Assembly (NCBI GenBank): GCA_028820695.1
Contig: JAPPIB010000050.1
Location: 217,146-281,145 of the forward strand
From: Acidiferrobacterales bacterium
Lineage (GTDB): Bacteria > Pseudomonadota > Gammaproteobacteria > Arenicellales > JAJDZL01
Reading direction: 5' to 3'
DNA length: 64,000 nucleotides
Of the stretch, positions 1 through 64,000 are shown in pieces. Each line of letters begins with the position of its first letter. Position 1 is the first letter of the stretch. Below the pieces are notes generated by a model. It saw only the letters and a program-made list of their open reading frames with translations, was not told where the DNA came from and did no database searches. Made by a program: the position numbers and the translations under genes.

Positions 1-1
1 G

Positions 2-1198
2 CAAGGCAAGAAGAATGCCCCGTGCATCATATTCATTGATGAGATTGACGCTGTTGGTCGCCAGCGCGGCGCTGGTCTCGGCGGCGGTCACGATGAACGT
101 GAACAGACCCTCAACCAGCTGCTGGTTGAGATGGATGGTTTCGAAGGCAGTGAAGGTGTCATTGTGATCGCAGCCACCAACCGGCCTGATGTGCTGGATC
201 CGGCACTGCTAAGGCCTGGCCGGTTTGACAGGCAGGTTCATGTTCCGCTCCCCGATATTCGCGGACGGGAACAGATATTGAATGTGCACATGAAGAAAGT
301 ACGTGTCGGCAAGGATGTGGATTCGAGCATTATCGCCAGGGGAACACCCGGTTTTTCCGGTGCGGATCTTGCAAATCTTGTCAATGAGGCTGCGTTGTTC
401 GCGGCCAGAGCCAGTCTGAAAACTGTCACCATGGAACAGTTTGAGATGGCGAAAGACAAAGTGCTGATGGGAACCGAGCGACGTTCGATTGTCATGCCCG
501 AGGAAGAGCGCTGGAACACAGCCTATCATGAGTCAGGACACACGGTTGTCGCCAAAGTGCTTGAACATACCGACCCGGTGCATAAGGTTACGATCATACC
601 GCGCGGCAGGGCACTTGGTGTGACCATGCAACTGCCGGAAGAAGATCGGTACAGTCACAATCGGGAATACCTGCTGGCCAGAATTGCTGTACTGATGGGT
701 GGCCGGATCGCCGAGGAGATCTTCATGGATCAGATGACTACCGGTGCTTCCAATGATTTTGAGCAGGCAACCGATCTCGCCCAGAAAATGGTATCCCGTT
801 GGGGTATGAGCGATTCACTGGGCACGCGGGTTTATGGTGACAACCAATCTGAGGTTTTTCTTGGCCGAGACGTCACCACACATCAGAATCTCAGCGACGC
901 AGTTGCCGAGCAGGTTGATCAGGAAGTCACCCGCATCATTGATGAGGAGTATTCACGCGCAAGATCGATCATTGAGTCCAACAAGGAGAAGATCGAGATA
1001 ATGGCGAATGCTTTGATGGAGTGGGAAACTCTGGAGTCTGATCAGATCGACGACATTATGGCAGGGAAATCTCCCCAACCACCCACATCTGACGCGGACG
1101 ATTCCTCGTCCTCAACTGACGATAGTACGAACGGCAAACGAACAAAGCCGACCGTCAAGCCTCAAATGGACCGCCCGGCAAGCGGAGAAGCTTCATAA
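2..1198 (+). CDS. ftsH: ATP-dependent zinc metalloprotease FtsH (5' end outside window)
   Basis: Frame open from base 2 ([41 protein letters not shown]); SRH motif [26 protein letters not shown] as AYHESGH. Confidence 0.98.
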
Positions 1199-1277
1199 CC
1201 GTCAACTCGTTCCAACTCATGACAATTGACGAGCCTCAATTGTTCATATTGCGCTGTGATTCCAGCCCGGGTTCCTG

Positions 1278-2645
1278 ATGAGACTCTTTGGTACTGACGG
1301 GATTCGAGGCAAGTTCGGCAGTGAGCCGATTACACCTCAGACGATATTGAAGTTGGGTTGGGCGCTCGGGTCGGTACTGAACGAACGCAGCGAAGACCGC
1401 TGTGAGGTTATTGTTGGTAAGGATACCCGGGTTTCCGGTTACGTACTCGAATCAGCACTCACAGGCGGCCTCCTGTCAGCGGGCGTCGATATCGCGTTGC
1501 TGGGCCCGGTGTCCACTCCGGCAGTATCCTATTTCAGCCGCGTTTCCCGCGCGAGTGCCGGTGTCGTGATCAGCGCGTCACATAATCCCGTCCAGGACAA
1601 CGGTATAAAGGTATTCCTGTCCAATGGACTGAAAATCTCTGCTTCGATGGAACGAAGAGTTGAAGCAAGGCTGGATGGTCCGATTCAGGTGGTTGATGCG
1701 CATAATCTCGGAAAGGCACGCCGAATTGACAATCCGGTAGAACAATATGTCGGCTATCTGTTCTCGAATGCGCCTAGTCGGCTGGATGGACTGCGGATTG
1801 TTATCGATTGTGCGAATGGGGCAAGTTACAAGATCGGGCCGATGTTGCTGTCGCAACTCGGCGCGGATGTTGTATCAGTTGCTGACACGCCGAGCGGATT
1901 CAATATCAATCTGAATTGCGGTTCCACCAACCCCGAGTATATTCGGAACCTGACACTGGAGCATCACGCCGATATCGGCATTGCACTGGATGGAGACGGT
2001 GATCGGGTTGTTATGGTTGATGCTGCAGGCAACCTGATCAATGGCGATCAGATTCTGTACATCATTGCTGTTTCCAGAAAGCGCAAGGGAATGCTGCGCG
2101 GTGGCGTGGTCGGAACCCATCTCAGTAACATGGGATTGAGAGACACTCTGCAGGCCAGGGAGATTCCGTTTGAGTGCGTTGAGGTTGGCGATCGATTCAT
2201 TTCAGAGCGTCTGAGAGAGTTGAACTGGAATCTGGGCGGTGAGGAATGCGGTCATATCTTGAACGGTGAGGCTGGCATCCCCGGGGACGGGCTGATCGCG
2301 GCGATGGAGGTGCTTGCGGAAGTGATCGAATCCGGAAAGACGTTGAAAGAACTCGCAAAGGAACTGACACTTGTTCCGAAGGTGACCAGAAATGTCCCCT
2401 TGAGGAATCAAAACTCACCGATCAAGGGGATCGATGCCAGTCATTGGCCCAGGACTACAGAGGCGGTCGATGTCGCCAGGAAAGAGCTTGACACCCAGGG
2501 GCGGATTTTACTGCGTGCATCCGGTACCGAACCGGCCATTCGGATTCTGGTCGAAGGCTATGACGCTGATCAAATTGGTCGGATTGCGGATCGACTATCG
2601 AATGTCGTTGACGAAGAGTCCGAGTCTGCGACCGCATTAGCCTGA
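1278..2645 (+). CDS. glmM: Phosphoglucosamine mutase
   Basis: FGTDGIRG start, active-site SASHNP, metal loop DGDGDR, C-terminal RASGTEP; position after ftsH. Confidence 0.95.
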   Translation: MRLFGTDGIRGKFGSEPITPQTILKLGWALGSVLNERSEDRCEVIVGKDTRVSGYVLESALTGGLLSAGVDIALLGPVSTPAVSYFSRVSRASAGVVISASHNPVQDNGIKVFLSNGLKISASMERRVEARLDGPIQVVDAHNLGKARRIDNPVEQYVGYLFSNAPSRLDGLRIVIDCANGASYKIGPMLLSQLGADVVSVADTPSGFNINLNCGSTNPEYIRNLTLEHHADIGIALDGDGDRVVMVDAAGNLINGDQILYIIAVSRKRKGMLRGGVVGTHLSNMGLRDTLQAREIPFECVEVGDRFISERLRELNWNLGGEECGHILNGEAGIPGDGLIAAMEVLAEVIESGKTLKELAKELTLVPKVTRNVPLRNQNSPIKGIDASHWPRTTEAVDVARKELDTQGRILLRASGTEPAIRILVEGYDADQIGRIADRLSNVVDEESESATALA

Positions 2646-3737
2646 TCACATCATCACGACGTTGCGAATTCCGACTCCTTGGCGGGTCGACTCAATTGCA
2701 TCATTGATGTTTTCGAGCGGGAATCTTCCTGTTACCAGTGCATCCAGTTCCAATTCGCCTGACTGGTACAATCCGATCAGCTTGGGGATGTCAGAATCGA
2801 GGTCGGGATTGCCCATCTTGCAACCGAGAATGGATTGGTTTGCGTCGATGAAGTCAACCGTTTCCATCGAGAACTTGGAGCCTTCCGCGGGCATTCCAAC
2901 CAAAATCAGTGTGCCTCCGAGTCGCAGGAAGCGAAAGACTCCGGTCACCGCCTCCGGGTGGCCGGTAGCGACAAAAACATAGTCCGCGCCGCGTCCAGCG
3001 GTGACTTGCCGGATGGAATCTTCGGCATCAGACTTGCTGGAATCAACCGTATGGGTAGCGCCGAAGCGCTTGGCAGTGGCGAGCCGATCCGGGTTGATGT
3101 CAATCGCCGTAACTGTAGCCGCAGACGCAATGCGAGCGGCTTGGATACAGTTGATACCGACACCTCCCGCACCAATGACGACGACATGAGTGCCCGGTTT
3201 GACAGCAGCGGTGTTCATGACTGCACCAAATCCCGTGATGACTCCGCAGGCCAACAGCGACGCGCTCGCATAGTCCATCTCGTCTGGAATTGCGACAACT
3301 TGGGACTGATGAACGACTGCATATTCCGCAAAGCAACCTGTTCTCAGTCCTCTGTGGATGTCAATTCCGTTGCTTGCCTGCAATCGTCTAGGTTCATCGG
3401 TCGCAAATTCGTGTTCGCATAGGGTGTGTTGATTGTGATCGCAAAAAAAACAACCACCGCAATGTCGCACCAAGGAGACGATCACCTTATCGCCCGGCCT
3501 CACCTTTGTGACTCCGGGGCCACAGGCTTCGACGGTTCCCGCTGCCTCGTGGCCGTAGACTGTCGGCAGTCTGCCGCCCCAGGCGCCGTCCATGTACAAG
3601 ATGTCGCTGTGACAGATGGCGCATGCAGTCACCTTGATCTTTATTTCATCTTTTCTGGGATCATCAATCTTGATCTCATCAATCACGAGCGGTTTTCCGA
3701 AGTTGTAGCTGACGGCTGCTTTCATTAAACTTGCCAT
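2646..3737 (-). CDS. Zn-dependent alcohol dehydrogenase (MDR, class III-like)
   Basis: CHSD and GHEAAG catalytic Zn ligands, structural CGGCFFC..C, GAGGVG Rossmann motif. Confidence 0.9.
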
Positions 3738-4115
3738 TATTCACCTCTGTCTGATCAACTGGCGGGATGTCAACCCAGTGCCGATCCAGGAAATTCGCGA
3801 GTGCGGCAAAACAATCGTCCAGTTGTCTTTAGCATCGAACCTGGATCTTGCGCAGATCGCCATAGATTCCTGTAAGAATCAGAATTATCGCGTGAGTCGA
3901 TGACAGCTTGAATCTGCCAACCGAAACTTACGAATTCAATTGGAAGATCCAACCTTGGCCGACTCGATGCTTATCCACTCGCTTAAATCCTGGTTAGCGC
4001 GGCATTATAGATGCATACATGTCAACCAAGGCACTTGCGCTAAGAGAATCGACGAGATGATTCGAGACATCGGAAGTCGTGTGAATGCCCGCATCAGGCT
4101 TTGGTTGCCAACGCA

Positions 4116-5120
4116 CTAAAGATCAAGCACAAGCTCTTGTGTACGTGACCGTGCACAACAAATAAGCACATATTCTTCGTGATCTTCGTCGTCGAGAATC
4201 TGATCTCTATGATCAGGTTCGCCTTGCAGATAACGCGTCAGGCAGGTCCCGCAGTATCCATCCTCACACGATGTGTCAACGTCATGGCCGTTCTCTCTCA
4301 GGACTTCGACAATCGTTTTGTGCGCAGGCACCGAATATAACGTGTTGGTGCTCGAAATCCTGATCTGGAACTCCTTATTCTCATCAAATGAATCTGTATT
4401 GGTTAACACGACTCCGTCGGTTGAGAAAAATTCGTAGTGTACCGTGCCTTCCGGCCAATGACTGCTTGCGTCGGCAATTGCGTTCATCATGCCTACAGGT
4501 CCGCAGTAATAAAGGTGCGTGCCTGGCGAATAATCCTGAAGTGTCGTCTTGAAATCCAGGCCATTTTCCGGATTGCCGCCGTCGAAGTGCCAGTGAAGGC
4601 TGCCGTGTTTGACCAGTCCTGTAATTTCATCCATGAATGCTGTCTGTTCGGGGAATCTTGTGCAGTAGTGGAATATGTAGTCCGCCTTGGACCGCTCCAG
4701 CGAGTAGGCCATGGCTAAAATTGGCGCCACACCGATTCCGCCGGCTATCATCAGATGCGTTTGGGCATCCGGATTCAGCTTGAACCAGCGTTTGGGTTCG
4801 GAGATTTCCAATCTATCCCCGACCCGGACGTTGCTGTGAATATATTGCGAACCGCCGGTCCCCGATTGTTCGAGCAACACTCCGATCAGGTAGGACTGTC
4901 GTTCCCATGCAGGCCCGCAGAGAGAAAACTGACGGACGAGTCCGTTGTCCAGATGCAGGTCGATGTGTGCTCCAGCTGCGAATTCAGGCAGTTCACCACC
5001 CTCCGGGTCAACCAGTACGTAACTGCGAATCTCTTCGGTTTCAGACTTGATCGAGTCGACCTGAACCTTGAACTTCTTCATTGGTGACATACCGGTAGAG
5101 CAGGAGTTGTGAATGGACAA
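4116..5120 (-). CDS. PDR/VanB-family oxidoreductase (FMN/NAD domain plus 2Fe-2S); true start probably near 5081-5090
   Basis: GAHIDL, RQFSLC, IAGGIG, YYCGP and C-terminal SCEDGYCGTC...CC ferredoxin motif. Confidence 0.92.
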   Translation of the reverse strand: MSIHNSCSTGMSPMKKFKVQVDSIKSETEEIRSYVLVDPEGGELPEFAAGAHIDLHLDNGLVRQFSLCGPAWERQSYLIGVLLEQSGTGGSQYIHSNVRVGDRLEISEPKRWFKLNPDAQTHLMIAGGIGVAPILAMAYSLERSKADYIFHYCTRFPEQTAFMDEITGLVKHGSLHWHFDGGNPENGLDFKTTLQDYSPGTHLYYCGPVGMMNAIADASSHWPEGTVHYEFFSTDGVVLTNTDSFDENKEFQIRISSTNTLYSVPAHKTIVEVLRENGHDVDTSCEDGYCGTCLTRYLQGEPDHRDQILDDEDHEEYVLICCARSRTQELVLDL

Positions 5121-5693
5121 AAGAAACAGTCAATACGTTAATCGCAAGCCATCATCAACCCAATCGCGTTCTCTTGCGTATCAATGCTCAAAGCCATCAA
5201 CAAAATGTTGTCCCGGTAAAACAGGCTCACCGGCGAAGTCAAGCAGCATACCTATGGTATGCCTGAGAGTCGGCGCGCAAGGGCTCTGGACCTGGTTGAG
5301 AAACAGACCATAGTTGTTGACGAACCTCGAATTGACCGGTTTCAGGCCGTCTGCGATCTCGCCAATCTTCATATACCGCACGCTTGTCATAGTTCCATCC
5401 TGCAGGTTTGTGGAATCCGGTAGAAAAATCGCCTGTTTGTTCGCCGGCGACAAATCAAGTGTGTTGATCTGAATGCGAAAAACTGAAATTTCGCCAATTA
5501 TACAGCGACAATATAATGCACACGACGGGTGTCCACACACAGACAAATCGCTTAGGAAAGGAGCCGTAAGCCATTAATTGCCGGTGTAGTTTTGCTGGAA
5601 GTGTCAAGGTGATCAGTACGCAATTTGGGGACATTCTTGCGCTCGTGCTTCATAATGGTGACTGCTTCAGGTTGAATCGATCGAGTTCCGAAA

Positions 5694-6893
5694 ATGTCTT
5701 CTGCATCCAATAGCCGCGCCTACTCTGACAATGGAGTCGAACTCGCCCTATCTGGGATTAGGGTGTTGGAGTTCTGTCAGATTGCGGCCGGTCCCTTTTG
5801 TGGAATGTTGCTGAGCGACATGGGAGCTGATGTCGTCAAAGTCGAACCGCCATCCGGTGATGCGATGCGGCAATGGCCTCCCGTGACGGATGGCTTCAGT
5901 GAGAATTTCTCGTCGGTAAACCGAAACAAACGCTCGATCGCGCTGAACCTGAAGTCAGAAGAGCACTTGGAAGTCGCGTTGCAACTCATTGCCAAGGCAG
6001 ATGTCTTGGTGGAGAATAACCGACCCGGTGTGATGGATCGGCTTGGACTTGGATACTCATCGATTGCGCAGCTGAATTCCTCATTGATTTACTGTTCAAT
6101 CTCGGCTTTTGGCCAAACCGGGCCGCGGTCACAGGAAGGTGCATTTGATGTCACCATGCAGGGCATATCCGGCATCATGAGTGTTACCGGCGAAGAGGGC
6201 AGACCACCGGTCAAGTGCGGCGTTCCGCTGAGTGATTTTGCCACCGGGCTCTATGCTGCTTTCCATATCACCTCAGCATTGTTCGAGCGGCGTTCGACGG
6301 GCAAAGGGGTTCATATCGACGCTTCTATGCTGGGTTGCAGTCTGGGCATCGCGCCACTGCAGGTGAGCGAGTATTTTGGAACTGGAAACAACCCCAAACG
6401 ATTGGATTCACGCCATCCTCGAAACGCGCCGTATCAGGCATTCAAAGCCTCCGACGGTTATTTCGTCCTGGCCGCGGGCAATCAGAAACTGTATGAAACA
6501 GTATGCAGTGTCATCGATCGGCCTGACCTGGTCAACGATCCGAGATTCACGACCACAGCAAAACGGGCGGAAAATCAATCCGCCTTGACCGAAGTCCTTG
6601 AGAGTCAGTTCTCGTCCGGCTCCGCCGATTTATGGTACAAACGCTTCAGGGATGCTGGCGTACCGTCTGCTCCGATCAATAGTTATGGCGAGGCTTTGCA
6701 GGACCCTCAGGTATTGGATCAGGGATGGATACAGCCACTGGAACTTCCCAACTCGAGGCCAACCAGGACATTTGCCCATCCGGTGATGATCTCAGACCGC
6801 AATCTGCCTATACGCAGACGCCCACCTTTGCTCAATGAGCACTACGATGAGATCCTTGAGGAAATCGGTTACGTCAACAATGAAGACGCATGA
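5694..6893 (+). CDS. CaiB/BaiF family III CoA-transferase
   Basis: LSGIRVLEF..AGPFC..GADVVKVE, NRNKRS, ADVLVENNRPG, catalytic Asp in PLSDFATG. Confidence 0.93.
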   Translation: MSSASNSRAYSDNGVELALSGIRVLEFCQIAAGPFCGMLLSDMGADVVKVEPPSGDAMRQWPPVTDGFSENFSSVNRNKRSIALNLKSEEHLEVALQLIAKADVLVENNRPGVMDRLGLGYSSIAQLNSSLIYCSISAFGQTGPRSQEGAFDVTMQGISGIMSVTGEEGRPPVKCGVPLSDFATGLYAAFHITSALFERRSTGKGVHIDASMLGCSLGIAPLQVSEYFGTGNNPKRLDSRHPRNAPYQAFKASDGYFVLAAGNQKLYETVCSVIDRPDLVNDPRFTTTAKRAENQSALTEVLESQFSSGSADLWYKRFRDAGVPSAPINSYGEALQDPQVLDQGWIQPLELPNSRPTRTFAHPVMISDRNLPIRRRPPLLNEHYDEILEEIGYVNNEDA

Positions 6894-6982
6894 CCTTCCG
6901 CATTGCGGGACTGCGGAATCTTCGGAATTAATTCCTTGAACATGCCCCTGTCAATTGGCCTGATGGACTTTGGTAATCGAAA

Positions 6983-8053
6983 ATGTCACTGACCGACTCC
7001 GATCTGCATGAATTGGCCGCCAGAATCAAGAGCTGGGGACAGGAACTCGGTTTTCAACAGGTTGGAATTACAGACACTGACCTGTTTCAGGCTGAGAACC
7101 AACTCAATGACTGGCTGAACCGGGGCATGCATGGTGAACTGCATTACATGGCGAAGCATGGATCGAGAAGAACCAGACCGGGAGACCTGATCGATGGAAC
7201 TGTTCGAATCATTTCCGTTCGGCTGGACTACTTCCCGCCGAGATCGAAGGCCATTCGCGAAGTCCTGGATGATTCGGTGATGGCATTTGTCTCTCGCTAC
7301 GCAACAGGACGTGACTACCACAAACTGATGCGTAAACGGCTTGAGAAACTCGCCCGGCAGATCCGTGATGAAGTCGGGCAGTTCAGCTATCGGGCATTTG
7401 CCGACAGTGCGCCGGTCATGGAAAAGCCCATTGCACAGAAAGCAGGACTCGGCTGGATCGGCAAGCACTCGAACCTTCTCAATCGACGCGCCGGGTCGTG
7501 GTTTTTTCTGGGAGAACTCTACACTGATTTACCGTTGCCTGTCGACTTGCCGGAAGCAGACCACTGCGGCTCCTGTACGGCTTGCATTACCGTGTGCCCG
7601 ACAGATGCGATAGTAGAACCGTATGTCGTTGACGCCCGGCGGTGCATTTCCTATCTGACAATAGAATATAAGGGAGCGATTCCACTGGAGCTCAGACATC
7701 AGATAGGCAACAGGATATTTGGATGTGATGATTGTCAGGTGGTGTGTCCATGGAATCGATTTTCCTGCGATTCAGATGAACCTGGATTTGAAGTGAGAAA
7801 TCAATTGGACTCAACAACATTGTGCGCCGTATTCAGTTGGACGGAAGAGGAGTTCCTGCAGAAAACGGAGGGATCCGCCATACGCCGTGTCGGCTACGAG
7901 CATTGGCTCAGAAACATAGCGGTTGCACTCGGCAACGCGCAGTCGACACCTGAAATCATCAAATCACTGCGAAACCGAAAAGACGATGCTTCAGAGTTGG
8001 TACGGGAACACGTGAAATGGGCGCTTGAGAGGCATGCGGCGTGCATCTCGTAG
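6983..8053 (+). CDS. queG: tRNA epoxyqueuosine(34) reductase
   Basis: SRYATGRDYH, DSAPVMEK, CGSCTAC..CPT, RCISYLTIE, GCDDCQ.VCPWN. Confidence 0.96.
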   Translation: MSLTDSDLHELAARIKSWGQELGFQQVGITDTDLFQAENQLNDWLNRGMHGELHYMAKHGSRRTRPGDLIDGTVRIISVRLDYFPPRSKAIREVLDDSVMAFVSRYATGRDYHKLMRKRLEKLARQIRDEVGQFSYRAFADSAPVMEKPIAQKAGLGWIGKHSNLLNRRAGSWFFLGELYTDLPLPVDLPEADHCGSCTACITVCPTDAIVEPYVVDARRCISYLTIEYKGAIPLELRHQIGNRIFGCDDCQVVCPWNRFSCDSDEPGFEVRNQLDSTTLCAVFSWTEEEFLQKTEGSAIRRVGYEHWLRNIAVALGNAQSTPEIIKSLRNRKDDASELVREHVKWALERHAACIS

Positions 8054-8254
8054 TTGCAATGCGTTGTCTGACGATCAACAGTGAGAAAATTTGCGGAATC
8101 GCAACAATAGTAGAATAATAGGGAAATGGACGCTGTTTGAGTGGTTCGGGAGCAAGTCTGCCTGCTAGCGTAGCGGGTGACACACCCTCGAGGGAATCAC
8201 AGTTTGAAATGATTTTGAATGCTCGTTAGAGTCTGAATATATAGGATAGAGGAA

Positions 8255-9430
8255 ATGAAAAAAATATTATTTGCGATTATGGTCAGCAGTTTTCTGGTTG
8301 CGCCCAATGCGTATTCAGCAACGGTAAAGCTGGGATTTGTTACGACGCTCAGTACTCCGGCTGCTGTCATAGGTAATGACATGAGAGACGCTGTCGAACT
8401 GGCTCTGGAGCATATCGACGGCAAGATGGGCCCGGTGGATGTCGAGGTCGTCTATGGCGATGATGAGTTCAATCCCCAGAAAGGGAAGCAAGCGACGGAG
8501 CGGTTGGTCTCCCAAGATAAGGTGGACATTGTATTTGGATATATCTGGTCCCACGTGTTGCTTGCTTCTGCAACCACAGTATTGGATGCAGGAAAGATCC
8601 TGATCAGTGCCAATGCAGGTCCGTCACAGTTGGCTGGCAAGGGGTGTCACGAGAACTTTTTCAACATCTCATGGCAGAATGACCAGACACCTATGGCAAT
8701 GGGTGAGGTATTGAATCAGCGTGGCGTGAATTCCTTGTATGTTATCGCTCCGCTTTATGCCGCGGGAAAGAATATGGTCGCTGGCGTCAAGAGAACTTTC
8801 AAGGGCGAATTTGTCGGCACCGACATGACCAAGTGGCCGGACCAGATTGACTGGTCATCCGAGCTTTCCAAGGTCAAGGCTGCGAATCCGGATGCAGTGT
8901 TTATCTTCTACCCGGGCAAGCATGGACCGGCGTTCATCAAGCAGTATGAACAATCGGGACTTGCCGGGAAGGTTGATCTTTATACTGTGTTTACTATCGA
9001 TTCGATCAGTTTGCCAAGATTTCAGGATGCTGGTATGAACGGGGTTGTCGGGACCACGATGACGCAATTCTGGGCACCTGATCTCGATAATGCCGCCAAC
9101 AAGAAATTTGTCGATGGCTTCAAGGCGAAGTACGGTAAATATCCGAGTTTCTACGCTGCCCAAAGTTATGACGCAATCATGTATATCAAGAGTGCTGTCG
9201 AAGCTGTCGGCGGAGACATGAGCAATGTCGACGGATTGAGAGCCGCGCTGGAAAAGGCAGACTATGACTCAGTCAGAGGAAAGTTTACGATGGGCCCGAA
9301 TCACTTCCCGATTCAGAATTTCTATAGTCGTGAAGTGGTTGCGGATGAAGATGGCGTATGGACGACATCAGTTCGCGAAAAAGTTCTGACCATGCATCAG
9401 GACGTTTACGCAGGCGAGTGCAAAATGTAA
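8255..9430 (+). CDS. Liv-type ABC transporter substrate-binding protein (possibly aromatic-acid binding subgroup)
   Basis: Signal peptide, periplasmic binding protein type 1 pattern (SANAGPSQLAG, YAAQSYDA, NHFPIQNFY), precedes LivH/M/G/F-like genes. Confidence 0.9.
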   Translation: MKKILFAIMVSSFLVAPNAYSATVKLGFVTTLSTPAAVIGNDMRDAVELALEHIDGKMGPVDVEVVYGDDEFNPQKGKQATERLVSQDKVDIVFGYIWSHVLLASATTVLDAGKILISANAGPSQLAGKGCHENFFNISWQNDQTPMAMGEVLNQRGVNSLYVIAPLYAAGKNMVAGVKRTFKGEFVGTDMTKWPDQIDWSSELSKVKAANPDAVFIFYPGKHGPAFIKQYEQSGLAGKVDLYTVFTIDSISLPRFQDAGMNGVVGTTMTQFWAPDLDNAANKKFVDGFKAKYGKYPSFYAAQSYDAIMYIKSAVEAVGGDMSNVDGLRAALEKADYDSVRGKFTMGPNHFPIQNFYSREVVADEDGVWTTSVREKVLTMHQDVYAGECKM

Positions 9431-9513
9431 GTTTTCTCAAGATGTTCCAGTCCGGAATTCTGGTGTTGCTGAATTCATTGGTCCGCGAATATCTGCACGC
9501 AACATGCAACGAT

Positions 9514-9546
9514 AACTGCAAGGCTTGATTATCAAGCCTTGCAGTT
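9514..9546 (+). terminator. Perfect intercistronic stem-loop (terminator/mRNA stabiliser) after the SBP gene
   Basis: aactgcaaggcttgat-t-atcaagccttgcagtt, 16-bp perfect inverted repeat followed by tctt. Confidence 0.6.
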
Positions 9547-9632
9547 TCTTGTAAGGTCTGTAAGAATCTGAAATCACTTGGGAGATCACAGGCCGAAAAC
9601 CATCAATGATCGCAGACAGTCAGGTAATTTAA

Positions 9633-10556
9633 GTGGAGTGGGCACTGCTGATTGAACAAGTCCTGAATGGTGTTCAGTTCGGCGTGTTGCTGTTTCTGCT
9701 CGCCGCAGGTCTGACTCTGACCTTTGGCATCATGGATCTTGTCAATCTTGCACATGGTTCCATGTATATGCTGGGTGCGTTCTTCGGGGCGACCATAATT
9801 TTATGGACCGGTTCTTTCGTGCTCGCACTTGTTCTTGCAGTCCCGATCGTTGCAGGTATCGGAATTCTTACAGAAATATCGACGCTGAGAACCCTGTACC
9901 AGCGTCATCATCTGGATCAGGTGCTGGCAACGTTCGGCCTGATTCTTTTTTTTAACGAACTCGTTCAGATTGTCTGGCCGCTGGATGGACTGACTGCGCC
10001 ATTTCCCGAATATCTGTCCTCGACAGTGCCGCTGCCGTTTGGAATCGAGTATTCGCCTTATCGTCTGATGATCATCGGAGCAGGATTCGCGCTGGCGGTC
10101 GCAATGTGGTTGCTCGTGACTAGAACCCGACTGGGCATGTTGATACGGGCAGGTGCCGCGGACCGGGAAATGGTTTATGCGCTTGGGATCAACATTCGTC
10201 TTTTGTTTACTTTGGTCTTTGGACTTGGAACTGCGCTCAGTGCCCTGGCCGGAGTTCTCATGGCACCGATTCTGGGTGCGAATTCGGGTATGGGCGAGCA
10301 GATCATAATTGTTGCATTTGTGGTCATTGTCATTGGCGGAATCGGCTCAATTCGCGGCAGCTTCATCGCGGCTCTCATAACTGGATTGATCGATTCGTTG
10401 GGACGCTCATTTCTGGATGTCATACTGGCACTGTTCATTCCGATCAATGCGGCCGAAGCTGCCGCACCGGCAATCTCATCGATGCTGATCTACATATTCA
10501 TGGCCGGCATACTGTTCTTCAGACCCACTGGATTGTTCGGCAAGCAACCGAACTGA
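9633..10556 (+). CDS. Liv-type ABC permease (LivH-like)
   Basis: GLTLTFGIMDLVNLAHGS, VIVIGGIGS, LFFRPTGLFG; hydrophobic. Confidence 0.92.
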   Translation: MEWALLIEQVLNGVQFGVLLFLLAAGLTLTFGIMDLVNLAHGSMYMLGAFFGATIILWTGSFVLALVLAVPIVAGIGILTEISTLRTLYQRHHLDQVLATFGLILFFNELVQIVWPLDGLTAPFPEYLSSTVPLPFGIEYSPYRLMIIGAGFALAVAMWLLVTRTRLGMLIRAGAADREMVYALGINIRLLFTLVFGLGTALSALAGVLMAPILGANSGMGEQIIIVAFVVIVIGGIGSIRGSFIAALITGLIDSLGRSFLDVILALFIPINAAEAAAPAISSMLIYIFMAGILFFRPTGLFGKQPN

Positions 10557-10568
10557 TGTCGCAGGGCA

Positions 10569-11534
10569 ATGCTTGACACGAACGCATTATTCACTCGGCG
10601 GGGAGTCGCCGGAGTCCTTGTAGTCGGGACATGCATGTTCGTACCGATTGTTGCAACGGTCATTGATGAGCCCTACTATATGAACCTCTTCGCCCGTCTG
10701 ATGATCTGGGCAATCGCGGCGATCAGTCTGAATCTGATTCTTGGCTATGGCGGGCTGATCAGCTTCGGTCACGCGTTGTATCTGGGAATCGGTGCGTACG
10801 CGGTTGGCATCTGTTCATACTACGATATCAACAACATCTTCATTCAGGTTCCCATCGCGCTGGGCGTCGCAACAATCGTTTCATTTGTATTTGGGGGAAT
10901 CAGCTTGCGAACGCGCGGTGTGTACTTCATTATGATCACGATGGCACTTACGCAGATGATCTACTATCTGTCTATCAGCATTGAGGAGTACGGCAGTGAC
11001 GACGGTTTGATCATTTATGTGCGAAGCGAGTTCGGGACAAATCTCATCAATCTCGACAATCCATTTCATCGCTACTACCTGATATTCGCTGTGATGGTGG
11101 GCTGTTTATATTTCTCTTATCGTCTCATTCATTCGAGATTCGGATACGTCATACGCGGAGCGAGATCGAATGAGCTTCGAATGGAAGTGATCGGACACCC
11201 GACTTTCCGATATAGGTTGGTGTGTTTCATGATTGCTGGGCTGATGTGCACGATCGCTGGCGTGCTGAGTGCAAACGTAGAGAAATTTGTCAGTCCGGAT
11301 GTGATGCATTGGACCCGCTCCGGTGAACTGATATTCATGGTTGTACTGGGCGGCATGGCAAGCATTATGGGTCCGCTGACAGGGGCAATGGTGTTCTGGC
11401 TGATTTCTGAGGTTCTTGCCCGATTCACGGAGCATTGGCACATCATTTTCGGTCCGTTTCTGATTCTCGTGGTCTTATTGTCGCCGCGCGGTATAGACGG
11501 ATTGCTGAGTGGACGGAGTTCCGGCCGTGGCTGA
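10569..11534 (+). CDS. Liv-type ABC permease (LivM-like)
   Basis: NLILGYGGLISFGHA, RTRGVYFIMIT, MVVLGGM. Confidence 0.92.
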   Translation: MLDTNALFTRRGVAGVLVVGTCMFVPIVATVIDEPYYMNLFARLMIWAIAAISLNLILGYGGLISFGHALYLGIGAYAVGICSYYDINNIFIQVPIALGVATIVSFVFGGISLRTRGVYFIMITMALTQMIYYLSISIEEYGSDDGLIIYVRSEFGTNLINLDNPFHRYYLIFAVMVGCLYFSYRLIHSRFGYVIRGARSNELRMEVIGHPTFRYRLVCFMIAGLMCTIAGVLSANVEKFVSPDVMHWTRSGELIFMVVLGGMASIMGPLTGAMVFWLISEVLARFTEHWHIIFGPFLILVVLLSPRGIDGLLSGRSSGRG

Positions 11535-12276
11535 CAACATACTGGTAACCAGAAAGCTCAACAAGCATTTCGGCGGAGTCAAGGCTGCTGACAATGTTGA
11601 TCTTGGCATCGCTTGTGGAGAGCTTCATGCTCTGATCGGCCCGAACGGTGCAGGTAAGACCACCCTGATTTCACTCATTACCGGGATTCTCAAATGTGAT
11701 TCAGGTGAGATTGCGTTTGACGGCAAACGGATTGATGACGTCAGCGCCCCATCCCGTTCACTTATGGGCCTTGCCCGATCATTTCAGGTGACGTCGATCT
11801 TGAAGGACTTTACGTGCCAGGAGAACGTCGCGCTTGCGATTCAGGCGCACCACGGACACAGCTTCAGATTTTGGAAACCAGTATCGTCTGAAGCGGATAT
11901 TCAGGATAAGGCTGTTGAGGTACTTCAGTCGGTCGGGCTGCGAGGTCACTCGGATACCATTGCTGGAAATCTGGCTTATGGCGAACAACGACACCTGGAA
12001 ATTGCGATCGCCTTGGCAACGAAGCCCAAGTTGCTGGTGCTTGACGAACCTCTGGCAGGAATGGGGAGGTCCGATTCCGCAACAATCCTCGAATTTCTGA
12101 AAAGTCTGAAACACAAATACACCATTTTGCTGATTGAACATGACATGGATGCTGTATTTGCCCTTGCAGATCGAATATCTGTCATGGTTTATGGCAAGCT
12201 CATCAAGAGTGATTCACCGGATAATGTTCGCAATGATGAATTTGTTCGGATGGCGTATCTGGGACACGATGACTAG
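11527..12276 (+). CDS. Liv-type ABC ATPase (LivG-like); GTG start inferred
   Basis: GPNGAGKTT, LAYGEQR, LVLDEP, IEHDM. Confidence 0.93.
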   Translation: MADNILVTRKLNKHFGGVKAADNVDLGIACGELHALIGPNGAGKTTLISLITGILKCDSGEIAFDGKRIDDVSAPSRSLMGLARSFQVTSILKDFTCQENVALAIQAHHGHSFRFWKPVSSEADIQDKAVEVLQSVGLRGHSDTIAGNLAYGEQRHLEIAIALATKPKLLVLDEPLAGMGRSDSATILEFLKSLKHKYTILLIEHDMDAVFALADRISVMVYGKLIKSDSPDNVRNDEFVRMAYLGHDD

Positions 12277-12278
12277 CG

Positions 12279-12989
12279 ATGCTCTCCGTTCGGAAAATCG
12301 ACTCCTACTACGGGTCTACGCAGGTGCTCTTTGGAATGAGTATTGAGGTCAATGAAGGGGAGATCGTGACGTTGCTTGGTAGAAACGGGATGGGCAAGTC
12401 CACAACCATACGTTCCATCATGGGCTTGAATGAGACACGCAATGGCACGATTATCTTTCAGGATCAGGAGATTACGAACTGGCCTGCGTTCAGAATCGCG
12501 CAGGCTGGGCTGGCACTCGCGCCTGAGGGCAGACGAATATTTCCAAACTTGAATGTAGTGGAGAATCTGGTTGCGACCGCAAGCAATAAGAACGAACTCA
12601 ATGATCCGTGGACTGTCGAAAAGATATTTACGTTGTTTCCTGCACTTGAAGCGCGAGCGCGCATCACCGGTAATCGGATTTCGGGCGGTGAGCAACAGAT
12701 GCTGTCTATTGGCCGGGCGTTGATGACCAATCCTCGATTGTTGCTGCTCGACGAAGCGACAGAAGGGCTATCTCCATTGTTGAGGAACCAGATTTGGAGC
12801 AGTATTGTTCAGCTCAAGGATAATCGTCAGTCCATACTTCTGATCGACAAGAATCTGGAGTCGTTGTTGAGAATCGGCGACCGACACTACATTATTGAGA
12901 AAGGTCATGTTGTTTGGAATGGAGATTCCGGACAACTGGCTTCCGACGAGGAACTTCAACAGCGATATATCGGTCTCGGACAGACCTGA
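12279..12989 (+). CDS. Liv-type ABC ATPase (LivF-like)
   Basis: GRNGMGKST, PEGRRIF, SGGEQQML, LLDEATEGL. Confidence 0.93.
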   Translation: MLSVRKIDSYYGSTQVLFGMSIEVNEGEIVTLLGRNGMGKSTTIRSIMGLNETRNGTIIFQDQEITNWPAFRIAQAGLALAPEGRRIFPNLNVVENLVATASNKNELNDPWTVEKIFTLFPALEARARITGNRISGGEQQMLSIGRALMTNPRLLLLDEATEGLSPLLRNQIWSSIVQLKDNRQSILLIDKNLESLLRIGDRHYIIEKGHVVWNGDSGQLASDEELQQRYIGLGQT

Positions 12990-13002
12990 ATGCGGGGAGA
13001 AT

Positions 13003-13905
13003 CTACTGGATATTCCCGTCCAGCTTCATCTTGTTCAGGCGACGCTGGGCGGAAAAAGCGGAGCGACTGGCGGGAAATCGATTGAGAACCTCATTCAGGT
13101 ATAACTGCGCTTCTTCGTAATTTCCCACTGCGTAGTAGATATACCCGATCTTCAGCAGGGCTTCATGAGCCCGCTGATAGTCAGGAAATTCTCTGGCGAT
13201 GTAATGATAGATTTTTATCGCGTCCTCAAATTCCTTGGTAATGTAACTCGATTCGGCAATCCAAAACCAGGCATCGTCCACAAGATCGCTGGAGGGATAA
13301 CTTTCGATAAATGCCTTGAATTTCGTTATCGCATCTTCGAAATCTCCAGCTTTCAGCGTTCGGAAAGCTGCATCATAGGCGTCACGCATTGCGTGAAGAT
13401 CGGCGTCTGTAAGCGGCGGTTGAGGATCAATATCAATCGACGGCTGTGGCGCCTCAGATTCTTCCTGTATCTCAGTGCTCGTTTCGGGTGAAGTCGCGGG
13501 CTCTTCTGACTCTGGTTCAGTACTGGAAACGGCGTCAGTTTGCTGTGTTTCGTTTGCGGGGCGGGACTGAAGACGTTCGAACTTACGGAGTCTCAGGTCA
13601 AGGTCATCGTACAACTGTTTTTGACGCTCACGGGCTTTTTCAAGTTCGAATTCCAGAATATAGACCCGCTCCCTCAATCCGCCGACTTCCTGATTGAGTT
13701 GTTGGACTTGCGCTACGATCTGGGCTGACGCAGAGTCTGCGGTCTGATTTGCCGGGGCATCACTGACAGTGACGTCTGTTGCCGCTACCGTCGATGAAGT
13801 CTCAACCGGCTCACAGCCGGAAACCAATACAGCCACTGTGATCAAGGTAAAGGTCTTCTTAGCTGTCTTTATCCGCATGCCGCTGTCTTGTTTTGACACC
13901 ACCAA
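13003..13905 (-). CDS. cpoB: Tol-Pal associated TPR protein CpoB/YbgF
   Basis: Coiled coil plus TPR (FIESYPSSDLVDDAWFWIAES, EALLKIG); downstream of pal; lipobox-like VSGC. Confidence 0.88.
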   Translation of the reverse strand: MVVSKQDSGMRIKTAKKTFTLITVAVLVSGCEPVETSSTVAATDVTVSDAPANQTADSASAQIVAQVQQLNQEVGGLRERVYILEFELEKARERQKQLYDDLDLRLRKFERLQSRPANETQQTDAVSSTEPESEEPATSPETSTEIQEESEAPQPSIDIDPQPPLTDADLHAMRDAYDAAFRTLKAGDFEDAITKFKAFIESYPSSDLVDDAWFWIAESSYITKEFEDAIKIYHYIAREFPDYQRAHEALLKIGYIYYAVGNYEEAQLYLNEVLNRFPASRSAFSAQRRLNKMKLDGNIQ

Positions 13906-14053
13906 AAAACACTTGACAGAATCAATGACGTGAAAAGGAATAGTAGAAACTCATTCAATGCTAATTTTACGAAACTTTTTAAGATTCAGGTTTGCTTAAT
14001 TTCCAGTGAGAATCCAATTGATCGAATACGGTACCCAAGTGTGTTGCTGCAGC

Positions 14054-14602
14054 TTAGTAGTCAAATTCAACACGTCGATTCAGGCGCCATGCTGATTCGT
14101 CCGCGCCCATTGCGGCTGGACGCTCCTCACCGAAGGAAAACACAGAGATTCTTAAAGCGTCGACTCCATATTCCTGAAAGAAACTACTGACCGCGGCGGC
14201 GCGTTGATCGCCCAGTGCAAGATTGTACTCCCGGGTTCCCCGTTCGTCCGCATGTCCGAAGATTGTCAGGTTGGCATCGGAATTTTCCAGCAACACTTCA
14301 GCATGGGCTTGGATAATGATCTGAGCTTCCTCACTGACTATGGACTCGTCATAGTTGAAGTAAACCGTTCGCTGGCTCAACGGGTCAACCGCTTGATCAC
14401 CGTCTGCCTCGGAAGATTCATCAATGTTGAACCCAACTGCCTCATCGGAATCAGAAATTCCGCCGACTACATCTTCGGAAACGCCATCAGAAGAGCCCGG
14501 AGCGTCGGAAGTGGATCCGACCGAATCCGCATCCTTCGCGCAACCTGCAAGTAAAGCCAAGGAAAAAACTGCGATTGCTGTGAAAGCTAAATTTCGTTTC
14601 AT
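14054..14602 (-). CDS. pal: Peptidoglycan-associated lipoprotein
   Basis: Lipobox LAGC; GHADERGTREYNLALG; NRRVE. Confidence 0.96.
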   Translation of the reverse strand: MKRNLAFTAIAVFSLALLAGCAKDADSVGSTSDAPGSSDGVSEDVVGGISDSDEAVGFNIDESSEADGDQAVDPLSQRTVYFNYDESIVSEEAQIIIQAHAEVLLENSDANLTIFGHADERGTREYNLALGDQRAAAVSSFFQEYGVDALRISVFSFGEERPAAMGADESAWRLNRRVEFDY

Positions 14603-14637
14603 TTTTGAATCAACTCCAAATTTGTACCCATAGTGGT

Positions 14638-15936
14638 TTAATTATCCGAACCCCAAGCAACCTGTTTGACTGCTCCGTCAATAACCTTGATCCGTGACCG
14701 CACCCCACCGTCCGGTGACAGAATCCCGATATGTCGATCACGTCCCTCAACGATATACATCAGCAGTTCCCCATTCGGTGAGAAAACAGCCGAGTCGTCA
14801 ATAGAGGTTGAGGAAACAACCGAAACGGTCTTGGTTTCAACATCAAGAATTCCGACCTGGTTACCTTTGCCTTGATCGGTGATCAGAATCAGTTGTTTGC
14901 CGGACGGCGAATAACTCGCTTGGGAATTCGATTTTCCGTAAATCGTCATTCGTTCAATTGTCTGATTTTCTTTTGCCCGAACTCGGTATATTTGTGCACC
15001 TTTTCCGCGATTTGAGGTAAAGACAATGTAATCGGAGTCCGGCGACCATGCAGGTTCTGTATCGATTCGACGGTGTGATGTCAATCGGATTATCTCACCA
15101 CTGGCGAATGTATAGACAAAAATATCGGAGTTACCTTCAATCGAATTTGTAAATGCAAGCCTGCTTCCATCAGGTGACCAACTTGGCGACCGGTTTTGTC
15201 CTTCGATATTGGCAACAACTCGTCTATCACCACTTGAAACATCCTGAATCCATATTTTGGACTGATCCCTGTCAAGTATCGAATAGGCAATCATATTTGA
15301 ATTCGGGGACCAGCTGGGAGAGAGAATGGGATTTTCGGATTTGAGGATAGTGGTCGCGTTGAAACCGTCATAATCAGAAACGACGAGTTTATGTTCTGGC
15401 TTTCCTTCCGAAGATACCGACGCAACCGAATACGCTATTTTGGTATTGAAGGAGCTTTTGGCTCCGGTTACCCTTTGATACACTTCATTCGCGATGTGGT
15501 GCATCACTTTCCTATCATTGTCGGCAGTAATTAGAAATTGGCTGCCAAAAATCAGCTTTTCATTGAAAACATTGAACAGCCGGGCTTCGGTTCGAAAAAT
15601 ACCTTCTTCGATTCGTTGAAGAGAACCGATGACCAAATAATCCACGCCGATCAGCTGCCAGTCGGCGAAAACCACATCCTCGACAATTGTGGGAGTCTGT
15701 AGGAAACTTTCAAGTTCTTTCACTTCGAAGCGGCCGGTTCTTGATAGATCGCTGCGGATGACCTCATCGAGGTCAAATTCCTGATCAATGCCTTCGGGCA
15801 ATCCAAAGGGAACTATCGCGATGGGAATCCCGCGTTTGACACCTTCATCGATCTCAATCGTAACGACAGCATTGGCATGTGTGCCTGCCATCAGCACAAT
15901 TGCCATCAACAGGAACTTGCTCGCAAATTTAGGCAT
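14638..15936 (-). CDS. tolB: Tol-Pal beta-propeller protein
   Basis: PIAIVPF N-domain, repeated SPSWSP (PD40) units, operon position. Confidence 0.95.
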   Translation of the reverse strand: MPKFASKFLLMAIVLMAGTHANAVVTIEIDEGVKRGIPIAIVPFGLPEGIDQEFDLDEVIRSDLSRTGRFEVKELESFLQTPTIVEDVVFADWQLIGVDYLVIGSLQRIEEGIFRTEARLFNVFNEKLIFGSQFLITADNDRKVMHHIANEVYQRVTGAKSSFNTKIAYSVASVSSEGKPEHKLVVSDYDGFNATTILKSENPILSPSWSPNSNMIAYSILDRDQSKIWIQDVSSGDRRVVANIEGQNRSPSWSPDGSRLAFTNSIEGNSDIFVYTFASGEIIRLTSHRRIDTEPAWSPDSDYIVFTSNRGKGAQIYRVRAKENQTIERMTIYGKSNSQASYSPSGKQLILITDQGKGNQVGILDVETKTVSVVSSTSIDDSAVFSPNGELLMYIVEGRDRHIGILSPDGGVRSRIKVIDGAVKQVAWGSDN

Positions 15937-15938
15937 GA

Positions 15939-17153
15939 TTAACTGGATGGATGGGAAAATGTAAACTGAAACTCTTTAATGAAATTATAGAACTCCGGAT
16001 CTGGTGGAATGGGGAGGGGTGACGCTTTTAGGATTGCAATTGTAACTGAACGGTCAAACTCACTTGAACCGCTGGAGTGCGTCACGGTCGCCGACTCTAC
16101 TCCGCCTGACGTGCTGATTTTGACCATTACCGTCGTTCTTAAAAATTCTGAACCGTCCAGTATTGTCCATTGTTGCGCCACTTTATTGCGAATCGCTGGA
16201 ATGTATTTACTGAATTCCGACAAAGCTTTCCGTCTGAGTCGCTCTTCTTCCAGCGTTTTTCTTTGAGCTTCCTGAATTCTCGCCAGCTCGTCGAGCCTGG
16301 CCTGTTCCTCAAGCTCGCGCTGATTCCTTTCAATCGTCGCCAACCGCTCTTTCTCTTTCAGTTCGAGAGCTGCCTGTCTTTTTGCTTCCTCTGCTTTCTC
16401 TCTCTCAATCTCGGCCTGCCTTTGCTTTTCGTCCTCTTGTAATTTTTTTGCCGCTAGTTTTCTTTCTTCTTCCTGACGAGCTTCCTCCTGACGCAAGGTT
16501 TCAGCCTGCAGCCGTTCTTGTTTCTCAATCTCCAGCCGCTCCAGTTCTTCATTGAGTCTGGCTTTTTTCTTGCGAAGAGTTTCGAGTTCTTCAGCCTGTT
16601 GCTGTTGATTCGCCAATTCCTGATTCCGAAGCTCTTCAGCCGCTTGTTCCTGTTCCTGCTTTTCCTGTTCGAGTTTCTTTAGTTCAGCCTGCATCTGCGA
16701 TTGTTCTTCTTCGATAGCAGTCAGATCTTCCCGCTTTTGTTTTTTTGCGTCCTCCAGTTTCCGTATTTCATCTTCCTGTGCCTGGCGGGCCTGTTCAGCA
16801 GCCTGAATACGTTCCTCCTCGGCGGCGCGGCGAGATTCAATCAGTGCGAGTTGCTGTTCAGCCTCCTGCTGCTCCCGAAGCGTCTGTTGAAGTTTTTTTT
16901 CCTGATCGAGTTTCCTGAGTTGTTCCGCTTCCTCCTTTTGCCTGATCAGTTCAAGTTCCGCATTGATCGCGTCTTCCGTAATCGCCCGGGCATGTATTGG
17001 CTGCACGTCGGCAGAATTGGATCCGGTATCCAGAACATTTTCAAAAACCAAGTTGATACCTACAGCCAAGACAATGGCAGCATGAACGCATACAGCCAGC
17101 AATACCGACTTGAATCCGAATGATTTTTGCGTTCCGTCGGGCACTGAATTCAA
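15939..17153 (-). CDS. tolA: Cell envelope integrity protein TolA
   Basis: TM helix with His (VCVHAAI), long E/K/Q/A coiled coil, TonB_C-like end SSGSSEFDRS..ASPLP. Confidence 0.9.
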   Translation of the reverse strand: MNSVPDGTQKSFGFKSVLLAVCVHAAIVLAVGINLVFENVLDTGSNSADVQPIHARAITEDAINAELELIRQKEEAEQLRKLDQEKKLQQTLREQQEAEQQLALIESRRAAEEERIQAAEQARQAQEDEIRKLEDAKKQKREDLTAIEEEQSQMQAELKKLEQEKQEQEQAAEELRNQELANQQQQAEELETLRKKKARLNEELERLEIEKQERLQAETLRQEEARQEEERKLAAKKLQEDEKQRQAEIEREKAEEAKRQAALELKEKERLATIERNQRELEEQARLDELARIQEAQRKTLEEERLRRKALSEFSKYIPAIRNKVAQQWTILDGSEFLRTTVMVKISTSGGVESATVTHSSGSSEFDRSVTIAILKASPLPIPPDPEFYNFIKEFQFTFSHPSS

Positions 17154-17578
17154 GGCTGCTTTGGATTCTTGGTCACCAACCCCACATCATCAACACCGGC
17201 GACTTGAAGGGCCACCATCGCTTGCACAACAGCGTCAAAATTGACATTTGCGTCACCTCGTACGAGAAAGGAAGTCGCGGAATTTGACCTCAGGACCGCA
17301 GCTGCCTTCACACTTAACTCCTGCAAAGTTACGGGATCCTCATTATCTTGATTGACATAGTACTCGCCGTCGACGTTGACGTGAACAACGAACGGAATGC
17401 TGTCTTCCGATTGAATTGGCTTGGCGGTCGCTTGAGGAAGCTCAATCTTCACACCCTCTGTGAGCAAAGGAGCTGTGACCATGAAAATCACAAGCAGCAC
17501 AAGCATTACATCAATATATGGAACGACATTGATTTCGTTCATCTGCTTATGCCTGCTGTGTCTGCGTGTTGACTTCAT
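17150..17578 (-). CDS. tolR: TolR
   Basis: EINVVPYIDVMLVLLVIFMVTAP. Confidence 0.95.
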   Translation of the reverse strand: MKSTRRHSRHKQMNEINVVPYIDVMLVLLVIFMVTAPLLTEGVKIELPQATAKPIQSEDSIPFVVHVNVDGEYYVNQDNEDPVTLQELSVKAAAVLRSNSATSFLVRGDANVNFDAVVQAMVALQVAGVDDVGLVTKNPKQP

Positions 17579-17586
17579 GGAATCGT

Positions 17587-18291
17587 CTATTTGATTGCGT
17601 ATTGTCGGTTGACGATACTTAAGAACTCGTCAGTGAACGTTTCATATCGAGAAAGCAATCGATCTGCCTCGTGGGAAAATCGATTGTAGGCGATAACCGC
17701 GGGGATCGCTGCGAACAACCCCATTGCGGTTGCTATCAGCGCTTCGGCGATACCAGGAGCGACAGCTGCGATCGTCGTAGTTTGCATGGTTCCAAGCGCA
17801 CGGAAGGAGTTCATGATTCCCCACACTGTACCGAACAGGCCGATGTAGGGACTGGTCGATCCGACGGTCGCCAGAAACGAGAGGTTGGAATTGACCTTGT
17901 CTTCGGCTCTGTTCAACGCGACTCGCATCGAGCGTTGAACCCCATCGACAATTTCGGATCGGTCTATATTGCTTCTGGTCAACAGCCGACTCAGTTCCCG
18001 ATAGCCTTCCATGAAAACTTCCGCAATGGACCCCGAATCCTTGCTTCGTTCGTCCCACTCATAATACAGTGAGCTGAGGTCCCCGACTGACCAGAAATTG
18101 CCTTCAAATTCATCGGCCGCCTGGACCCAATACTTGAGTGTGAACCACTTGTAGAAGATCATTGACCAAGACACCAGTGATGCAAGTACTAAAACAGCCA
18201 TCACTAACTGCACCAGCAAACTGGCGTTGCTGATCAGGTCGATGAAGGAAAGCGTGGTTCCGGTTGGTACCAGTTCGATTGAATTTTCCAT
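17587..18291 (-). CDS. tolQ: TolQ
   Basis: FLATVGSTSPYIGLFGTVWGIM, APGIAEALIATAMGLFAAIPAV. Confidence 0.96.
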   Translation of the reverse strand: MENSIELVPTGTTLSFIDLISNASLLVQLVMAVLVLASLVSWSMIFYKWFTLKYWVQAADEFEGNFWSVGDLSSLYYEWDERSKDSGSIAEVFMEGYRELSRLLTRSNIDRSEIVDGVQRSMRVALNRAEDKVNSNLSFLATVGSTSPYIGLFGTVWGIMNSFRALGTMQTTTIAAVAPGIAEALIATAMGLFAAIPAVIAYNRFSHEADRLLSRYETFTDEFLSIVNRQYAIK

Positions 18292-18695
18292 TAAAGTTGT
18301 ATCCTTTTTACCAAATCTGTGGGGATTCTGCAGACCCCGAATCGTATGGCATCAATGCAGGCAATTCGAAAACTCCCGCGCACCAGCGTCTGTTGATCGT
18401 TCACCACCTTTTGAAGTATGTCCATACTCGCGCCGCGAATGCGTTCAGGCGTGACAGTTACTTCCAAGATATTTCCCAATCGGGCGGGTTTAACGAATTC
18501 CATGGTTACCGAACGGACTGCAAAAATCACACCCCATCGATCTGCCGGTTGTTGAGGCAGGCATCCAAGACTTGCCAGCCACTCGGTTCTTGCTCGTTCC
18601 ATGAACTTGAGGTAATTTGCGTGATAGACAACCCCGGCAGCATCTGTATCTTCGTAATAGACGCGGAATTTCGAAACAAAATCCGTACAAGACAT
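18291..18695 (-). CDS. ybgC: Tol-pal-associated acyl-CoA thioesterase
   Basis: RVYYEDTDAAGVVYHANYLKFMERARTE. Confidence 0.93.
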   Translation of the reverse strand: MSCTDFVSKFRVYYEDTDAAGVVYHANYLKFMERARTEWLASLGCLPQQPADRWGVIFAVRSVTMEFVKPARLGNILEVTVTPERIRGASMDILQKVVNDQQTLVRGSFRIACIDAIRFGVCRIPTDLVKRIQL

Positions 18696-18750
18696 TTAAG
18701 CAATGTTCCGACTCAATTACTATCAACTTTATTATAAGTTTTCTGCTCAT

Positions 18751-19770
18751 CTACAACAGTGAATCCTGTTGCCCGGATGCTCCGATATGTTGCCTGGCTT
18801 TCGGTGTGGCGACCCTTCCGCGGGAGGTGCGCTGGATGAATCCCTGTTGAAGCAGATAAGGCTCGATCGTATCTTCGATGGTGCCTCGTTCCTCGCTGAT
18901 CGCTGCCGAAAGTGTCTCCACACCGGTCGGACCGCCCTGAAAATGCTCGACCAGTACCTGCAGATATTTTCGATCCAGCACATCGAGTCCCGAATGATCG
19001 ACTTCCAGCATATCTAATGCGGCGCTCGCAGTTGCCTGATCAATCATTCCACTTCCTTCGACTTCAGCGAAGTCACGCACTCTACGCAACAGCCTGTTAG
19101 CGATCCGGGGTGTTCCACGGGACCGTTCGGCAATCGCTGCGATTCCACTTTGGTCGGCCTTCAATTGAAGGATTTGCGAAGAGCGTTCAATGACTTTTCC
19201 GATGTCGTCCAGCCCATAGTAGTCCAGTCGCTGGACAATTCCGAAGCGATCGCGCAACGGTGATGTCAGCAATCCGGTTCGGGTAGTCGCACCGACCAGG
19301 GTAAAGGGTTGCAGTTTCAGCTGGATGGATTTAGCGGCCGGTCCTTGACCAATAATGATGTCTATAGAGTAATCCTCCATGGCAGGATACAGCACCTCTT
19401 CCACAACGGGAGTCAGTCGATGTATCTCGTCCACAAACAATACTGATCCTTTCTGAAGTCGAGTCAGCAGTGCGGCGACATCACCCTTGTGTTCCAGTGC
19501 AGGTCCGGAAGTTTGTACCACGTCGACTTCCAGTTCATTTGCAATAATATAAGCCAGCGTTGTCTTTCCCAATCCGGGCGGACCGAACAGCAGCACGTGA
19601 TCAAGCGCCTCAGATCGTTTCAGTGTCGCTTCGATGAATATGGACAGTTGTCGTTTGGTCTTGGACTGCCCGATGAATTCGTCAAGACGTCTCGGGCGAA
19701 GGCTGCGGTCAAATTCCCCTTCGAACGCATCCGTCTCGACCGGTGTGACTGTGCGGATAACGTCGCTCAT
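18751..19770 (-). CDS. ruvB: Holliday junction helicase RuvB
   Basis: [43 protein letters not shown]. Confidence 0.98.
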
Positions 19771-20372
19771 GACGCAACCGCACTGAGTGCGGACAGAGCT
19801 TCGCGGATCAGCTCTTCGGTTGAGGTCGCATCAGTTGATTCGCGTGCCGCCATTATGGCTTGACGGGCATCCCGGTTCGAATATCCAAGTTCTACAAGTG
19901 CCTCGATTGCTTCTCGGACTGCATTGCCTGCTCTCAGCTCACCGTCTACGGTGACGTCCTCGATGGCGAACTGCTTGATTTTATCACGCAACTCGATCAG
20001 TAATTTCTCAGCTGTTTTCGCTCCGATTCCCGGCACCTTCTCAAGCGGTTTGGTGTCACCCAACTGAACACAGGTCACCACTTCAGCGATGTTCAGGTCG
20101 CTGAGTATTGCCAGACCAATCCGCGGCCCCACATTGGAAATCGTGATCAGGACTCTGAACAATTCCCGGTCTGAAACGCTGCTGAATCCGAACAACGCCT
20201 GTGTATCCTCTCGAACATGCAGATGGGTGTATATGTCCGCTCGCTCGCCTTCTGCTGGAAAATTCTGGAATTCGGATACCGGCATGTGCACTTCGTAACC
20301 GACTCCGTTGACATCCAGAAGGACATAAGGGGGCTTGATCTGTCGAATCAATCCCGATAGGTAACCAATCAC
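19767..20372 (-). CDS. ruvA: Holliday junction binding protein RuvA
   Basis: [20 protein letters not shown], Hh[10 protein letters not shown]. Confidence 0.97.
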
Positions 20373-20388
20373 ACCATCATACCTACGA

Positions 20389-20901
20389 TCAATGTCCTGA
20401 TGCGGTTGCCCGGCGGATCGATTTTCTCTCGGATTCGAACGGGATGTAATGATAGTGAGCCAACGCAGCGGCCAGGGCGTCTGCCTCGTCTTGCCCGAGT
20501 TGCTTGTCGATCATCAACAGCATGCTTACCATATATTGAACCTGCTCCTTGTCCGCTCCTCCGTACCCGGTTATTGTCTTTTTGATTTCGCGCGGCGTAT
20601 ACTCATAGAGTTTGATCTTGCTGGCCATGCAGGCACAGATCGCTGCTCCTCGCGCATGCCCCAGCTTGAGTGCGGACCCCGGGTTGACTGAGACGAAGAT
20701 CTGTTCCACTACAGCGACGTCAGGGTTATGGCGGTTGATAATGTCAGAAACGCGGTGGTAGATCTCGTCCAGCCTTTCAGGTAACGAGCCTGAGACTGTT
20801 TTGATACACCCGCTGTCGATGTGTCTGACCGTTCCGACAGAGGTTTCAATAACACCGTATCCAGTTATTCTTGAACCTGGATCAATTCCTAAAATTCTCA
20901 T
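20389..20901 (-). CDS. ruvC: Crossover junction endodeoxyribonuclease RuvC
   Basis: ILGIDPGSRITGYG, LKLGHARG, DEADALA. Confidence 0.97.
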   Translation of the reverse strand: MRILGIDPGSRITGYGVIETSVGTVRHIDSGCIKTVSGSLPERLDEIYHRVSDIINRHNPDVAVVEQIFVSVNPGSALKLGHARGAAICACMASKIKLYEYTPREIKKTITGYGGADKEQVQYMVSMLLMIDKQLGQDEADALAAALAHYHYIPFESERKSIRRATASGH

Positions 20902-21635
20902 AATTCCGCTTGGGAGAAAAATTCGGCATTGGTATACACATCCTGTACATCATCTAGATCCTCAATTGCATTGATCAGATTAAGCACCCGATCCACCATT
21001 TCCTCACCGATTTCCTGGGACGCCGAAGCGCGCTGTTCGATACCCGCCTCTTCGTATGAAATATCGGCTTCGTCCAGTGCCTTGACGACATCGATGAAGA
21101 ACTCAACCGGCGTGGACACCATAATTGAGCCGTCATCCAGTACATCGATATCGTCGGCGCCGGCGGATATCGCCACATCCATGATTTGTTCCTCGTCGCT
21201 GTCACTTAGGAACTGGATCAGGCCAACACGGTTGAACAGGTAGGAAACCGAGCCTTCAGTTCCGAGGTTTCCACCATGTTTGGTGAGCGCGTGCCGTACT
21301 TCGCTCACCGTTCGGTTCCGGTTATCGGTCGAGCATTCAATCAGCATAGCTACGCCACCGGGACCGTAGCCCTCGTAGATGACGTCCTGATATCCATCGC
21401 CGCCAGATTCACCGGACCCTCTCTGGACTGCGCGATTGATGACATCGCGACCCATATTCGCAGCCAATGCCTTGTCGATTGCCGAGCGCAATCGAGGATT
21501 GCTGTCCGGGTCGGGATTGCCGGTCCGAGTGGCAACTGTGATTTCTCTGATAAGTTTCGAGAATAGTTTCCCGCGACGACTGTCCTGGGCGGCCTTCCGA
21601 AACCGGATGTTTGCCCATTTGCTATGTCCGGCCAT
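20898..21635 (-). CDS. yebC: YebC/PmpR family protein
   Basis: MAGHSKWANI, YEGYGPGG, TDNRNRT, DDVQDVY. Confidence 0.97.
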   Translation of the reverse strand: MAGHSKWANIRFRKAAQDSRRGKLFSKLIREITVATRTGNPDPDSNPRLRSAIDKALAANMGRDVINRAVQRGSGESGGDGYQDVIYEGYGPGGVAMLIECSTDNRNRTVSEVRHALTKHGGNLGTEGSVSYLFNRVGLIQFLSDSDEEQIMDVAISAGADDIDVLDDGSIMVSTPVEFFIDVVKALDEADISYEEAGIEQRASASQEIGEEMVDRVLNLINAIEDLDDVQDVYTNAEFFSQAEL

Positions 21636-21922
21636 TAGAAACTTGAGTTGATATTTTTTCTGTTATTTTAACACTTTCCAATAGGTTGAAATGTGCAAAA
21701 TCAATGGTTAAACGGTTTTTGACGGTGATTTCGCCAACGATGTCGACCGTCTGTTCGAGTTCCTGCGGTGAAGTGACTGAATTTGGCATTTCTACCCGAA
21801 CTTGGGCTTCGCGAATCCAACAAGCCGTAGGGTTTGCGGTGCTTTCAATCGAGGTGAAACGAAGATGACTTCGAATCACAATGCACCCAAGGGTCCATCG
21901 ACGGTTTGAATAAAGCCGTCTT

Positions 21923-22534
21923 TCACGGCAAAAATTCCGGCTTAAGCAAACGTCCCCAGTCGTCATCGAAAGGATGAACTTTTGATGCCTTGTCCTCGCC
22001 GCGGTAAATTGGACGACTTTCGTTGGCCCACTTGAACAATGACCCTTCCAGGTTGAACACGTTGGAGTAGCCTCGTCGATTGAGAATGGCTGCGATATGC
22101 GATGATCGGTAACCGACCGAGCAATACACCACTACGAGATCATCGGGTTTCTGATTCTCAAGCAATTCAATTGCGTCAGTTGCATTCGGCGCAAGGACTG
22201 CTCCTTGAATATGACTTACTTCGAATTCCTGTGGTTCCCGCGTATCGAGTATTGTGATTCCGGGTTGGTCCGCGAGCAGTTGGGCCAGATCATCGGTTGA
22301 TATGTGCTGCACATTCGGATAGTGGTCGCGAACAAAACGCAAGGTATCGGTCCACAGTTCCTCCCGGACGGGTGAATCTGCGGATACAGTCGGAACAAGA
22401 ATTGCCAGTCCCAGCACGAAGGACCAGATCATGCCAATCAACACACGCTTGTGATTGGCTGCGATGAATCTGAATAACGAAACTGTTGCTGTCATGTTCT
22501 TGCCGGTCAATTGACAATGGCGCAGTGCGGTCAA
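21923..22534 (-). CDS. Exported or membrane-anchored rhodanese-like protein
   Basis: LDTREPQEFEVSHIQGA, VVYCSVGYRS, NLEGSLFKW; N-terminal hydrophobic segment. Confidence 0.85.
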   Translation of the reverse strand: MTALRHCQLTGKNMTATVSLFRFIAANHKRVLIGMIWSFVLGLAILVPTVSADSPVREELWTDTLRFVRDHYPNVQHISTDDLAQLLADQPGITILDTREPQEFEVSHIQGAVLAPNATDAIELLENQKPDDLVVVYCSVGYRSSHIAAILNRRGYSNVFNLEGSLFKWANESRPIYRGEDKASKVHPFDDDWGRLLKPEFLP

Positions 22535-22537
22535 CCG

Positions 22538-23515
22538 TTACCTGTGATATGACTGATACCAGTGAACGAATCTCTCCATCCCGTCTTCCAGGCAGACAGC
22601 GGGCGAATATCCAAGGTTTTCGGTGGTCAGTTTGATGTCAGCATAAGTTGCGAGCATTTCGCCTCGTGGCCCTGCTTCGTATATCTTTTCTGCCTTCATA
22701 CCGAGGTAGTGCTCCAGTAGGGATACCATTTTCTCCAACGGTTCGGTGGTACCCGCCCCCAGATTGTACGCTTGAATTGGCACCGACTGCGAGTCCTGAG
22801 ACGGTGGGTTGTCCAATGCAGCCACGGTTCCTGAAACAATATCGTCGATATACGTGAAATCACGATGCATATTACCGAAATTGAACAGTCGGATTGGTGT
22901 TGAATTCGTAATCGCATTCGAGAACAGATAGTAAGACATATCAGGGCGTCCCCATGGTCCGTATACGGTGAAGTATCGAAGAGCTGACTGCGGCAAGTTG
23001 AAGTTGTCGGCATATACATGACTGATCAGCTCGTCCGCGGCTTTTGTGGCGGCATAGATTGAGACCGGTCGATCCACGCGATTCTCGACTGAGAAGGGCA
23101 GTTTGTCGTGCTGTGAGTAAATACTGCTCGAGCTTGCGAAAACCAGATGCTCGAAGTTTTCGCTGAGGCGACACAATTGAAGAATATTGGCATGCCCGAC
23201 AACGTTGCTATTAATCACTTGCAGGGGGTACTGCTGCGAATAACGAACCCCGGCATTGGCTGCCAGGTGCAATACCTTCGGAAATGGCCCCTGTGTGCGG
23301 AATATGTTCTCAAGTTGCTGCAAATCACCGATGTTAGCCGCTTCGAACCTGAAGTTTCTGAACTTTTTGAGTTGCGACAATCGGGCGTGCTTCAACTGGA
23401 CATCATAGTAATCGTTCACGTTGTCCAGTCCAACAACCTCATCACCACGCTCCAAAAGCGCCAAGGATGTCGAGAAGCCGATGAAGCCCGCAGCTCCGGT
23501 TACAAGAATTCTCAC
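22538..23515 (-). CDS. NAD-dependent epimerase (UDP-glucuronate 4-epimerase-like)
   Basis: TGAAGFIG, HLAANAGVRYS, YAATK, FTVYGPWGRPDM, RDFTYIDD. Confidence 0.92.
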   Translation of the reverse strand: MRILVTGAAGFIGFSTSLALLERGDEVVGLDNVNDYYDVQLKHARLSQLKKFRNFRFEAANIGDLQQLENIFRTQGPFPKVLHLAANAGVRYSQQYPLQVINSNVVGHANILQLCRLSENFEHLVFASSSSIYSQHDKLPFSVENRVDRPVSIYAATKAADELISHVYADNFNLPQSALRYFTVYGPWGRPDMSYYLFSNAITNSTPIRLFNFGNMHRDFTYIDDIVSGTVAALDNPPSQDSQSVPIQAYNLGAGTTEPLEKMVSLLEHYLGMKAEKIYEAGPRGEMLATYADIKLTTENLGYSPAVCLEDGMERFVHWYQSYHR

Positions 23516-23696
23516 TTTTCAGTTTATCGGGTATCCGACAGTACAGAAGATCGCCACACGTGCAGTCGATCTCAAATATATACCGAATAGTACGGGGTGA
23601 CAGGCAGAAAATCGTTTTCCGATATTCGGGATTTGGCAGTCAGAAACCATCAGCCAGGACATATTGAATTGTCTTTTGCACAATACTTGACGGTCT

Positions 23697-25226
23697 TCAT
23701 TGGGACGTGGTTACCTGAAGGTGGAATCCTGCCTGATGCAGGTACTGCTTTTCTCGCTCCAGATCGGCCTTGGTCAGTGGGTGGCGGTTTAACCAGTCAT
23801 CTGGAAATGCCAAGTGGATCCTTTTCTTTTTTGCCAAGCATCGGACTGACAGTCCGCTGCGGTCTGTGCGCGGACGATGGAGGAGTACCGCCAGCCTCAG
23901 GATGATGCACAGTCTTTTCAGCGTCTTGACTTGCAAATGCGTTGCGGTTGCGGAGAACTCCACTGGGAAATTACGACGGTGGCCGCCGACCAATATGGCA
24001 AGTACCGCCTGTTCAGGCTTGGAGAAGCCGGCCATATCTGAAAATTGCAGGAGGTAGGCGCCATGCTGGTGATACTTGGCATGTGCAATTGACAATCCAA
24101 TTTCGTGCAGCGTTGCCGCCCAACTGAGCAGGCTCCTCGCTGCGGTGGTGTTGGCAAACCAGTCGCTCTCCACCTGGTCATACACATTAAGGGCGAGTTT
24201 CCGTACCCGCATTGCATGCGTTTCGTCGATTGACCAATGCGATGCAAGCGACCTTACTGTTCGCTGTCGGGCATCGTCGTTTCGCAATCGTCCGAGAAGG
24301 TCGTACATCACTCCTTCGCGTAGGGCAAGATCCGAGATTTGCATGGACTGGATTCCCAACCATTCAAAAAGTGCGCAGAGTATGGCCAAACCGCCAGGCA
24401 GCACTTCGCAACGAATCGGTTCAAAGCCGAGCTGCACCAGTTCGGAGGTGTGTTTGCAGCGCAGGGTCTCCTGTCGGAGTCTGTGCAGCGAATCGATGTC
24501 GATGGTACCATCGCTCCATTGCAGGTGGCGCAGCGCTCCGCTCACGGCGTTGATGGTTCCGGAGCATCCCAGCACCTTGTCCCATCCATGATCTCGGAAT
24601 TGTCTGTGAATTCCCCTGATTTCAAGCTGGGCGTCCAGTTCAGCCTGAAGCATGGCTTTCTCGCATATCCGATTATCGGGAAACCGGGCAACTGAAAGAC
24701 TCACGCAGCCAATGTAAAGGCTGTCTGCCAGATGGGGGTCGTGGCCGGACCCCACTATGACTTCGGTACTTCCGCCCCCAATGTCAATGACCAGACGGTT
24801 GCTCTTGCTTTCTGACAATCCATAACAGACGGACTCGTAGATCAGCCGAGCTTCCTCTCGACCTGTGATCACGTCGATTGTGTGGCCCAGCGCTCTTTCC
24901 GCCTTTGGCAGGAAATCGGCAATATTGCGTGCTTTCCGAAATGTATTGGTACCAACCGCGCGAACATTGGTTGAGGGAATGTCGATCAGTCTCTGGCCGA
25001 ATTGTCCGAGACAGTCCAGGGCTCGGGTTTGGGCATCGGCAGTCAAGTTTGAGTTGTTATCCAGACCGCCTCCCAGCCGCACGATGTCCTTGATTCGGTC
25101 GACGACGACGAGTCGTTCATTTTCCAATCTCGCTATAACGAGATGGAAGCTGTTTGATCCGAGATCGACAGCAGCGACAGACTCTGGGTCCTTCGCGCTG
25201 GGACTGGAAGTCACCGCATCGCTCAC
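23697..25226 (-). CDS. ppx: Exopolyphosphatase Ppx/GppA
   Basis: AVDLGSNSFHL, GREEARLI, DIGGGSTE, LHEIG HD-like C-domain. Confidence 0.93.
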   Translation of the reverse strand: MSDAVTSSPSAKDPESVAAVDLGSNSFHLVIARLENERLVVVDRIKDIVRLGGGLDNNSNLTADAQTRALDCLGQFGQRLIDIPSTNVRAVGTNTFRKARNIADFLPKAERALGHTIDVITGREEARLIYESVCYGLSESKSNRLVIDIGGGSTEVIVGSGHDPHLADSLYIGCVSLSVARFPDNRICEKAMLQAELDAQLEIRGIHRQFRDHGWDKVLGCSGTINAVSGALRHLQWSDGTIDIDSLHRLRQETLRCKHTSELVQLGFEPIRCEVLPGGLAILCALFEWLGIQSMQISDLALREGVMYDLLGRLRNDDARQRTVRSLASHWSIDETHAMRVRKLALNVYDQVESDWFANTTAARSLLSWAATLHEIGLSIAHAKYHQHGAYLLQFSDMAGFSKPEQAVLAILVGGHRRNFPVEFSATATHLQVKTLKRLCIILRLAVLLHRPRTDRSGLSVRCLAKKKRIHLAFPDDWLNRHPLTKADLEREKQYLHQAGFHLQVTTSQ

Positions 25227-25741
25227 GCGGCGGCCAGTTTACGCAGGGAAGCCGGACTCATGAACCAGCGCAGGGTTCCAAAAGAATTGGCGGGGTTGCC
25301 TTCAAATGAGATCATGCACGCGCCGGCTTTTCCGAACTTCACACTTTGTGTGTGGCTGCGGGTGAACTGTTGCATGAGCCAGCTCATATCAGGTTCGTGT
25401 CCGACCAGTACCATGGTTCCTGTCTCATTGTTGAGCCAGCCCTGGAGTGTATGAAAACTGCACCCTGGAGTCAGAAGATCGGATATCTCAAGTTGAGGGC
25501 GTTTATTCTGTGGGATCGTTGCCAGGAACAGTTCCGCGGTTTGTCTGGCGCGGACATACGGACTGGTTACCACCCGCTGGACATTTTCGTCAAGCAGTTT
25601 GTACAGACCGGCGGCTGACAGTTTCATCTTGCTGATGCCGTCCTGTGTCAGCGGGCGCTGGGAATCCGGTGCGCCGTTGCTGCTCATATGAAATACGTAT
25701 CGATCTTCAGCGATCGCGTGTCTTAGTAGTACTAGCCGCAT
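25223..25741 (-). CDS. sixA: SixA-family histidine phosphatase
   Basis: LLRHA, RPLT..G, SPYVRARQTA, LVGHEP. Confidence 0.88.
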   Translation of the reverse strand: MRLVLLRHAIAEDRYVFHMSSNGAPDSQRPLTQDGISKMKLSAAGLYKLLDENVQRVVTSPYVRARQTAELFLATIPQNKRPQLEISDLLTPGCSFHTLQGWLNNETGTMVLVGHEPDMSWLMQQFTRSHTQSVKFGKAGACMISFEGNPANSFGTLRWFMSPASLRKLAAA

Positions 25742-25959
25742 GACTGATTCGGTAACTTGTTGACGAATTTCGGTGATTGGGATGTTGGGTGCCGACGATT
25801 ATATATCGACGGAATTCACTCGAATCCGGTAGAGCAGGCTGTCAGTTCGTTCGAATATGGGTAAGAATTCGGATGGTATGCTGAAAATCCGGATCTGGTG
25901 GAATGGGCCGGTGCGAAGTTAGTGGTGTCGGTTTGAAGCGGGTGATGCGAGTGGAGGAT

Positions 25960-26099
25960 GAACGGGAATCACTCGGAGTGAAAAAACATATTTAATAACA
26001 AATACTTACATGACAAAGTACAATTTAGGGCCAATAAATTGTACTAATTTTCAGCTTGCACAAGCCTTTTTTTTGGAAATTTCGACTAAATTCCCGTTC
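25960..26099. other. Candidate tyrosine-recombinase site (11-7-11 core with symmetric flanking 10-bp inverted repeats)
   Basis: agtacaattta-gggccaa-taaattgtact at 26017-26045; gaacgggaat 25960-25969 and attcccgttc 26090-26099; IHF-like taacaaatactta 25996-26008. Confidence 0.5.
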
Positions 26100-26717
26100 C
26101 TGGCAAGGCAAAATTCACCCGGAATTGACAATCATCGTGTCCATCCTGTTCAGTCAGAAATTACACTAATCGAATGGTGCCAGCATGTCAAGAAATTCCA
26201 TCAGATTTCATTATAAACAATTGAAAATTGCAGGGGCAGAATTATTGCAGGTCCGGTTATCAGTTTTCGAGCCAAAGGAGCGACCGCTATGCAATAATCA
26301 CGCTTCATGGAGCCAATATGACCGCGTGCCGAGACTCCTCAAAACCGCTTGAAGCCTAGAGCCCGCTTGGTTTTCGAGCTTTCGGCGAGGTTGACGGATT
26401 GGATGACAGAATGCCCGGACAGAGTTCAACACAGTCGACAGCCGATTACGGAATTGAGCATGATTTACTGGCGCTCGCGGAAATTTTGCCTTGGGCAAGC
26501 CATGTCGTTGTGTCGGTCCCGAAAAAGTTCGTCGATCGGCTCGTTTTACCGGTCTTGTCGCAATTTGACACAAAATTACCATTGTGTTGCAAGCGGATGA
26601 CCGCACACCCCCTTCAAACCCGCCTTCTTCGGTCAGAATCCAGCATCGGGACAAGTCGCATCCAGTTTCGCTGCAACAGTACTACGTATGTAATGTATCA
26701 ACCGCGGGAACCGACCA

Positions 26718-27305
26718 TTGCCTTTTGACAGCAAGCTCACACTGGTCGACAGAAAGGGACGCAAATATCTCACCGCCGACGAACGCCAGCGGTTTCTCCA
26801 CGCTGCGCGCCAGGCAGAACATCCCGAGGTGCAGACTCTCGCGTTGATGCTCACTTACACAGGCTGTCGGATTTCCGAGGCGCTTGAACTGCGGATGTGT
26901 GATATCGACCTTAATCGCTCAGTGGTCAATATCCAATCTCTCAAGCGCCGCTCGGAAGTGTGGCGCGAAGTGCCCATACCAAGCGAATTCGCCAGGGAAC
27001 TGGAACTGACCCATCAGTTGCGCAGACACCAGGTCGCGGCTCGTACCCGAATCACCCGGCTATGGAATTTCTCGCGTTCCACTGCCTATCGAAAGATCAC
27101 CGGCCTGATGGCGGCAGCGAATGTCTCCGGCACACAGGCCAGTCCCAAGGGTCTTCGCCACGCCTTCGGCATCGCCGCCGTCGAAGCCGGCGTGCCGTTG
27201 CCGACCATCGCCGCCGTGCTCGGCCATTCCAGTATCACGACAACCGCAATCTACACAACTGCTGTCGGCAAGGAGGCGAGGGAACTGCTGCAGAGAATGT
27301 GGTAG
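26718..27305 (+). CDS. Small catalytic-domain-only tyrosine recombinase (plasmid resolvase-like)
   Basis: RKYLT start, TGCRISEAL, SLKRR, PKGLRH, LGHSSITTTAIY; 195 aa. Confidence 0.9.
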   Translation: MPFDSKLTLVDRKGRKYLTADERQRFLHAARQAEHPEVQTLALMLTYTGCRISEALELRMCDIDLNRSVVNIQSLKRRSEVWREVPIPSEFARELELTHQLRRHQVAARTRITRLWNFSRSTAYRKITGLMAAANVSGTQASPKGLRHAFGIAAVEAGVPLPTIAAVLGHSSITTTAIYTTAVGKEARELLQRMW

Positions 27306-27420
27306 TCCCGGACATGCACACCAGGCCCGGAACTGAGTATCGGGCGAGCGACGCCATCGGCGCCGCCCGCCCGGCACTCACAACCCGGGTTCGGATCAAC
27401 CACTTAGTTGTCGGACTCGC

Positions 27421-28335
27421 TCAGATGTCGGTCACGCTCAAAGTGTCGATCAGTTCCTTGACCCGAGACATCTCGGGATGTATGTACTTCATGGTCGTAC
27501 GCACGTTGGTGTGCCCAAGCAGCATTTGCAACTCCTTGTACTTTCCCTGCGCGGCAAGCTCCGTCGCCATGGTATGGCGAAGACGGTGTGCGGAAATCTG
27601 AATGTCCGTCGCATAACCGACCCGCTTGAAGAAATTGGATACTGTCTGCGGCTCAAGCTTTCCCTCGGTTTTGTAGCGAGGGTTGAACAGGCCGACGTCG
27701 AACACAAATCGATCTTCGAAATCCAGAGCGTCGCCAATCTGCTTGAGCGTAAGCTCCTTCAGATACAGCAGGTCATTGGCAACCGGGCTCGGCAGCGGAA
27801 TCTGCCAGGACCGGTTGGTCTTGCTGTACTTCGCTCTGAGTTCGATGATCCCTTCCTCAAAATCGATATCCTGCCACATAAGACCACAAATCTGGGTACG
27901 TCGCATTCCGGTATAGAAGAGCGTCCGTACCAGCAAAGACCATAGCCAGTGCGGCTTGAACGGACAGTCCTCGCTCTCCAGAAATTGCACAACTTTCCTG
28001 ATTTCGTCCAATGACAAAGTTTTCGGCCTCTCAAAAGGAACTGGGGCATAGTGTATGGTGTAGTCTTTAGGATTCTTGATATATCCTTTTGCTACCGCAT
28101 ATTTCAGAATTATTCCGATATGCCTCAAGTAGCAGTTCCAGGTATTGGGACTGGTACCTCTTGCTTTCAGTTTTTCGCGCCACGCCACGAGACTATCTCC
28201 AGTCACCTGATTGACATCGGAGATTTTCATCTCCTTCTCAAAATGCCTGGCGATAAACTCGTAATTGATTCGACTCTGATCCGACAAGTCTTTTGCTTCG
28301 CCGTATTCACTTGCTATTGTTGATATTTTCTTCAT
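27421..28335 (-). CDS. Tyrosine integrase, pKLC102/PAPI-1 ICE type; start inferred from gagg RBS
   Basis: SAM-like N-domain (NTWNCYLRH), WLWSLLVRTLFYTGMRRTQ, SKTNR, HRLRH, LGH, TMKY. Confidence 0.9.
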   Translation of the reverse strand: MKKISTIASEYGEAKDLSDQSRINYEFIARHFEKEMKISDVNQVTGDSLVAWREKLKARGTSPNTWNCYLRHIGIILKYAVAKGYIKNPKDYTIHYAPVPFERPKTLSLDEIRKVVQFLESEDCPFKPHWLWSLLVRTLFYTGMRRTQICGLMWQDIDFEEGIIELRAKYSKTNRSWQIPLPSPVANDLLYLKELTLKQIGDALDFEDRFVFDVGLFNPRYKTEGKLEPQTVSNFFKRVGYATDIQISAHRLRHTMATELAAQGKYKELQMLLGHTNVRTTMKYIHPEMSRVKELIDTLSVTDI

Positions 28336-29037
28336 GATTGATGAATCCTCTTTCGAAAAGCAAAATATTGTATACATTGTTCGACTCCAGCCGGCCAAGT
28401 CGAAGACAGAGACGATGCCAGCGGTCGAATTGCTCGGATCGACGCACTGTCACACGCCGAATCCACGCCGGCAGGTCATGACACCCGCAATATTCCAGAA
28501 TCTGCCGAGCGACAGCGCCGCACATCTGCCATCCCCGCCATGCCGACACGCACCCGCGTCACCCTTCGCCGGCGATCCGGATCCAAGTGCGACCCAAGCC
28601 GCCTGGCGACATCAGCCACAGCGGACAAATCGATTGCAAGCCAGCGCATTGCGCCCCGTCAAGACCGCATTCGCCCCGAACAGTCACGTGTCTGCCCGGC
28701 AAAGTACTGTCTGAACCGAAGGTGTGAGGCGCCAGCCGCGATCCTCACTTGCCGGACCATCTGCTGCTGTCCTGGTTCAGGCTGCAGCCTAATTATTGGC
28801 TGGCGCAATTGCTGATCCCGCGTTCAGCCTGAGGCAGGGTGTCATGCTTGACGGAAGGCTGACGCGATTGAGCTGACGCGAGCAAAGCCCGAAGTGATGC
28901 CGAATCCATCACGTTGTCTCGGAACCTGTCGGCAGCGAAGTCGGAAAAGGCATGTACCGAACTGATGAGACGATCCGTCGTCATGCAACGAAAAATTCTG
29001 AATGAGGCCGCTGGGGACTGACTCATGGGTGACTTGT

Positions 29038-30588
29038 CTATTTTGTACCGGTCCTGATTTTTTCGAGAGTCTGCAACCCGCTTGAGCTGCCAAGATGAAG
29101 GCTCTGGCTGATATTGCCCAATCCGTGAACCAGCGAACTGACCGCACTTGAACTGACTGAACTCAGAAGCAAAAACCACGCGATTGGCAGGGAGATATAG
29201 GAAAACAGGGTGATCAGTCCCAATACGACATCTTCCGGTGTACCGGTTCCACCGAACTCCAAGGCAGAACCGTCCGGATACATGGTCTCAATCAGCTTCT
29301 CGTCCAAGAACGCGGCAACCGCCCATAGGGCCGAAAGGAACTTCAGTGAAAAAATGATCACTACGGTTCGAACGATAATTGAGGGGTTGGTGATCGCGTA
29401 AGGCACGACCAATGGGATTGAGATATATACCAGCATCAGCATCAGAGCCTGTGCCATCGGCAACCCGATCACCAAAAGCTCCATGAGCACGTGAAATACC
29501 GCCGATGCCACAAGTGCACCGAGCACGCCCAGAATCTGCTGCAGCCCGTCGATGCTGAAGATTTCCAGAGAAAACCAGTCAAAGGTCTTGCCATTGTCAG
29601 CACGGTCGACCATCACTCTCGGTGCGCTGTTGATGATGCGACGCAAGAATCGGTCTTCATGGTCGATCACCTTGCGCTGTCCGTACAGGGGGTCCGACTC
29701 GCGGAACTTCTTGCTTATCCTGTCGAGATCACCCTGCAACCACGGTGCCAATGCGTGAAGTTCCGCCGTCAGCTTTGATCGAAGTCCCAGGTCCGGATGT
29801 GACCACCAGGCGTCACAATAGGGCTTTCCGGGCTGAAAGTTGTGGGCGGGGCCGGCAGCAAGCCAGTCCGGCCTGAACGAGCTCGCACTGTAGCCGCTCC
29901 CGCAAATCTGCACATCTGTGCACCTTTTGTAGTATCCGGGGGTGTTCAGAAACAAATGAGATCCCAGCCAATCGACCGCTTCCTGGAGATTTTCAGGTTT
30001 CGGCGGATCAACGCTGTTTTGGTACTTCGCCAGGGATGGATCATAGCAATCGGCGCGAAATTCCCGCATCTCCCGTATCAGGGGTTCGCTCTGGATGCTG
30101 ACCTTGGCGATGCGCATCAGCACGGGGCGCATCAATCCGGGGTCACCCAGCAGCGCTACTGCATCAGCCGCTGCGGTGGTAAGCACTGAAGAAGCCTGGT
30201 ATGCCAGCCACCAGATGAGCGGAACCCGGATTTCTCCCGCATTGTGCGTCGAGCGCATGTATGGCGCGTCGGGGTCACCGGCTGTCACCGTTTTATGTTG
30301 TTGTCGGTCCCTGTATTCGATCTCACTCGGATCGATCGGCACTGCCGGCAGGAAACAGAAAATCATGATGACGGCTGCGACATAAATGTCGTGTTCCATT
30401 CGCCGCAAGGAGACCGGTGCGGCACTCTTGGACTCCTGACTCTTGATCGGCCCCGACCAATTTCTATAGATCGCGATCGCGAACGGCAGGAATATCAGTC
30501 CGCTTGACGCCAGAACGTGTGCGATGCTGTTGCCGATATGCCAGCCGATCAGGGTTGTTGCCAACTCAAAATAGGAATGCACACTCAT
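29038..30588 (-). CDS. ICE conjugal transfer protein TraG N-terminal domain family
   Basis: MSVHSYFELATTLIGW start, RVPLIWW, FRADCY, DWLGSHLFLNTPGYY, CDAWW, C-terminal TM helices. Confidence 0.88.
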   Translation of the reverse strand: MSVHSYFELATTLIGWHIGNSIAHVLASSGLIFLPFAIAIYRNWSGPIKSQESKSAAPVSLRRMEHDIYVAAVIMIFCFLPAVPIDPSEIEYRDRQQHKTVTAGDPDAPYMRSTHNAGEIRVPLIWWLAYQASSVLTTAAADAVALLGDPGLMRPVLMRIAKVSIQSEPLIREMREFRADCYDPSLAKYQNSVDPPKPENLQEAVDWLGSHLFLNTPGYYKRCTDVQICGSGYSASSFRPDWLAAGPAHNFQPGKPYCDAWWSHPDLGLRSKLTAELHALAPWLQGDLDRISKKFRESDPLYGQRKVIDHEDRFLRRIINSAPRVMVDRADNGKTFDWFSLEIFSIDGLQQILGVLGALVASAVFHVLMELLVIGLPMAQALMLMLVYISIPLVVPYAITNPSIIVRTVVIIFSLKFLSALWAVAAFLDEKLIETMYPDGSALEFGGTGTPEDVVLGLITLFSYISLPIAWFLLLSSVSSSAVSSLVHGLGNISQSLHLGSSSGLQTLEKIRTGTK

Positions 30589-30602
30589 GGTCTGGACAGT
30601 GA

Positions 30603-31916
30603 CTATTGCAGCAGCATTTCTCGAATTGCTTCCGCTGACGGCCCGGGCGTCGTGAGAGTTCGATGTGCGCCCAGTACGCTGAGAACCGTATCGGATATCA
30701 GCCGTTTGCTGATATGCATCTCGAATGTCAAACGCTCAATTTCCCGCTCCAGAATGTCAATTTGCTTATGTATGGTCTCTGACACGGTGCCTGAGTTTTG
30801 GATATTGGGCTCCATCAGGCCACTGAGCAGCAGCCTGCGCGCCAAAAAGGCCTTTTCGATGATACGCGCCAATGCGATTTCACTGGCGAGGCGCGTGATG
30901 AGGAATTCCCGATCCGGAAGATCTCTCAGTGCCGTAATCAGTTCCGGTGACAGTGAGATGCGATTGCTCCGCAATTGTTCCAGCTCCGCGTTTGTCGGAG
31001 TTGTTCCCGAGTACACGACTTCAGTCAGCTGGGCATGGACTTGAGTAGTTTCCTCTTCAACTTTCGGTAGCAGGCCGGTACCCGACACCGTGGATGAATT
31101 CTCACCGGACTGCATCCGGTAGTCTCCCAGAACATCGGTAATCCACTGGCTCGCCACTTGTGGCGCCGGCCAAAGCTGCTGAAGATGCGAGTGGCTGGCT
31201 GTTGTGCGGCTTGCGGCCGCTCCCTTGCAGTTTGGATCCTGCTTCAGCAACAGACACCACCCAGCTTCGGAGGTGTCGGTCAGCAGCCAGATGGGATTGG
31301 AACCTCTGCACCCCGATTTTTTCCCAGCGATCCATTCTATGCATCCATCCGCCTTGTCAGCGTGACGTTTCGCCTCGGTGGCGCTTGAGCCGACAGTAGC
31401 CTGTTTCTGCCAAGCCTGCACTCTGGAGATTCTCATGAGATCCTGAAACGGGTCGGTTCCATCTGCAAGTTCCTTCATGGTGTCTTCGCAGGACTTGACG
31501 GAAATATCCCACTTTTTCTCAGCGCGCACCACATAGTGCTGAAGAAGCTGGCACATGCCCGGCTTGGCACGGCATAGGATATATCCTGGCAGAGCGCTTG
31601 TCACAGTCTGTGGAATCGCACTCAGTGATGTCAAGGTGTCGTTCAGCTGGTTCGACAGCATGTCCTGAATGTCGAAGGAAGGACTGAAGCTGCCGCAAAC
31701 TCCACTGGTCAGGTTCGTCTTGGTACGCTGCCAGTTGAGACTGGAGTCAACCGAAGCCGCTGAACTTGTCGCTTTAGTCCCGCCCAGTGAGTAATACAGC
31801 GGATAGTTGGTGATTGACTCCTCCGCTGACGCAAACTCAAAACCGGTCGCGAGCACGCTGAGCGATATCGCTCCGATCAGTTGCCTGATGCGGCAGGCTT
31901 GTCCGTTGAGTCTCAA
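30603..31916 (-). CDS. Integrating conjugative element protein, TIGR03755-like
   Basis: YYSLGG, VCGSF, ALPGYILCRAKPG, VKSCE, WITDVLGD, RLASEIAL..KAFLARRLLLSG..EPN. Confidence 0.85.
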   Translation of the reverse strand: MRLNGQACRIRQLIGAISLSVLATGFEFASAEESITNYPLYYSLGGTKATSSAASVDSSLNWQRTKTNLTSGVCGSFSPSFDIQDMLSNQLNDTLTSLSAIPQTVTSALPGYILCRAKPGMCQLLQHYVVRAEKKWDISVKSCEDTMKELADGTDPFQDLMRISRVQAWQKQATVGSSATEAKRHADKADGCIEWIAGKKSGCRGSNPIWLLTDTSEAGWCLLLKQDPNCKGAAASRTTASHSHLQQLWPAPQVASQWITDVLGDYRMQSGENSSTVSGTGLLPKVEEETTQVHAQLTEVVYSGTTPTNAELEQLRSNRISLSPELITALRDLPDREFLITRLASEIALARIIEKAFLARRLLLSGLMEPNIQNSGTVSETIHKQIDILEREIERLTFEMHISKRLISDTVLSVLGAHRTLTTPGPSAEAIREMLLQ

Positions 31917-32163
31917 GGTTGCAGGTGGGTTATGAAGTTGTATTTCTCGAAAATTCTACAGGACGATTCAGCAATCCAGGCCCGTTAATGCCGATAGCAT
32001 GCCGTGGAGATATCGATTGCGGAGATTTGGTCGGGCTCGGCCGAGACTGCTGTCGGCATCTGCCAAGCCGGGTACGCAAGATCAGCGACGATTCATGCCT
32101 GATGATGTGGAGCCGATCGTGTATTGGACGACATAGTCCATATGATCGCCTCGTTGCCATCAC

Positions 32164-32169
32164 TATAAT
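32164..32169 (+). promoter_or_regulatory. Candidate sigma70 -10 box for dapE-argD
   Basis: Perfect TATAAT about 45 bp upstream of ATG 32212; no good -35. Confidence 0.35.
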
Positions 32170-32211
32170 GGGCAGGGATTCTTGCGTTCACCAGGGTTGG
32201 AGTACATTTTG

Positions 32212-33369
32212 ATGAATCACGACAGTGCCACGACCGCACTTGCAAAAAAACTGATCCAGCAACCGTCAGTTACTCCTGACGACGCCGGCTGTCAGGCCAT
32301 TCTCGCCGATCTGCTGCAGAACGATGGTTATCGTGTCGAGCATATGAACTTCGGGTCGGTATCCAATCTGTGGGCGAGAATCGGTGACGAACGGCCGAAT
32401 CTGGTCTTTGTCGGACATACTGATGTCGTTCCAACCGGCGATGAGTCCGAGTGGATTTATCCACCATTTTCAGCGACGGAAGCCGATGGTGTGCTTTACG
32501 GCCGGGGTGCGGCAGACATGAAAGGCAGTATTGCAGCCATGGTGACCGCCTGTCAACGATTCCACTCCCGATACGAAACCTTTGCCGGGTCAATGTCATT
32601 ACTGATTACAAGCGATGAAGAGGGCATAGCCGTAGACGGCACCCGCCGCGTTCTGGAGGTATTGGATGCGAGGTCGGAGAAGATTGACTATTGTCTTGTC
32701 GGTGAGCCTACCTCGGTTTCGGAATTGGGCGATACGATCAAAATCGGTCGTCGCGGGTCTCTATGCTGTGAATTGGTTGTCAAGGGCAAGCAAGGACATG
32801 TTGCCTACCCGCATCTCGCAGATAATCCCATTCACCGTTCGGGCAGATTGATTGCCAGTCTTGCTGAGATGACCTGGCACGACGGAGGGACGGACTTTCC
32901 GGATACAACTTTGCAAATCTCCAATATCAACGCCGGAGTCGGTGCAGGAAATGTGATTCCAGGTCGATTGGACCTTTCGATGAATTTTCGATACTCTCCG
33001 GCTACAAAAGCCGCCACCCTGATTGACGATGTGGAATCTCTTTGCAGGAGCCTGAATCTGGACTATGAGGCGAACTGGGATCATTCGGCCGATTCCTACT
33101 ATACAAGCGAGACTTACTTTGCCGATGCGGTCGCCGATGCGGTCAGCCATATATTGAGCTGCAAGCCGATTCTATCTACGGATGGCGGGACATCTGATGG
33201 TCGGTTTGTTGCCGGTACCGGTGCCCAGGTCATTGAGTTGGGGCCGCTGAATTCGACGATCCACAAAGTCAATGAGTGTGTCGCGACGTCAGATCTGGAT
33301 TTGCTTTCACAAGTCTATGAGCGAATTATGGAGACAGTGCTTTTAGGAACTGATCATGGTACTGAATGA
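32212..33369 (+). CDS. dapE: Succinyl-diaminopimelate desuccinylase
   Basis: SVTPDDAGCQ, GHTDVVPTG, GRGAADMKG, TSDEEG, GEPT, GGTSDGRF, IHKVNE; ggag RBS before 32212. Confidence 0.96.
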   Translation: MNHDSATTALAKKLIQQPSVTPDDAGCQAILADLLQNDGYRVEHMNFGSVSNLWARIGDERPNLVFVGHTDVVPTGDESEWIYPPFSATEADGVLYGRGAADMKGSIAAMVTACQRFHSRYETFAGSMSLLITSDEEGIAVDGTRRVLEVLDARSEKIDYCLVGEPTSVSELGDTIKIGRRGSLCCELVVKGKQGHVAYPHLADNPIHRSGRLIASLAEMTWHDGGTDFPDTTLQISNINAGVGAGNVIPGRLDLSMNFRYSPATKAATLIDDVESLCRSLNLDYEANWDHSADSYYTSETYFADAVADAVSHILSCKPILSTDGGTSDGRFVAGTGAQVIELGPLNSTIHKVNECVATSDLDLLSQVYERIMETVLLGTDHGTE

Positions 33370-34579
33370 ACCGAATCAAGCCTCCGTCATAGATCTGGGG
33401 CATAAGTCATATACGCCCAATTACAAACCCCGAGACATCGTATTTCGTTCTGGAAGTGGCTGTCACCTTCAGGATATGGATGGAAACGAATACCTGGATC
33501 TGGGATCAGGAATCGGTGTCAACAGCTTAGGCCATAGGCATCCGGAAATTGTCGATGCATTGAACCACCAGGCATCGCGGATCTGGCATACCAGCAATAT
33601 CTATTTCACCGAGCCGCCGGTTCGGCTCGCTTCCCGGATCATCGACAGGACATTTGCCGAAAAGATATTTTTCTGCAATTCCGGCGCAGAGGCAAACGAA
33701 GCGGCAATAAAGGTAGTGCGCAAGTATGCCTACGAAAACCATGCTCCGGAAAAGCGAGTCATCATTACATTTGAAGGTTCATTTCATGGGCGGACAATCG
33801 CGTCGGTCACGGCTACCGCCCAACCGAAATATCATGAAGGGTTCGGTCCGCTGCCCGCTGGTTTTCGATATTGCGCATTCAATGATCTGGATAGTTTTAG
33901 AACTGCTTTGAAAGAAGATGTCTGTGCGGTCTTGCTGGAACCGATCCAGGGTGAAGGTGGGATACGCCCGTTTTCCGTGGATTTTCTTACGCAAGTTCGA
34001 AAATTATGTGACGAGAACGAATCGCTGTTGATATTCGATGAAATTCAATGCGGGATGGGCAGGACCGGACAACTCTTTGCCTATGAGTGGGCACACGATG
34101 TCGTGCCTGATGTCGTTACAATTGCCAAGGCACTTGGCGGCGGACTTCCAATCGGTGCAACCTTGCTTGGCAGCAAGCTCAACAACGTCCTCAGTCTCGG
34201 GAGTCATGGATCAACTTTCGGGGGAAATCCTGTGTGTTGCGCCGTGGCTGATGTCGTATTCAAGAAGCTCAGCGATGCAGATTTCCTGTCTCGTATCAGA
34301 ACAAAGGGTGAGTATCTGGTGTCCCGACTGACCCGATTGAATGAATGTACGGGATTTTTTGAGGAGATACGCGGCAAGGGCTTGATGATTGGGATGCAAA
34401 TCAGCCAAAGACATGGAGATATTGCCGCTCAAGTCATGCAAAGTTGCTTGGAGGAAGGCCTTCTGATTCTCCAGTCAGGGCCCAATGTCATTCGTCTGTT
34501 ACCCGCGTTGACGATCAGTGACGAAGAAATCAATCGTGGCGTAGAACTGCTTGAAAAGGCGCTGAAAAGGCACATTTGA
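33356..34579 (+). CDS. argD: Acetylornithine/succinyldiaminopimelate aminotransferase (class III)
   Basis: CNSGAEANE, SFHGRT, EPIQGEGG, FDEIQCGMGRTG, AKALGGG, HGSTFGGNP. Confidence 0.9.
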   Translation: MVLNEPNQASVIDLGHKSYTPNYKPRDIVFRSGSGCHLQDMDGNEYLDLGSGIGVNSLGHRHPEIVDALNHQASRIWHTSNIYFTEPPVRLASRIIDRTFAEKIFFCNSGAEANEAAIKVVRKYAYENHAPEKRVIITFEGSFHGRTIASVTATAQPKYHEGFGPLPAGFRYCAFNDLDSFRTALKEDVCAVLLEPIQGEGGIRPFSVDFLTQVRKLCDENESLLIFDEIQCGMGRTGQLFAYEWAHDVVPDVVTIAKALGGGLPIGATLLGSKLNNVLSLGSHGSTFGGNPVCCAVADVVFKKLSDADFLSRIRTKGEYLVSRLTRLNECTGFFEEIRGKGLMIGMQISQRHGDIAAQVMQSCLEEGLLILQSGPNVIRLLPALTISDEEINRGVELLEKALKRHI

Positions 34580-34699
34580 ACCATTTTGTTTACAATATAT
34601 CTGTTGAAACAACTATATAGGCAAAGCAGACATAGCAGCATAAGTTCCAGGCCGGTATTGCGGGAACTGCATTTCGATTCCGTGCCATTGCGCAATTGC

Positions 34700-34825
34700 C
34701 TCAACTGCTACGTCCGGGAATTCGCTGGACGACATTACCGCCGTTCGCCAGATACCGCCAACCAGATGGAATCCATCGTGCATGGGATGAGTGCGAGACA
34801 TCTCACATACAAGAAACCGGGTTGA
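34700..34825 (+). pseudogene. IS1595-family transposase C-terminal remnant
   Basis: LNCYVREFAGRHYRRSPDTANQMESIVHGMSARHLTYK resembles the recalled IS1595 C-terminus L.RYV.EFAGRHN.R..DT..QM.....GM.GKRL.Y. Confidence 0.65.
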
Positions 34826-34841
34826 TCAGGAGGGAGAGTCA

Positions 34842-35729
34842 ATGTCAAGGACCACAGCGATGCGCGCATTCGGCACTTCAGGCCGGGCAGGTCACGATTC
34901 GAGTGCTTTCTATGATCGGAGAATGTATGCCGATGACAAGTCTTCCGGTGCCGCGAAATCCGATGAAGAGATCGACTGCAGTGAAGATGTAGTCAATCGG
35001 GTCTACAATCATTCCAGCACCGACATGTACCATCTGCCGAGCAATTGCGTTCATCTGATGGTGACATCACCTCCCTACAATGTAGGCAAGGAATATGATG
35101 AGGATTTAACCGAGAACGAGTATTGTGACCTTCTGTATTCTGTTTGGCAGGAGGTTTATCGTGTACTGGTCCCTGGCGGCAGGGCGTGTATCAACATTGC
35201 CAACATTGGAAGAAAGCCATACATCCCGTTAAACGCCATGATATCTCGTCAAATGAGTGCGATCGGATACCTGATGCGAGGGGAGATCATTTGGGATAAG
35301 TCTGCCAGTGCAGGGGCTTCATGTGCATGGGGAAGTTGGAAATCAGCCTCAAATCCCGTGCTTCGCGATACTCACGAATACATACTTGTTTTCTCGAAAG
35401 GACAATACAATCGCCAGGCAAAAGACAAGGAATCCACGATAAACAAAGATGAGTTCCTTGAATTCACCAAAAGCGTCTGGAAGTTCCCTGCTGAATCAGC
35501 AAGACGCGTCAGCCATCCAGCCCCGTTCCCTCTCGAATTACCGAGAAGATTGATTCAGTTGTATACCTATGCCAATGACGTTGTACTTGATCCGTTTATC
35601 GGATCCGGCACAACTGCAGTTTCTGCGTCGCGCGCAGGGCGAAGGTATGTTGGATATGATGTATCTTCAGAATATGTAAAGATTTCTGAGACACGCTTGG
35701 TGATGGAAGGCCAGCCGTTGCTTGTATGA
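34842..35729 (+). CDS. N4/N6 DNA methyltransferase, beta class, apparently orphan
   Basis: Catalytic TSPPY before SAM motif DPFIGSGTT; HPAPFP; aggagg RBS before ATG 34842. Confidence 0.92.
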   Translation: MSRTTAMRAFGTSGRAGHDSSAFYDRRMYADDKSSGAAKSDEEIDCSEDVVNRVYNHSSTDMYHLPSNCVHLMVTSPPYNVGKEYDEDLTENEYCDLLYSVWQEVYRVLVPGGRACINIANIGRKPYIPLNAMISRQMSAIGYLMRGEIIWDKSASAGASCAWGSWKSASNPVLRDTHEYILVFSKGQYNRQAKDKESTINKDEFLEFTKSVWKFPAESARRVSHPAPFPLELPRRLIQLYTYANDVVLDPFIGSGTTAVSASRAGRRYVGYDVSSEYVKISETRLVMEGQPLLV

Positions 35730-35985
35730 ACTGTCCCAAGTCCTGACAAGCGTAAACGATTCGCTGCAGGAGACCCTGTCGCATTCGATCAGCCCGACCT
35801 GCATAGGTTCGAGATAGGACAGATGGAACCTTCGTCAATTGCGCTCAGATAGCGATCAGTTACTGGCTGGTTATAGAAGCTCGACAAGCAATCCGGAAAG
35901 ACTGCTGGAATACCATCTTTCCCCGTGAAGACAGTCTGGCTGGGGGTAATTCCCCAATGCCGAACTTCGTCGCAAACGGAAATAA

Positions 35986-37092
35986 TCAGGCGGTTGCGGG
36001 CTGGGTCGCGTCTAACGCGCGACAATCTTCGGATTGCCACCCGATCGAGATTTCCTGGCCATATTCCAGATTGACGTGACCGTGTGAATTTGGAATCTTG
36101 ACTATGAAATCACTTTGTCCGCAAAGACTGACACGAGTTCGTACATGATCGCCCAGGTAAATCACCTCTTCAACTTTGGCTGGAACAACATTTGCACAGG
36201 TACCCGGTTCCGGTTGGACAGTGACTCGCTCTGGTCTCAATGACAGTGTGGTACGGGAATTATTGCCATCAATATTGACAACCTTGGCCTGGACTGTATT
36301 TCCATCCGAAACCTCAACATCGCATACGCCATTTGAAACGTTCCTGACAGTTCCGAACAGAACATTGTTTTCTCCGATAAACTGCGCGACGAAAGCATTT
36401 TCCGGCTCTTCATAGAGATCATCCGGCGGGGCTAATTGTTGAATGATTCCATCATTGAACACCGCAATCCGATTCGACATGGTCAGTGCTTCGCCTTGAT
36501 CGTGGGTGACGTAGATCACGGTTACATCCAGATTTTCGTGGATATGCTTGATTTCGTATTGCATCTGTTCGCGGAGCTGTTTATCAAGGGCTCCTAACGG
36601 TTCGTCCATCAAAACCAGCTTGGGCTCGAAGACCAGCGCCCGCGCCACTGCAACCCGTTGCTGCTGACCACCTGAAAGCTGTCCCGGCAGTCTTGCGCCG
36701 AACTCACCGAGCTGAACCATATTCAGAGCCTTGTTCACCCGATCCTCAACTTCGGACGCGGGTAACTTTCGAACACGGAGCGGGAAGGCTAAATTCTCAC
36801 TCACCGTCATATGCGGGAAGAGGGCATAGTTTTGGAAAACCATCCCAATATCACGTTTATGAGGAGAGACGTGATTAATTGGATTTCCATCGAGAATGAT
36901 TTCGCCATGCGTCGCAGTTTCAAACCCAGCGAGCATCATCAGGCACGTTGTTTTCCCGGAACCTGAAGGGCCCAACAACGTAACAAACTCTCCCTTCGCC
37001 ACAGAAAGGTTTAAGTTTTTGACGACCAAAGTTTCGCCGTCATAACTTTTTTGAACGTCAACAAACTGGACGTATGATTCTTTTTCTTTCAT
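35986..37092 (-). CDS. Polyamine-type ABC transporter ATPase (PotA-like) with TOBE tail
   Basis: GPSGSGKTT, MVFQNYALFPH, LSGGQQQR, LMDEPLGALD, LRPE. Confidence 0.9.
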   Translation of the reverse strand: MKEKESYVQFVDVQKSYDGETLVVKNLNLSVAKGEFVTLLGPSGSGKTTCLMMLAGFETATHGEIILDGNPINHVSPHKRDIGMVFQNYALFPHMTVSENLAFPLRVRKLPASEVEDRVNKALNMVQLGEFGARLPGQLSGGQQQRVAVARALVFEPKLVLMDEPLGALDKQLREQMQYEIKHIHENLDVTVIYVTHDQGEALTMSNRIAVFNDGIIQQLAPPDDLYEEPENAFVAQFIGENNVLFGTVRNVSNGVCDVEVSDGNTVQAKVVNIDGNNSRTTLSLRPERVTVQPEPGTCANVVPAKVEEVIYLGDHVRTRVSLCGQSDFIVKIPNSHGHVNLEYGQEISIGWQSEDCRALDATQPATA

Positions 37093-37152
37093 TACAGATA
37101 CCTATGTTGCCTTGCTCCTCGCCCGGTGTAGTATAGGATATTACAGGTCGAA

Positions 37153-37749
37153 TCAAGCAACAAAAAAGTGAAATATATCCTGTGAACCTTCCCAGAGCAT
37201 GGTAATGGCGACAATGAAAATTATAATTATTCCCACATAGGCAAGCCAGCGATGCTTTTGAAGCAGATTAGCAATATACGTTGCTGCTACGAGCATGAGT
37301 ACCACCGAGAGTGCCAGGCCAAAAACTAGTATCGCGAGATGATCTCGGGCAATCCCGGCGACAGCCAATACGTTATCCAGTGACATGGATATATCAGCCG
37401 CAAGAATCTGAAAAAGCGCTTGTTTGAAGCTTAGTGACTGGGATGGGCTATCTGGGTTTATCGAAGATTCTGTAGTATTGTGACGATTCATATCGACATA
37501 CAGCCGCCAGCAAACCCATAGCAAGAGCAGGCCACCGACTACCAACAACCCGGGAATCTTAAGTAACTGAACTGTCACTACGGCGAAACAGATTCGCAGT
37601 ATGACAGCCAGACCGACTCCGATTGCGATCACTTTCGCACGCTGTTCTTTAGGCAATCCGGCTGCCACCAACCCGACAGCGATCGCGTTGTCCCCAGCGA
37701 ACAGGATGTCCACTAGTACAACTTGAAAAAATACACTTAATTCAGACAT
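37153..37749 (-). CDS. TerC-family membrane protein; start inferred
   Basis: DILFAGDNA and ADISMSLDNVLAVAG motifs. Confidence 0.9.
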   Translation of the reverse strand: MSELSVFFQVVLVDILFAGDNAIAVGLVAAGLPKEQRAKVIAIGVGLAVILRICFAVVTVQLLKIPGLLVVGGLLLLWVCWRLYVDMNRHNTTESSINPDSPSQSLSFKQALFQILAADISMSLDNVLAVAGIARDHLAILVFGLALSVVLMLVAATYIANLLQKHRWLAYVGIIIIFIVAITMLWEGSQDIFHFFVA

Positions 37750-38157
37750 TAGGGCGTGTGAAAACTCTATAGGAAAGGTGTCTAACTGACTACCCGACTG
37801 CATTAGTATATTGGATTGGCTGAGACGGAGAGCGACAATTGGTGCCGATCAGGAGGCCCTAAGGCAAATCAGGATATCGGATGGACAATTGAACATCATG
37901 AAATCAAGCACAATGTGAAGTCATTCATCCAGGCGTAGTCGGGAAGACTATTGGCAGGTTGAGCAAAATGAAGGCTTTTGCGACAATCCCATCATTCGAT
38001 CGCCAGATTTTGCAAAAGCCAGTGCCGAAGGGGCACTAATCTGACCTGTCAGATGTCGAAACTAAACGGTCATGATTGGTGTCATAAACCCCCATAATGA
38101 AAGCAATTTTCAAGGCAAAGGTACGGCCGAGGTCGAAAGCATCCAGTTCGCAAAGCG

Positions 38158-39207
38158 CTAGAAGTCGAAATGGGTCAAAAGAATTCCACCAGCTTTGACA
38201 CAACACTTGTACTTCGCCCAGTAGTTCCAAATGTATTCACCATCGCCAGCCTGCGCTTTGTACGGCCAGATCGGACTTTTGCCAAATGTCAGACATGACT
38301 TGTTTTCCAGCGGCAATATCATCTGCCATTTGTCTGTTTTCTCGTCCGACTTTGGTAGCCATTGGTACCAGGATTGCGATAGACAGCTGGATTCGCGGTC
38401 ACTCCATGAACCTCCACTTCGACTGCAATCGTCCTCGTTCGTCGCTTTAGAATCGCCGCGCTGGACGACGTTGAATGGTCTTTGAGAAAATTTATTGACG
38501 ACGTGTCCGGAAATGTCTCCGAGTAGAATATCAACTGCGCGTTGACAGTTTACGGCCGCCGCTTTCCCCGGATGAGCCTGAAAAACAAATCCCGAACGAG
38601 GGAAAACCGAGCCCCAAGTATGATGAGGCCAATCTCCAATTTCTCTCTCACCTGGAGTTTTGGCTTCTCTTCTCTCACCATCGGGCAACCCGCTTCGCCA
38701 TGCTTTATGGTCAATGAGAGAGATGAAGTAAGGAAAATGTGGCTTGGCCGCTGACTGACATAGAAATCTTCCGAATTCCATAGAATTACTCGCAGGGTTG
38801 CCGATTACGTCGACTTCACTATATTGAAGGGATTCCTGCTGCATCAATTCGTTTCCTACCCCTGCCATACTACCACCCGACAGCAACGAGTTGGACTGGT
38901 TCCGGATTGACTGAAGTATCGGTCTTTTCTCGACCCAAGGTGTTTTCGCTGATTGGGGATATGAGGTCACTACCAAATCTGGCAATCGATGAGAAATTCT
39001 TGGAGTTGTTACGACGAAACAGCCAAAAATTGAGCATTGGAGCCATATACAGATGCCACTGATTTTCCAATCAAGGCAATCAAGGCTCATAGAGCGCGAG
39101 ATTATTTCGGCTGTGGTAATTGGCTCAGCACTCGATTGGGAGGACGCCGACAATGCAAATAAAGCCGATAGGAGCCAAACTGCTACTGGTTTCTGAAGTC
39201 TCTCCAT
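38158..39207 (-). CDS. ICE TraU-like protein, TIGR03756-like
   Basis: CLDWKISGICIWLQC, PDLVV, DVIGNP, PGEREIG, WGSVFPRSGF, KAAAV..QRA, KWQM, YKCC. Confidence 0.88.
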   Translation of the reverse strand: MERLQKPVAVWLLSALFALSASSQSSAEPITTAEIISRSMSLDCLDWKISGICIWLQCSIFGCFVVTTPRISHRLPDLVVTSYPQSAKTPWVEKRPILQSIRNQSNSLLSGGSMAGVGNELMQQESLQYSEVDVIGNPASNSMEFGRFLCQSAAKPHFPYFISLIDHKAWRSGLPDGERREAKTPGEREIGDWPHHTWGSVFPRSGFVFQAHPGKAAAVNCQRAVDILLGDISGHVVNKFSQRPFNVVQRGDSKATNEDDCSRSGGSWSDRESSCLSQSWYQWLPKSDEKTDKWQMILPLENKSCLTFGKSPIWPYKAQAGDGEYIWNYWAKYKCCVKAGGILLTHFDF

Positions 39208-39623
39208 AAACGCAGAATTTCATCCAGTTCAGTAGTGTCGTATACAACTATTGAGTCGTCTATGACTGCGGCCGGCAGCCTGAGTATCCCGAATCGTTCC
39301 GCCAATTCGTGCGCTTCAATCGCAGTTCGATATAGGTTTTTGAGTTCATCCAGATTGTTTTTTATCCTGTCGGCAGCCTGCCGGGCAGCCACTTGCGGAT
39401 TGTCCGAGAGATTTTCACTTAGACTGGCGTTCATCCTATTGATCAGGGAATAGTCATACAGCTCGATACTGATCGACCCGGGAATGTCGGAGGCATGCAG
39501 CCGAATTTCTTGCGGTTTGTCTATAAACAGCTTGATGTTTTGAGGCAGGTCTGATGCATAGAGAATATGCACATTGATTGTTGATGCGAACAGAAAAGCA
39601 AGAAGTCCTGGCGCTGCTTTCAT
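39183..39623 (-). CDS. ICE protein TIGR03757/DUF1525-like
   Basis: LSENLSDNPQVA, A..FGILRLPAAVID..VVY; position between ATPase and TraU. Confidence 0.8.
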   Translation of the reverse strand: MKAAPGLLAFLFASTINVHILYASDLPQNIKLFIDKPQEIRLHASDIPGSISIELYDYSLINRMNASLSENLSDNPQVAARQAADRIKNNLDELKNLYRTAIEAHELAERFGILRLPAAVIDDSIVVYDTTELDEILRLWRDFRNQ

Positions 39624-42457
39624 AACTCTGACTTCTTTGATCGATTGGTTCTAATTGAATCGGCGATCAGATAAGCCGCTTCAAGTTCGGAAACACTTTC
39701 CTGATCCATGATTCTCTGTCGCTCGGCTTTCTCACTCTTTTCTGTCTGACTCAACGCGAGTGCGAGAGCCGGAGGAGTATTTCTGAATAAAGACAGCAGG
39801 CGGGCGGAAATTATGGTTCCTTCCGTGAAAAGACCTGGCGATTTCCTGGCGGCGAGAAGCAAATCCTTCTGTTGGGATGTCAATGACTTGAACCTTGCAA
39901 TCTGATCAATTTCGTCTCTATCAAGTGACAGGCAGTACCACCACTCGGGCTGATTGAGCAGTTCTTTTGCATTGTCTGGAAACTGTCGAATATTTTGAGT
40001 TGCGATCCAAAGCCAAGCGCCGAAAGTTCGCCACATGGCGGAAATTCGATTGATATAAGGGGAAATCAGCGGGTTTTGCAACAGGATGTGTGCTTCATCA
40101 ATTACCACGATTGTCTGTCGTTGCGTGTATTGATTGGCTTCAATTTCGTTGTTGATCGTAGAAAACAGGCCAGTCAGAGCCACTGCAAGACGGTCTTCAT
40201 ATCCCCGTCTTGCAAGAATGTCCAATTCAATTACGGTGATGTCAGAGCTAGGCCACAAGTCACCCTCGCGGTCGAATAGCTCACCATTCAAGCCTGTACA
40301 GAACACATTGATTGCACTGGCCATTCGGGCTGATCGACTTTTCTGATGTTGCGACAGGGTACGATCGTCGATCGTGCCAGTTTTCGCCGCATCCAAAAAA
40401 GTCTGCATCAGATCAGATGTCATCGTCTGAGTTCTTCCGTCCGAAAGGGATCGCTTCGCTGCTTGCTTGAGTGCAACTCGAATCAAGTCCAAATCATCCC
40501 GTCGCAAGCGACTTTCTTCATTCTCCTGCCCGCCTGTGATCATCAGACGGGCTTGAATTTCCATTTCTCCCAGCGGATCTCGATGAAATGAGTCTGGCTT
40601 TTCAGAGCCGCCGTTCTCCGAGTCGAGAAGAGTTTGCGCGAACTTGAATGGGGGCAGGGATACCCTGCTGCTTCCGTCAATTCTCACCTGGTGAACCGAA
40701 AGTCCCATTTCCTTGCAATGTGCGGCAAACAATCCGAATGTTGGCAGCGCGGAGAGAAGTACGATTCTTGGTCGATGAACCGCGGTCAGGTGAAGAAGGA
40801 AGTAAATCAGCAAAGCTGTCTTTCCTGAGCCGGTGGGGCCGAGGATGAGCGAGTGTGCATTTTTTTGACGATCTGTGGGGTTCAATGGATCGAACACAAG
40901 CGGCTCTGCGCCGCGATTGAAAAGAATACACCCCGGAAAACCTGTTCCAGTTGATCTTCCGTACACTGGCAGCATTCTCGATATGTGGCTGGAAAACCAA
41001 AGTCTTGATCGACGTGCGAATGGCCTGTTATCCTGTTCAATGTCAAACCCAAACGGCAACGCCCGAATATAGCTGTCCAGAGCAATGGGATCGTGCCTGG
41101 GCGGAATAGGTCTAAGACCATTGGCGTGCATGAGACTCAAGACACGTTCGGTATTCCTGTTCAGTTCGGTCAGACTAGCACTTGACAGAAACACACCCGA
41201 GTACACTCGATATACCGGGTTGGAGCGTGTTATTTCCATTAAGGCGGTGTTTGCGAGGTTCCTCCGCTCGGATGCCGCGGGATCATCGCCAACTGAATTG
41301 GTACGAACTCGTCGAATTTTCTTCTCAATCTGCTCCTGAGGTGAGAAGACAACACTCATGGACCAGATGGAATTTTCGGGCATGCGATCCCATAGTGTGC
41401 CAATGGAGTCCCCGAATTTTCGTTCACCGGTCAGATGCCCGATTTCCGGTTCCACGGTCAATTCGTCCAAAGTTACAAATCTGCTCGGATTTCCGCAGAA
41501 CCACCAGATTCCCGGTCGTTTCCATGTCCATGGCACCGTACCGTGCATCGAAGCACGACTAATATCTGATCTTGCGTTGTTTGAAAACAATGACATCGAT
41601 CGTTCCTGCCGACTAGGGTTCCACGGGCTTGCCTGCAGTAACTCAGAAGTGTCTCCATATCCGGTATGCGTCGGCGGCTTGGGCACAAACCACTGTGTCA
41701 ACCATTCGTAGAGTTCTTCCGCGCCCTGGGCAATCAACTTGACTTCCGCCTGGGCAAGCGCACTTTCCAATTGTTCACAGACTTGATCAATGGTTTCGTC
41801 GCCTGTTGAGTTCGACGCGGGCAAGTTGCGCCAAATACACAAACGGATGCGTCTGTTTCTACCTCGCCATTGTTTTCCCACTAGACCCAAGTCGCGAAAT
41901 AAACCGCCTTTTTCGGTCATGTCTTTCAGATGCTCGCCAATTCGACGAAACCAATCAGTCGTATATTCGGTTTCTCGAATTGACTTGTGCGTATAACGTA
42001 TGACTTGCCTGGTCAATTCGCGGACAATACTGTCATTTTCATCTTGAACAAACCATTGTGCTATCCATGGTCCGTTCGAGAGTTCGGATATGCTATTTGA
42101 AATCGCTTCGGTGACTTTCTTGTGAAGTAATTCGATATCTTCCGGACTCCTGGCTTCAGTGCTGCTGCATACAACCTCAAATAGTCGACCTGTACTGTTA
42201 AGGTCGGCTAGTCCGATCAAGCCATTTTGCAGATCGATACGCGGTGCGAGCAGGTCGGAAAATGACCGTGTGCTCTTCACAATTGCGCGATACTCCTTGT
42301 CCGGATGGAGTTGAGGCTCAAGATATTCTGATACTGTAAGTGGTTTGCATCCGTCCCCATTCCATTCCACCAGTGGTATTTCGTCGTTGCCAGATTCTTG
42401 TGTAAATGAAGTTGAAGGCCTATTCCACCGAAACCAGTGTTTAAAGAGAGTGTTCAT
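39620..42457 (-). CDS. MPF_G VirB4-like conjugative ATPase, TIGR03744-like
   Basis: FNRGAEPLVFDPL, Walker A GPTGSGKT, RDPLGEME, Walker B VVIDEAH, WLWIATQN, EWW, LALSQTEK.EK; 945 aa. Confidence 0.93.
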   Translation of the reverse strand: MNTLFKHWFRWNRPSTSFTQESGNDEIPLVEWNGDGCKPLTVSEYLEPQLHPDKEYRAIVKSTRSFSDLLAPRIDLQNGLIGLADLNSTGRLFEVVCSSTEARSPEDIELLHKKVTEAISNSISELSNGPWIAQWFVQDENDSIVRELTRQVIRYTHKSIRETEYTTDWFRRIGEHLKDMTEKGGLFRDLGLVGKQWRGRNRRIRLCIWRNLPASNSTGDETIDQVCEQLESALAQAEVKLIAQGAEELYEWLTQWFVPKPPTHTGYGDTSELLQASPWNPSRQERSMSLFSNNARSDISRASMHGTVPWTWKRPGIWWFCGNPSRFVTLDELTVEPEIGHLTGERKFGDSIGTLWDRMPENSIWSMSVVFSPQEQIEKKIRRVRTNSVGDDPAASERRNLANTALMEITRSNPVYRVYSGVFLSSASLTELNRNTERVLSLMHANGLRPIPPRHDPIALDSYIRALPFGFDIEQDNRPFARRSRLWFSSHISRMLPVYGRSTGTGFPGCILFNRGAEPLVFDPLNPTDRQKNAHSLILGPTGSGKTALLIYFLLHLTAVHRPRIVLLSALPTFGLFAAHCKEMGLSVHQVRIDGSSRVSLPPFKFAQTLLDSENGGSEKPDSFHRDPLGEMEIQARLMITGGQENEESRLRRDDLDLIRVALKQAAKRSLSDGRTQTMTSDLMQTFLDAAKTGTIDDRTLSQHQKSRSARMASAINVFCTGLNGELFDREGDLWPSSDITVIELDILARRGYEDRLAVALTGLFSTINNEIEANQYTQRQTIVVIDEAHILLQNPLISPYINRISAMWRTFGAWLWIATQNIRQFPDNAKELLNQPEWWYCLSLDRDEIDQIARFKSLTSQQKDLLLAARKSPGLFTEGTIISARLLSLFRNTPPALALALSQTEKSEKAERQRIMDQESVSELEAAYLIADSIRTNRSKKSEL

Positions 42458-42462
42458 GACGG

Positions 42463-42888
42463 TCAGATTTCCCCAGGAAGGGCATATTCGACAGTTTCGT
42501 ACATCGGAAACATTGTTGAGTAACCAGGAACGGGTGTTTTTTCCAGCGACAGATGTGGAAAGATGTACATGATTATTGTCGGGTTCGGCAGCCGGGGAAA
42601 TCGAACCGATAACTCATCATAGACATCCCTTGCGTAGCCATCGAGATGCGATGGGCCATCAGGAATTGGATGCTGTAGTTGCCAGCCGGATTGTGCGCTC
42701 ATCTCATGTTGATCGTAAATTTCTTCGATTGTGCTTGCGTTGTCGGGAATCGGTGAACTGCCAGGAAATAATTTCGAACATGAAATTACACTCAGTATCA
42801 GACTAATCAATCCAACCGTTACGAGCGTTCGATGTCGGTACTTCATATCCAGGTTGAATAACTTTTCTTCCATTTGGCTCGTGATCAA
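42463..42888 (-). CDS. Conjugal transfer lipoprotein TIGR03751-like
   Basis: Lipobox VISC; RFPRLPNP.I.MYIFPHL, PVPGYST.FPMYE.V.YALPGE. Confidence 0.87.
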   Translation of the reverse strand: MITSQMEEKLFNLDMKYRHRTLVTVGLISLILSVISCSKLFPGSSPIPDNASTIEEIYDQHEMSAQSGWQLQHPIPDGPSHLDGYARDVYDELSVRFPRLPNPTIIMYIFPHLSLEKTPVPGYSTMFPMYETVEYALPGEI

Positions 42889-44104
42889 TCAGTATTGGTT
42901 CTTCCACGTGAATCGCCACTTTCTTGCCGGCCGGAACATAAATTGCGTCAAAGGAACTCAATTGTCTATCTTTCAGCCACTGAGAAATTTCGTCCAATGA
43001 TTCCTTTACGGCATAACTCGCGACGAATTTGTCGATGTCACCGACAACGGCTGTATTGGTTTCACCGGATTTGGGGTCGAAGCGGGATTCGGTTTGGGCA
43101 TTGGCAAGCGCGTCTGCGGACGCTTTTGTCGTGTCAATCAGCGTTGATTGAGTCAGATACTGCAATGCGTTCGACTTCAGTTCGCCCGCAATGCAAGGAT
43201 TGCCAAATTCATCGGAGATCCAGCCCAATCCGCCTTTGGAGTTTGATGATTCGGCACGATTTCGAGCAGTTTGAATGGAGCCGTCAAAAAAGATAAACGT
43301 TGCGGTATCCAAATTGCCTGACACACACGATAGCGCCAGGTCGCCTCGAGCTGTTCCCACCCAGATCATCCCAGCCAATTGTGGGATCCGATGTCCGTTC
43401 GCTGCCAAATTATCGGGTCCGACGATTATTTTGTATCTCCAAGGGTCCTGGATTTTCCCCTGAACCGGAATTCGTCCCACCAGTGCAGTCAGTGCGGTAG
43501 CGCCGAGCAGAGTCGTGGTGGGAGGAATTGTGTAATGTGGATTGGTTTCGGGAGGGGGCGATGAAGGCGAGTTCGTTGGCGGCGAGTTATCAGATATGGA
43601 TATGTCCCCTAAATTGTCTTCTATAAAACTCTGTTCGAGGTCAGTGGAGAAGTACCACACCAACTCTGAATCATGACTCCGCACAAAGTCAGTTTCTTCT
43701 TCGCGTATTTCCTCTCGCTGTTCGAGTTGCTGAATACGTGATGAGAGATGATCGACTGTTGCCGTCAATTGTGTGTCTGTAGCCGGTTGCCGGCTTTTTT
43801 CAATCGCATTTCTGATTTTTTCGTACTTCTCCTCAATTTCCGATATGAACGCGTCTCTCTCCTTACGACTCTCCAGATCTTGGTTTTCCATGGCCTGTTC
43901 AAGATTTGTAATTTTTGTTGCAACCGCCCTGACTTCTTCAGCGGCACTGTCACGATCAGCCATTTCAGAGTTCTCACGATCGTGTTCGCTGATCAATGCT
44001 TTGGAGGCCAGCTCATCCAGGGAATACTCACTCGATGAGCTGATCCACAAAATGACTCCGACAATCGAAGAACCCAATATCCATGCAGCAAGATGCAGCT
44101 TCAT
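42803..44104 (-). CDS. ICE protein TIGR03752-like (VirB10-like)
   Basis: ATALTALVGRIP, NLAANG, A.GDLALSCV.G, LGWISD.FG.PC, FDAIYVP.G. Confidence 0.87.
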   Translation of the reverse strand: MKLHLAAWILGSSIVGVILWISSSSEYSLDELASKALISEHDRENSEMADRDSAAEEVRAVATKITNLEQAMENQDLESRKERDAFISEIEEKYEKIRNAIEKSRQPATDTQLTATVDHLSSRIQQLEQREEIREEETDFVRSHDSELVWYFSTDLEQSFIEDNLGDISISDNSPPTNSPSSPPPETNPHYTIPPTTTLLGATALTALVGRIPVQGKIQDPWRYKIIVGPDNLAANGHRIPQLAGMIWVGTARGDLALSCVSGNLDTATFIFFDGSIQTARNRAESSNSKGGLGWISDEFGNPCIAGELKSNALQYLTQSTLIDTTKASADALANAQTESRFDPKSGETNTAVVGDIDKFVASYAVKESLDEISQWLKDRQLSSFDAIYVPAGKKVAIHVEEPILIDHEPNGRKVIQPGYEVPTSNARNGWID

Positions 44105-44898
44105 GGTGTTGGATTCTCGAATGGAAAGTCTGAAATCAGAACCAGCATCGTACTGTCACCATACTGACCGTTGGGATGCAGTCGTGTATGCAGGAATGCT
44201 GCGGTGCGCCAGGTTCCCCGCAATTCACGAGGATCCAACACAACGGATTCGGCTAGTTTGTTGGTGACATGCAAGGCGGTTATGAAATGCTGAGACGATT
44301 TCCAGCTTGCGAGTGGTACAGCGGTCACAGCTCCAGCACATGCTGTGGGGACTCTGTTTCCGCAATGAAATAGGTCTGCTGGCGTTTTGTCGAGAGAAAC
44401 TCTGACAACTCCCGGAAAGTCTTCGACGAGCCGTTCGGGCGCATAGAACTTTTGAACGACCCAGCGCGTCAGTGCTACGTACCCATGATTCGGTTGCGAT
44501 TGCGGGGGAGCCGAGGTGGTTTCTGTTACAAATTGCCTGATGACAATCGGCTGATCTGATGTTTCGGCATGGCGAGCCCGGACCTGCAAGATCAACCTGC
44601 CCACGTGCTCTGCAATCAGCACAATCCTCGTCGAGTCGAGTTCATCCAAAGCAGTGAGCCATAGATGATTTCCGATAACTTGTGGAATCAGCCGGTCATC
44701 AATGGAGTGAGGAATTCCGACGCGCAAGGACCCAGCATCTGGAATGTGGATATTTCTTTCTTTCCCGACCTGCAAGTCAATGTCGATCGGTTTTTCGTTC
44801 CATATGTAGGTAATGCTATCAGCACTGGATTTCGATATGAACACAACTAGGATTGCATTGACTGCCAGGACTTTGGCGATGACAACGAACGTGTTCAT
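44101..44898 (-). CDS. ICE protein TIGR03749/DUF3438-like
   Basis: L.VGKER, RVGIP, VALTRW..Q.FYAP.RL, LDPRELRG. Confidence 0.85.
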   Translation of the reverse strand: MNTFVVIAKVLAVNAILVVFISKSSADSITYIWNEKPIDIDLQVGKERNIHIPDAGSLRVGIPHSIDDRLIPQVIGNHLWLTALDELDSTRIVLIAEHVGRLILQVRARHAETSDQPIVIRQFVTETTSAPPQSQPNHGYVALTRWVVQKFYAPERLVEDFPGVVRVSLDKTPADLFHCGNRVPTACAGAVTAVPLASWKSSQHFITALHVTNKLAESVVLDPRELRGTWRTAAFLHTRLHPNGQYGDSTMLVLISDFPFENPTP

Positions 44899-45512
44899 GT
44901 CTGTCCGATCGAAATCCGTTCAGGCATTCTGGGCATGGTATCCAACAACAGTCCCCATGGATTGAATTCCGGGTCAACATGTTTTTTTACAACTCGAAGA
45001 TGGTAACGGATGTGAACATGCTTGACTGGAACCCCGCCAATGTCTTCATGCAGCTCAACCTCCATGGATACCATCCAACTGTCAACTCCGTCCTGCGTAA
45101 CTGAGCCATTGAAGTCCGCCTCGCGTAGCGGCAGGAGATAACGGGTTCTACCGAGAGTTTCAGTTGATCTCTTCTCGCTGTCGTGTTTCAGCCAAGCTTT
45201 GAATGCAGGCGTAATGAATGCGCTCAATCGGTCAAGATTCTTGGGGTAGTCCTCAAAGCAGTCGATAGGGCATCGATTCAGTTGCTGCCATATGTAACCG
45301 GCAAAATTGTAGACTTCCCATGGATGGATTCGGTTGAGCAGGATCTGACTTCCGTAGCGCAAATCCGGGGGCAGGCTGACGCGCTGAACGCGGTTCGCAT
45401 AATGCCAGCCGAACATTGACACAACCAGACTGGCAGCAAGAATCCCTGAAATCAGCCGGAGCGACTTTATGTGGCTGTGGAGGTTTGAGTCTGCATGCAG
45501 ATAGCGGGGCAT
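44895..45512 (-). CDS. ICE protein TIGR03746/DUF2895-like
   Basis: HIKSLR, PPDLRYGS, VYNFAGYIWQQLNR, VDPEFNPWGL. Confidence 0.87.
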   Translation of the reverse strand: MPRYLHADSNLHSHIKSLRLISGILAASLVVSMFGWHYANRVQRVSLPPDLRYGSQILLNRIHPWEVYNFAGYIWQQLNRCPIDCFEDYPKNLDRLSAFITPAFKAWLKHDSEKRSTETLGRTRYLLPLREADFNGSVTQDGVDSWMVSMEVELHEDIGGVPVKHVHIRYHLRVVKKHVDPEFNPWGLLLDTMPRMPERISIGQT

Positions 45513-45515
45513 GAT

Positions 45516-45869
45516 TCAAGCTTCGCGGACAGAACACCAACGGCCGGATTTATAGACGAGATTCGACGACAAAACAGGATGAATGGAGCAGTAGAAGAGT
45601 CTGGTGTGCCACCCTTCGGGCTTGCCGCGTTTCATAAATTCCAATGAGTAAGCGATACACGAGACAGCGAGCAGAGTCCAAGACACGAAAAACGCGAACG
45701 AAACAAACAGGGCATGCAAACCATCCATCAGACTGAATCCGACTATCAGTGAGACAGGCAGACAGACTCCGCTGGTGGTCAGGGTTATTGAAAACAGCTC
45801 ACTCGCCCCGCATCCCTTATATAAACGCGTTTCGTAGTCCAATTGTGAGCAAGGAGTGAGCGCAGTCAT
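45516..45869 (-). CDS. Conjugal transfer protein TIGR03750/DUF3487-like; start inferred from ATGA overlap
   Basis: Two TM helices and KRGKPEGW motif; operon position. Confidence 0.8.
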   Translation of the reverse strand: MTALTPCSQLDYETRLYKGCGASELFSITLTTSGVCLPVSLIVGFSLMDGLHALFVSFAFFVSWTLLAVSCIAYSLEFMKRGKPEGWHTRLFYCSIHPVLSSNLVYKSGRWCSVREA

Positions 45870-46279
45870 ACGGTCAGCATCGCACTTAATCTTTCCGACC
45901 CCCACCATGCGCCGAAAATCACCACAAGAATGACCAGCAGTCCCGCTGCGAAGTAGATCGAAAATCGCCCCCATTCACCTTTTTTCCTTGCTTCATTCAC
46001 TTCTGCAATCAAGCCGCTTGAAAATCCAATCAGTGCGAAAACGACTATGATTGTCAATCCAAGAAATATCACGAATTGAATGCTGCCGACCAAATAGCCA
46101 ATCGGATCGCTTGCATTGAAACTCTGTGAACCGACATTCGGCGGAGGTGGCAGCACGGTTTTTGCCGAACACCAATTCCAAATTGCCAAACTGGCAACTG
46201 AGACAGTCAGTACCAAGCTAGTTCTCAGAGATTGAATCTTCCTGGATTTGAACGTTATCTTCATCTTAGATAAATGCAA
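45866..46279 (-). CDS. ICE membrane protein TIGR03745/DUF2976-like (putative MPF_G pilin)
   Basis: Signal, two TM helices flanking E....GEWG.F; operon position. Confidence 0.7.
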   Translation of the reverse strand: MHLSKMKITFKSRKIQSLRTSLVLTVSVASLAIWNWCSAKTVLPPPPNVGSQSFNASDPIGYLVGSIQFVIFLGLTIIVVFALIGFSSGLIAEVNEARKKGEWGRFSIYFAAGLLVILVVIFGAWWGSERLSAMLTV

Positions 46280-46487
46280 TTACGGTGAGAATCGTCAAGA
46301 TGGTCGCAAGTGCTCTGAAACACTCGAACACCAGTTCGACGAAACTGATCTGATTGCTTTGCAGTTGCCCAAGAGTTGAATTGACGACCCAAATCCACCA
46401 TGCAATCGAAGTCGACGCGACAACAGATACGATGATTGTCCTCAGGATTTCCAGACTGTCTGTGGAATAGATCGATAAATTGCCCAT
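46266..46487 (-). CDS. Small ICE membrane protein TIGR03758/DUF3262-like
   Basis: 73 aa, two TM helices, WWIW and FRAL; position after RAQPRD. Confidence 0.65.
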   Translation of the reverse strand: MGNLSIYSTDSLEILRTIIVSVVASTSIAWWIWVVNSTLGQLQSNQISFVELVFECFRALATILTILTVIAFI

Positions 46488-46490
46488 GCC

Positions 46491-46883
46491 CTATCTTCCA
46501 TATTTTCCGGGTATCGGCTCAATTGCTCGTGGTTGGTAATCCGGCACCAGCAGATGTGTTCGGATTCCGTGGGTTACAGCGGACAGATCCAGCCGCAGCT
46601 GCTGATAATCAAAGCGAATTCGCGAATCGTCTTGCGCATGGAATTCCGCCTCGTCAATCAGCGCGTTCAGTTCTTCCAGATACCTGGCCACGCGGGTCAG
46701 CACGTGTTTCTCATTTGAGTTTGTCTGCCGGACAATGGATGAATTCGATTTTGCCACGGTGGTGGGAGGGCTATGAGTGAATTGTCGGTTCATTGACGGT
46801 TCTGAAGTCGGATTTGTGGAACAACTCCCCAGGAGTAGGCAAAGACAAATTAAAACAGTAAGTCTGGGACCAAAATTGAACAT
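46491..46883 (-). CDS. RAQPRD-family ICE protein
   Basis: RIRFDYQQLRLDL..V..GI..HL..P.YQPR. Confidence 0.82.
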   Translation of the reverse strand: MFNFGPRLTVLICLCLLLGSCSTNPTSEPSMNRQFTHSPPTTVAKSNSSIVRQTNSNEKHVLTRVARYLEELNALIDEAEFHAQDDSRIRFDYQQLRLDLSAVTHGIRTHLLVPDYQPRAIEPIPGKYGR

Positions 46884-47000
46884 GGTCTGACTTATAGATG
46901 AGTTGTTTTTGATTGCTGATAAATAATCCGTATTCCGGATGATAGGATTAAATTGTCTCGACTGTCACGCAACCGTGATGGGTACGGTGATGGAGGTTCG

Positions 47001-47660
47001 TCAGTCGAGCTGGTAGATTCCCATAGATAAGTGCTGGTGGCGATGTCGGGCACTTTGCACTCTGACAGTTCGCGACTGGATTTTCCCCTGGGGAATTTTA
47101 TTGGCGGAAATCCATTGTTTTACTTGGGCGCTTGAGAGGGTCTCACGAATCAGAATGTCTAGTCTTCCACCTTTGTTTACATGATCCATTGCCCGAATGA
47201 AATTTGACTTGCACAAGTCATCGATGCATTGATAGGGTGTCACGAGCAGCAGTCGATCGCTGGAGGAGTTCCTCCGTTCAACTTCGTGTTTCATGGCAAC
47301 AGCATACGCGCGTTCGAATTTCGTGACGGCATCCATGACTTCAAGTTGACGCTTGGCGAAAAGAGCGGCATAGTGGTTTCGCCGCTCGTCGGTATCTGCG
47401 AATATACCGAGCCATTCCAAGGGCGTGATATCGTTCGAGAGCATTCCTTGGTTGATGCGTTTCAATCGACTTAATGTGTCAGTCTCTTCGACTGTCAGGT
47501 TCCAGTCTTTCGAGGTCTGCAGTTCCGCGTCCATCAGCGGTACTTTAACTTCTTCGAAGTATTGGTTGGTTTGAGCTGCCACCGCTGCCATGCACAGTGC
47601 GCCTGCAAATAAAACAGCGAGTTTTGACGTGTTGAATCGTGAGAAAGTGGTTTGCATCAT
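47001..47660 (-). CDS. ICE protein TIGR03759-like
   Basis: WNLT.EE, TPLEWLGI.A.T..ER..YA, FERAY, C-x4-C, IP..KI.SRT. Confidence 0.78.
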   Translation of the reverse strand: MMQTTFSRFNTSKLAVLFAGALCMAAVAAQTNQYFEEVKVPLMDAELQTSKDWNLTVEETDTLSRLKRINQGMLSNDITPLEWLGIFADTDERRNHYAALFAKRQLEVMDAVTKFERAYAVAMKHEVERRNSSSDRLLLVTPYQCIDDLCKSNFIRAMDHVNKGGRLDILIRETLSSAQVKQWISANKIPQGKIQSRTVRVQSARHRHQHLSMGIYQLD

Positions 47661-47673
47661 TCAGCACCGCGAG

Positions 47674-48456
47674 TTAATTGACTTTGAGAATGGCTTGTGT
47701 TCCTGAGTCAGAGTGAAATTCTGCAGAAGCGGTCGATGGATTGATTTTCAACAACTTCCAGCCCGCACGACTGTCCTCTGGTTGAATCATGGTGATTCGA
47801 CCGTCCAACTCGATAACTGCATTCCATTGATTTTCCCAACGATCGACGGCGATTAGGTTAAAAGGTGGTCGGGAATCAGCCACTTTTTCGCTGTCCGTGT
47901 TGTTTACTTCAAGGGTGTCTGCGAACTCTCGCAAGGCGTTTTCGATCGCCATCATGCGAGTTTCCAGAGCATTTATGGTTTTCCCCTGACCGGACACCAA
48001 GGATTCGATACTCGGCTTTAGTTCGATCAGTGAGTCAATTCGATCATCGAAGTAAACCAATGCATCCCTGGTCTGTCGTTGTTCGTAGGGAATCTCAGAG
48101 AGAAGTTTCTGAAGTTCAGGATTGACTATAGGTTCAGGCTGAGGGGGTTGTAAAGGTACTGGTGTAGTGGAATTCTGCGGAGATTCTTGTTGCAATGTAC
48201 TGACCGACGTTTGCGAATCGCTTGTGGGGGTGTCCGCATCGACAATCTCCCTGACTGATGCCGATGGCTGTGAAGGCAGCGGTTCTGTGAAAAAAAGCCT
48301 GTAAGCGAGAGTGCAAGTTGCCAAGACTGCAATGATCACGGTCGAAATGACAACCATACGCCTGACGATGCCTTTAAGAGACATGCCTGTCTTGCCTTTT
48401 GCTGGTGCGAGTTCGGAGTTCTGGTTTTCTTTCTCGACTGTGAATTTTTCACTCAT
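47674..48456 (-). CDS. ICE membrane-anchored coiled-coil protein usually preceding TIGR03759
   Basis: TM helix, Pro-rich linker, coiled coil, C-terminal PPF.LIAVD...GWKL domain. Confidence 0.65.
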   Translation of the reverse strand: MSEKFTVEKENQNSELAPAKGKTGMSLKGIVRRMVVISTVIIAVLATCTLAYRLFFTEPLPSQPSASVREIVDADTPTSDSQTSVSTLQQESPQNSTTPVPLQPPQPEPIVNPELQKLLSEIPYEQRQTRDALVYFDDRIDSLIELKPSIESLVSGQGKTINALETRMMAIENALREFADTLEVNNTDSEKVADSRPPFNLIAVDRWENQWNAVIELDGRITMIQPEDSRAGWKLLKINPSTASAEFHSDSGTQAILKVN

Positions 48457-48592
48457 GACGCCAACATGGATGCGAAGTCAACTGGACTTGACAACAGGAA
48501 ATGTGTCTTTGCGTTTGCATGTTCCGACCGTCGGGTACGCAAAGCGTCGTGATCTGGTTGTGACGATGACCGGCCAAAACTCAGTTCCAACA

Positions 48593-49045
48593 TCACCAAT
48601 TTCGAAACTGTAAGCCGTGAAAAACAAACAGGACCAATGCGCTTATCCCCAGTCCAACCCCCAGTGGTTTGTTGGTTCTGGCGGGGTAAAACACCAGTGT
48701 GATCGCAGCGCTGGCTGTTAGGAGAAAAGGCAATGATCGCCAGCCGAACCATGCGCACAGTCCAGCCAGGTATTTTGCGTCGCCCAAACCGATTCCTGCT
48801 GCCCCGTAACGTGAAATCTGAAATCCATGCAATAATCTGATCAATGAATATCCGATCGTTGAGCCCAGCGCGGACTCATACAGTGGTACGAATGTCGAAT
48901 TGACGTTACAAAGCAAACCGAGAAATAGAAACGGAATGGTAAGATTGTCCGGAAGACGATTGGTTTTGTGATCGATGATGGAAGCACTGAAAACAATTGC
49001 AAAGAACATAAAGATCGAAGTCATCTGAACCAATTGATACGTCAT
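48593..49045 (-). CDS. Prepilin peptidase A24 (PilU/TadV-like, peptidase domain only)
   Basis: IID...RLPD and GIGLGDAK aspartate motifs; 150 aa. Confidence 0.88.
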   Translation of the reverse strand: MTYQLVQMTSIFMFFAIVFSASIIDHKTNRLPDNLTIPFLFLGLLCNVNSTFVPLYESALGSTIGYSLIRLLHGFQISRYGAAGIGLGDAKYLAGLCAWFGWRSLPFLLTASAAITLVFYPARTNKPLGVGLGISALVLFVFHGLQFRNW

Positions 49046-49110
49046 ATCGATTCGACTTTGTATCTGATCGGTGAAACGTGATTGGATGATGCGAGCACGC
49101 AGTCAAATGC

Positions 49111-50541
49111 TCACCGGCAACCACTTGGACTCGGTAATCTACAACGGCATCCTCCATAGAAATACAGGGAATACGTCGTGCAACTGGAACTCGATGAAGT
49201 ACTGAAGCTGTAGGATACGGGATTACCGCTCCAAGCCGGGCCCCGTCGGATTGTTCCGCGAACTGTATCGCCACAGCGGTCCACTCCGCTGCAGTTGGTC
49301 CCGTAACTGCAGTTTCCATTTGCCGTTCGGCTATCGTAGTAGGTGCCATAGCCGGCTGCCCTCAGTGCCGAAATCCTATCCTCCATCGATGGTGTGCAAA
49401 TTGTAGATGTTGATGGAGCGTTATTTTCAAGTGACTGGATTCTGCTGGAATTGTCATCAATTTTTGTGGCATTGGTTCCAATTTTTGCCTGATTGGTGTC
49501 AATGTTGTTCTTGTTGTCAGTGATTGCACTGTCTAAACGCGTGATTTCAGCCGCATGCCTTGAAATTGTTGTTTCGTTCGCAGAAACCCGAGAAGCCAGA
49601 CTCAGGATTTCTCCATCAATTCGCAGGATATCCGAAGATTGATCAAATTTATTGAATCCATCCCCCATGACACCGTTGACAGGGTCAACCGTCAAAGAAT
49701 CAAATTGCGCGGAGTCGGACTCAAGGTCGGGCGCCTTGAGTTTCCCGGAAGCAACTAAAGTTCCGGTGGTCGTTGCCACTTCCACATCCCCAGGACCGGC
49801 AAATGAAAGTCCGTTGCCGTTTTTGGACAATGTCATGCCATTATCGAATCTAACTCCACCTGACATTTCGTTTGTCCCGTCAAGACGCAAGAAGGGAACA
49901 TCATTCAGCCTTGCTCCGACATGCGCTTCCAGACGCGCAAGATTATCGATCTCACTCTGATCAAAATCGGCATCTGTTTGATCGAATTTGACACCGTCAA
50001 TATCTTCCCTGACAAACTTCAATTCAAAAAAATCGAGCACACCGGCGCCGGTCTCTTCAGATGCTGTATCCAAAGCAATCGCTGCCAGGTCCGGCCGAGA
50101 ATCCGGCAAGTCATCATTATTGTTGTCGTTTCCCGAACGAATCACCCCGAAGTCGATGGTACCGGACGCACCTGTCCCGGTTACGCTGACTTCGATTCCG
50201 AGATTGCCGAAATTGACTCGCTCCCCGGCGGAGTTGAAGGCAAGTTTTACTGGTGATTGGGCGTCGAAGCCACACGAAAGGTATCTCACTCCATCCGGGT
50301 CACCGCAATCTTGCAGGCTGGTGATGTCAAAATCACCGCTTGCTGCAGGAGGATTTTCCGCAATCCATGCTGAAGCAGCGCGCGAATATGCTGCGATGGC
50401 ACGTCCAGCCGCTTTGGCGCTGTCTATTTCCATATCATTCAATCGTCCCTGTGCCCACAATGTAATCCCGACGATGCCTATGGTGAGCACGATCAGGGCT
50501 TCGGCAATGGAAATGGCACCGGATTCATCATGCTTTTGCAT
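49111..50541 (-). CDS. PilV-like minor pilin/tip adhesin; start inferred
   Basis: Prepilin-like N-terminus ESGAISIAEALIVL, follows major pilin, coiled-coil stalk and Cys-rich C-terminus. Confidence 0.75.
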   Translation of the reverse strand: MQKHDESGAISIAEALIVLTIGIVGITLWAQGRLNDMEIDSAKAAGRAIAAYSRAASAWIAENPPAASGDFDITSLQDCGDPDGVRYLSCGFDAQSPVKLAFNSAGERVNFGNLGIEVSVTGTGASGTIDFGVIRSGNDNNNDDLPDSRPDLAAIALDTASEETGAGVLDFFELKFVREDIDGVKFDQTDADFDQSEIDNLARLEAHVGARLNDVPFLRLDGTNEMSGGVRFDNGMTLSKNGNGLSFAGPGDVEVATTTGTLVASGKLKAPDLESDSAQFDSLTVDPVNGVMGDGFNKFDQSSDILRIDGEILSLASRVSANETTISRHAAEITRLDSAITDNKNNIDTNQAKIGTNATKIDDNSSRIQSLENNAPSTSTICTPSMEDRISALRAAGYGTYYDSRTANGNCSYGTNCSGVDRCGDTVRGTIRRGPAWSGNPVSYSFSTSSSSSCTTYSLYFYGGCRCRLPSPSGCR

Positions 50542-50579
50542 GACGTTGCCAGCGGAGCGCACCTGTTGAGTCTTTCTGA

Positions 50580-51164
50580 TCACCCTTTGAATGTCCAGAC
50601 AATGTCGTTCGGTGGAGTGGCGTTGCAAAGCGCAGCAATATCCGCGGCCTGACCTTCGTCGTTTGGTGTTGAGGTGTCATCTGTAGCCGACAGATTCACT
50701 TCAGTTCCACCTATGTTGACTTGTTCGACAAGATCGATAGTGGTGGTTGCGATCGACGTGCAGCCGTCCGATGGCATCTCTTTAAACGTTACGGTAAATT
50801 CGCCTGTTGTGGCGACCGGAGCCACATCGATCTCGCCTCCCCAAGGATGTTTCACAGAATTTCCGGATATGAAATTTGGCGGAAAGCCGGAAAGATTCTT
50901 TACCAGTTCAATCGTCAATCCCGTGAAGTCACTTCTGGCACTGAAGGTGCTCCGTACCGAGACAGCAATCTGGGTGAGTCCGCTGACTGCGGCTGACGAA
51001 TTGCGGGCGTTGACCAATGCGGGTATGCCGGCAAATACCACTGCGAGTACTGTTGCGCCTACACCGAGAGCGATAAGGGTTTCCGCTACCGTAACTGCGC
51101 CTTTCTCCTTGTTTTCTTCGGTTTGCTTCAGTGCGCTGAATTTGGTTAATAGAATTGAGATCAT
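50580..51164 (-). CDS. Type IVb major pilin PilS-like; start inferred from RBS
   Basis: Long basic leader ending KEKG, hydrophobic helix, HPWGG, C-terminal Cys pair (GCTS, LCN). Confidence 0.85.
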   Translation of the reverse strand: MISILLTKFSALKQTEENKEKGAVTVAETLIALGVGATVLAVVFAGIPALVNARNSSAAVSGLTQIAVSVRSTFSARSDFTGLTIELVKNLSGFPPNFISGNSVKHPWGGEIDVAPVATTGEFTVTFKEMPSDGCTSIATTTIDLVEQVNIGGTEVNLSATDDTSTPNDEGQAADIAALCNATPPNDIVWTFKG

Positions 51165-51190
51165 GATTGGATTCCTCTTGATTGAAGTGA

Positions 51191-52255
51191 CTAAAGTACA
51201 GCCTGCTGAAACGTAAACGCGACCTGCGCAATGCCAATGTAGATCCATATGGCGATTGAACCGATCAGCAACAACAAGACTGATGAAAGTGTTTTTGTAA
51301 ATGACTCGAGTCTTGCAAGGGATCGCTTGATGTCCTCTTCTGCAATCAGATTCGCGTTGACACTGAAGTCGCCAGTTCGCTCATAGACTCTCATGTCGTC
51401 CAGTGTGTCAGCCGAAAATAATCCTGTGTCAAGTGCTTTCTCAACCGGTTCGCCTCGATACAGTTGCGACCGCATTGTGCGAACGTGAAAAGCCAAATAA
51501 TCGGGAAGCCCGTTTTCCAACTTTCCAAGTGCACGAACGCGTTGCACACCGGCCTGCATGAGAGCAATCCATGCGGTCAGTATTTCGGGCCCCGTAAATC
51601 GTCTGTAGAGCACAAATGGTGGAAACCAATCAACTTTTTTTCGAACCTCGCCAGTCCATCGAGGTGCGGACCAAATTGACAGTGCGACAATCGCAGCGAA
51701 AGCGAATGCCAGCGGAAAACCCCAGACCGTAATGAATTGCGAAAAGTTCAGTACGCTCAGTGATACCGGTGGCCATGTCGCTGTATCTGTGATTTGCATC
51801 ATCACGTCCAACGCATGGCCTGGAAGCACGGCAATTGCACCACTGCTTACGATCAGCAGTACTGTCGGATAAGCCAATCCCGATATCAGAGTCGAACGCA
51901 GTTTCGAGCGAACTGTCGCCATACGGCTCGCTTGTTCAAACCCTTCTGCAATGCGTCCTTCCTGAGTAATTTCGATGACGATCAACTCCTCCTTAGGCAC
52001 CCAGCCGCTAGCGCCATCAGCGAAACCAGATGATCGCATTGCGATACACTGATGTTCGACAAACCGAGCCATGCTAGGACCGGCAGTCTTACTTTCACGC
52101 AGGAAGTCCATCGCTGTCTTGATCGGAACGCCAGCCCGACTGAGAGAGCAAATGCGCTGCCACAGTCGGGCTCTGGAAGAGGATGCCAACTTAAATCTAA
52201 CTCGATTGATTGATAGGAAAAGTGATTCAAGCATAGTTGGCTCTGGCAACATCAA
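51191..52255 (-). CDS. Type IVb pilus platform protein PilR-like (T2SSF)
   Basis: WVPKEE, LAYPTVLL, PRWTG..R...D.FPPF.LYRRF.G. Confidence 0.85.
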   Translation of the reverse strand: MMLPEPTMLESLFLSINRVRFKLASSSRARLWQRICSLSRAGVPIKTAMDFLRESKTAGPSMARFVEHQCIAMRSSGFADGASGWVPKEELIVIEITQEGRIAEGFEQASRMATVRSKLRSTLISGLAYPTVLLIVSSGAIAVLPGHALDVMMQITDTATWPPVSLSVLNFSQFITVWGFPLAFAFAAIVALSIWSAPRWTGEVRKKVDWFPPFVLYRRFTGPEILTAWIALMQAGVQRVRALGKLENGLPDYLAFHVRTMRSQLYRGEPVEKALDTGLFSADTLDDMRVYERTGDFSVNANLIAEEDIKRSLARLESFTKTLSSVLLLLIGSIAIWIYIGIAQVAFTFQQAVL

Positions 52256-53843
52256 GATGAGAAATTACAGAACCACGGTCTTTGGATTTCTCACTCAACA
52301 TTCCGATCCTCCACTCGACGTCAATTGGAGATGCGATTCCGCCGGATATCAGTCGAACACCATGCTCCGTAGCGGGACTTCCGTTGCGGTGTTCTATCCA
52401 ATATCGCTTTGCTTCGAGATACTTGCCCTCACTCAGCAATGCCAGCATGTCGTCGTCCGGCAGCGCGAATTCAGCTAACAGGGTTCGCCCAGAAGCTCCG
52501 CTACCATTGCATCTCGTGCAACCGTTTTCTGACTGATACGCCACTTGATGTGAATCCAGCCCTCGAGACCTTAAAACCGCTTCAATTCGTTCAACTGACA
52601 ATTTTCTTTTCGAGTAAGAGCTGGCGTGTTGATTCAGCCAGTCACTTGAGGGTAATTTGCAATGGTTGCACAGGGCAGGGGTAAGTGTCTGAAAAATCAT
52701 ACCTTTGAGAACATCTGGAGTGCACAGTAAAGAAGGGTCGACTCCGAGTCCGGTCATCCGGCTGATGATTCCAATTGCTGTTGAGGCATGCACCGTGGTG
52801 TAAACCCGGTGTCCGGACTGCGCAAACTTGATCGCAAGAATTGCCGATTGAAGATCGCGAATTTCACCTACCATCAGTGTGTCAGGGTCACAGCGAAGAG
52901 CTCCCCGAATTGCAAACGCGAATTCGTCTCCAACAGCTTTTCCTCGCTTTCTGACTACCGGAACCTGGGTGGCACCCGGAATCACTCGTTCTGGCGGATC
53001 CTCAACGGTAATGATTCGCAATTTTCCGTGATGCAGTGCCAGTTCTTCGTGAAGCATTCCAACAATGGATGTGCTTTTTCCACTACCGACTCCGCCAGCC
53101 ATGACGACAAGTCCGGAAGGGCGCCGAACCAGTGATTGAATAGCTTTTACCTGTTCTGGTTCGTAACCGAGTTGTGCGAGACGAAGTGTATCGCCGCTTC
53201 CTGGCAGTATCCGCAAAACCATGTCGTAGCCGTCGGGGGAGGCGGTAATTGTACCGACCCGCACTCGCACCCGACGGCCGCTGGGTAGAACTGTGTCGAC
53301 GACCGCATCCTGTGGCTCACTTCGATTCCATGTCACTTCCTGATCGTACCCCATGACTTCATAAATGAAGCGGCATGTCTGGTCTGCCATCTGTTCGCTC
53401 CACTCAGCGAATGGAGTGATGCGCCCATCAATCCGGAAGCTCAGCGATGCAGTTTTTCGTCTTCGGACTATGTGAATATCCGACGCATTTTCTTTTACTG
53501 CGCGGGCGAGCAGTACGCGAATCGAATCCAGGGCTCTTTCGTAGTCAATGTCTGCGGCAGTTGATCTGATACGATTGGTAGACTTGGCGTAGATTCTCTC
53601 TAGTTCGGCAGGTTCAACTTCAATCTGGTCAACGACTTGAATATTCCTTTTCTTCAAGTTCTCTCGCAACTGTGCTTTCAGGCGTGCCGGAAAATTCAGT
53701 GCCGTAAAAAATATGTATGCGGTCGTAGGCGGGTCATCTTCGGAAACCGCGACGAGGAAAGCCTGTTCCGATTCCTTGAGTTGAATCAGCGATTCCGGCC
53801 CGCCAGTAAGCACCAGTTGAAAATGAGGCAGCTTATCGGTCAT
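52227..53843 (-). CDS. Type IVb pilus assembly ATPase PilQ-like
   Basis: ASDIHI, GGVGSGKST, TVEDPPE, RCDPD..MVGEIRD, HRVYTTVHA, two CxxC. Confidence 0.92.
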   Translation of the reverse strand: MTDKLPHFQLVLTGGPESLIQLKESEQAFLVAVSEDDPPTTAYIFFTALNFPARLKAQLRENLKKRNIQVVDQIEVEPAELERIYAKSTNRIRSTAADIDYERALDSIRVLLARAVKENASDIHIVRRRKTASLSFRIDGRITPFAEWSEQMADQTCRFIYEVMGYDQEVTWNRSEPQDAVVDTVLPSGRRVRVRVGTITASPDGYDMVLRILPGSGDTLRLAQLGYEPEQVKAIQSLVRRPSGLVVMAGGVGSGKSTSIVGMLHEELALHHGKLRIITVEDPPERVIPGATQVPVVRKRGKAVGDEFAFAIRGALRCDPDTLMVGEIRDLQSAILAIKFAQSGHRVYTTVHASTAIGIISRMTGLGVDPSLLCTPDVLKGMIFQTLTPALCNHCKLPSSDWLNQHASSYSKRKLSVERIEAVLRSRGLDSHQVAYQSENGCTRCNGSGASGRTLLAEFALPDDDMLALLSEGKYLEAKRYWIEHRNGSPATEHGVRLISGGIASPIDVEWRIGMLSEKSKDRGSVISHLDVARANYA

Positions 53844-54354
53844 CTAGGTCACTATCATCTGTTGGGGTTGGATTGCGTCCGGTCAGACCGATCGAAAGTT
53901 CATGATCCGCAAATGTCAACGTCAGTCCTCTTGAATGGACTTTCTGTACTTTAGCCAGCCGGACCGAATCACCTTCCTGCAATCGGTAGTGTCTTTCCTC
54001 GATTCTTCCGAGAGCTGTTAGGTTTCCAGGGGATCCGACAATTGCATAAACTTCGAGGTGTTGATCAAACCAATTAATCCGATCAATTACGGAGTCAGAA
54101 ACCGAATTTGTCTCCGTTGCAGACGGTGCCAGTGTTTCTTGATTCGATAGCAATTCTGTAATCTGTGATGCGGTCTGGTGATAAGTGAGAGCATACTGCA
54201 GGATCTCGAGTTGATTTTGCAGACAGTCAATCAGTGCCACGGTGTGTGCGAGACCCCTGCATTGTGCGGGAATCTGATTGAGTTCGCCCGATTGCGCATT
54301 TCCATTGAAGAACAATACAAAGACGGCCGACATGAATCTAATTTTGCTTGCCAT
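53833..54354 (-). CDS. PilP-like type IVb pilus protein; start inferred from aggag RBS
   Basis: Signal peptide, VYAIVG..G.LTA and L.EGD..V..V motifs; position between PilO and PilQ. Confidence 0.65.
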   Translation of the reverse strand: MASKIRFMSAVFVLFFNGNAQSGELNQIPAQCRGLAHTVALIDCLQNQLEILQYALTYHQTASQITELLSNQETLAPSATETNSVSDSVIDRINWFDQHLEVYAIVGSPGNLTALGRIEERHYRLQEGDSVRLAKVQKVHSRGLTLTFADHELSIGLTGRNPTPTDDSDLDDR

Positions 54355-55567
54355 AGAATTCTCCTTGAATTTCCCAATTGAATTTACGATCGAGCGAATA
54401 ACTGATTCGGTTAATACGAAACGGCTGTCCGATGAATGCGTTTGCGACGAAGACTGCATCTGTGAGTTTTGAGGAAGAACCAGTCAGTTTCGATGTCTGA
54501 TACTTGTAGAGTTGCCCCATGGGTTTTGCCGGACTCAAGGTCCATTCACCCGGCAGTGTTGCTAATGTGTCTAGCAATTCATAACGTTGGTTTTCTTTAC
54601 CCAGCAGTAACTCGAGTGATGAATCACCAGATAGTTCCTGGGCCGGAAAGCTGAATCTTTCAGCAATATCGCCGGTTGATTCATTCAATTCGTAAGTTCT
54701 GTCGCCGAAGTAAGCAGTGATCGCCGCAAAGTAGCCGCGCTCCCTTCGCCAATTCACCGATACCTGGCCATCTCTCCAATCGTAACTGTGTCTGCGCCAG
54801 CCATTTACCCGGAGTGGTTGCTCCTTGACCATGTCAGTCATCGATGCAAGCAGTGCAGGGGCGTTCTGCATAAGTGTCTGCCGGACCGATTCTTTTTCGT
54901 CGTTCAACGCCTTAGCGTAATGCCGCTGTTTCGTCAGACTGTCAGCTTCGTCGTTGCGGATGATCTCCGATAGGTAGGGCCAAGAGGCAAGCCCGCCAAT
55001 CACCATCAACGAGCCAATAACTGCTGCGATAAGTTTCTTGTTGAGAATCTTTTGTTCCGCAGACAGGCAAATTGGAAGGTTGTCCGATGTGGATTCGGAA
55101 ACCAATTCAAGAAATCCAAGAGATTCGGAATTCGACAGGTCAAAATGTCCATGTTTATCATACAGTTGTATGTTGGTGCCGGCGATATCAGTCTTTATTT
55201 CCTCAAGTCGATTTGCGATCAGATCCTTGTTGCCAACAATATCTCCAGCTGGAAAAATCGCGCCATCTTCGACAGCGCACAACCAAAACTCATCGGTGGA
55301 CAGTTGTTCAATCAATACAGCCGATAGTCGGGAAGTCGCGAGCTTTGCCGCGGCGCTTTCACATCCGATATCCTCTGATTCCGTTACCGCGCCAATTTGC
55401 AAACCGGATGGCGTGTCAATGTGGACGTAACCGAAAGGTGTAGGTTTTATTGACTGCAGTTCCCTGAAAATCTTGTACTTGCTACTGCTAGGTGTCAATA
55501 CACTTGGTGCCAGCCAGGTAAGACCCACGGCATATTCCTTGTCGTCGAGAAAACGTTTGGTCATCAC
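54338..55567 (-). CDS. PilO2-like type IVb pilus protein
   Basis: YAVGLTW, SAAA.LA, FWLCAV.DG.I.PAGD, single TM. Confidence 0.75.
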   Translation of the reverse strand: MMTKRFLDDKEYAVGLTWLAPSVLTPSSSKYKIFRELQSIKPTPFGYVHIDTPSGLQIGAVTESEDIGCESAAAKLATSRLSAVLIEQLSTDEFWLCAVEDGAIFPAGDIVGNKDLIANRLEEIKTDIAGTNIQLYDKHGHFDLSNSESLGFLELVSESTSDNLPICLSAEQKILNKKLIAAVIGSLMVIGGLASWPYLSEIIRNDEADSLTKQRHYAKALNDEKESVRQTLMQNAPALLASMTDMVKEQPLRVNGWRRHSYDWRDGQVSVNWRRERGYFAAITAYFGDRTYELNESTGDIAERFSFPAQELSGDSSLELLLGKENQRYELLDTLATLPGEWTLSPAKPMGQLYKYQTSKLTGSSSKLTDAVFVANAFIGQPFRINRISYSLDRKFNWEIQGEFYGKQN

Positions 55568-57147
55568 CCCATACCCGTTGCGGTACCGCGTGCCAGCTCA
55601 TATGGCAAACGGATGATGTAGGGCGTGAGAATCAGAACTAGACTTGCCCGGCGGTTTTCTAAACTAGACTCTTTCATCAGGATTCCGCTCGAATCTCGGT
55701 TCGTCACTCTCGAGGTGTCAAGGCCTGCAACGAAAAGTGTTTCGCCCGATTGAAGCAGTACCGGCAATAAAACTGAACGAGACTCCAGGTCTGGAAGTTG
55801 GATCACGGGATCGTTCGGTCCGGCATTGACTGGAAACCTGCTGATTCCCTTGATCCGGGTGGTTCTGACAGTAATGTTCAGCATCAGTCGATCAGTGTTT
55901 GGCAGCACACGCGGCACCATATTCAACGCGATCCCGTCCTGAAGCTTTCCCGGAATGAGCCGTACTGATGTAAGTCCCTCATCATGAACGACGTCTCGTC
56001 TTTCCAGATAAGATGTCTCATCGCCGAAAAATACTGGCACTGGAAGGCCGTTGATTCCCTGAATCACCGTCGAAGTGAGTTTGGAAATTCGAGCATCATT
56101 CATCGCCTGACGAAAAGTCAGCCCAATGTCACTATGGTCAACCGCAGCGTCTTCTGAATGAGTCAATTTCAGTCCAAATATCGATCCCTTGTCGTCACTG
56201 CTAAATCGGACATGGGCAGCTGATTTACCCAACGCCTCCTTCATCATTCCCTGCAGGTTGAATCCGGCAATCGCGTCATCCGATCTTTCAATTTCGTAAA
56301 GATCGACATGAACCTGCACTTGTGTGGACAGCTCCTTATTTTTCGCAGATACCCATTCATCGACTCTATTCAGAGTCAGTGGGGTATCCACCACATTCAG
56401 TTCTCCTGACTGACGATTCAGCGAAAATGTTCCGAAACTGGAAAGGAATCCCTCGACTGTCGATTCCAGTTCATTCCAGAAATCTGCAGTATTCATTGAC
56501 ACGACTACCTGATCCTGGGCTTGCAGTGTCGAGCCGCCGACGCCACCCTGGACTGCGCCACTCAGACCGACAGATGCTTGCCATTGAGCGGTAACGTTGG
56601 GGGCGAAGATAGTCCAGCTTTCGGGTCTCGTATGGAAAATCTCTACGCGGCCGTCAATAAACTTCCAAAAAAGCCCGAACCGACCGGTTATGTGATTCAA
56701 CGCGGCGCTGGCAGGACCCTGCCAACTCAGATTTGAAACCACAACATCCTGTATGTCCGGAGCGACAGTGACCCCCACACTGGTTTCGGAACCGATCAGT
56801 TTACCGATCTCAGCGATCGTCACCGGTTCGACATAAGTCATTTCGATAACTTGATCAAGTTTTTCGGGTATCGGCTGTGGAATCGCACTGCTGCGGATGG
56901 GTATTCGATGTCCGATCCACGATTGCGACGTGGAAAACGTCAGCTCATCGGATTCGGTCGGGCTACCACTTTCGCGAGAATTATTGAGATTGATCTGAAT
57001 TTCCATTTCTTCCTGCTTGGCTCTATCCACTGTCTGTTGGGGTATTCGGCACCCCGCTAAGATCGCAAGCACCAGGATCATGGACACAACTTTTGGCAAC
57101 TCGCGATGAAGAGTCATATCATCGACTGCCTGGAGAGTTGGGTTCAA
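55564..57147 (-). CDS. Type IVb pilus secretin PilN-like lipoprotein
   Basis: Lipobox LAGC, LNVVDTP..L.RV..W, TSYL, IQLP, L.SGETL, LVLILTP. Confidence 0.88.
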   Translation of the reverse strand: MNPTLQAVDDMTLHRELPKVVSMILVLAILAGCRIPQQTVDRAKQEEMEIQINLNNSRESGSPTESDELTFSTSQSWIGHRIPIRSSAIPQPIPEKLDQVIEMTYVEPVTIAEIGKLIGSETSVGVTVAPDIQDVVVSNLSWQGPASAALNHITGRFGLFWKFIDGRVEIFHTRPESWTIFAPNVTAQWQASVGLSGAVQGGVGGSTLQAQDQVVVSMNTADFWNELESTVEGFLSSFGTFSLNRQSGELNVVDTPLTLNRVDEWVSAKNKELSTQVQVHVDLYEIERSDDAIAGFNLQGMMKEALGKSAAHVRFSSDDKGSIFGLKLTHSEDAAVDHSDIGLTFRQAMNDARISKLTSTVIQGINGLPVPVFFGDETSYLERRDVVHDEGLTSVRLIPGKLQDGIALNMVPRVLPNTDRLMLNITVRTTRIKGISRFPVNAGPNDPVIQLPDLESRSVLLPVLLQSGETLFVAGLDTSRVTNRDSSGILMKESSLENRRASLVLILTPYIIRLPYELARGTATGMG

Positions 57148-57907
57148 TCAGTAACACCGAGTTTCCCTCAAAGAAGGTGGCGGTCAAACCAAAAGGTGAG
57201 GTGCGATAATGTTCCAGAACCGCTTTTACCGCATCTTGCAGCGTACCCTGATACGCGGCTGAATACAGAATTTCGTAATCGTGATCGCTATTCCATTCAA
57301 GCGCCCAGTCAACTTCGAGTGCCCATCGGGCCAGGTTCTGGCGTAGAGTCAATGATGGGTTCAATGTCCATACCTGCTTTGTTGGTTTTTGGCTGGCACG
57401 TTGGTGCTTCGGTTCGGCCACATCATGATCGTAGACGGGAACCTCTGGATTCGGGTCCTGAGGTGGATCTTCAGGTATCACCTCCGTTTGGGGTAACGCA
57501 CCGGCGTACTGAAACCAGATGACTCTTTTTGTTTGGTCCTCAAGTAAATTCCATGAACTTCCAATCAATGTCTGAAGGGCTGTGCGAGTATCCACAGGGC
57601 CGATGCTTCTGTGTACCTGTGGCAACGTTAGCAGCAGCGCATCGCTGACCGCATCTGTGGGAACATGACGATACCCTGAACGCAACAGTACGTAATCGAT
57701 TGCCGAGCCTACGGTTGCAATCCGCGCCGGAAACGTGGTTTCCACAATCGTAGACAGCAGATCTTCCTCGTTACTTTCTGCTGTGTAGGCGTAAACGGTG
57801 TAGCGATTCGAATCACGATTGTCCGCAGCGTCAGCGACAGCTATACAGGTCAGCATCATCATGATGGGATATCGCTTCAGAATTTTGGTTGTCAGTTTCA
57901 CAATCAT
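57119..57907 (-). CDS. PilL-like protein (PilL N-domain plus TcpQ domain)
   Basis: RYT, TVGSA..YVL.RSGY, LP.VHR.IGP, then TLRQNLARWA...W.LEW..DY. Confidence 0.85.
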   Translation of the reverse strand: MIVKLTTKILKRYPIMMMLTCIAVADAADNRDSNRYTVYAYTAESNEEDLLSTIVETTFPARIATVGSAIDYVLLRSGYRHVPTDAVSDALLLTLPQVHRSIGPVDTRTALQTLIGSSWNLLEDQTKRVIWFQYAGALPQTEVIPEDPPQDPNPEVPVYDHDVAEPKHQRASQKPTKQVWTLNPSLTLRQNLARWALEVDWALEWNSDHDYEILYSAAYQGTLQDAVKAVLEHYRTSPFGLTATFFEGNSVLLIEPNSPGSR

Positions 57908-58094
57908 GAATATTCACGAACTCTCATCATGATCAAACAGAAAATCCAATTTTCGGATTGATGAATTATTCTGCGAACGTTGCGTTCGATTGACTGGGCC
58001 AAGTTAGCGGACCGGGTTGCAGATCAGAATCGTTGAGTTTGATCAAGCGCGGTTTTAGACGTCTGATCGAAAATCCAATAACGACTGCGAGAGG

Positions 58095-59012
58095 CTAGTG
58101 GGCGCAGCCTTCTCCCAGCAGAAAGTTTCTGGCTTTCCATGCTTGCGCACTGGAGTTGAAAATCGCTTTCGGATCGTTTTCCAGAACTTCAATCCACGAC
58201 AAGATATAGGAATCGTGACTGGGATCGCGCGGAATCCGAAACTCCGCACATAGAAAGGCTGAGCCAATTTCTGCGATCATCTCTTCAAACGCATATTCCG
58301 TGGTGCCGATCCGACTGCCATTGGTTATGCCGGGACGGCTCAGTCGGGTGGAATGCCCCGTCCAATGGGTGAGTTCATGCATCAGAGTGCTGTAGTAGTC
58401 AGACTTGTTTTCGAATGCGCATTTCGGAGGCATGCATATGAAGTCGCCTTTGGGTGTATACGAGGCTGAATCACTGGTATGGTGAACACTCACCTTGTTG
58501 GAGATAATCAGGTCTTCGGCTTCCTGATGCAGCTTCCATGCCGGTTTTTGGTCGTGGACCGGCGGGCCTTTTATCACCTTGTCGGGCAGCCCGGTGCATT
58601 GTTCGACGTTGAACAACGTAAACCCCCGGATGAGTTTGATGATGTTGGTTTTAGGGACGTCATCCTCGTCGACTGATTGGGTACCGTCGGATTCCTTTGG
58701 CGCAACCCTAATGTCACGATACAAGACAGCCGCAGTTCCCTTCTGACCTCGCTTGACTCTTCCTCCAGCCTTGCCAACCTGCTTAAAAGTCAGCCATCGA
58801 TCGCGCGTAAAACCGTGGGAAACAGCCGATGACCACAGAATGGCGACATTAATGCCAGAATATTTTCTCTCCGTTACGGCGTTGACTGGCCTGTCGCAGT
58901 ATTGGTCGATATCTGACCACGGTTTTTTCCACGGTGGCGCGCCGCGTTTCAGTGCTTCGAGAAATTGATTGGTAATTCGAAAATACAGATTGTTTACTTC
59001 GTTGGCAGCCAT
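58095..59012 (-). CDS. ardC: ArdC-family ssDNA-binding antirestriction protein (DUF1738 plus zincin-like domain); start inferred
   Basis: PPWKKPW, YSGIN, WLTFKQ....GG.V.RG.KG, FNVEQC, HELTHWTGH, YAFEE..AE.GSAFLC. Confidence 0.9.
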   Translation of the reverse strand: MAANEVNNLYFRITNQFLEALKRGAPPWKKPWSDIDQYCDRPVNAVTERKYSGINVAILWSSAVSHGFTRDRWLTFKQVGKAGGRVKRGQKGTAAVLYRDIRVAPKESDGTQSVDEDDVPKTNIIKLIRGFTLFNVEQCTGLPDKVIKGPPVHDQKPAWKLHQEAEDLIISNKVSVHHTSDSASYTPKGDFICMPPKCAFENKSDYYSTLMHELTHWTGHSTRLSRPGITNGSRIGTTEYAFEEMIAEIGSAFLCAEFRIPRDPSHDSYILSWIEVLENDPKAIFNSSAQAWKARNFLLGEGCAH

Positions 59013-59475
59013 TGTTTCAATATGTTGTGAAAATTGGAACAAGTTAGCAGGACGAAAACGCGGATCCTGCAAAAAAGAGAAACCCGGTCAGCTAGTTTTA
59101 TTGATCCTGATTGGGGTCTTGGTTCGTATAAGACTGTTGGAGAGGAACACCTCTGAATTCCCACAATGCGAGTGGTTGCGCGGTGTCCGATTTTCATGAG
59201 ATGCAGCTTTCGCCTGTCATCAGTTTTGGTCTTCCTGAGAGCAGGTTTCCAGTCAGCTTAAGGCCGGCATCTGATCTTGAAACGAAAATCTGCGGTCTTT
59301 CACTTCATTGCGATTGATGTGGATGCACAGGCACCTGTGGGTTGTATGGGTATCTGGTTGATCCTGCTCATAGCTGTCGTCCTGAGAATCATCGCAAACA
59401 TCGGTTGCGTCCGCCCGCAATTATTCAAACCCAGCTGGTTAGCATGAGCAGAGACTTTACCGAGCGAATTCGGAC

Positions 59476-60798
59476 CTATTTGGTTGTTTCGCGCGAGTCC
59501 CTGATGTGGTGATCGATCCTGCGCCGGTATCTTTCGCGAGCATCCGCAACTGCTCGTTGTTTTTCCTTCTGACCTCGCCGCTTTTCAATAACAGCTTCTG
59601 CATGCTCGACTTGGAAATGACCGTCAGACTTGAGTCCCATTCCTTTGGTCAGCAATTTTTGGCAGTATGTAGACATCAGTGACACTGGATTCCAGACCGA
59701 ATCACACTTGCTGTTGATGCCCATTTCAATTCTGCCGGCCAGTTCATCCAGGAGCAGTTGTCTCCAGTCGTTCCAAGGTTTGGGAGGTACTGGTAAAGAA
59801 TCCGGCAATCGTTGAAGATGCAACTCAATCAGGTGTTTTTGATTGTTACTGAGTGAACTGGGGTAAATCAGTTCACACGAACCGGAGTTTTCATCCTGTG
59901 AACTGGACAAGTCTTCTTTGATCATCTCTTGGTGATCGTAGTGATAGTTATATCTATTTGATTTAATACCACTACTACTATTACATACCTTTTGTTTTCC
60001 GTGGTTCACAGCGTGAACCACGGGTTCACGGGAGCTGTAGTCTATTGAGTGAACTGCGGGTTCGCACACACCGTGGTCTATTGGGTGAACTGCGGTAGTG
60101 TGAACTTTACCGCCAGCATCGCCTGATGTGGATTCCTGCTCAAAACGAGGATGTGTGAACATGTTCGGACGGCCTTGGGAAGTTGAGTTGTTTTCTCCCC
60201 CGAAATGAGCCCAGGCATCTGAGCGTCGATCAAACGGATGGCTGTCCGCAAATAATTTGTCACTGTGCTCCATACTGCAGCGAATGGAGTTGATGATCAG
60301 TTCCGAAATCTTTCTGACATCGGAATTTCGATGGTTCCGGCTGTCCTGTAGAAACTGCATGTAGTTCGAATCCAACTTGAAGGTGTCGCTGAATCCCAAC
60401 GGCTCACCATGGATCAGGTAAATATTTCCGTCTTTGGAGATCTGGCCAACTTCATTGCGAACTTTTTCGCGACAAATCAGAGTCAGCCAACGTGTGGCTC
60501 TCAGTTTTGTAATCGAACTGGCAACTGTACCCCTGGAAATGTGAAGAGATGATTGAATCTGATCGTAACTGGGAAAAGTAACCATGGACATGTCCGGTGA
60601 GCAGTATGATCTGATCGACATCCACACCAGCTTGTCGTAAGGATTCAATACGGGGTCGAATATCAGCAATCGGGGATGGGAGTCGTACCAGTTGTCGGTG
60701 AATACCATCCCCGAGGCTGAGCGGTCGTTCTGCCTGAAAATTTTGATTGCCTGATGAATTCCACGGAATTCATGATCATGGTCAATGGGTCGGCTCAT
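59476..60798 (-). CDS. STY4528-family ICE replication protein (wHTH)
   Basis: PRLL..D..L.P.DK..W, FPSYDQ, LRATRWLT, GNIYLIH.EP, D..YM.F, LLDELAGR, NP...Y. Confidence 0.82.
   Translation of the reverse strand: MSRPIDHDHEFRGIHQAIKIFRQNDRSASGMVFTDNWYDSHPRLLIFDPVLNPYDKLVWMSIRSYCSPDMSMVTFPSYDQIQSSLHISRGTVASSITKLRATRWLTLICREKVRNEVGQISKDGNIYLIHGEPLGFSDTFKLDSNYMQFLQDSRNHRNSDVRKISELIINSIRCSMEHSDKLFADSHPFDRRSDAWAHFGGENNSTSQGRPNMFTHPRFEQESTSGDAGGKVHTTAVHPIDHGVCEPAVHSIDYSSREPVVHAVNHGKQKVCNSSSGIKSNRYNYHYDHQEMIKEDLSSSQDENSGSCELIYPSSLSNNQKHLIELHLQRLPDSLPVPPKPWNDWRQLLLDELAGRIEMGINSKCDSVWNPVSLMSTYCQKLLTKGMGLKSDGHFQVEHAEAVIEKRRGQKEKQRAVADARERYRRRIDHHIRDSRETTK
59853..60160. repeat. Intragenic iteron-like cluster (GTGAAC x10; three 36-bp units) flanking an AT-rich tract; candidate oriV
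   Basis: GTGAAC at 59853, 59898, 60013, 60049, 60085, 60100, 60155; GTTCAC at 59871, 60004, 60024; AT-rich 59941-60000. Confidence 0.7.
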
Positions 60799-60854
60799 GA
60801 TTGTTCTCGTTCGGTATTGAAAATTCTGTAGTCATGACAGCATAAGGAAACCAG

Positions 60855-61475
60855 TCAGCGAACCTTGTGGCGCGCCGATGATTGGCGGGAGGTGATTGGG
60901 CCTCGGTTGACTTTCAATGCCCCTTCATCTTCCCAGCGATGAAAGAGATTCCAGATCACGCGCAACGAAACTTTCCTGTCCATCGACTCATACAGATCAA
61001 GAAACTGTTTCGGACCGAATGAGTCAGATTTTTCGGTGATGGCTGTCAGTTGCTGCCAGACGAGTTGGGTAGTGCTATCTGATGGGATGGGAGGTCTTCC
61101 GACCGGAGAGCCCAGTAAACCCGCCTGCCGTCGTTTGAGCGCATATTGCTTGCTTCCAATCCCTGTCAGTGCATTCATGAGAGGCAAGGGAGCGTCGAAT
61201 GCAATCAGTTGGTTGATGACTGCTTCTTTAAGGTTTTCCTGGTCGACATAATCGATCATTCTCCAATAGACATCCTGATTGAGTACGATTTTCATGAAGT
61301 GTGATTTGGTGGATGCAAGGCGAATCTGATCGCCGGATGACAGGGCATTCAGCGCTCTCATCTCGCGTGGCCCGAATCCCATCTCTTTCAGTGCATGAAA
61401 ATCCCCTTCCTCCTGGCATCGCAGACAGTAGATGATGATCGAGTGCATTAGTTCAGTTTCTTTTCTTATAGTCAT
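60855..61475 (-). CDS. DUF2857-family protein (BisC-like); start inferred from aaggag RBS
   Basis: GDF.AL..MGF, LI...AP..LM..L.G, RR..G....GRPP, SL.VIW; position after ParB-like gene. Confidence 0.8.
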   Translation of the reverse strand: MTIRKETELMHSIIIYCLRCQEEGDFHALKEMGFGPREMRALNALSSGDQIRLASTKSHFMKIVLNQDVYWRMIDYVDQENLKEAVINQLIAFDAPLPLMNALTGIGSKQYALKRRQAGLLGSPVGRPPIPSDSTTQLVWQQLTAITEKSDSFGPKQFLDLYESMDRKVSLRVIWNLFHRWEDEGALKVNRGPITSRQSSARHKVR

Positions 61476-63144
61476 TTCGAATTTCTCCTTGTTTGGGTGG
61501 TCGAAACAATTGAACTCCATTTTTTCTTGACAGATGATGCAGTGAACGGTAAAGGGTGTTGAGGTGATTCAATTCATTCCAGGAGGCCTCATCCAACTGG
61601 CGCAGACAGAATGTCAGCAGGCTCAGGTGCGGGTACGTTAACTTCATTACTCCTTTGGCGTGCAGGGACAGCGTTCTTGAATTTCCGGATTTGACGAAAT
61701 TGAGGAATTTGGAATTTCCAACCAGTTTTGCGACCAACGGGCGCGCTCGTTCCGTAGCCCATTGCAAGTCACAGAATTCAACCAGGAACCACCACAGAGC
61801 ATCGCGTGTCCCAATTTGACTGAGGTTGCTGTCCGAAGCGGCTGCGGGGTAGTCCGTAATCAGGAATCCGATCCCCCAATTCCCGATATTTGATACTATC
61901 GTGTTTTTCGTGACCTTGTTCTCGTGAAAATCGTAGCGCTTGGCCAACTTCAATGCGATTTGATAGCAAAGCCGTCGCATTCTTTCCACTTCAAGTTCAA
62001 GCTCGGACTTTTGTTGTCCACTTGGCGAGCTGAACGAAAAGATCGGCGGTATGCCGTCGGACACGTCGGTTGCGTCATCTTGATCCGCGTCTACAACTGC
62101 AACTGTCGCACTAGTATTGTGCGCCAATTCTTCGTTATTCGGGGTGTTTACACTGCGAACAGTCGGATTTTGCTCTATTTTGGTGCGTTCATTGATCCAT
62201 TCGATCTGATCGAATTTGGCGAATTCTGTGTTTATTGCCTCCGGCGAATGTCGCAATGGACTTTCTGTCACATGCAAATAACCATCAATTCGCAGGGCGA
62301 TGTCCTGAATCGACAGTGACTGGGCAGCAGACAGGGCTGATTCCAATGAACGGCGAAATGAGGAGTGCGACCACTCTAGTCCTTCGTAGTTTTTCAGCGT
62401 GTTCCTAAAGGTAGACGCTGCGATACGTTTCGAAATCTCGAACTCGCTACAGACATTGTGAAACGCTTTTTCCAGGGAGCGCAACTTTTGGACTTGCGGC
62501 CGGCCCATTGCAACGCAGATCTCCCTCGGCAAGAGTGGTTCAAGGCTGTCAGACGCGTACAGCATTATGGAAATGGAGCTGATCGTTGTGTTGTATCCCT
62601 TTCGAGCAAGCATTTCCCGAATATCTCTCAACGACAGATCACTGCTGTCCGCCTCCTGTTTAAGGTGCTCGATTGCGAGTTTCGTACCGAATGCGCGATC
62701 GATGAAGCATAGTGATTTACGCATCTGATTTTCCTGCAGATGCCCGACAATCGCGTCGGATTCAAATCCAGTCCAAGGGTGAAAAAGGCAGTCGACAAAT
62801 CGGTATTTGCGATCACCGGTTTCACTGTATAGCTCCTGCACGGCCTTAAGGCGGGTGTTCCCTCCTTTATAGATCGTGAATTTTTTCGAGCCTGGTCGCT
62901 GTGTAACGGCGAGGGGTTGATTTATTCCATCCCTGGAAATCGAATCCTTGATTCGCTTGAAGTTCGGATTTCGCATTCTTCTAGGGTTCTTGTCATATGT
63001 CTCGAGGTCCGAGATTGGAATGGTCAAAAATGTTTTCGTGACAAGACTCGCCACGAAATTTGTTTCCTGCTCGAAGTCTGATACCTTTTGCGGCCGCAAC
63101 CTTTGTGCGATCTGCTCGCTTGATGGTCGATTGCTCATGGTCAC
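61453..63144 (-). CDS. ICE ParB-family protein (TIGR03764/BisD-like)
   Basis: YDKNPR..RNP.F..IK.SI...G, TQRPG, GGNTRL, GHL.EN..R..L.FIDRA, MGRPQ. Confidence 0.87.
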   Translation of the reverse strand: MTMSNRPSSEQIAQRLRPQKVSDFEQETNFVASLVTKTFLTIPISDLETYDKNPRRMRNPNFKRIKDSISRDGINQPLAVTQRPGSKKFTIYKGGNTRLKAVQELYSETGDRKYRFVDCLFHPWTGFESDAIVGHLQENQMRKSLCFIDRAFGTKLAIEHLKQEADSSDLSLRDIREMLARKGYNTTISSISIMLYASDSLEPLLPREICVAMGRPQVQKLRSLEKAFHNVCSEFEISKRIAASTFRNTLKNYEGLEWSHSSFRRSLESALSAAQSLSIQDIALRIDGYLHVTESPLRHSPEAINTEFAKFDQIEWINERTKIEQNPTVRSVNTPNNEELAHNTSATVAVVDADQDDATDVSDGIPPIFSFSSPSGQQKSELELEVERMRRLCYQIALKLAKRYDFHENKVTKNTIVSNIGNWGIGFLITDYPAAASDSNLSQIGTRDALWWFLVEFCDLQWATERARPLVAKLVGNSKFLNFVKSGNSRTLSLHAKGVMKLTYPHLSLLTFCLRQLDEASWNELNHLNTLYRSLHHLSRKNGVQLFRPPKQGEIRNDYKKRN

Positions 63145-63962
63145 ATGGCTCTTGCGACAGAATGCATCCTGTCAGACTCCACAGAAAAATCCGGTAGCAA
63201 CTCGGTTGCGAGTGAAGTCATGCTTTCGTTTGCACTGGTCCCGAATCTCCTTTTTGTCTCGAACCGATGCACCGGAACTTGTGCGGACGCCGCATCGCGG
63301 TAAACGGTTCTGTCGGGAATGCTGGTGTTGAGCAGATTGACTTGCGGCAACTCTCCGATCAGATAACGGATCTGACGTGCCAATTGTCTTGCATCAACAG
63401 TCGGCCGTGTCCGGTAGATCAGGGCATGCATGGAAAGTGGCAGATTGATTGCGCCGTATGATTTCCTGAGACGTCCGAGAATAGGAACGATGCCACGAAA
63501 GAACTCTCTTGCAGAGAGCATGTCGGGCACAATTGGCGAAAGAAGCAAGTCACTCGAAAGAATTGCCGAATCCAATACCGCGCTTGAAGCGCCTTGCGTA
63601 TCGATGATCACAAGATCATAGCTGTTCAGCTCCAGCAAGACGTTGCGCATTCGATTTCGTCCGTCCGGCTGTTTCTTTATTTCCCTGTCGCACTTGTTGT
63701 CCGGATCGTCAGATCTCACGATGTCCAGCCGGCTAACGGAGGTTTTACTGATGGAGTTGTTTATGTCAACATGGGAGAATATTCGGGTTATGCCGTAATC
63801 GGATTGAACGGTCAATGGGAAGTAGGTACTTAAGGATGGTTGGGGATCTGTATCGATCAGCAAGACTTTCCAACCACTTTCTGCAACAAAACCCCCTAAA
63901 TTGGCGCAAAGGCTGGTTTTTCCGACTCCACCTTTGGTGCTACAGACTGTCATTACGTTCAT
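63141..63962 (-). CDS. parA: ParA/Soj-family ATPase; start inferred from gaggag RBS
   Basis: STKGGVGKT, LLID.DPQPSLS, YDLVIIDTQG, AREF.RG. Confidence 0.92.
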   Translation of the reverse strand: MNVMTVCSTKGGVGKTSLCANLGGFVAESGWKVLLIDTDPQPSLSTYFPLTVQSDYGITRIFSHVDINNSISKTSVSRLDIVRSDDPDNKCDREIKKQPDGRNRMRNVLLELNSYDLVIIDTQGASSAVLDSAILSSDLLLSPIVPDMLSAREFFRGIVPILGRLRKSYGAINLPLSMHALIYRTRPTVDARQLARQIRYLIGELPQVNLLNTSIPDRTVYRDAASAQVPVHRFETKRRFGTSANESMTSLATELLPDFSVESDRMHSVARAM

Positions 63963-64000
63963 AAGATTCACTCCTCGTTGTGGCCTCTGGAATGATCATC

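What the first reader, a model, noticed from the sequence alone, without database searches (positions are those of the whole stretch)
26718..63962. Intact MPF_G channel plus type IVb pilus with no visible relaxase or coupling protein: candidate domesticated or MOB-less secretion/adhesion system
Seen: about 25 ICE genes with uninterrupted ORFs and overlapping start/stop codons, and both ATPases retain Walker motifs. No ORF resembles a MobH relaxase, TraD-like coupling protein, TIGR03747, lytic transglycosylase, SSB or topoisomerase III. Known: pKLC102/PAPI-1/ICEclc elements carry these in the same span and need relaxase and T4CP for transfer. Inference: selective loss of DNA-processing genes while envelope genes stay intact and interleave with housekeeping genes fits exaptation (contact, adhesion, secretion or DNA release) better than random decay.
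Basis: partly seen in the sequence, partly recalled or inferred. Interest (0 to 1): 0.85.

Follow-up and report, generated by a model that had tools for sequence, protein, structure and literature searches.

The report
Domesticated, split bacterial conjugation machine
Most sampled species of one marine bacterial family keep a former mobile element's mating-channel and pilus genes at a shared chromosomal site, inherited with the host and under purifying selection, though its own DNA-export genes are gone; a fused coupling-protein/relaxase gene elsewhere in the chromosome likely replaces them, so the machine would still pass DNA between cells.

Summary
Observation confirmed; interpretation half right. 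The window holds a whole MPF_G/type IVb-pilus element (31 genes plus 5 cargo genes, including the only dapE). It lies between two att cores (26020-26042, and 14 bp past the window edge). TraD, MobH and TIGR03747 are not found in this 97.6%-complete genome. It is not decay: 28 of 36 genomes of this Arenicellales family carry the same arrangement, mostly at one site. Its trees match rpoB (no strongly supported conflicts), and dN/dS is about 0.1-0.3. But the host is not MOB-less. An unlinked ~820-aa fusion of a CloDF13-type coupling protein (MobB) and MOB_C relaxase (MobC) occurs in 32 of 36 genomes. It also co-diverges with the host, keeps its active-site motifs, and is the only coupling protein found apart from second-copy ICEs. 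Integrase, BisDC-like activator and ArdC are kept. The two att spacers are identical within each of 23 of 23 genomes while taking 13 forms between them. Best reading (0.5): a host-inherited conjugation system built from two unrelated mobile elements. Against: no oriT found, losses of the two modules are uncorrelated, and there are no expression data. Rival: a Trw-like adhesion organelle (0.2).

The parts
26020..26042 (.). left att core: inverted arms around a 7-bp spacer; derived from the tRNA-Lys(CTT) anticodon arm but not part of a tRNA in this genome. Its partner copy, with the same spacer, lies 14 bp beyond the window's right edge (C28:281159-281181)
   Evidence: one search finds no tRNA in the window
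26566..26700 (.). two conserved ~28-bp imperfect palindromes about 155 and 50 bp upstream of the small recombinase; likely protein-binding sites, partner unknown
26718..27305 (+). 195-aa tyrosine recombinase, catalytic domain only
   Evidence: dN/dS 0.06-0.17
27421..28398 (-). 325-aa integrase with SAM-like domain; R, HxxRH, H, Y motifs intact
   Evidence: dN/dS 0.10 vs G017
29038..31916 (-). TraG_N (VirB6-like) and TIGR03755; no relaxase between TraG_N and the integrase
32182..37803 (.). captured host block: dapE (single copy), argD/dapC-like aminotransferase, potA-like ABC ATPase, terC-like; the methylase at 34791-35729 is a local addition
38158..47660 (-). MPF_G operon: TIGR03759, RAQPRD, TIGR03758-slot ORF (46269-46487), TIGR03745/50/46/49/52/51, VirB4 (39620-42457), TIGR03757, TIGR03756; only 117 bp where TraD and TIGR03747 normally lie
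47674..57907 (-). type IVb pilus cluster pilL-N-O-P-Q-R-S-V, prepilin peptidase, DotF/TraP-like ORF
58095..59072 (-). ArdC anti-restriction / ssDNA-binding protein; HExxH kept in 24 of 24
59476..63971 (-). parA, ParB-like TIGR03764 (BisD-like), DUF2857 (BisC-like), STY4528-family gene; the right att core follows 42 bp upstream of parA, just outside the window

Best explanation
This is a former pKLC102/ICEclc-type element that is inherited with the chromosome across an Arenicellales family and has lost its own TraD, TIGR03747 and MobH, and it likely still exports DNA because a single unlinked gene, a MobB-type coupling protein fused to a MOB_C relaxase, would nick the DNA and feed it to the retained MPF_G channel. 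Shown: vertical inheritance, purifying selection, loss of the cognate coupling module, capture of the only dapE, paired att cores, and the fusion's domains, motifs and co-divergence. Inferred: the BisDC-like pair switches the operons on in some cells; the integrase recombines the two att cores and releases a ~38-kb circle; the type IVb pilus brings cells together; the fusion nicks an unlocated oriT and pumps a strand (the circle and/or flanking chromosome) into a close relative; there ArdC protects it, and it recombines into an already occupied site, so no cross-species jump shows in the trees. The captured dapE would make loss of the whole circle lethal (dapE essentiality is recalled, not tested).
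For: Resident element in 28 of 36 family genomes; TraD slot empty in 20 of 20 loci and in the further loci, while 4 of 4 elements of another family (f9) keep TraD there. Resident VirB4s are one clade, support 1.0. Against rpoB: MPF genes share 21 of 23 splits, pilus genes 18 of 23, the fusion 14 of 23; shuffled maximum 2-3; no strong conflicts; patristic r 0.95-0.96. dN/dS G000-G017: MPF 0.11, pilus 0.15, partition/ArdC 0.11, integrase 0.10, fusion 0.18, rpoB 0.05; dS 1.1 vs 0.99 for rpoB. The fusion matches PF02534 and NF041423, its model matches TrwB, Walker A/B are kept in 29 of 29 and PD..ExERxxK..Y in 27 of 29. MobC is in 31 of 35 relatives vs 5 of 165 other Arenicellales, where it is unfused. 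In the family every TIGR00929 hit is an MPF_G VirB4 and every PF02534 hit but one is the fusion, so each half has no other resident partner found. att spacers match left to right in 23 of 23 genomes, with 13 different spacers. CloDF13 MobB/MobC work with IncF, I, N, P, W and C channels (PMC13635750, passage). ArdC acts in recipients (PMC7213743, abstract). Weak: rate covariation of the fusion's coupling domain is 0.23 with 13 element genes vs 0.05 with 20 host genes.
Against: No oriT-like conserved motif around the fusion or in element spacers. Losses are uncoupled: the fusion is intact in all 5 genomes that deleted the MPF arm (G009, G011, G016, G021, G025). It is not found in G027 (one contig), G004 and G007, and is broken in G001, G014 and G015, all of which keep the MPF. 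Sister species G001 and G027 both lack an intact fusion, yet their MPF dN/dS is 0.12. TIGR03747 and the cognate T4CP are essential in ICEclc (PMC10018362, passages), and no MOB_C/MPF_G pairing was found in the papers read. The rate-covariation signal is matched by one host gene (frr, 0.23), and lpxD is the top single partner. parA is not found in 10 resident genomes where parB was fetched.
Confidence: 0.5

Rival explanations
1. Coupling-protein-independent organelle like Bartonella Trw: the channel and type IVb pilus serve adhesion or contact with the sponge or neighbouring cells, and the MobB-MobC fusion is kept for an unrelated reason.
For: Cognate T4CP absent; MPF intact in 6 genomes with the fusion missing or broken; PilV-like tip protein diverges fast in close pairs (dN/dS 0.47-0.52 in two pairs); T4CP-less systems are documented (PMC12857230 section 20).
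Against: Does not explain selection on integrase, paired att spacers and ArdC, nor why a coupling-protein/relaxase with intact motifs co-diverges in the same family with no other channel found.
Confidence: 0.2
2. GGI-like DNA release: fusion and channel work together but secrete ssDNA into the surroundings (transformation substrate or biofilm matrix) without a recipient cell.
For: Fits the same fusion and channel evidence; the gonococcal island is a precedent for a chromosomal T4SS plus relaxase releasing chromosomal DNA (PMC12857230 section 21).
Against: The full type IVb pilus, essential for PAPI-1 mating, and recipient-acting ArdC are retained under selection.
Confidence: 0.13
3. Still-selfish, addicted ICE: it captured dapE, uses the fusion as a helper, and is maintained by reinfecting deletion-bearing cells of its own species rather than by benefit to the host.
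For: att sites and integrase kept; five independent-looking tip deletions with different breakpoints; G025 shows recombination between resident and mobile copies.
Against: No cross-species jump in 26 species; no integrase was seen among the recurring neighbours within 1.5 kb of the fusion gene, and the fusion is itself inherited vertically, which needs host-level selection.
Confidence: 0.12
4. Decaying ICE or assembly artefact.
For: G000 is a 58-contig MAG; five relatives have deleted the parA-to-TIGR03757 arm.
Against: Same order in 28 genomes, many of them one contig; dN/dS 0.1-0.3; one 140-kb contig spans the element (not independent).
Confidence: 0.02

Closest known systems
pKLC102/PAPI-1/ICEclc (MPF_G, MOB_H) integrative conjugative elements
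   Same: Gene order parA-bisD-bisC-STY4528, type IVb pilus, TIGR03759-TIGR03755 operon, TraG_N, integrase; ancestral att in tRNA-Lys (tRNA-Lys targeting of pKLC102/PAPI-1 is recalled).
   Different: No TraD, TIGR03747, MobH, lytic transglycosylase, SSB or TopB; shared chromosomal site; vertical descent across three genera; single-copy dapE inside; att cores detached from tRNA in the large genus.
CloDF13 MobB/MobC (MOB_C mobilisation module)
   Same: T4CP plus PD-(D/E)XK relaxase; best plasmid matches are adjacent mobB and mobC genes at 31-37% identity.
   Different: Fused in one ~820-aa chain, chromosomal, usually single copy, co-diverged with the host; near-full-length homologues were the top 48 clusters at 42-100% identity among the 120 listed hits, the rest being shorter.
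Bartonella Trw T4SS
   Same: Chromosomal, conjugation-derived T4SS without its coupling protein.
   Different: Trw resembles the R388 system and has multiple pilin gene copies; here integrase, att pair, ArdC and a trans T4CP-relaxase are kept.
Neisseria gonococcal genetic island
   Same: Chromosomal T4SS with a relaxase able to move chromosomal DNA.
   Different: GGI is F-like with cognate MOB_H relaxase in cis; here MPF_G, a full type IVb pilus and a non-cognate relaxase in trans.

Membership tests
MPF_G integrative conjugative element | VirB4 TIGR03744 and MPF_G operon | tested here: met
   TIGR03744, 46, 49, 51, 52, 55, 56 over cut-off; TIGR03750, 57, 59 below cut-off but in slot
MPF_G integrative conjugative element | cognate TraD coupling protein in the element | tested here: not met
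MPF_G integrative conjugative element | MOB_H relaxase in the element | tested here: not met
MPF_G integrative conjugative element | tyrosine integrase and att direct repeats | tested here: met
MPF_G integrative conjugative element | horizontal, patchy distribution | tested here: not met
   no strong conflicts with rpoB; one genome per species, so within-species transfer is untested
MPF_G integrative conjugative element | excision and self-transfer | not testable with these tools
   only contigs of one run available
MOB-less, T4CP-less exapted T4SS (Trw/Ptl/ComB type) | no relaxase or T4CP at the locus | tested here: met
MOB-less, T4CP-less exapted T4SS (Trw/Ptl/ComB type) | no usable coupling protein or relaxase in the genome | tested here: not met
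   C51:7655-10126 fusion; its use by this channel is inferred
MOB-less, T4CP-less exapted T4SS (Trw/Ptl/ComB type) | no neighbouring integrase (trait of many chromosomal MOBless T4SS, PMC3548315) | tested here: not met
   two recombinases under purifying selection
MOB_C MobB/MobC module (for the C51 fusion) | T4CP ATPase with N-terminal membrane helices and Walker A/B | tested here: met
   PF02534 over cut-off; model and TrwB match; motifs 29 of 29
MOB_C MobB/MobC module (for the C51 fusion) | MobC relaxase with PD-(D/E)XK site | tested here: met
   NF041423 E 6e-48 over profile 18-237 of 240, 163 bits, below the 200-bit cut-off (one relative reaches 202); motif 27 of 29
MOB_C MobB/MobC module (for the C51 fusion) | adjacent oriT on a plasmid or mobilisable island | tested here: inconclusive
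   no conserved flank motif; only 450 bp upstream and 300 bp downstream compared

The most novel reading that the evidence does not exclude
A bacterial family has built its own heritable mating system from two unrelated mobile elements: channel, pilus and switch from an MPF_G ICE, and a fused coupling-protein/relaxase from a small MOB_C plasmid. It moves chromosomal DNA among conspecific symbionts, with an essential gene locking the excisable part in place.
Probability: 0.3. Interest if true: 0.92.

Novelty: new variant of a known kind. Interest (0 to 1): 0.78.

Why it matters
The 2012 survey of T4SS evolution names only MPF_T and MPF_I as shown in protein delivery and calls MPF_G largely unknown (PMC3548315, passages). 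This is a family-wide, vertically inherited MPF_G under purifying selection, so it is a clear case of ICE domestication whichever mechanism holds. If the fusion is its coupling module, it would show that a host can swap a T4SS's whole substrate-recognition module for a foreign one and keep gene transfer as its own trait. It would also warn that locus-based 'MOB-less' calls can miss a partner far away in the chromosome. The att pair, drifting in step after leaving its tRNA, and five natural deletion lineages make the case testable from reads.

Tried and rejected
Relaxase beyond the right edge: rejected; att core 14 bp past the window, and the contig carrying metZ (the right neighbour in relatives) starts with toxin-antitoxin-like, RT-like and IS-like debris by eye. 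oriT search around the fusion and in 15 element spacers: nothing convincing. Expression: no RNA holder listed, no evidence either way. Excised circle: none in contigs of run X1, which drop rare forms and may be this DNA's source. First tree comparison was distorted by a broken G032 rpoB ORF and the split G015 fusion; both rows were dropped. First rate-covariation run (r 0.73 with MPF core) used only 4 host sets; with 20 host genes it shrank to weak. The TIGR01082 search scored below cut-off in all 36 genomes (read as mpl, not murC), and those regions were used only for identity profiles. No sign that DNA exchange is concentrated at the element in 4 close pairs. No Rfam hit, no tRNA in the window. 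Earlier-findings look-ups returned nothing. Considered and left low: the 195-aa recombinase acting as a TcpM-like relaxase (no test available).
Full report
Setting. The window is G000:C28:217146-281145 of a 2.77-Mb, 58-contig genome, 97.6% complete; the contig ends 348 bp after the window. The 21 loci found with its VirB4 are titled Arenicellales (19) or Gammaproteobacteria (2) MAGs. The one run holding the DNA is a sponge metagenome and may be its source, so sponge association is shown for this genome only.

Observation. Family scans give 31 element genes in pKLC102/ICEclc order plus a host block (terC, potA, methylase, argD, dapE) between TIGR03756 and TIGR03755. TIGR03759 and RAQPRD are 117 bp apart, where TraD and TIGR03747 normally sit. 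Genome-wide searches found no MobH, TrwC, MOB_P, MOB_Q or TIGR03747, and tblastn with 4 TraD and 6 MobH queries found nothing outside the element. The element is bounded by a 23-bp direct repeat at 26020-26042 and C28:281159, the only two matches in the genome at up to 3 mismatches.

Family pattern. TIGR03744 is found in 30 of 35 family relatives and 20 of 165 other Arenicellales. Of 36 family genomes, 28 carry the resident arrangement, 1 is partial (G002), 5 have deleted the arm from parA to about TIGR03757 at the same site with different breakpoints while keeping dapE (G009, G011, G016, G021, G025), and 2 are too fragmented (G023, G028). Full TraD (7 copies) and weak MobH hits occur in only 5 of 35 relatives, always beside a second, non-resident VirB4. 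Four of 4 elements checked from family f9 keep TraD in its slot. dapE is single-copy in 35 of 35 relatives. The left neighbour is ppx, usually with sixA, in most genus-g1 genomes fetched. The right neighbour was metZ or the HMG-CoA lyase cluster in 9 of the 10 right flanks readable; G020 differs.

Inheritance and selection. The 28 resident VirB4s form one clade (support 1.0), sister to the second-copy ICE clade. After dropping two broken rows (G032 rpoB, G015 fusion), rpoB shares 18 of 23 splits with VirB4, 21 of 23 with ten MPF genes and 18 of 23 with pilus genes. Shuffled labels give at most 3, no strongly supported split conflicts, and patristic r is 0.95-0.96. Nei-Gojobori dN/dS over the pairs: MPF 0.09-0.21, pilus 0.14-0.32, partition/ArdC 0.10-0.23, cargo 0.06-0.17, rpoB 0.03-0.15. 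Synonymous divergence tracks rpoB (G000-G017: 1.11 vs 0.99). GC3 equals the host's. Decay and artefact are excluded.

The att pair. All 23 resident genomes with both flanks fetched (5 of 28 lacked one) have the repeat at matching positions, with the same spacer left and right (G033 is marginal, score 15 vs shuffled 13). The spacer takes 13 forms across genomes; independent draws would match about 12% of the time, though kin are not independent. In G031 and G033 the left copy is the anticodon arm of tRNA-Lys(CTT). In G032, G034 and G035 that tRNA lies a few hundred bases outside the core, and in genus g1 none is adjacent. Spacer identity is what tyrosine recombination needs (recalled), so continued recombination between the ends is inferred. 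Integrase motifs are kept (HxLRH in 23 of 28, LLGH..Y in 19 of 28; some misses may be ORFs cut at locus edges, not checked one by one). Excision itself could not be tested: only contigs of one run were available.

The missing partner. The weak TraD hit, C51:7655-10126, is an 824-aa open frame with a coupling-protein domain (PF02534) and a C-terminal MobC domain (NF041423, E 6e-48, below cut-off). Its model (pLDDT 79) has three N-terminal helices and matches TrwB and HerA. The best plasmid matches are separate mobB and mobC genes; among the 120 listed of 312 protein hits, near-full-length forms were the top 48 clusters at 42-100% identity. It occurs in 31 of 35 relatives, stands alone with flanks that differ between subclades, follows rpoB (14 of 23 splits, no strong conflict, r 0.95), has dN/dS 0.12-0.36 and keeps Walker A/B (29 of 29) and the nuclease motif (27 of 29). 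In the family all TIGR00929 hits are MPF_G VirB4s and all PF02534 hits but one are this fusion (only 20 candidates per genome were scored).

Mechanism and odds. A channel without a coupling protein and a coupling protein without a channel, both confined here to one family and both selected since its root, most simply work together. CloDF13 MobB/MobC use many channel types (PMC13635750 and PMC11389934, passages). The retained ParB-domain and DUF2857 genes match ICEclc's BisDC transfer activator (PMC7423338, passages), and ArdC acts in recipients (PMC7213743, abstract). The lytic transglycosylase is dispensable in ICEclc (about 3% transfer without it), but TIGR03747 and the T4CP are essential there (PMC10018362, passages), so a substitute is required. 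Against coupling: no oriT found; the fusion is intact in all 5 deletion genomes, and missing (G004, G007, G027) or broken (G001 frameshift at the domain junction, G014 insertion, G015 stop) in 6 genomes with an intact channel. All losses of either module are on single tips, except that G001 and G027 are sisters. Rate covariation gives only weak support (0.23 vs 0.05; frr ties). I give trans-coupled cell-to-cell DNA transfer 0.5, Trw-like adhesion 0.2, GGI-like release 0.13, an addicted selfish ICE 0.12, decay 0.02.

Known systems and novelty. It works like an MPF_G ICE but fails membership on TraD, MobH and horizontal spread; it fails the T4CP-less exapted class on the integrase and the genomic fusion. 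MOBless T4SS are frequent (PMC3548315, passages), and Ptl, Brucella VirB, ComB, Trw, GGI and PAPI-1 are reviewed in PMC12857230 (passages and sections 17, 20 and part 1 of 21). Ten searches of the open-access library (listings seen, plus passages of PMC11410982) showed no description of this element or of a fused chromosomal MobB-MobC; subscription papers and supplements were not seen. Verdict: new variant of a known kind, interest 0.78; the boldest reading, a host-owned mating system assembled from two mobile elements, has probability about 0.3.

Noticed in passing
L140:9107-10063 (G017), L028 (G024), L029 (G025), L030 (G029), L027 (G040): The second-copy ICEs keep TraD, but their ~310-320-aa MobH-like ORFs lack the 3H and HD motifs, so even these 'complete' ICEs may need another relaxase.
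   Followed up: partly
L130-L132 (G025): A pilus cluster close to the resident type runs into a TraD-bearing ICE, next to an inverted int-dapE-argD-potA-terC block with one att copy: likely recombination between resident and mobile copies.
   Followed up: partly
L124-L125 (G016) vs L060-L061 (G017): dS is 0.04-0.15 over traG-int-sixA-ppx but 0.54 for rpoB; identity is mosaic (81-99% per 500 bp), hinting at recent exchange between these lineages.
   Followed up: partly
window 26566-26700: Two conserved palindromes upstream of the small recombinase in nearly all g1 genomes; possible autoregulatory or recombinase sites.
   Followed up: partly
window 63141-63971: parA is not found in 10 resident genomes where parB was fetched, and TIGR03757 not in the five g2/g3 genomes.
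   Followed up: no
window 49111-50628: PilV-like tip protein has a Cys-rich C-terminus, no Pfam hit, Shufflon_N-like by features, and fast divergence in close pairs.
   Followed up: partly
L124, L126, L134 (deletion sites of G016, G021, G009): Restriction-modification genes and IS elements now fill the place of the deleted arm.
   Followed up: no
G000 C51 and L098, L099, L103, L118: The fusion gene often lies beside porin-like paralogues and near contig ends; C51 also holds large helicase-like ORFs.
   Followed up: no
family f9 (G155, G158, G167, G185 and others): 11 of 41 genomes carry a TIGR03744 element, with TraD in the 4 checked; whether it is also resident was not tested.
   Followed up: partly
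G000:C28:183178-184344 and all 36 family genomes: The murC model scored below cut-off in 36 of 36 genomes; a true murC was not located by that search.
   Followed up: no
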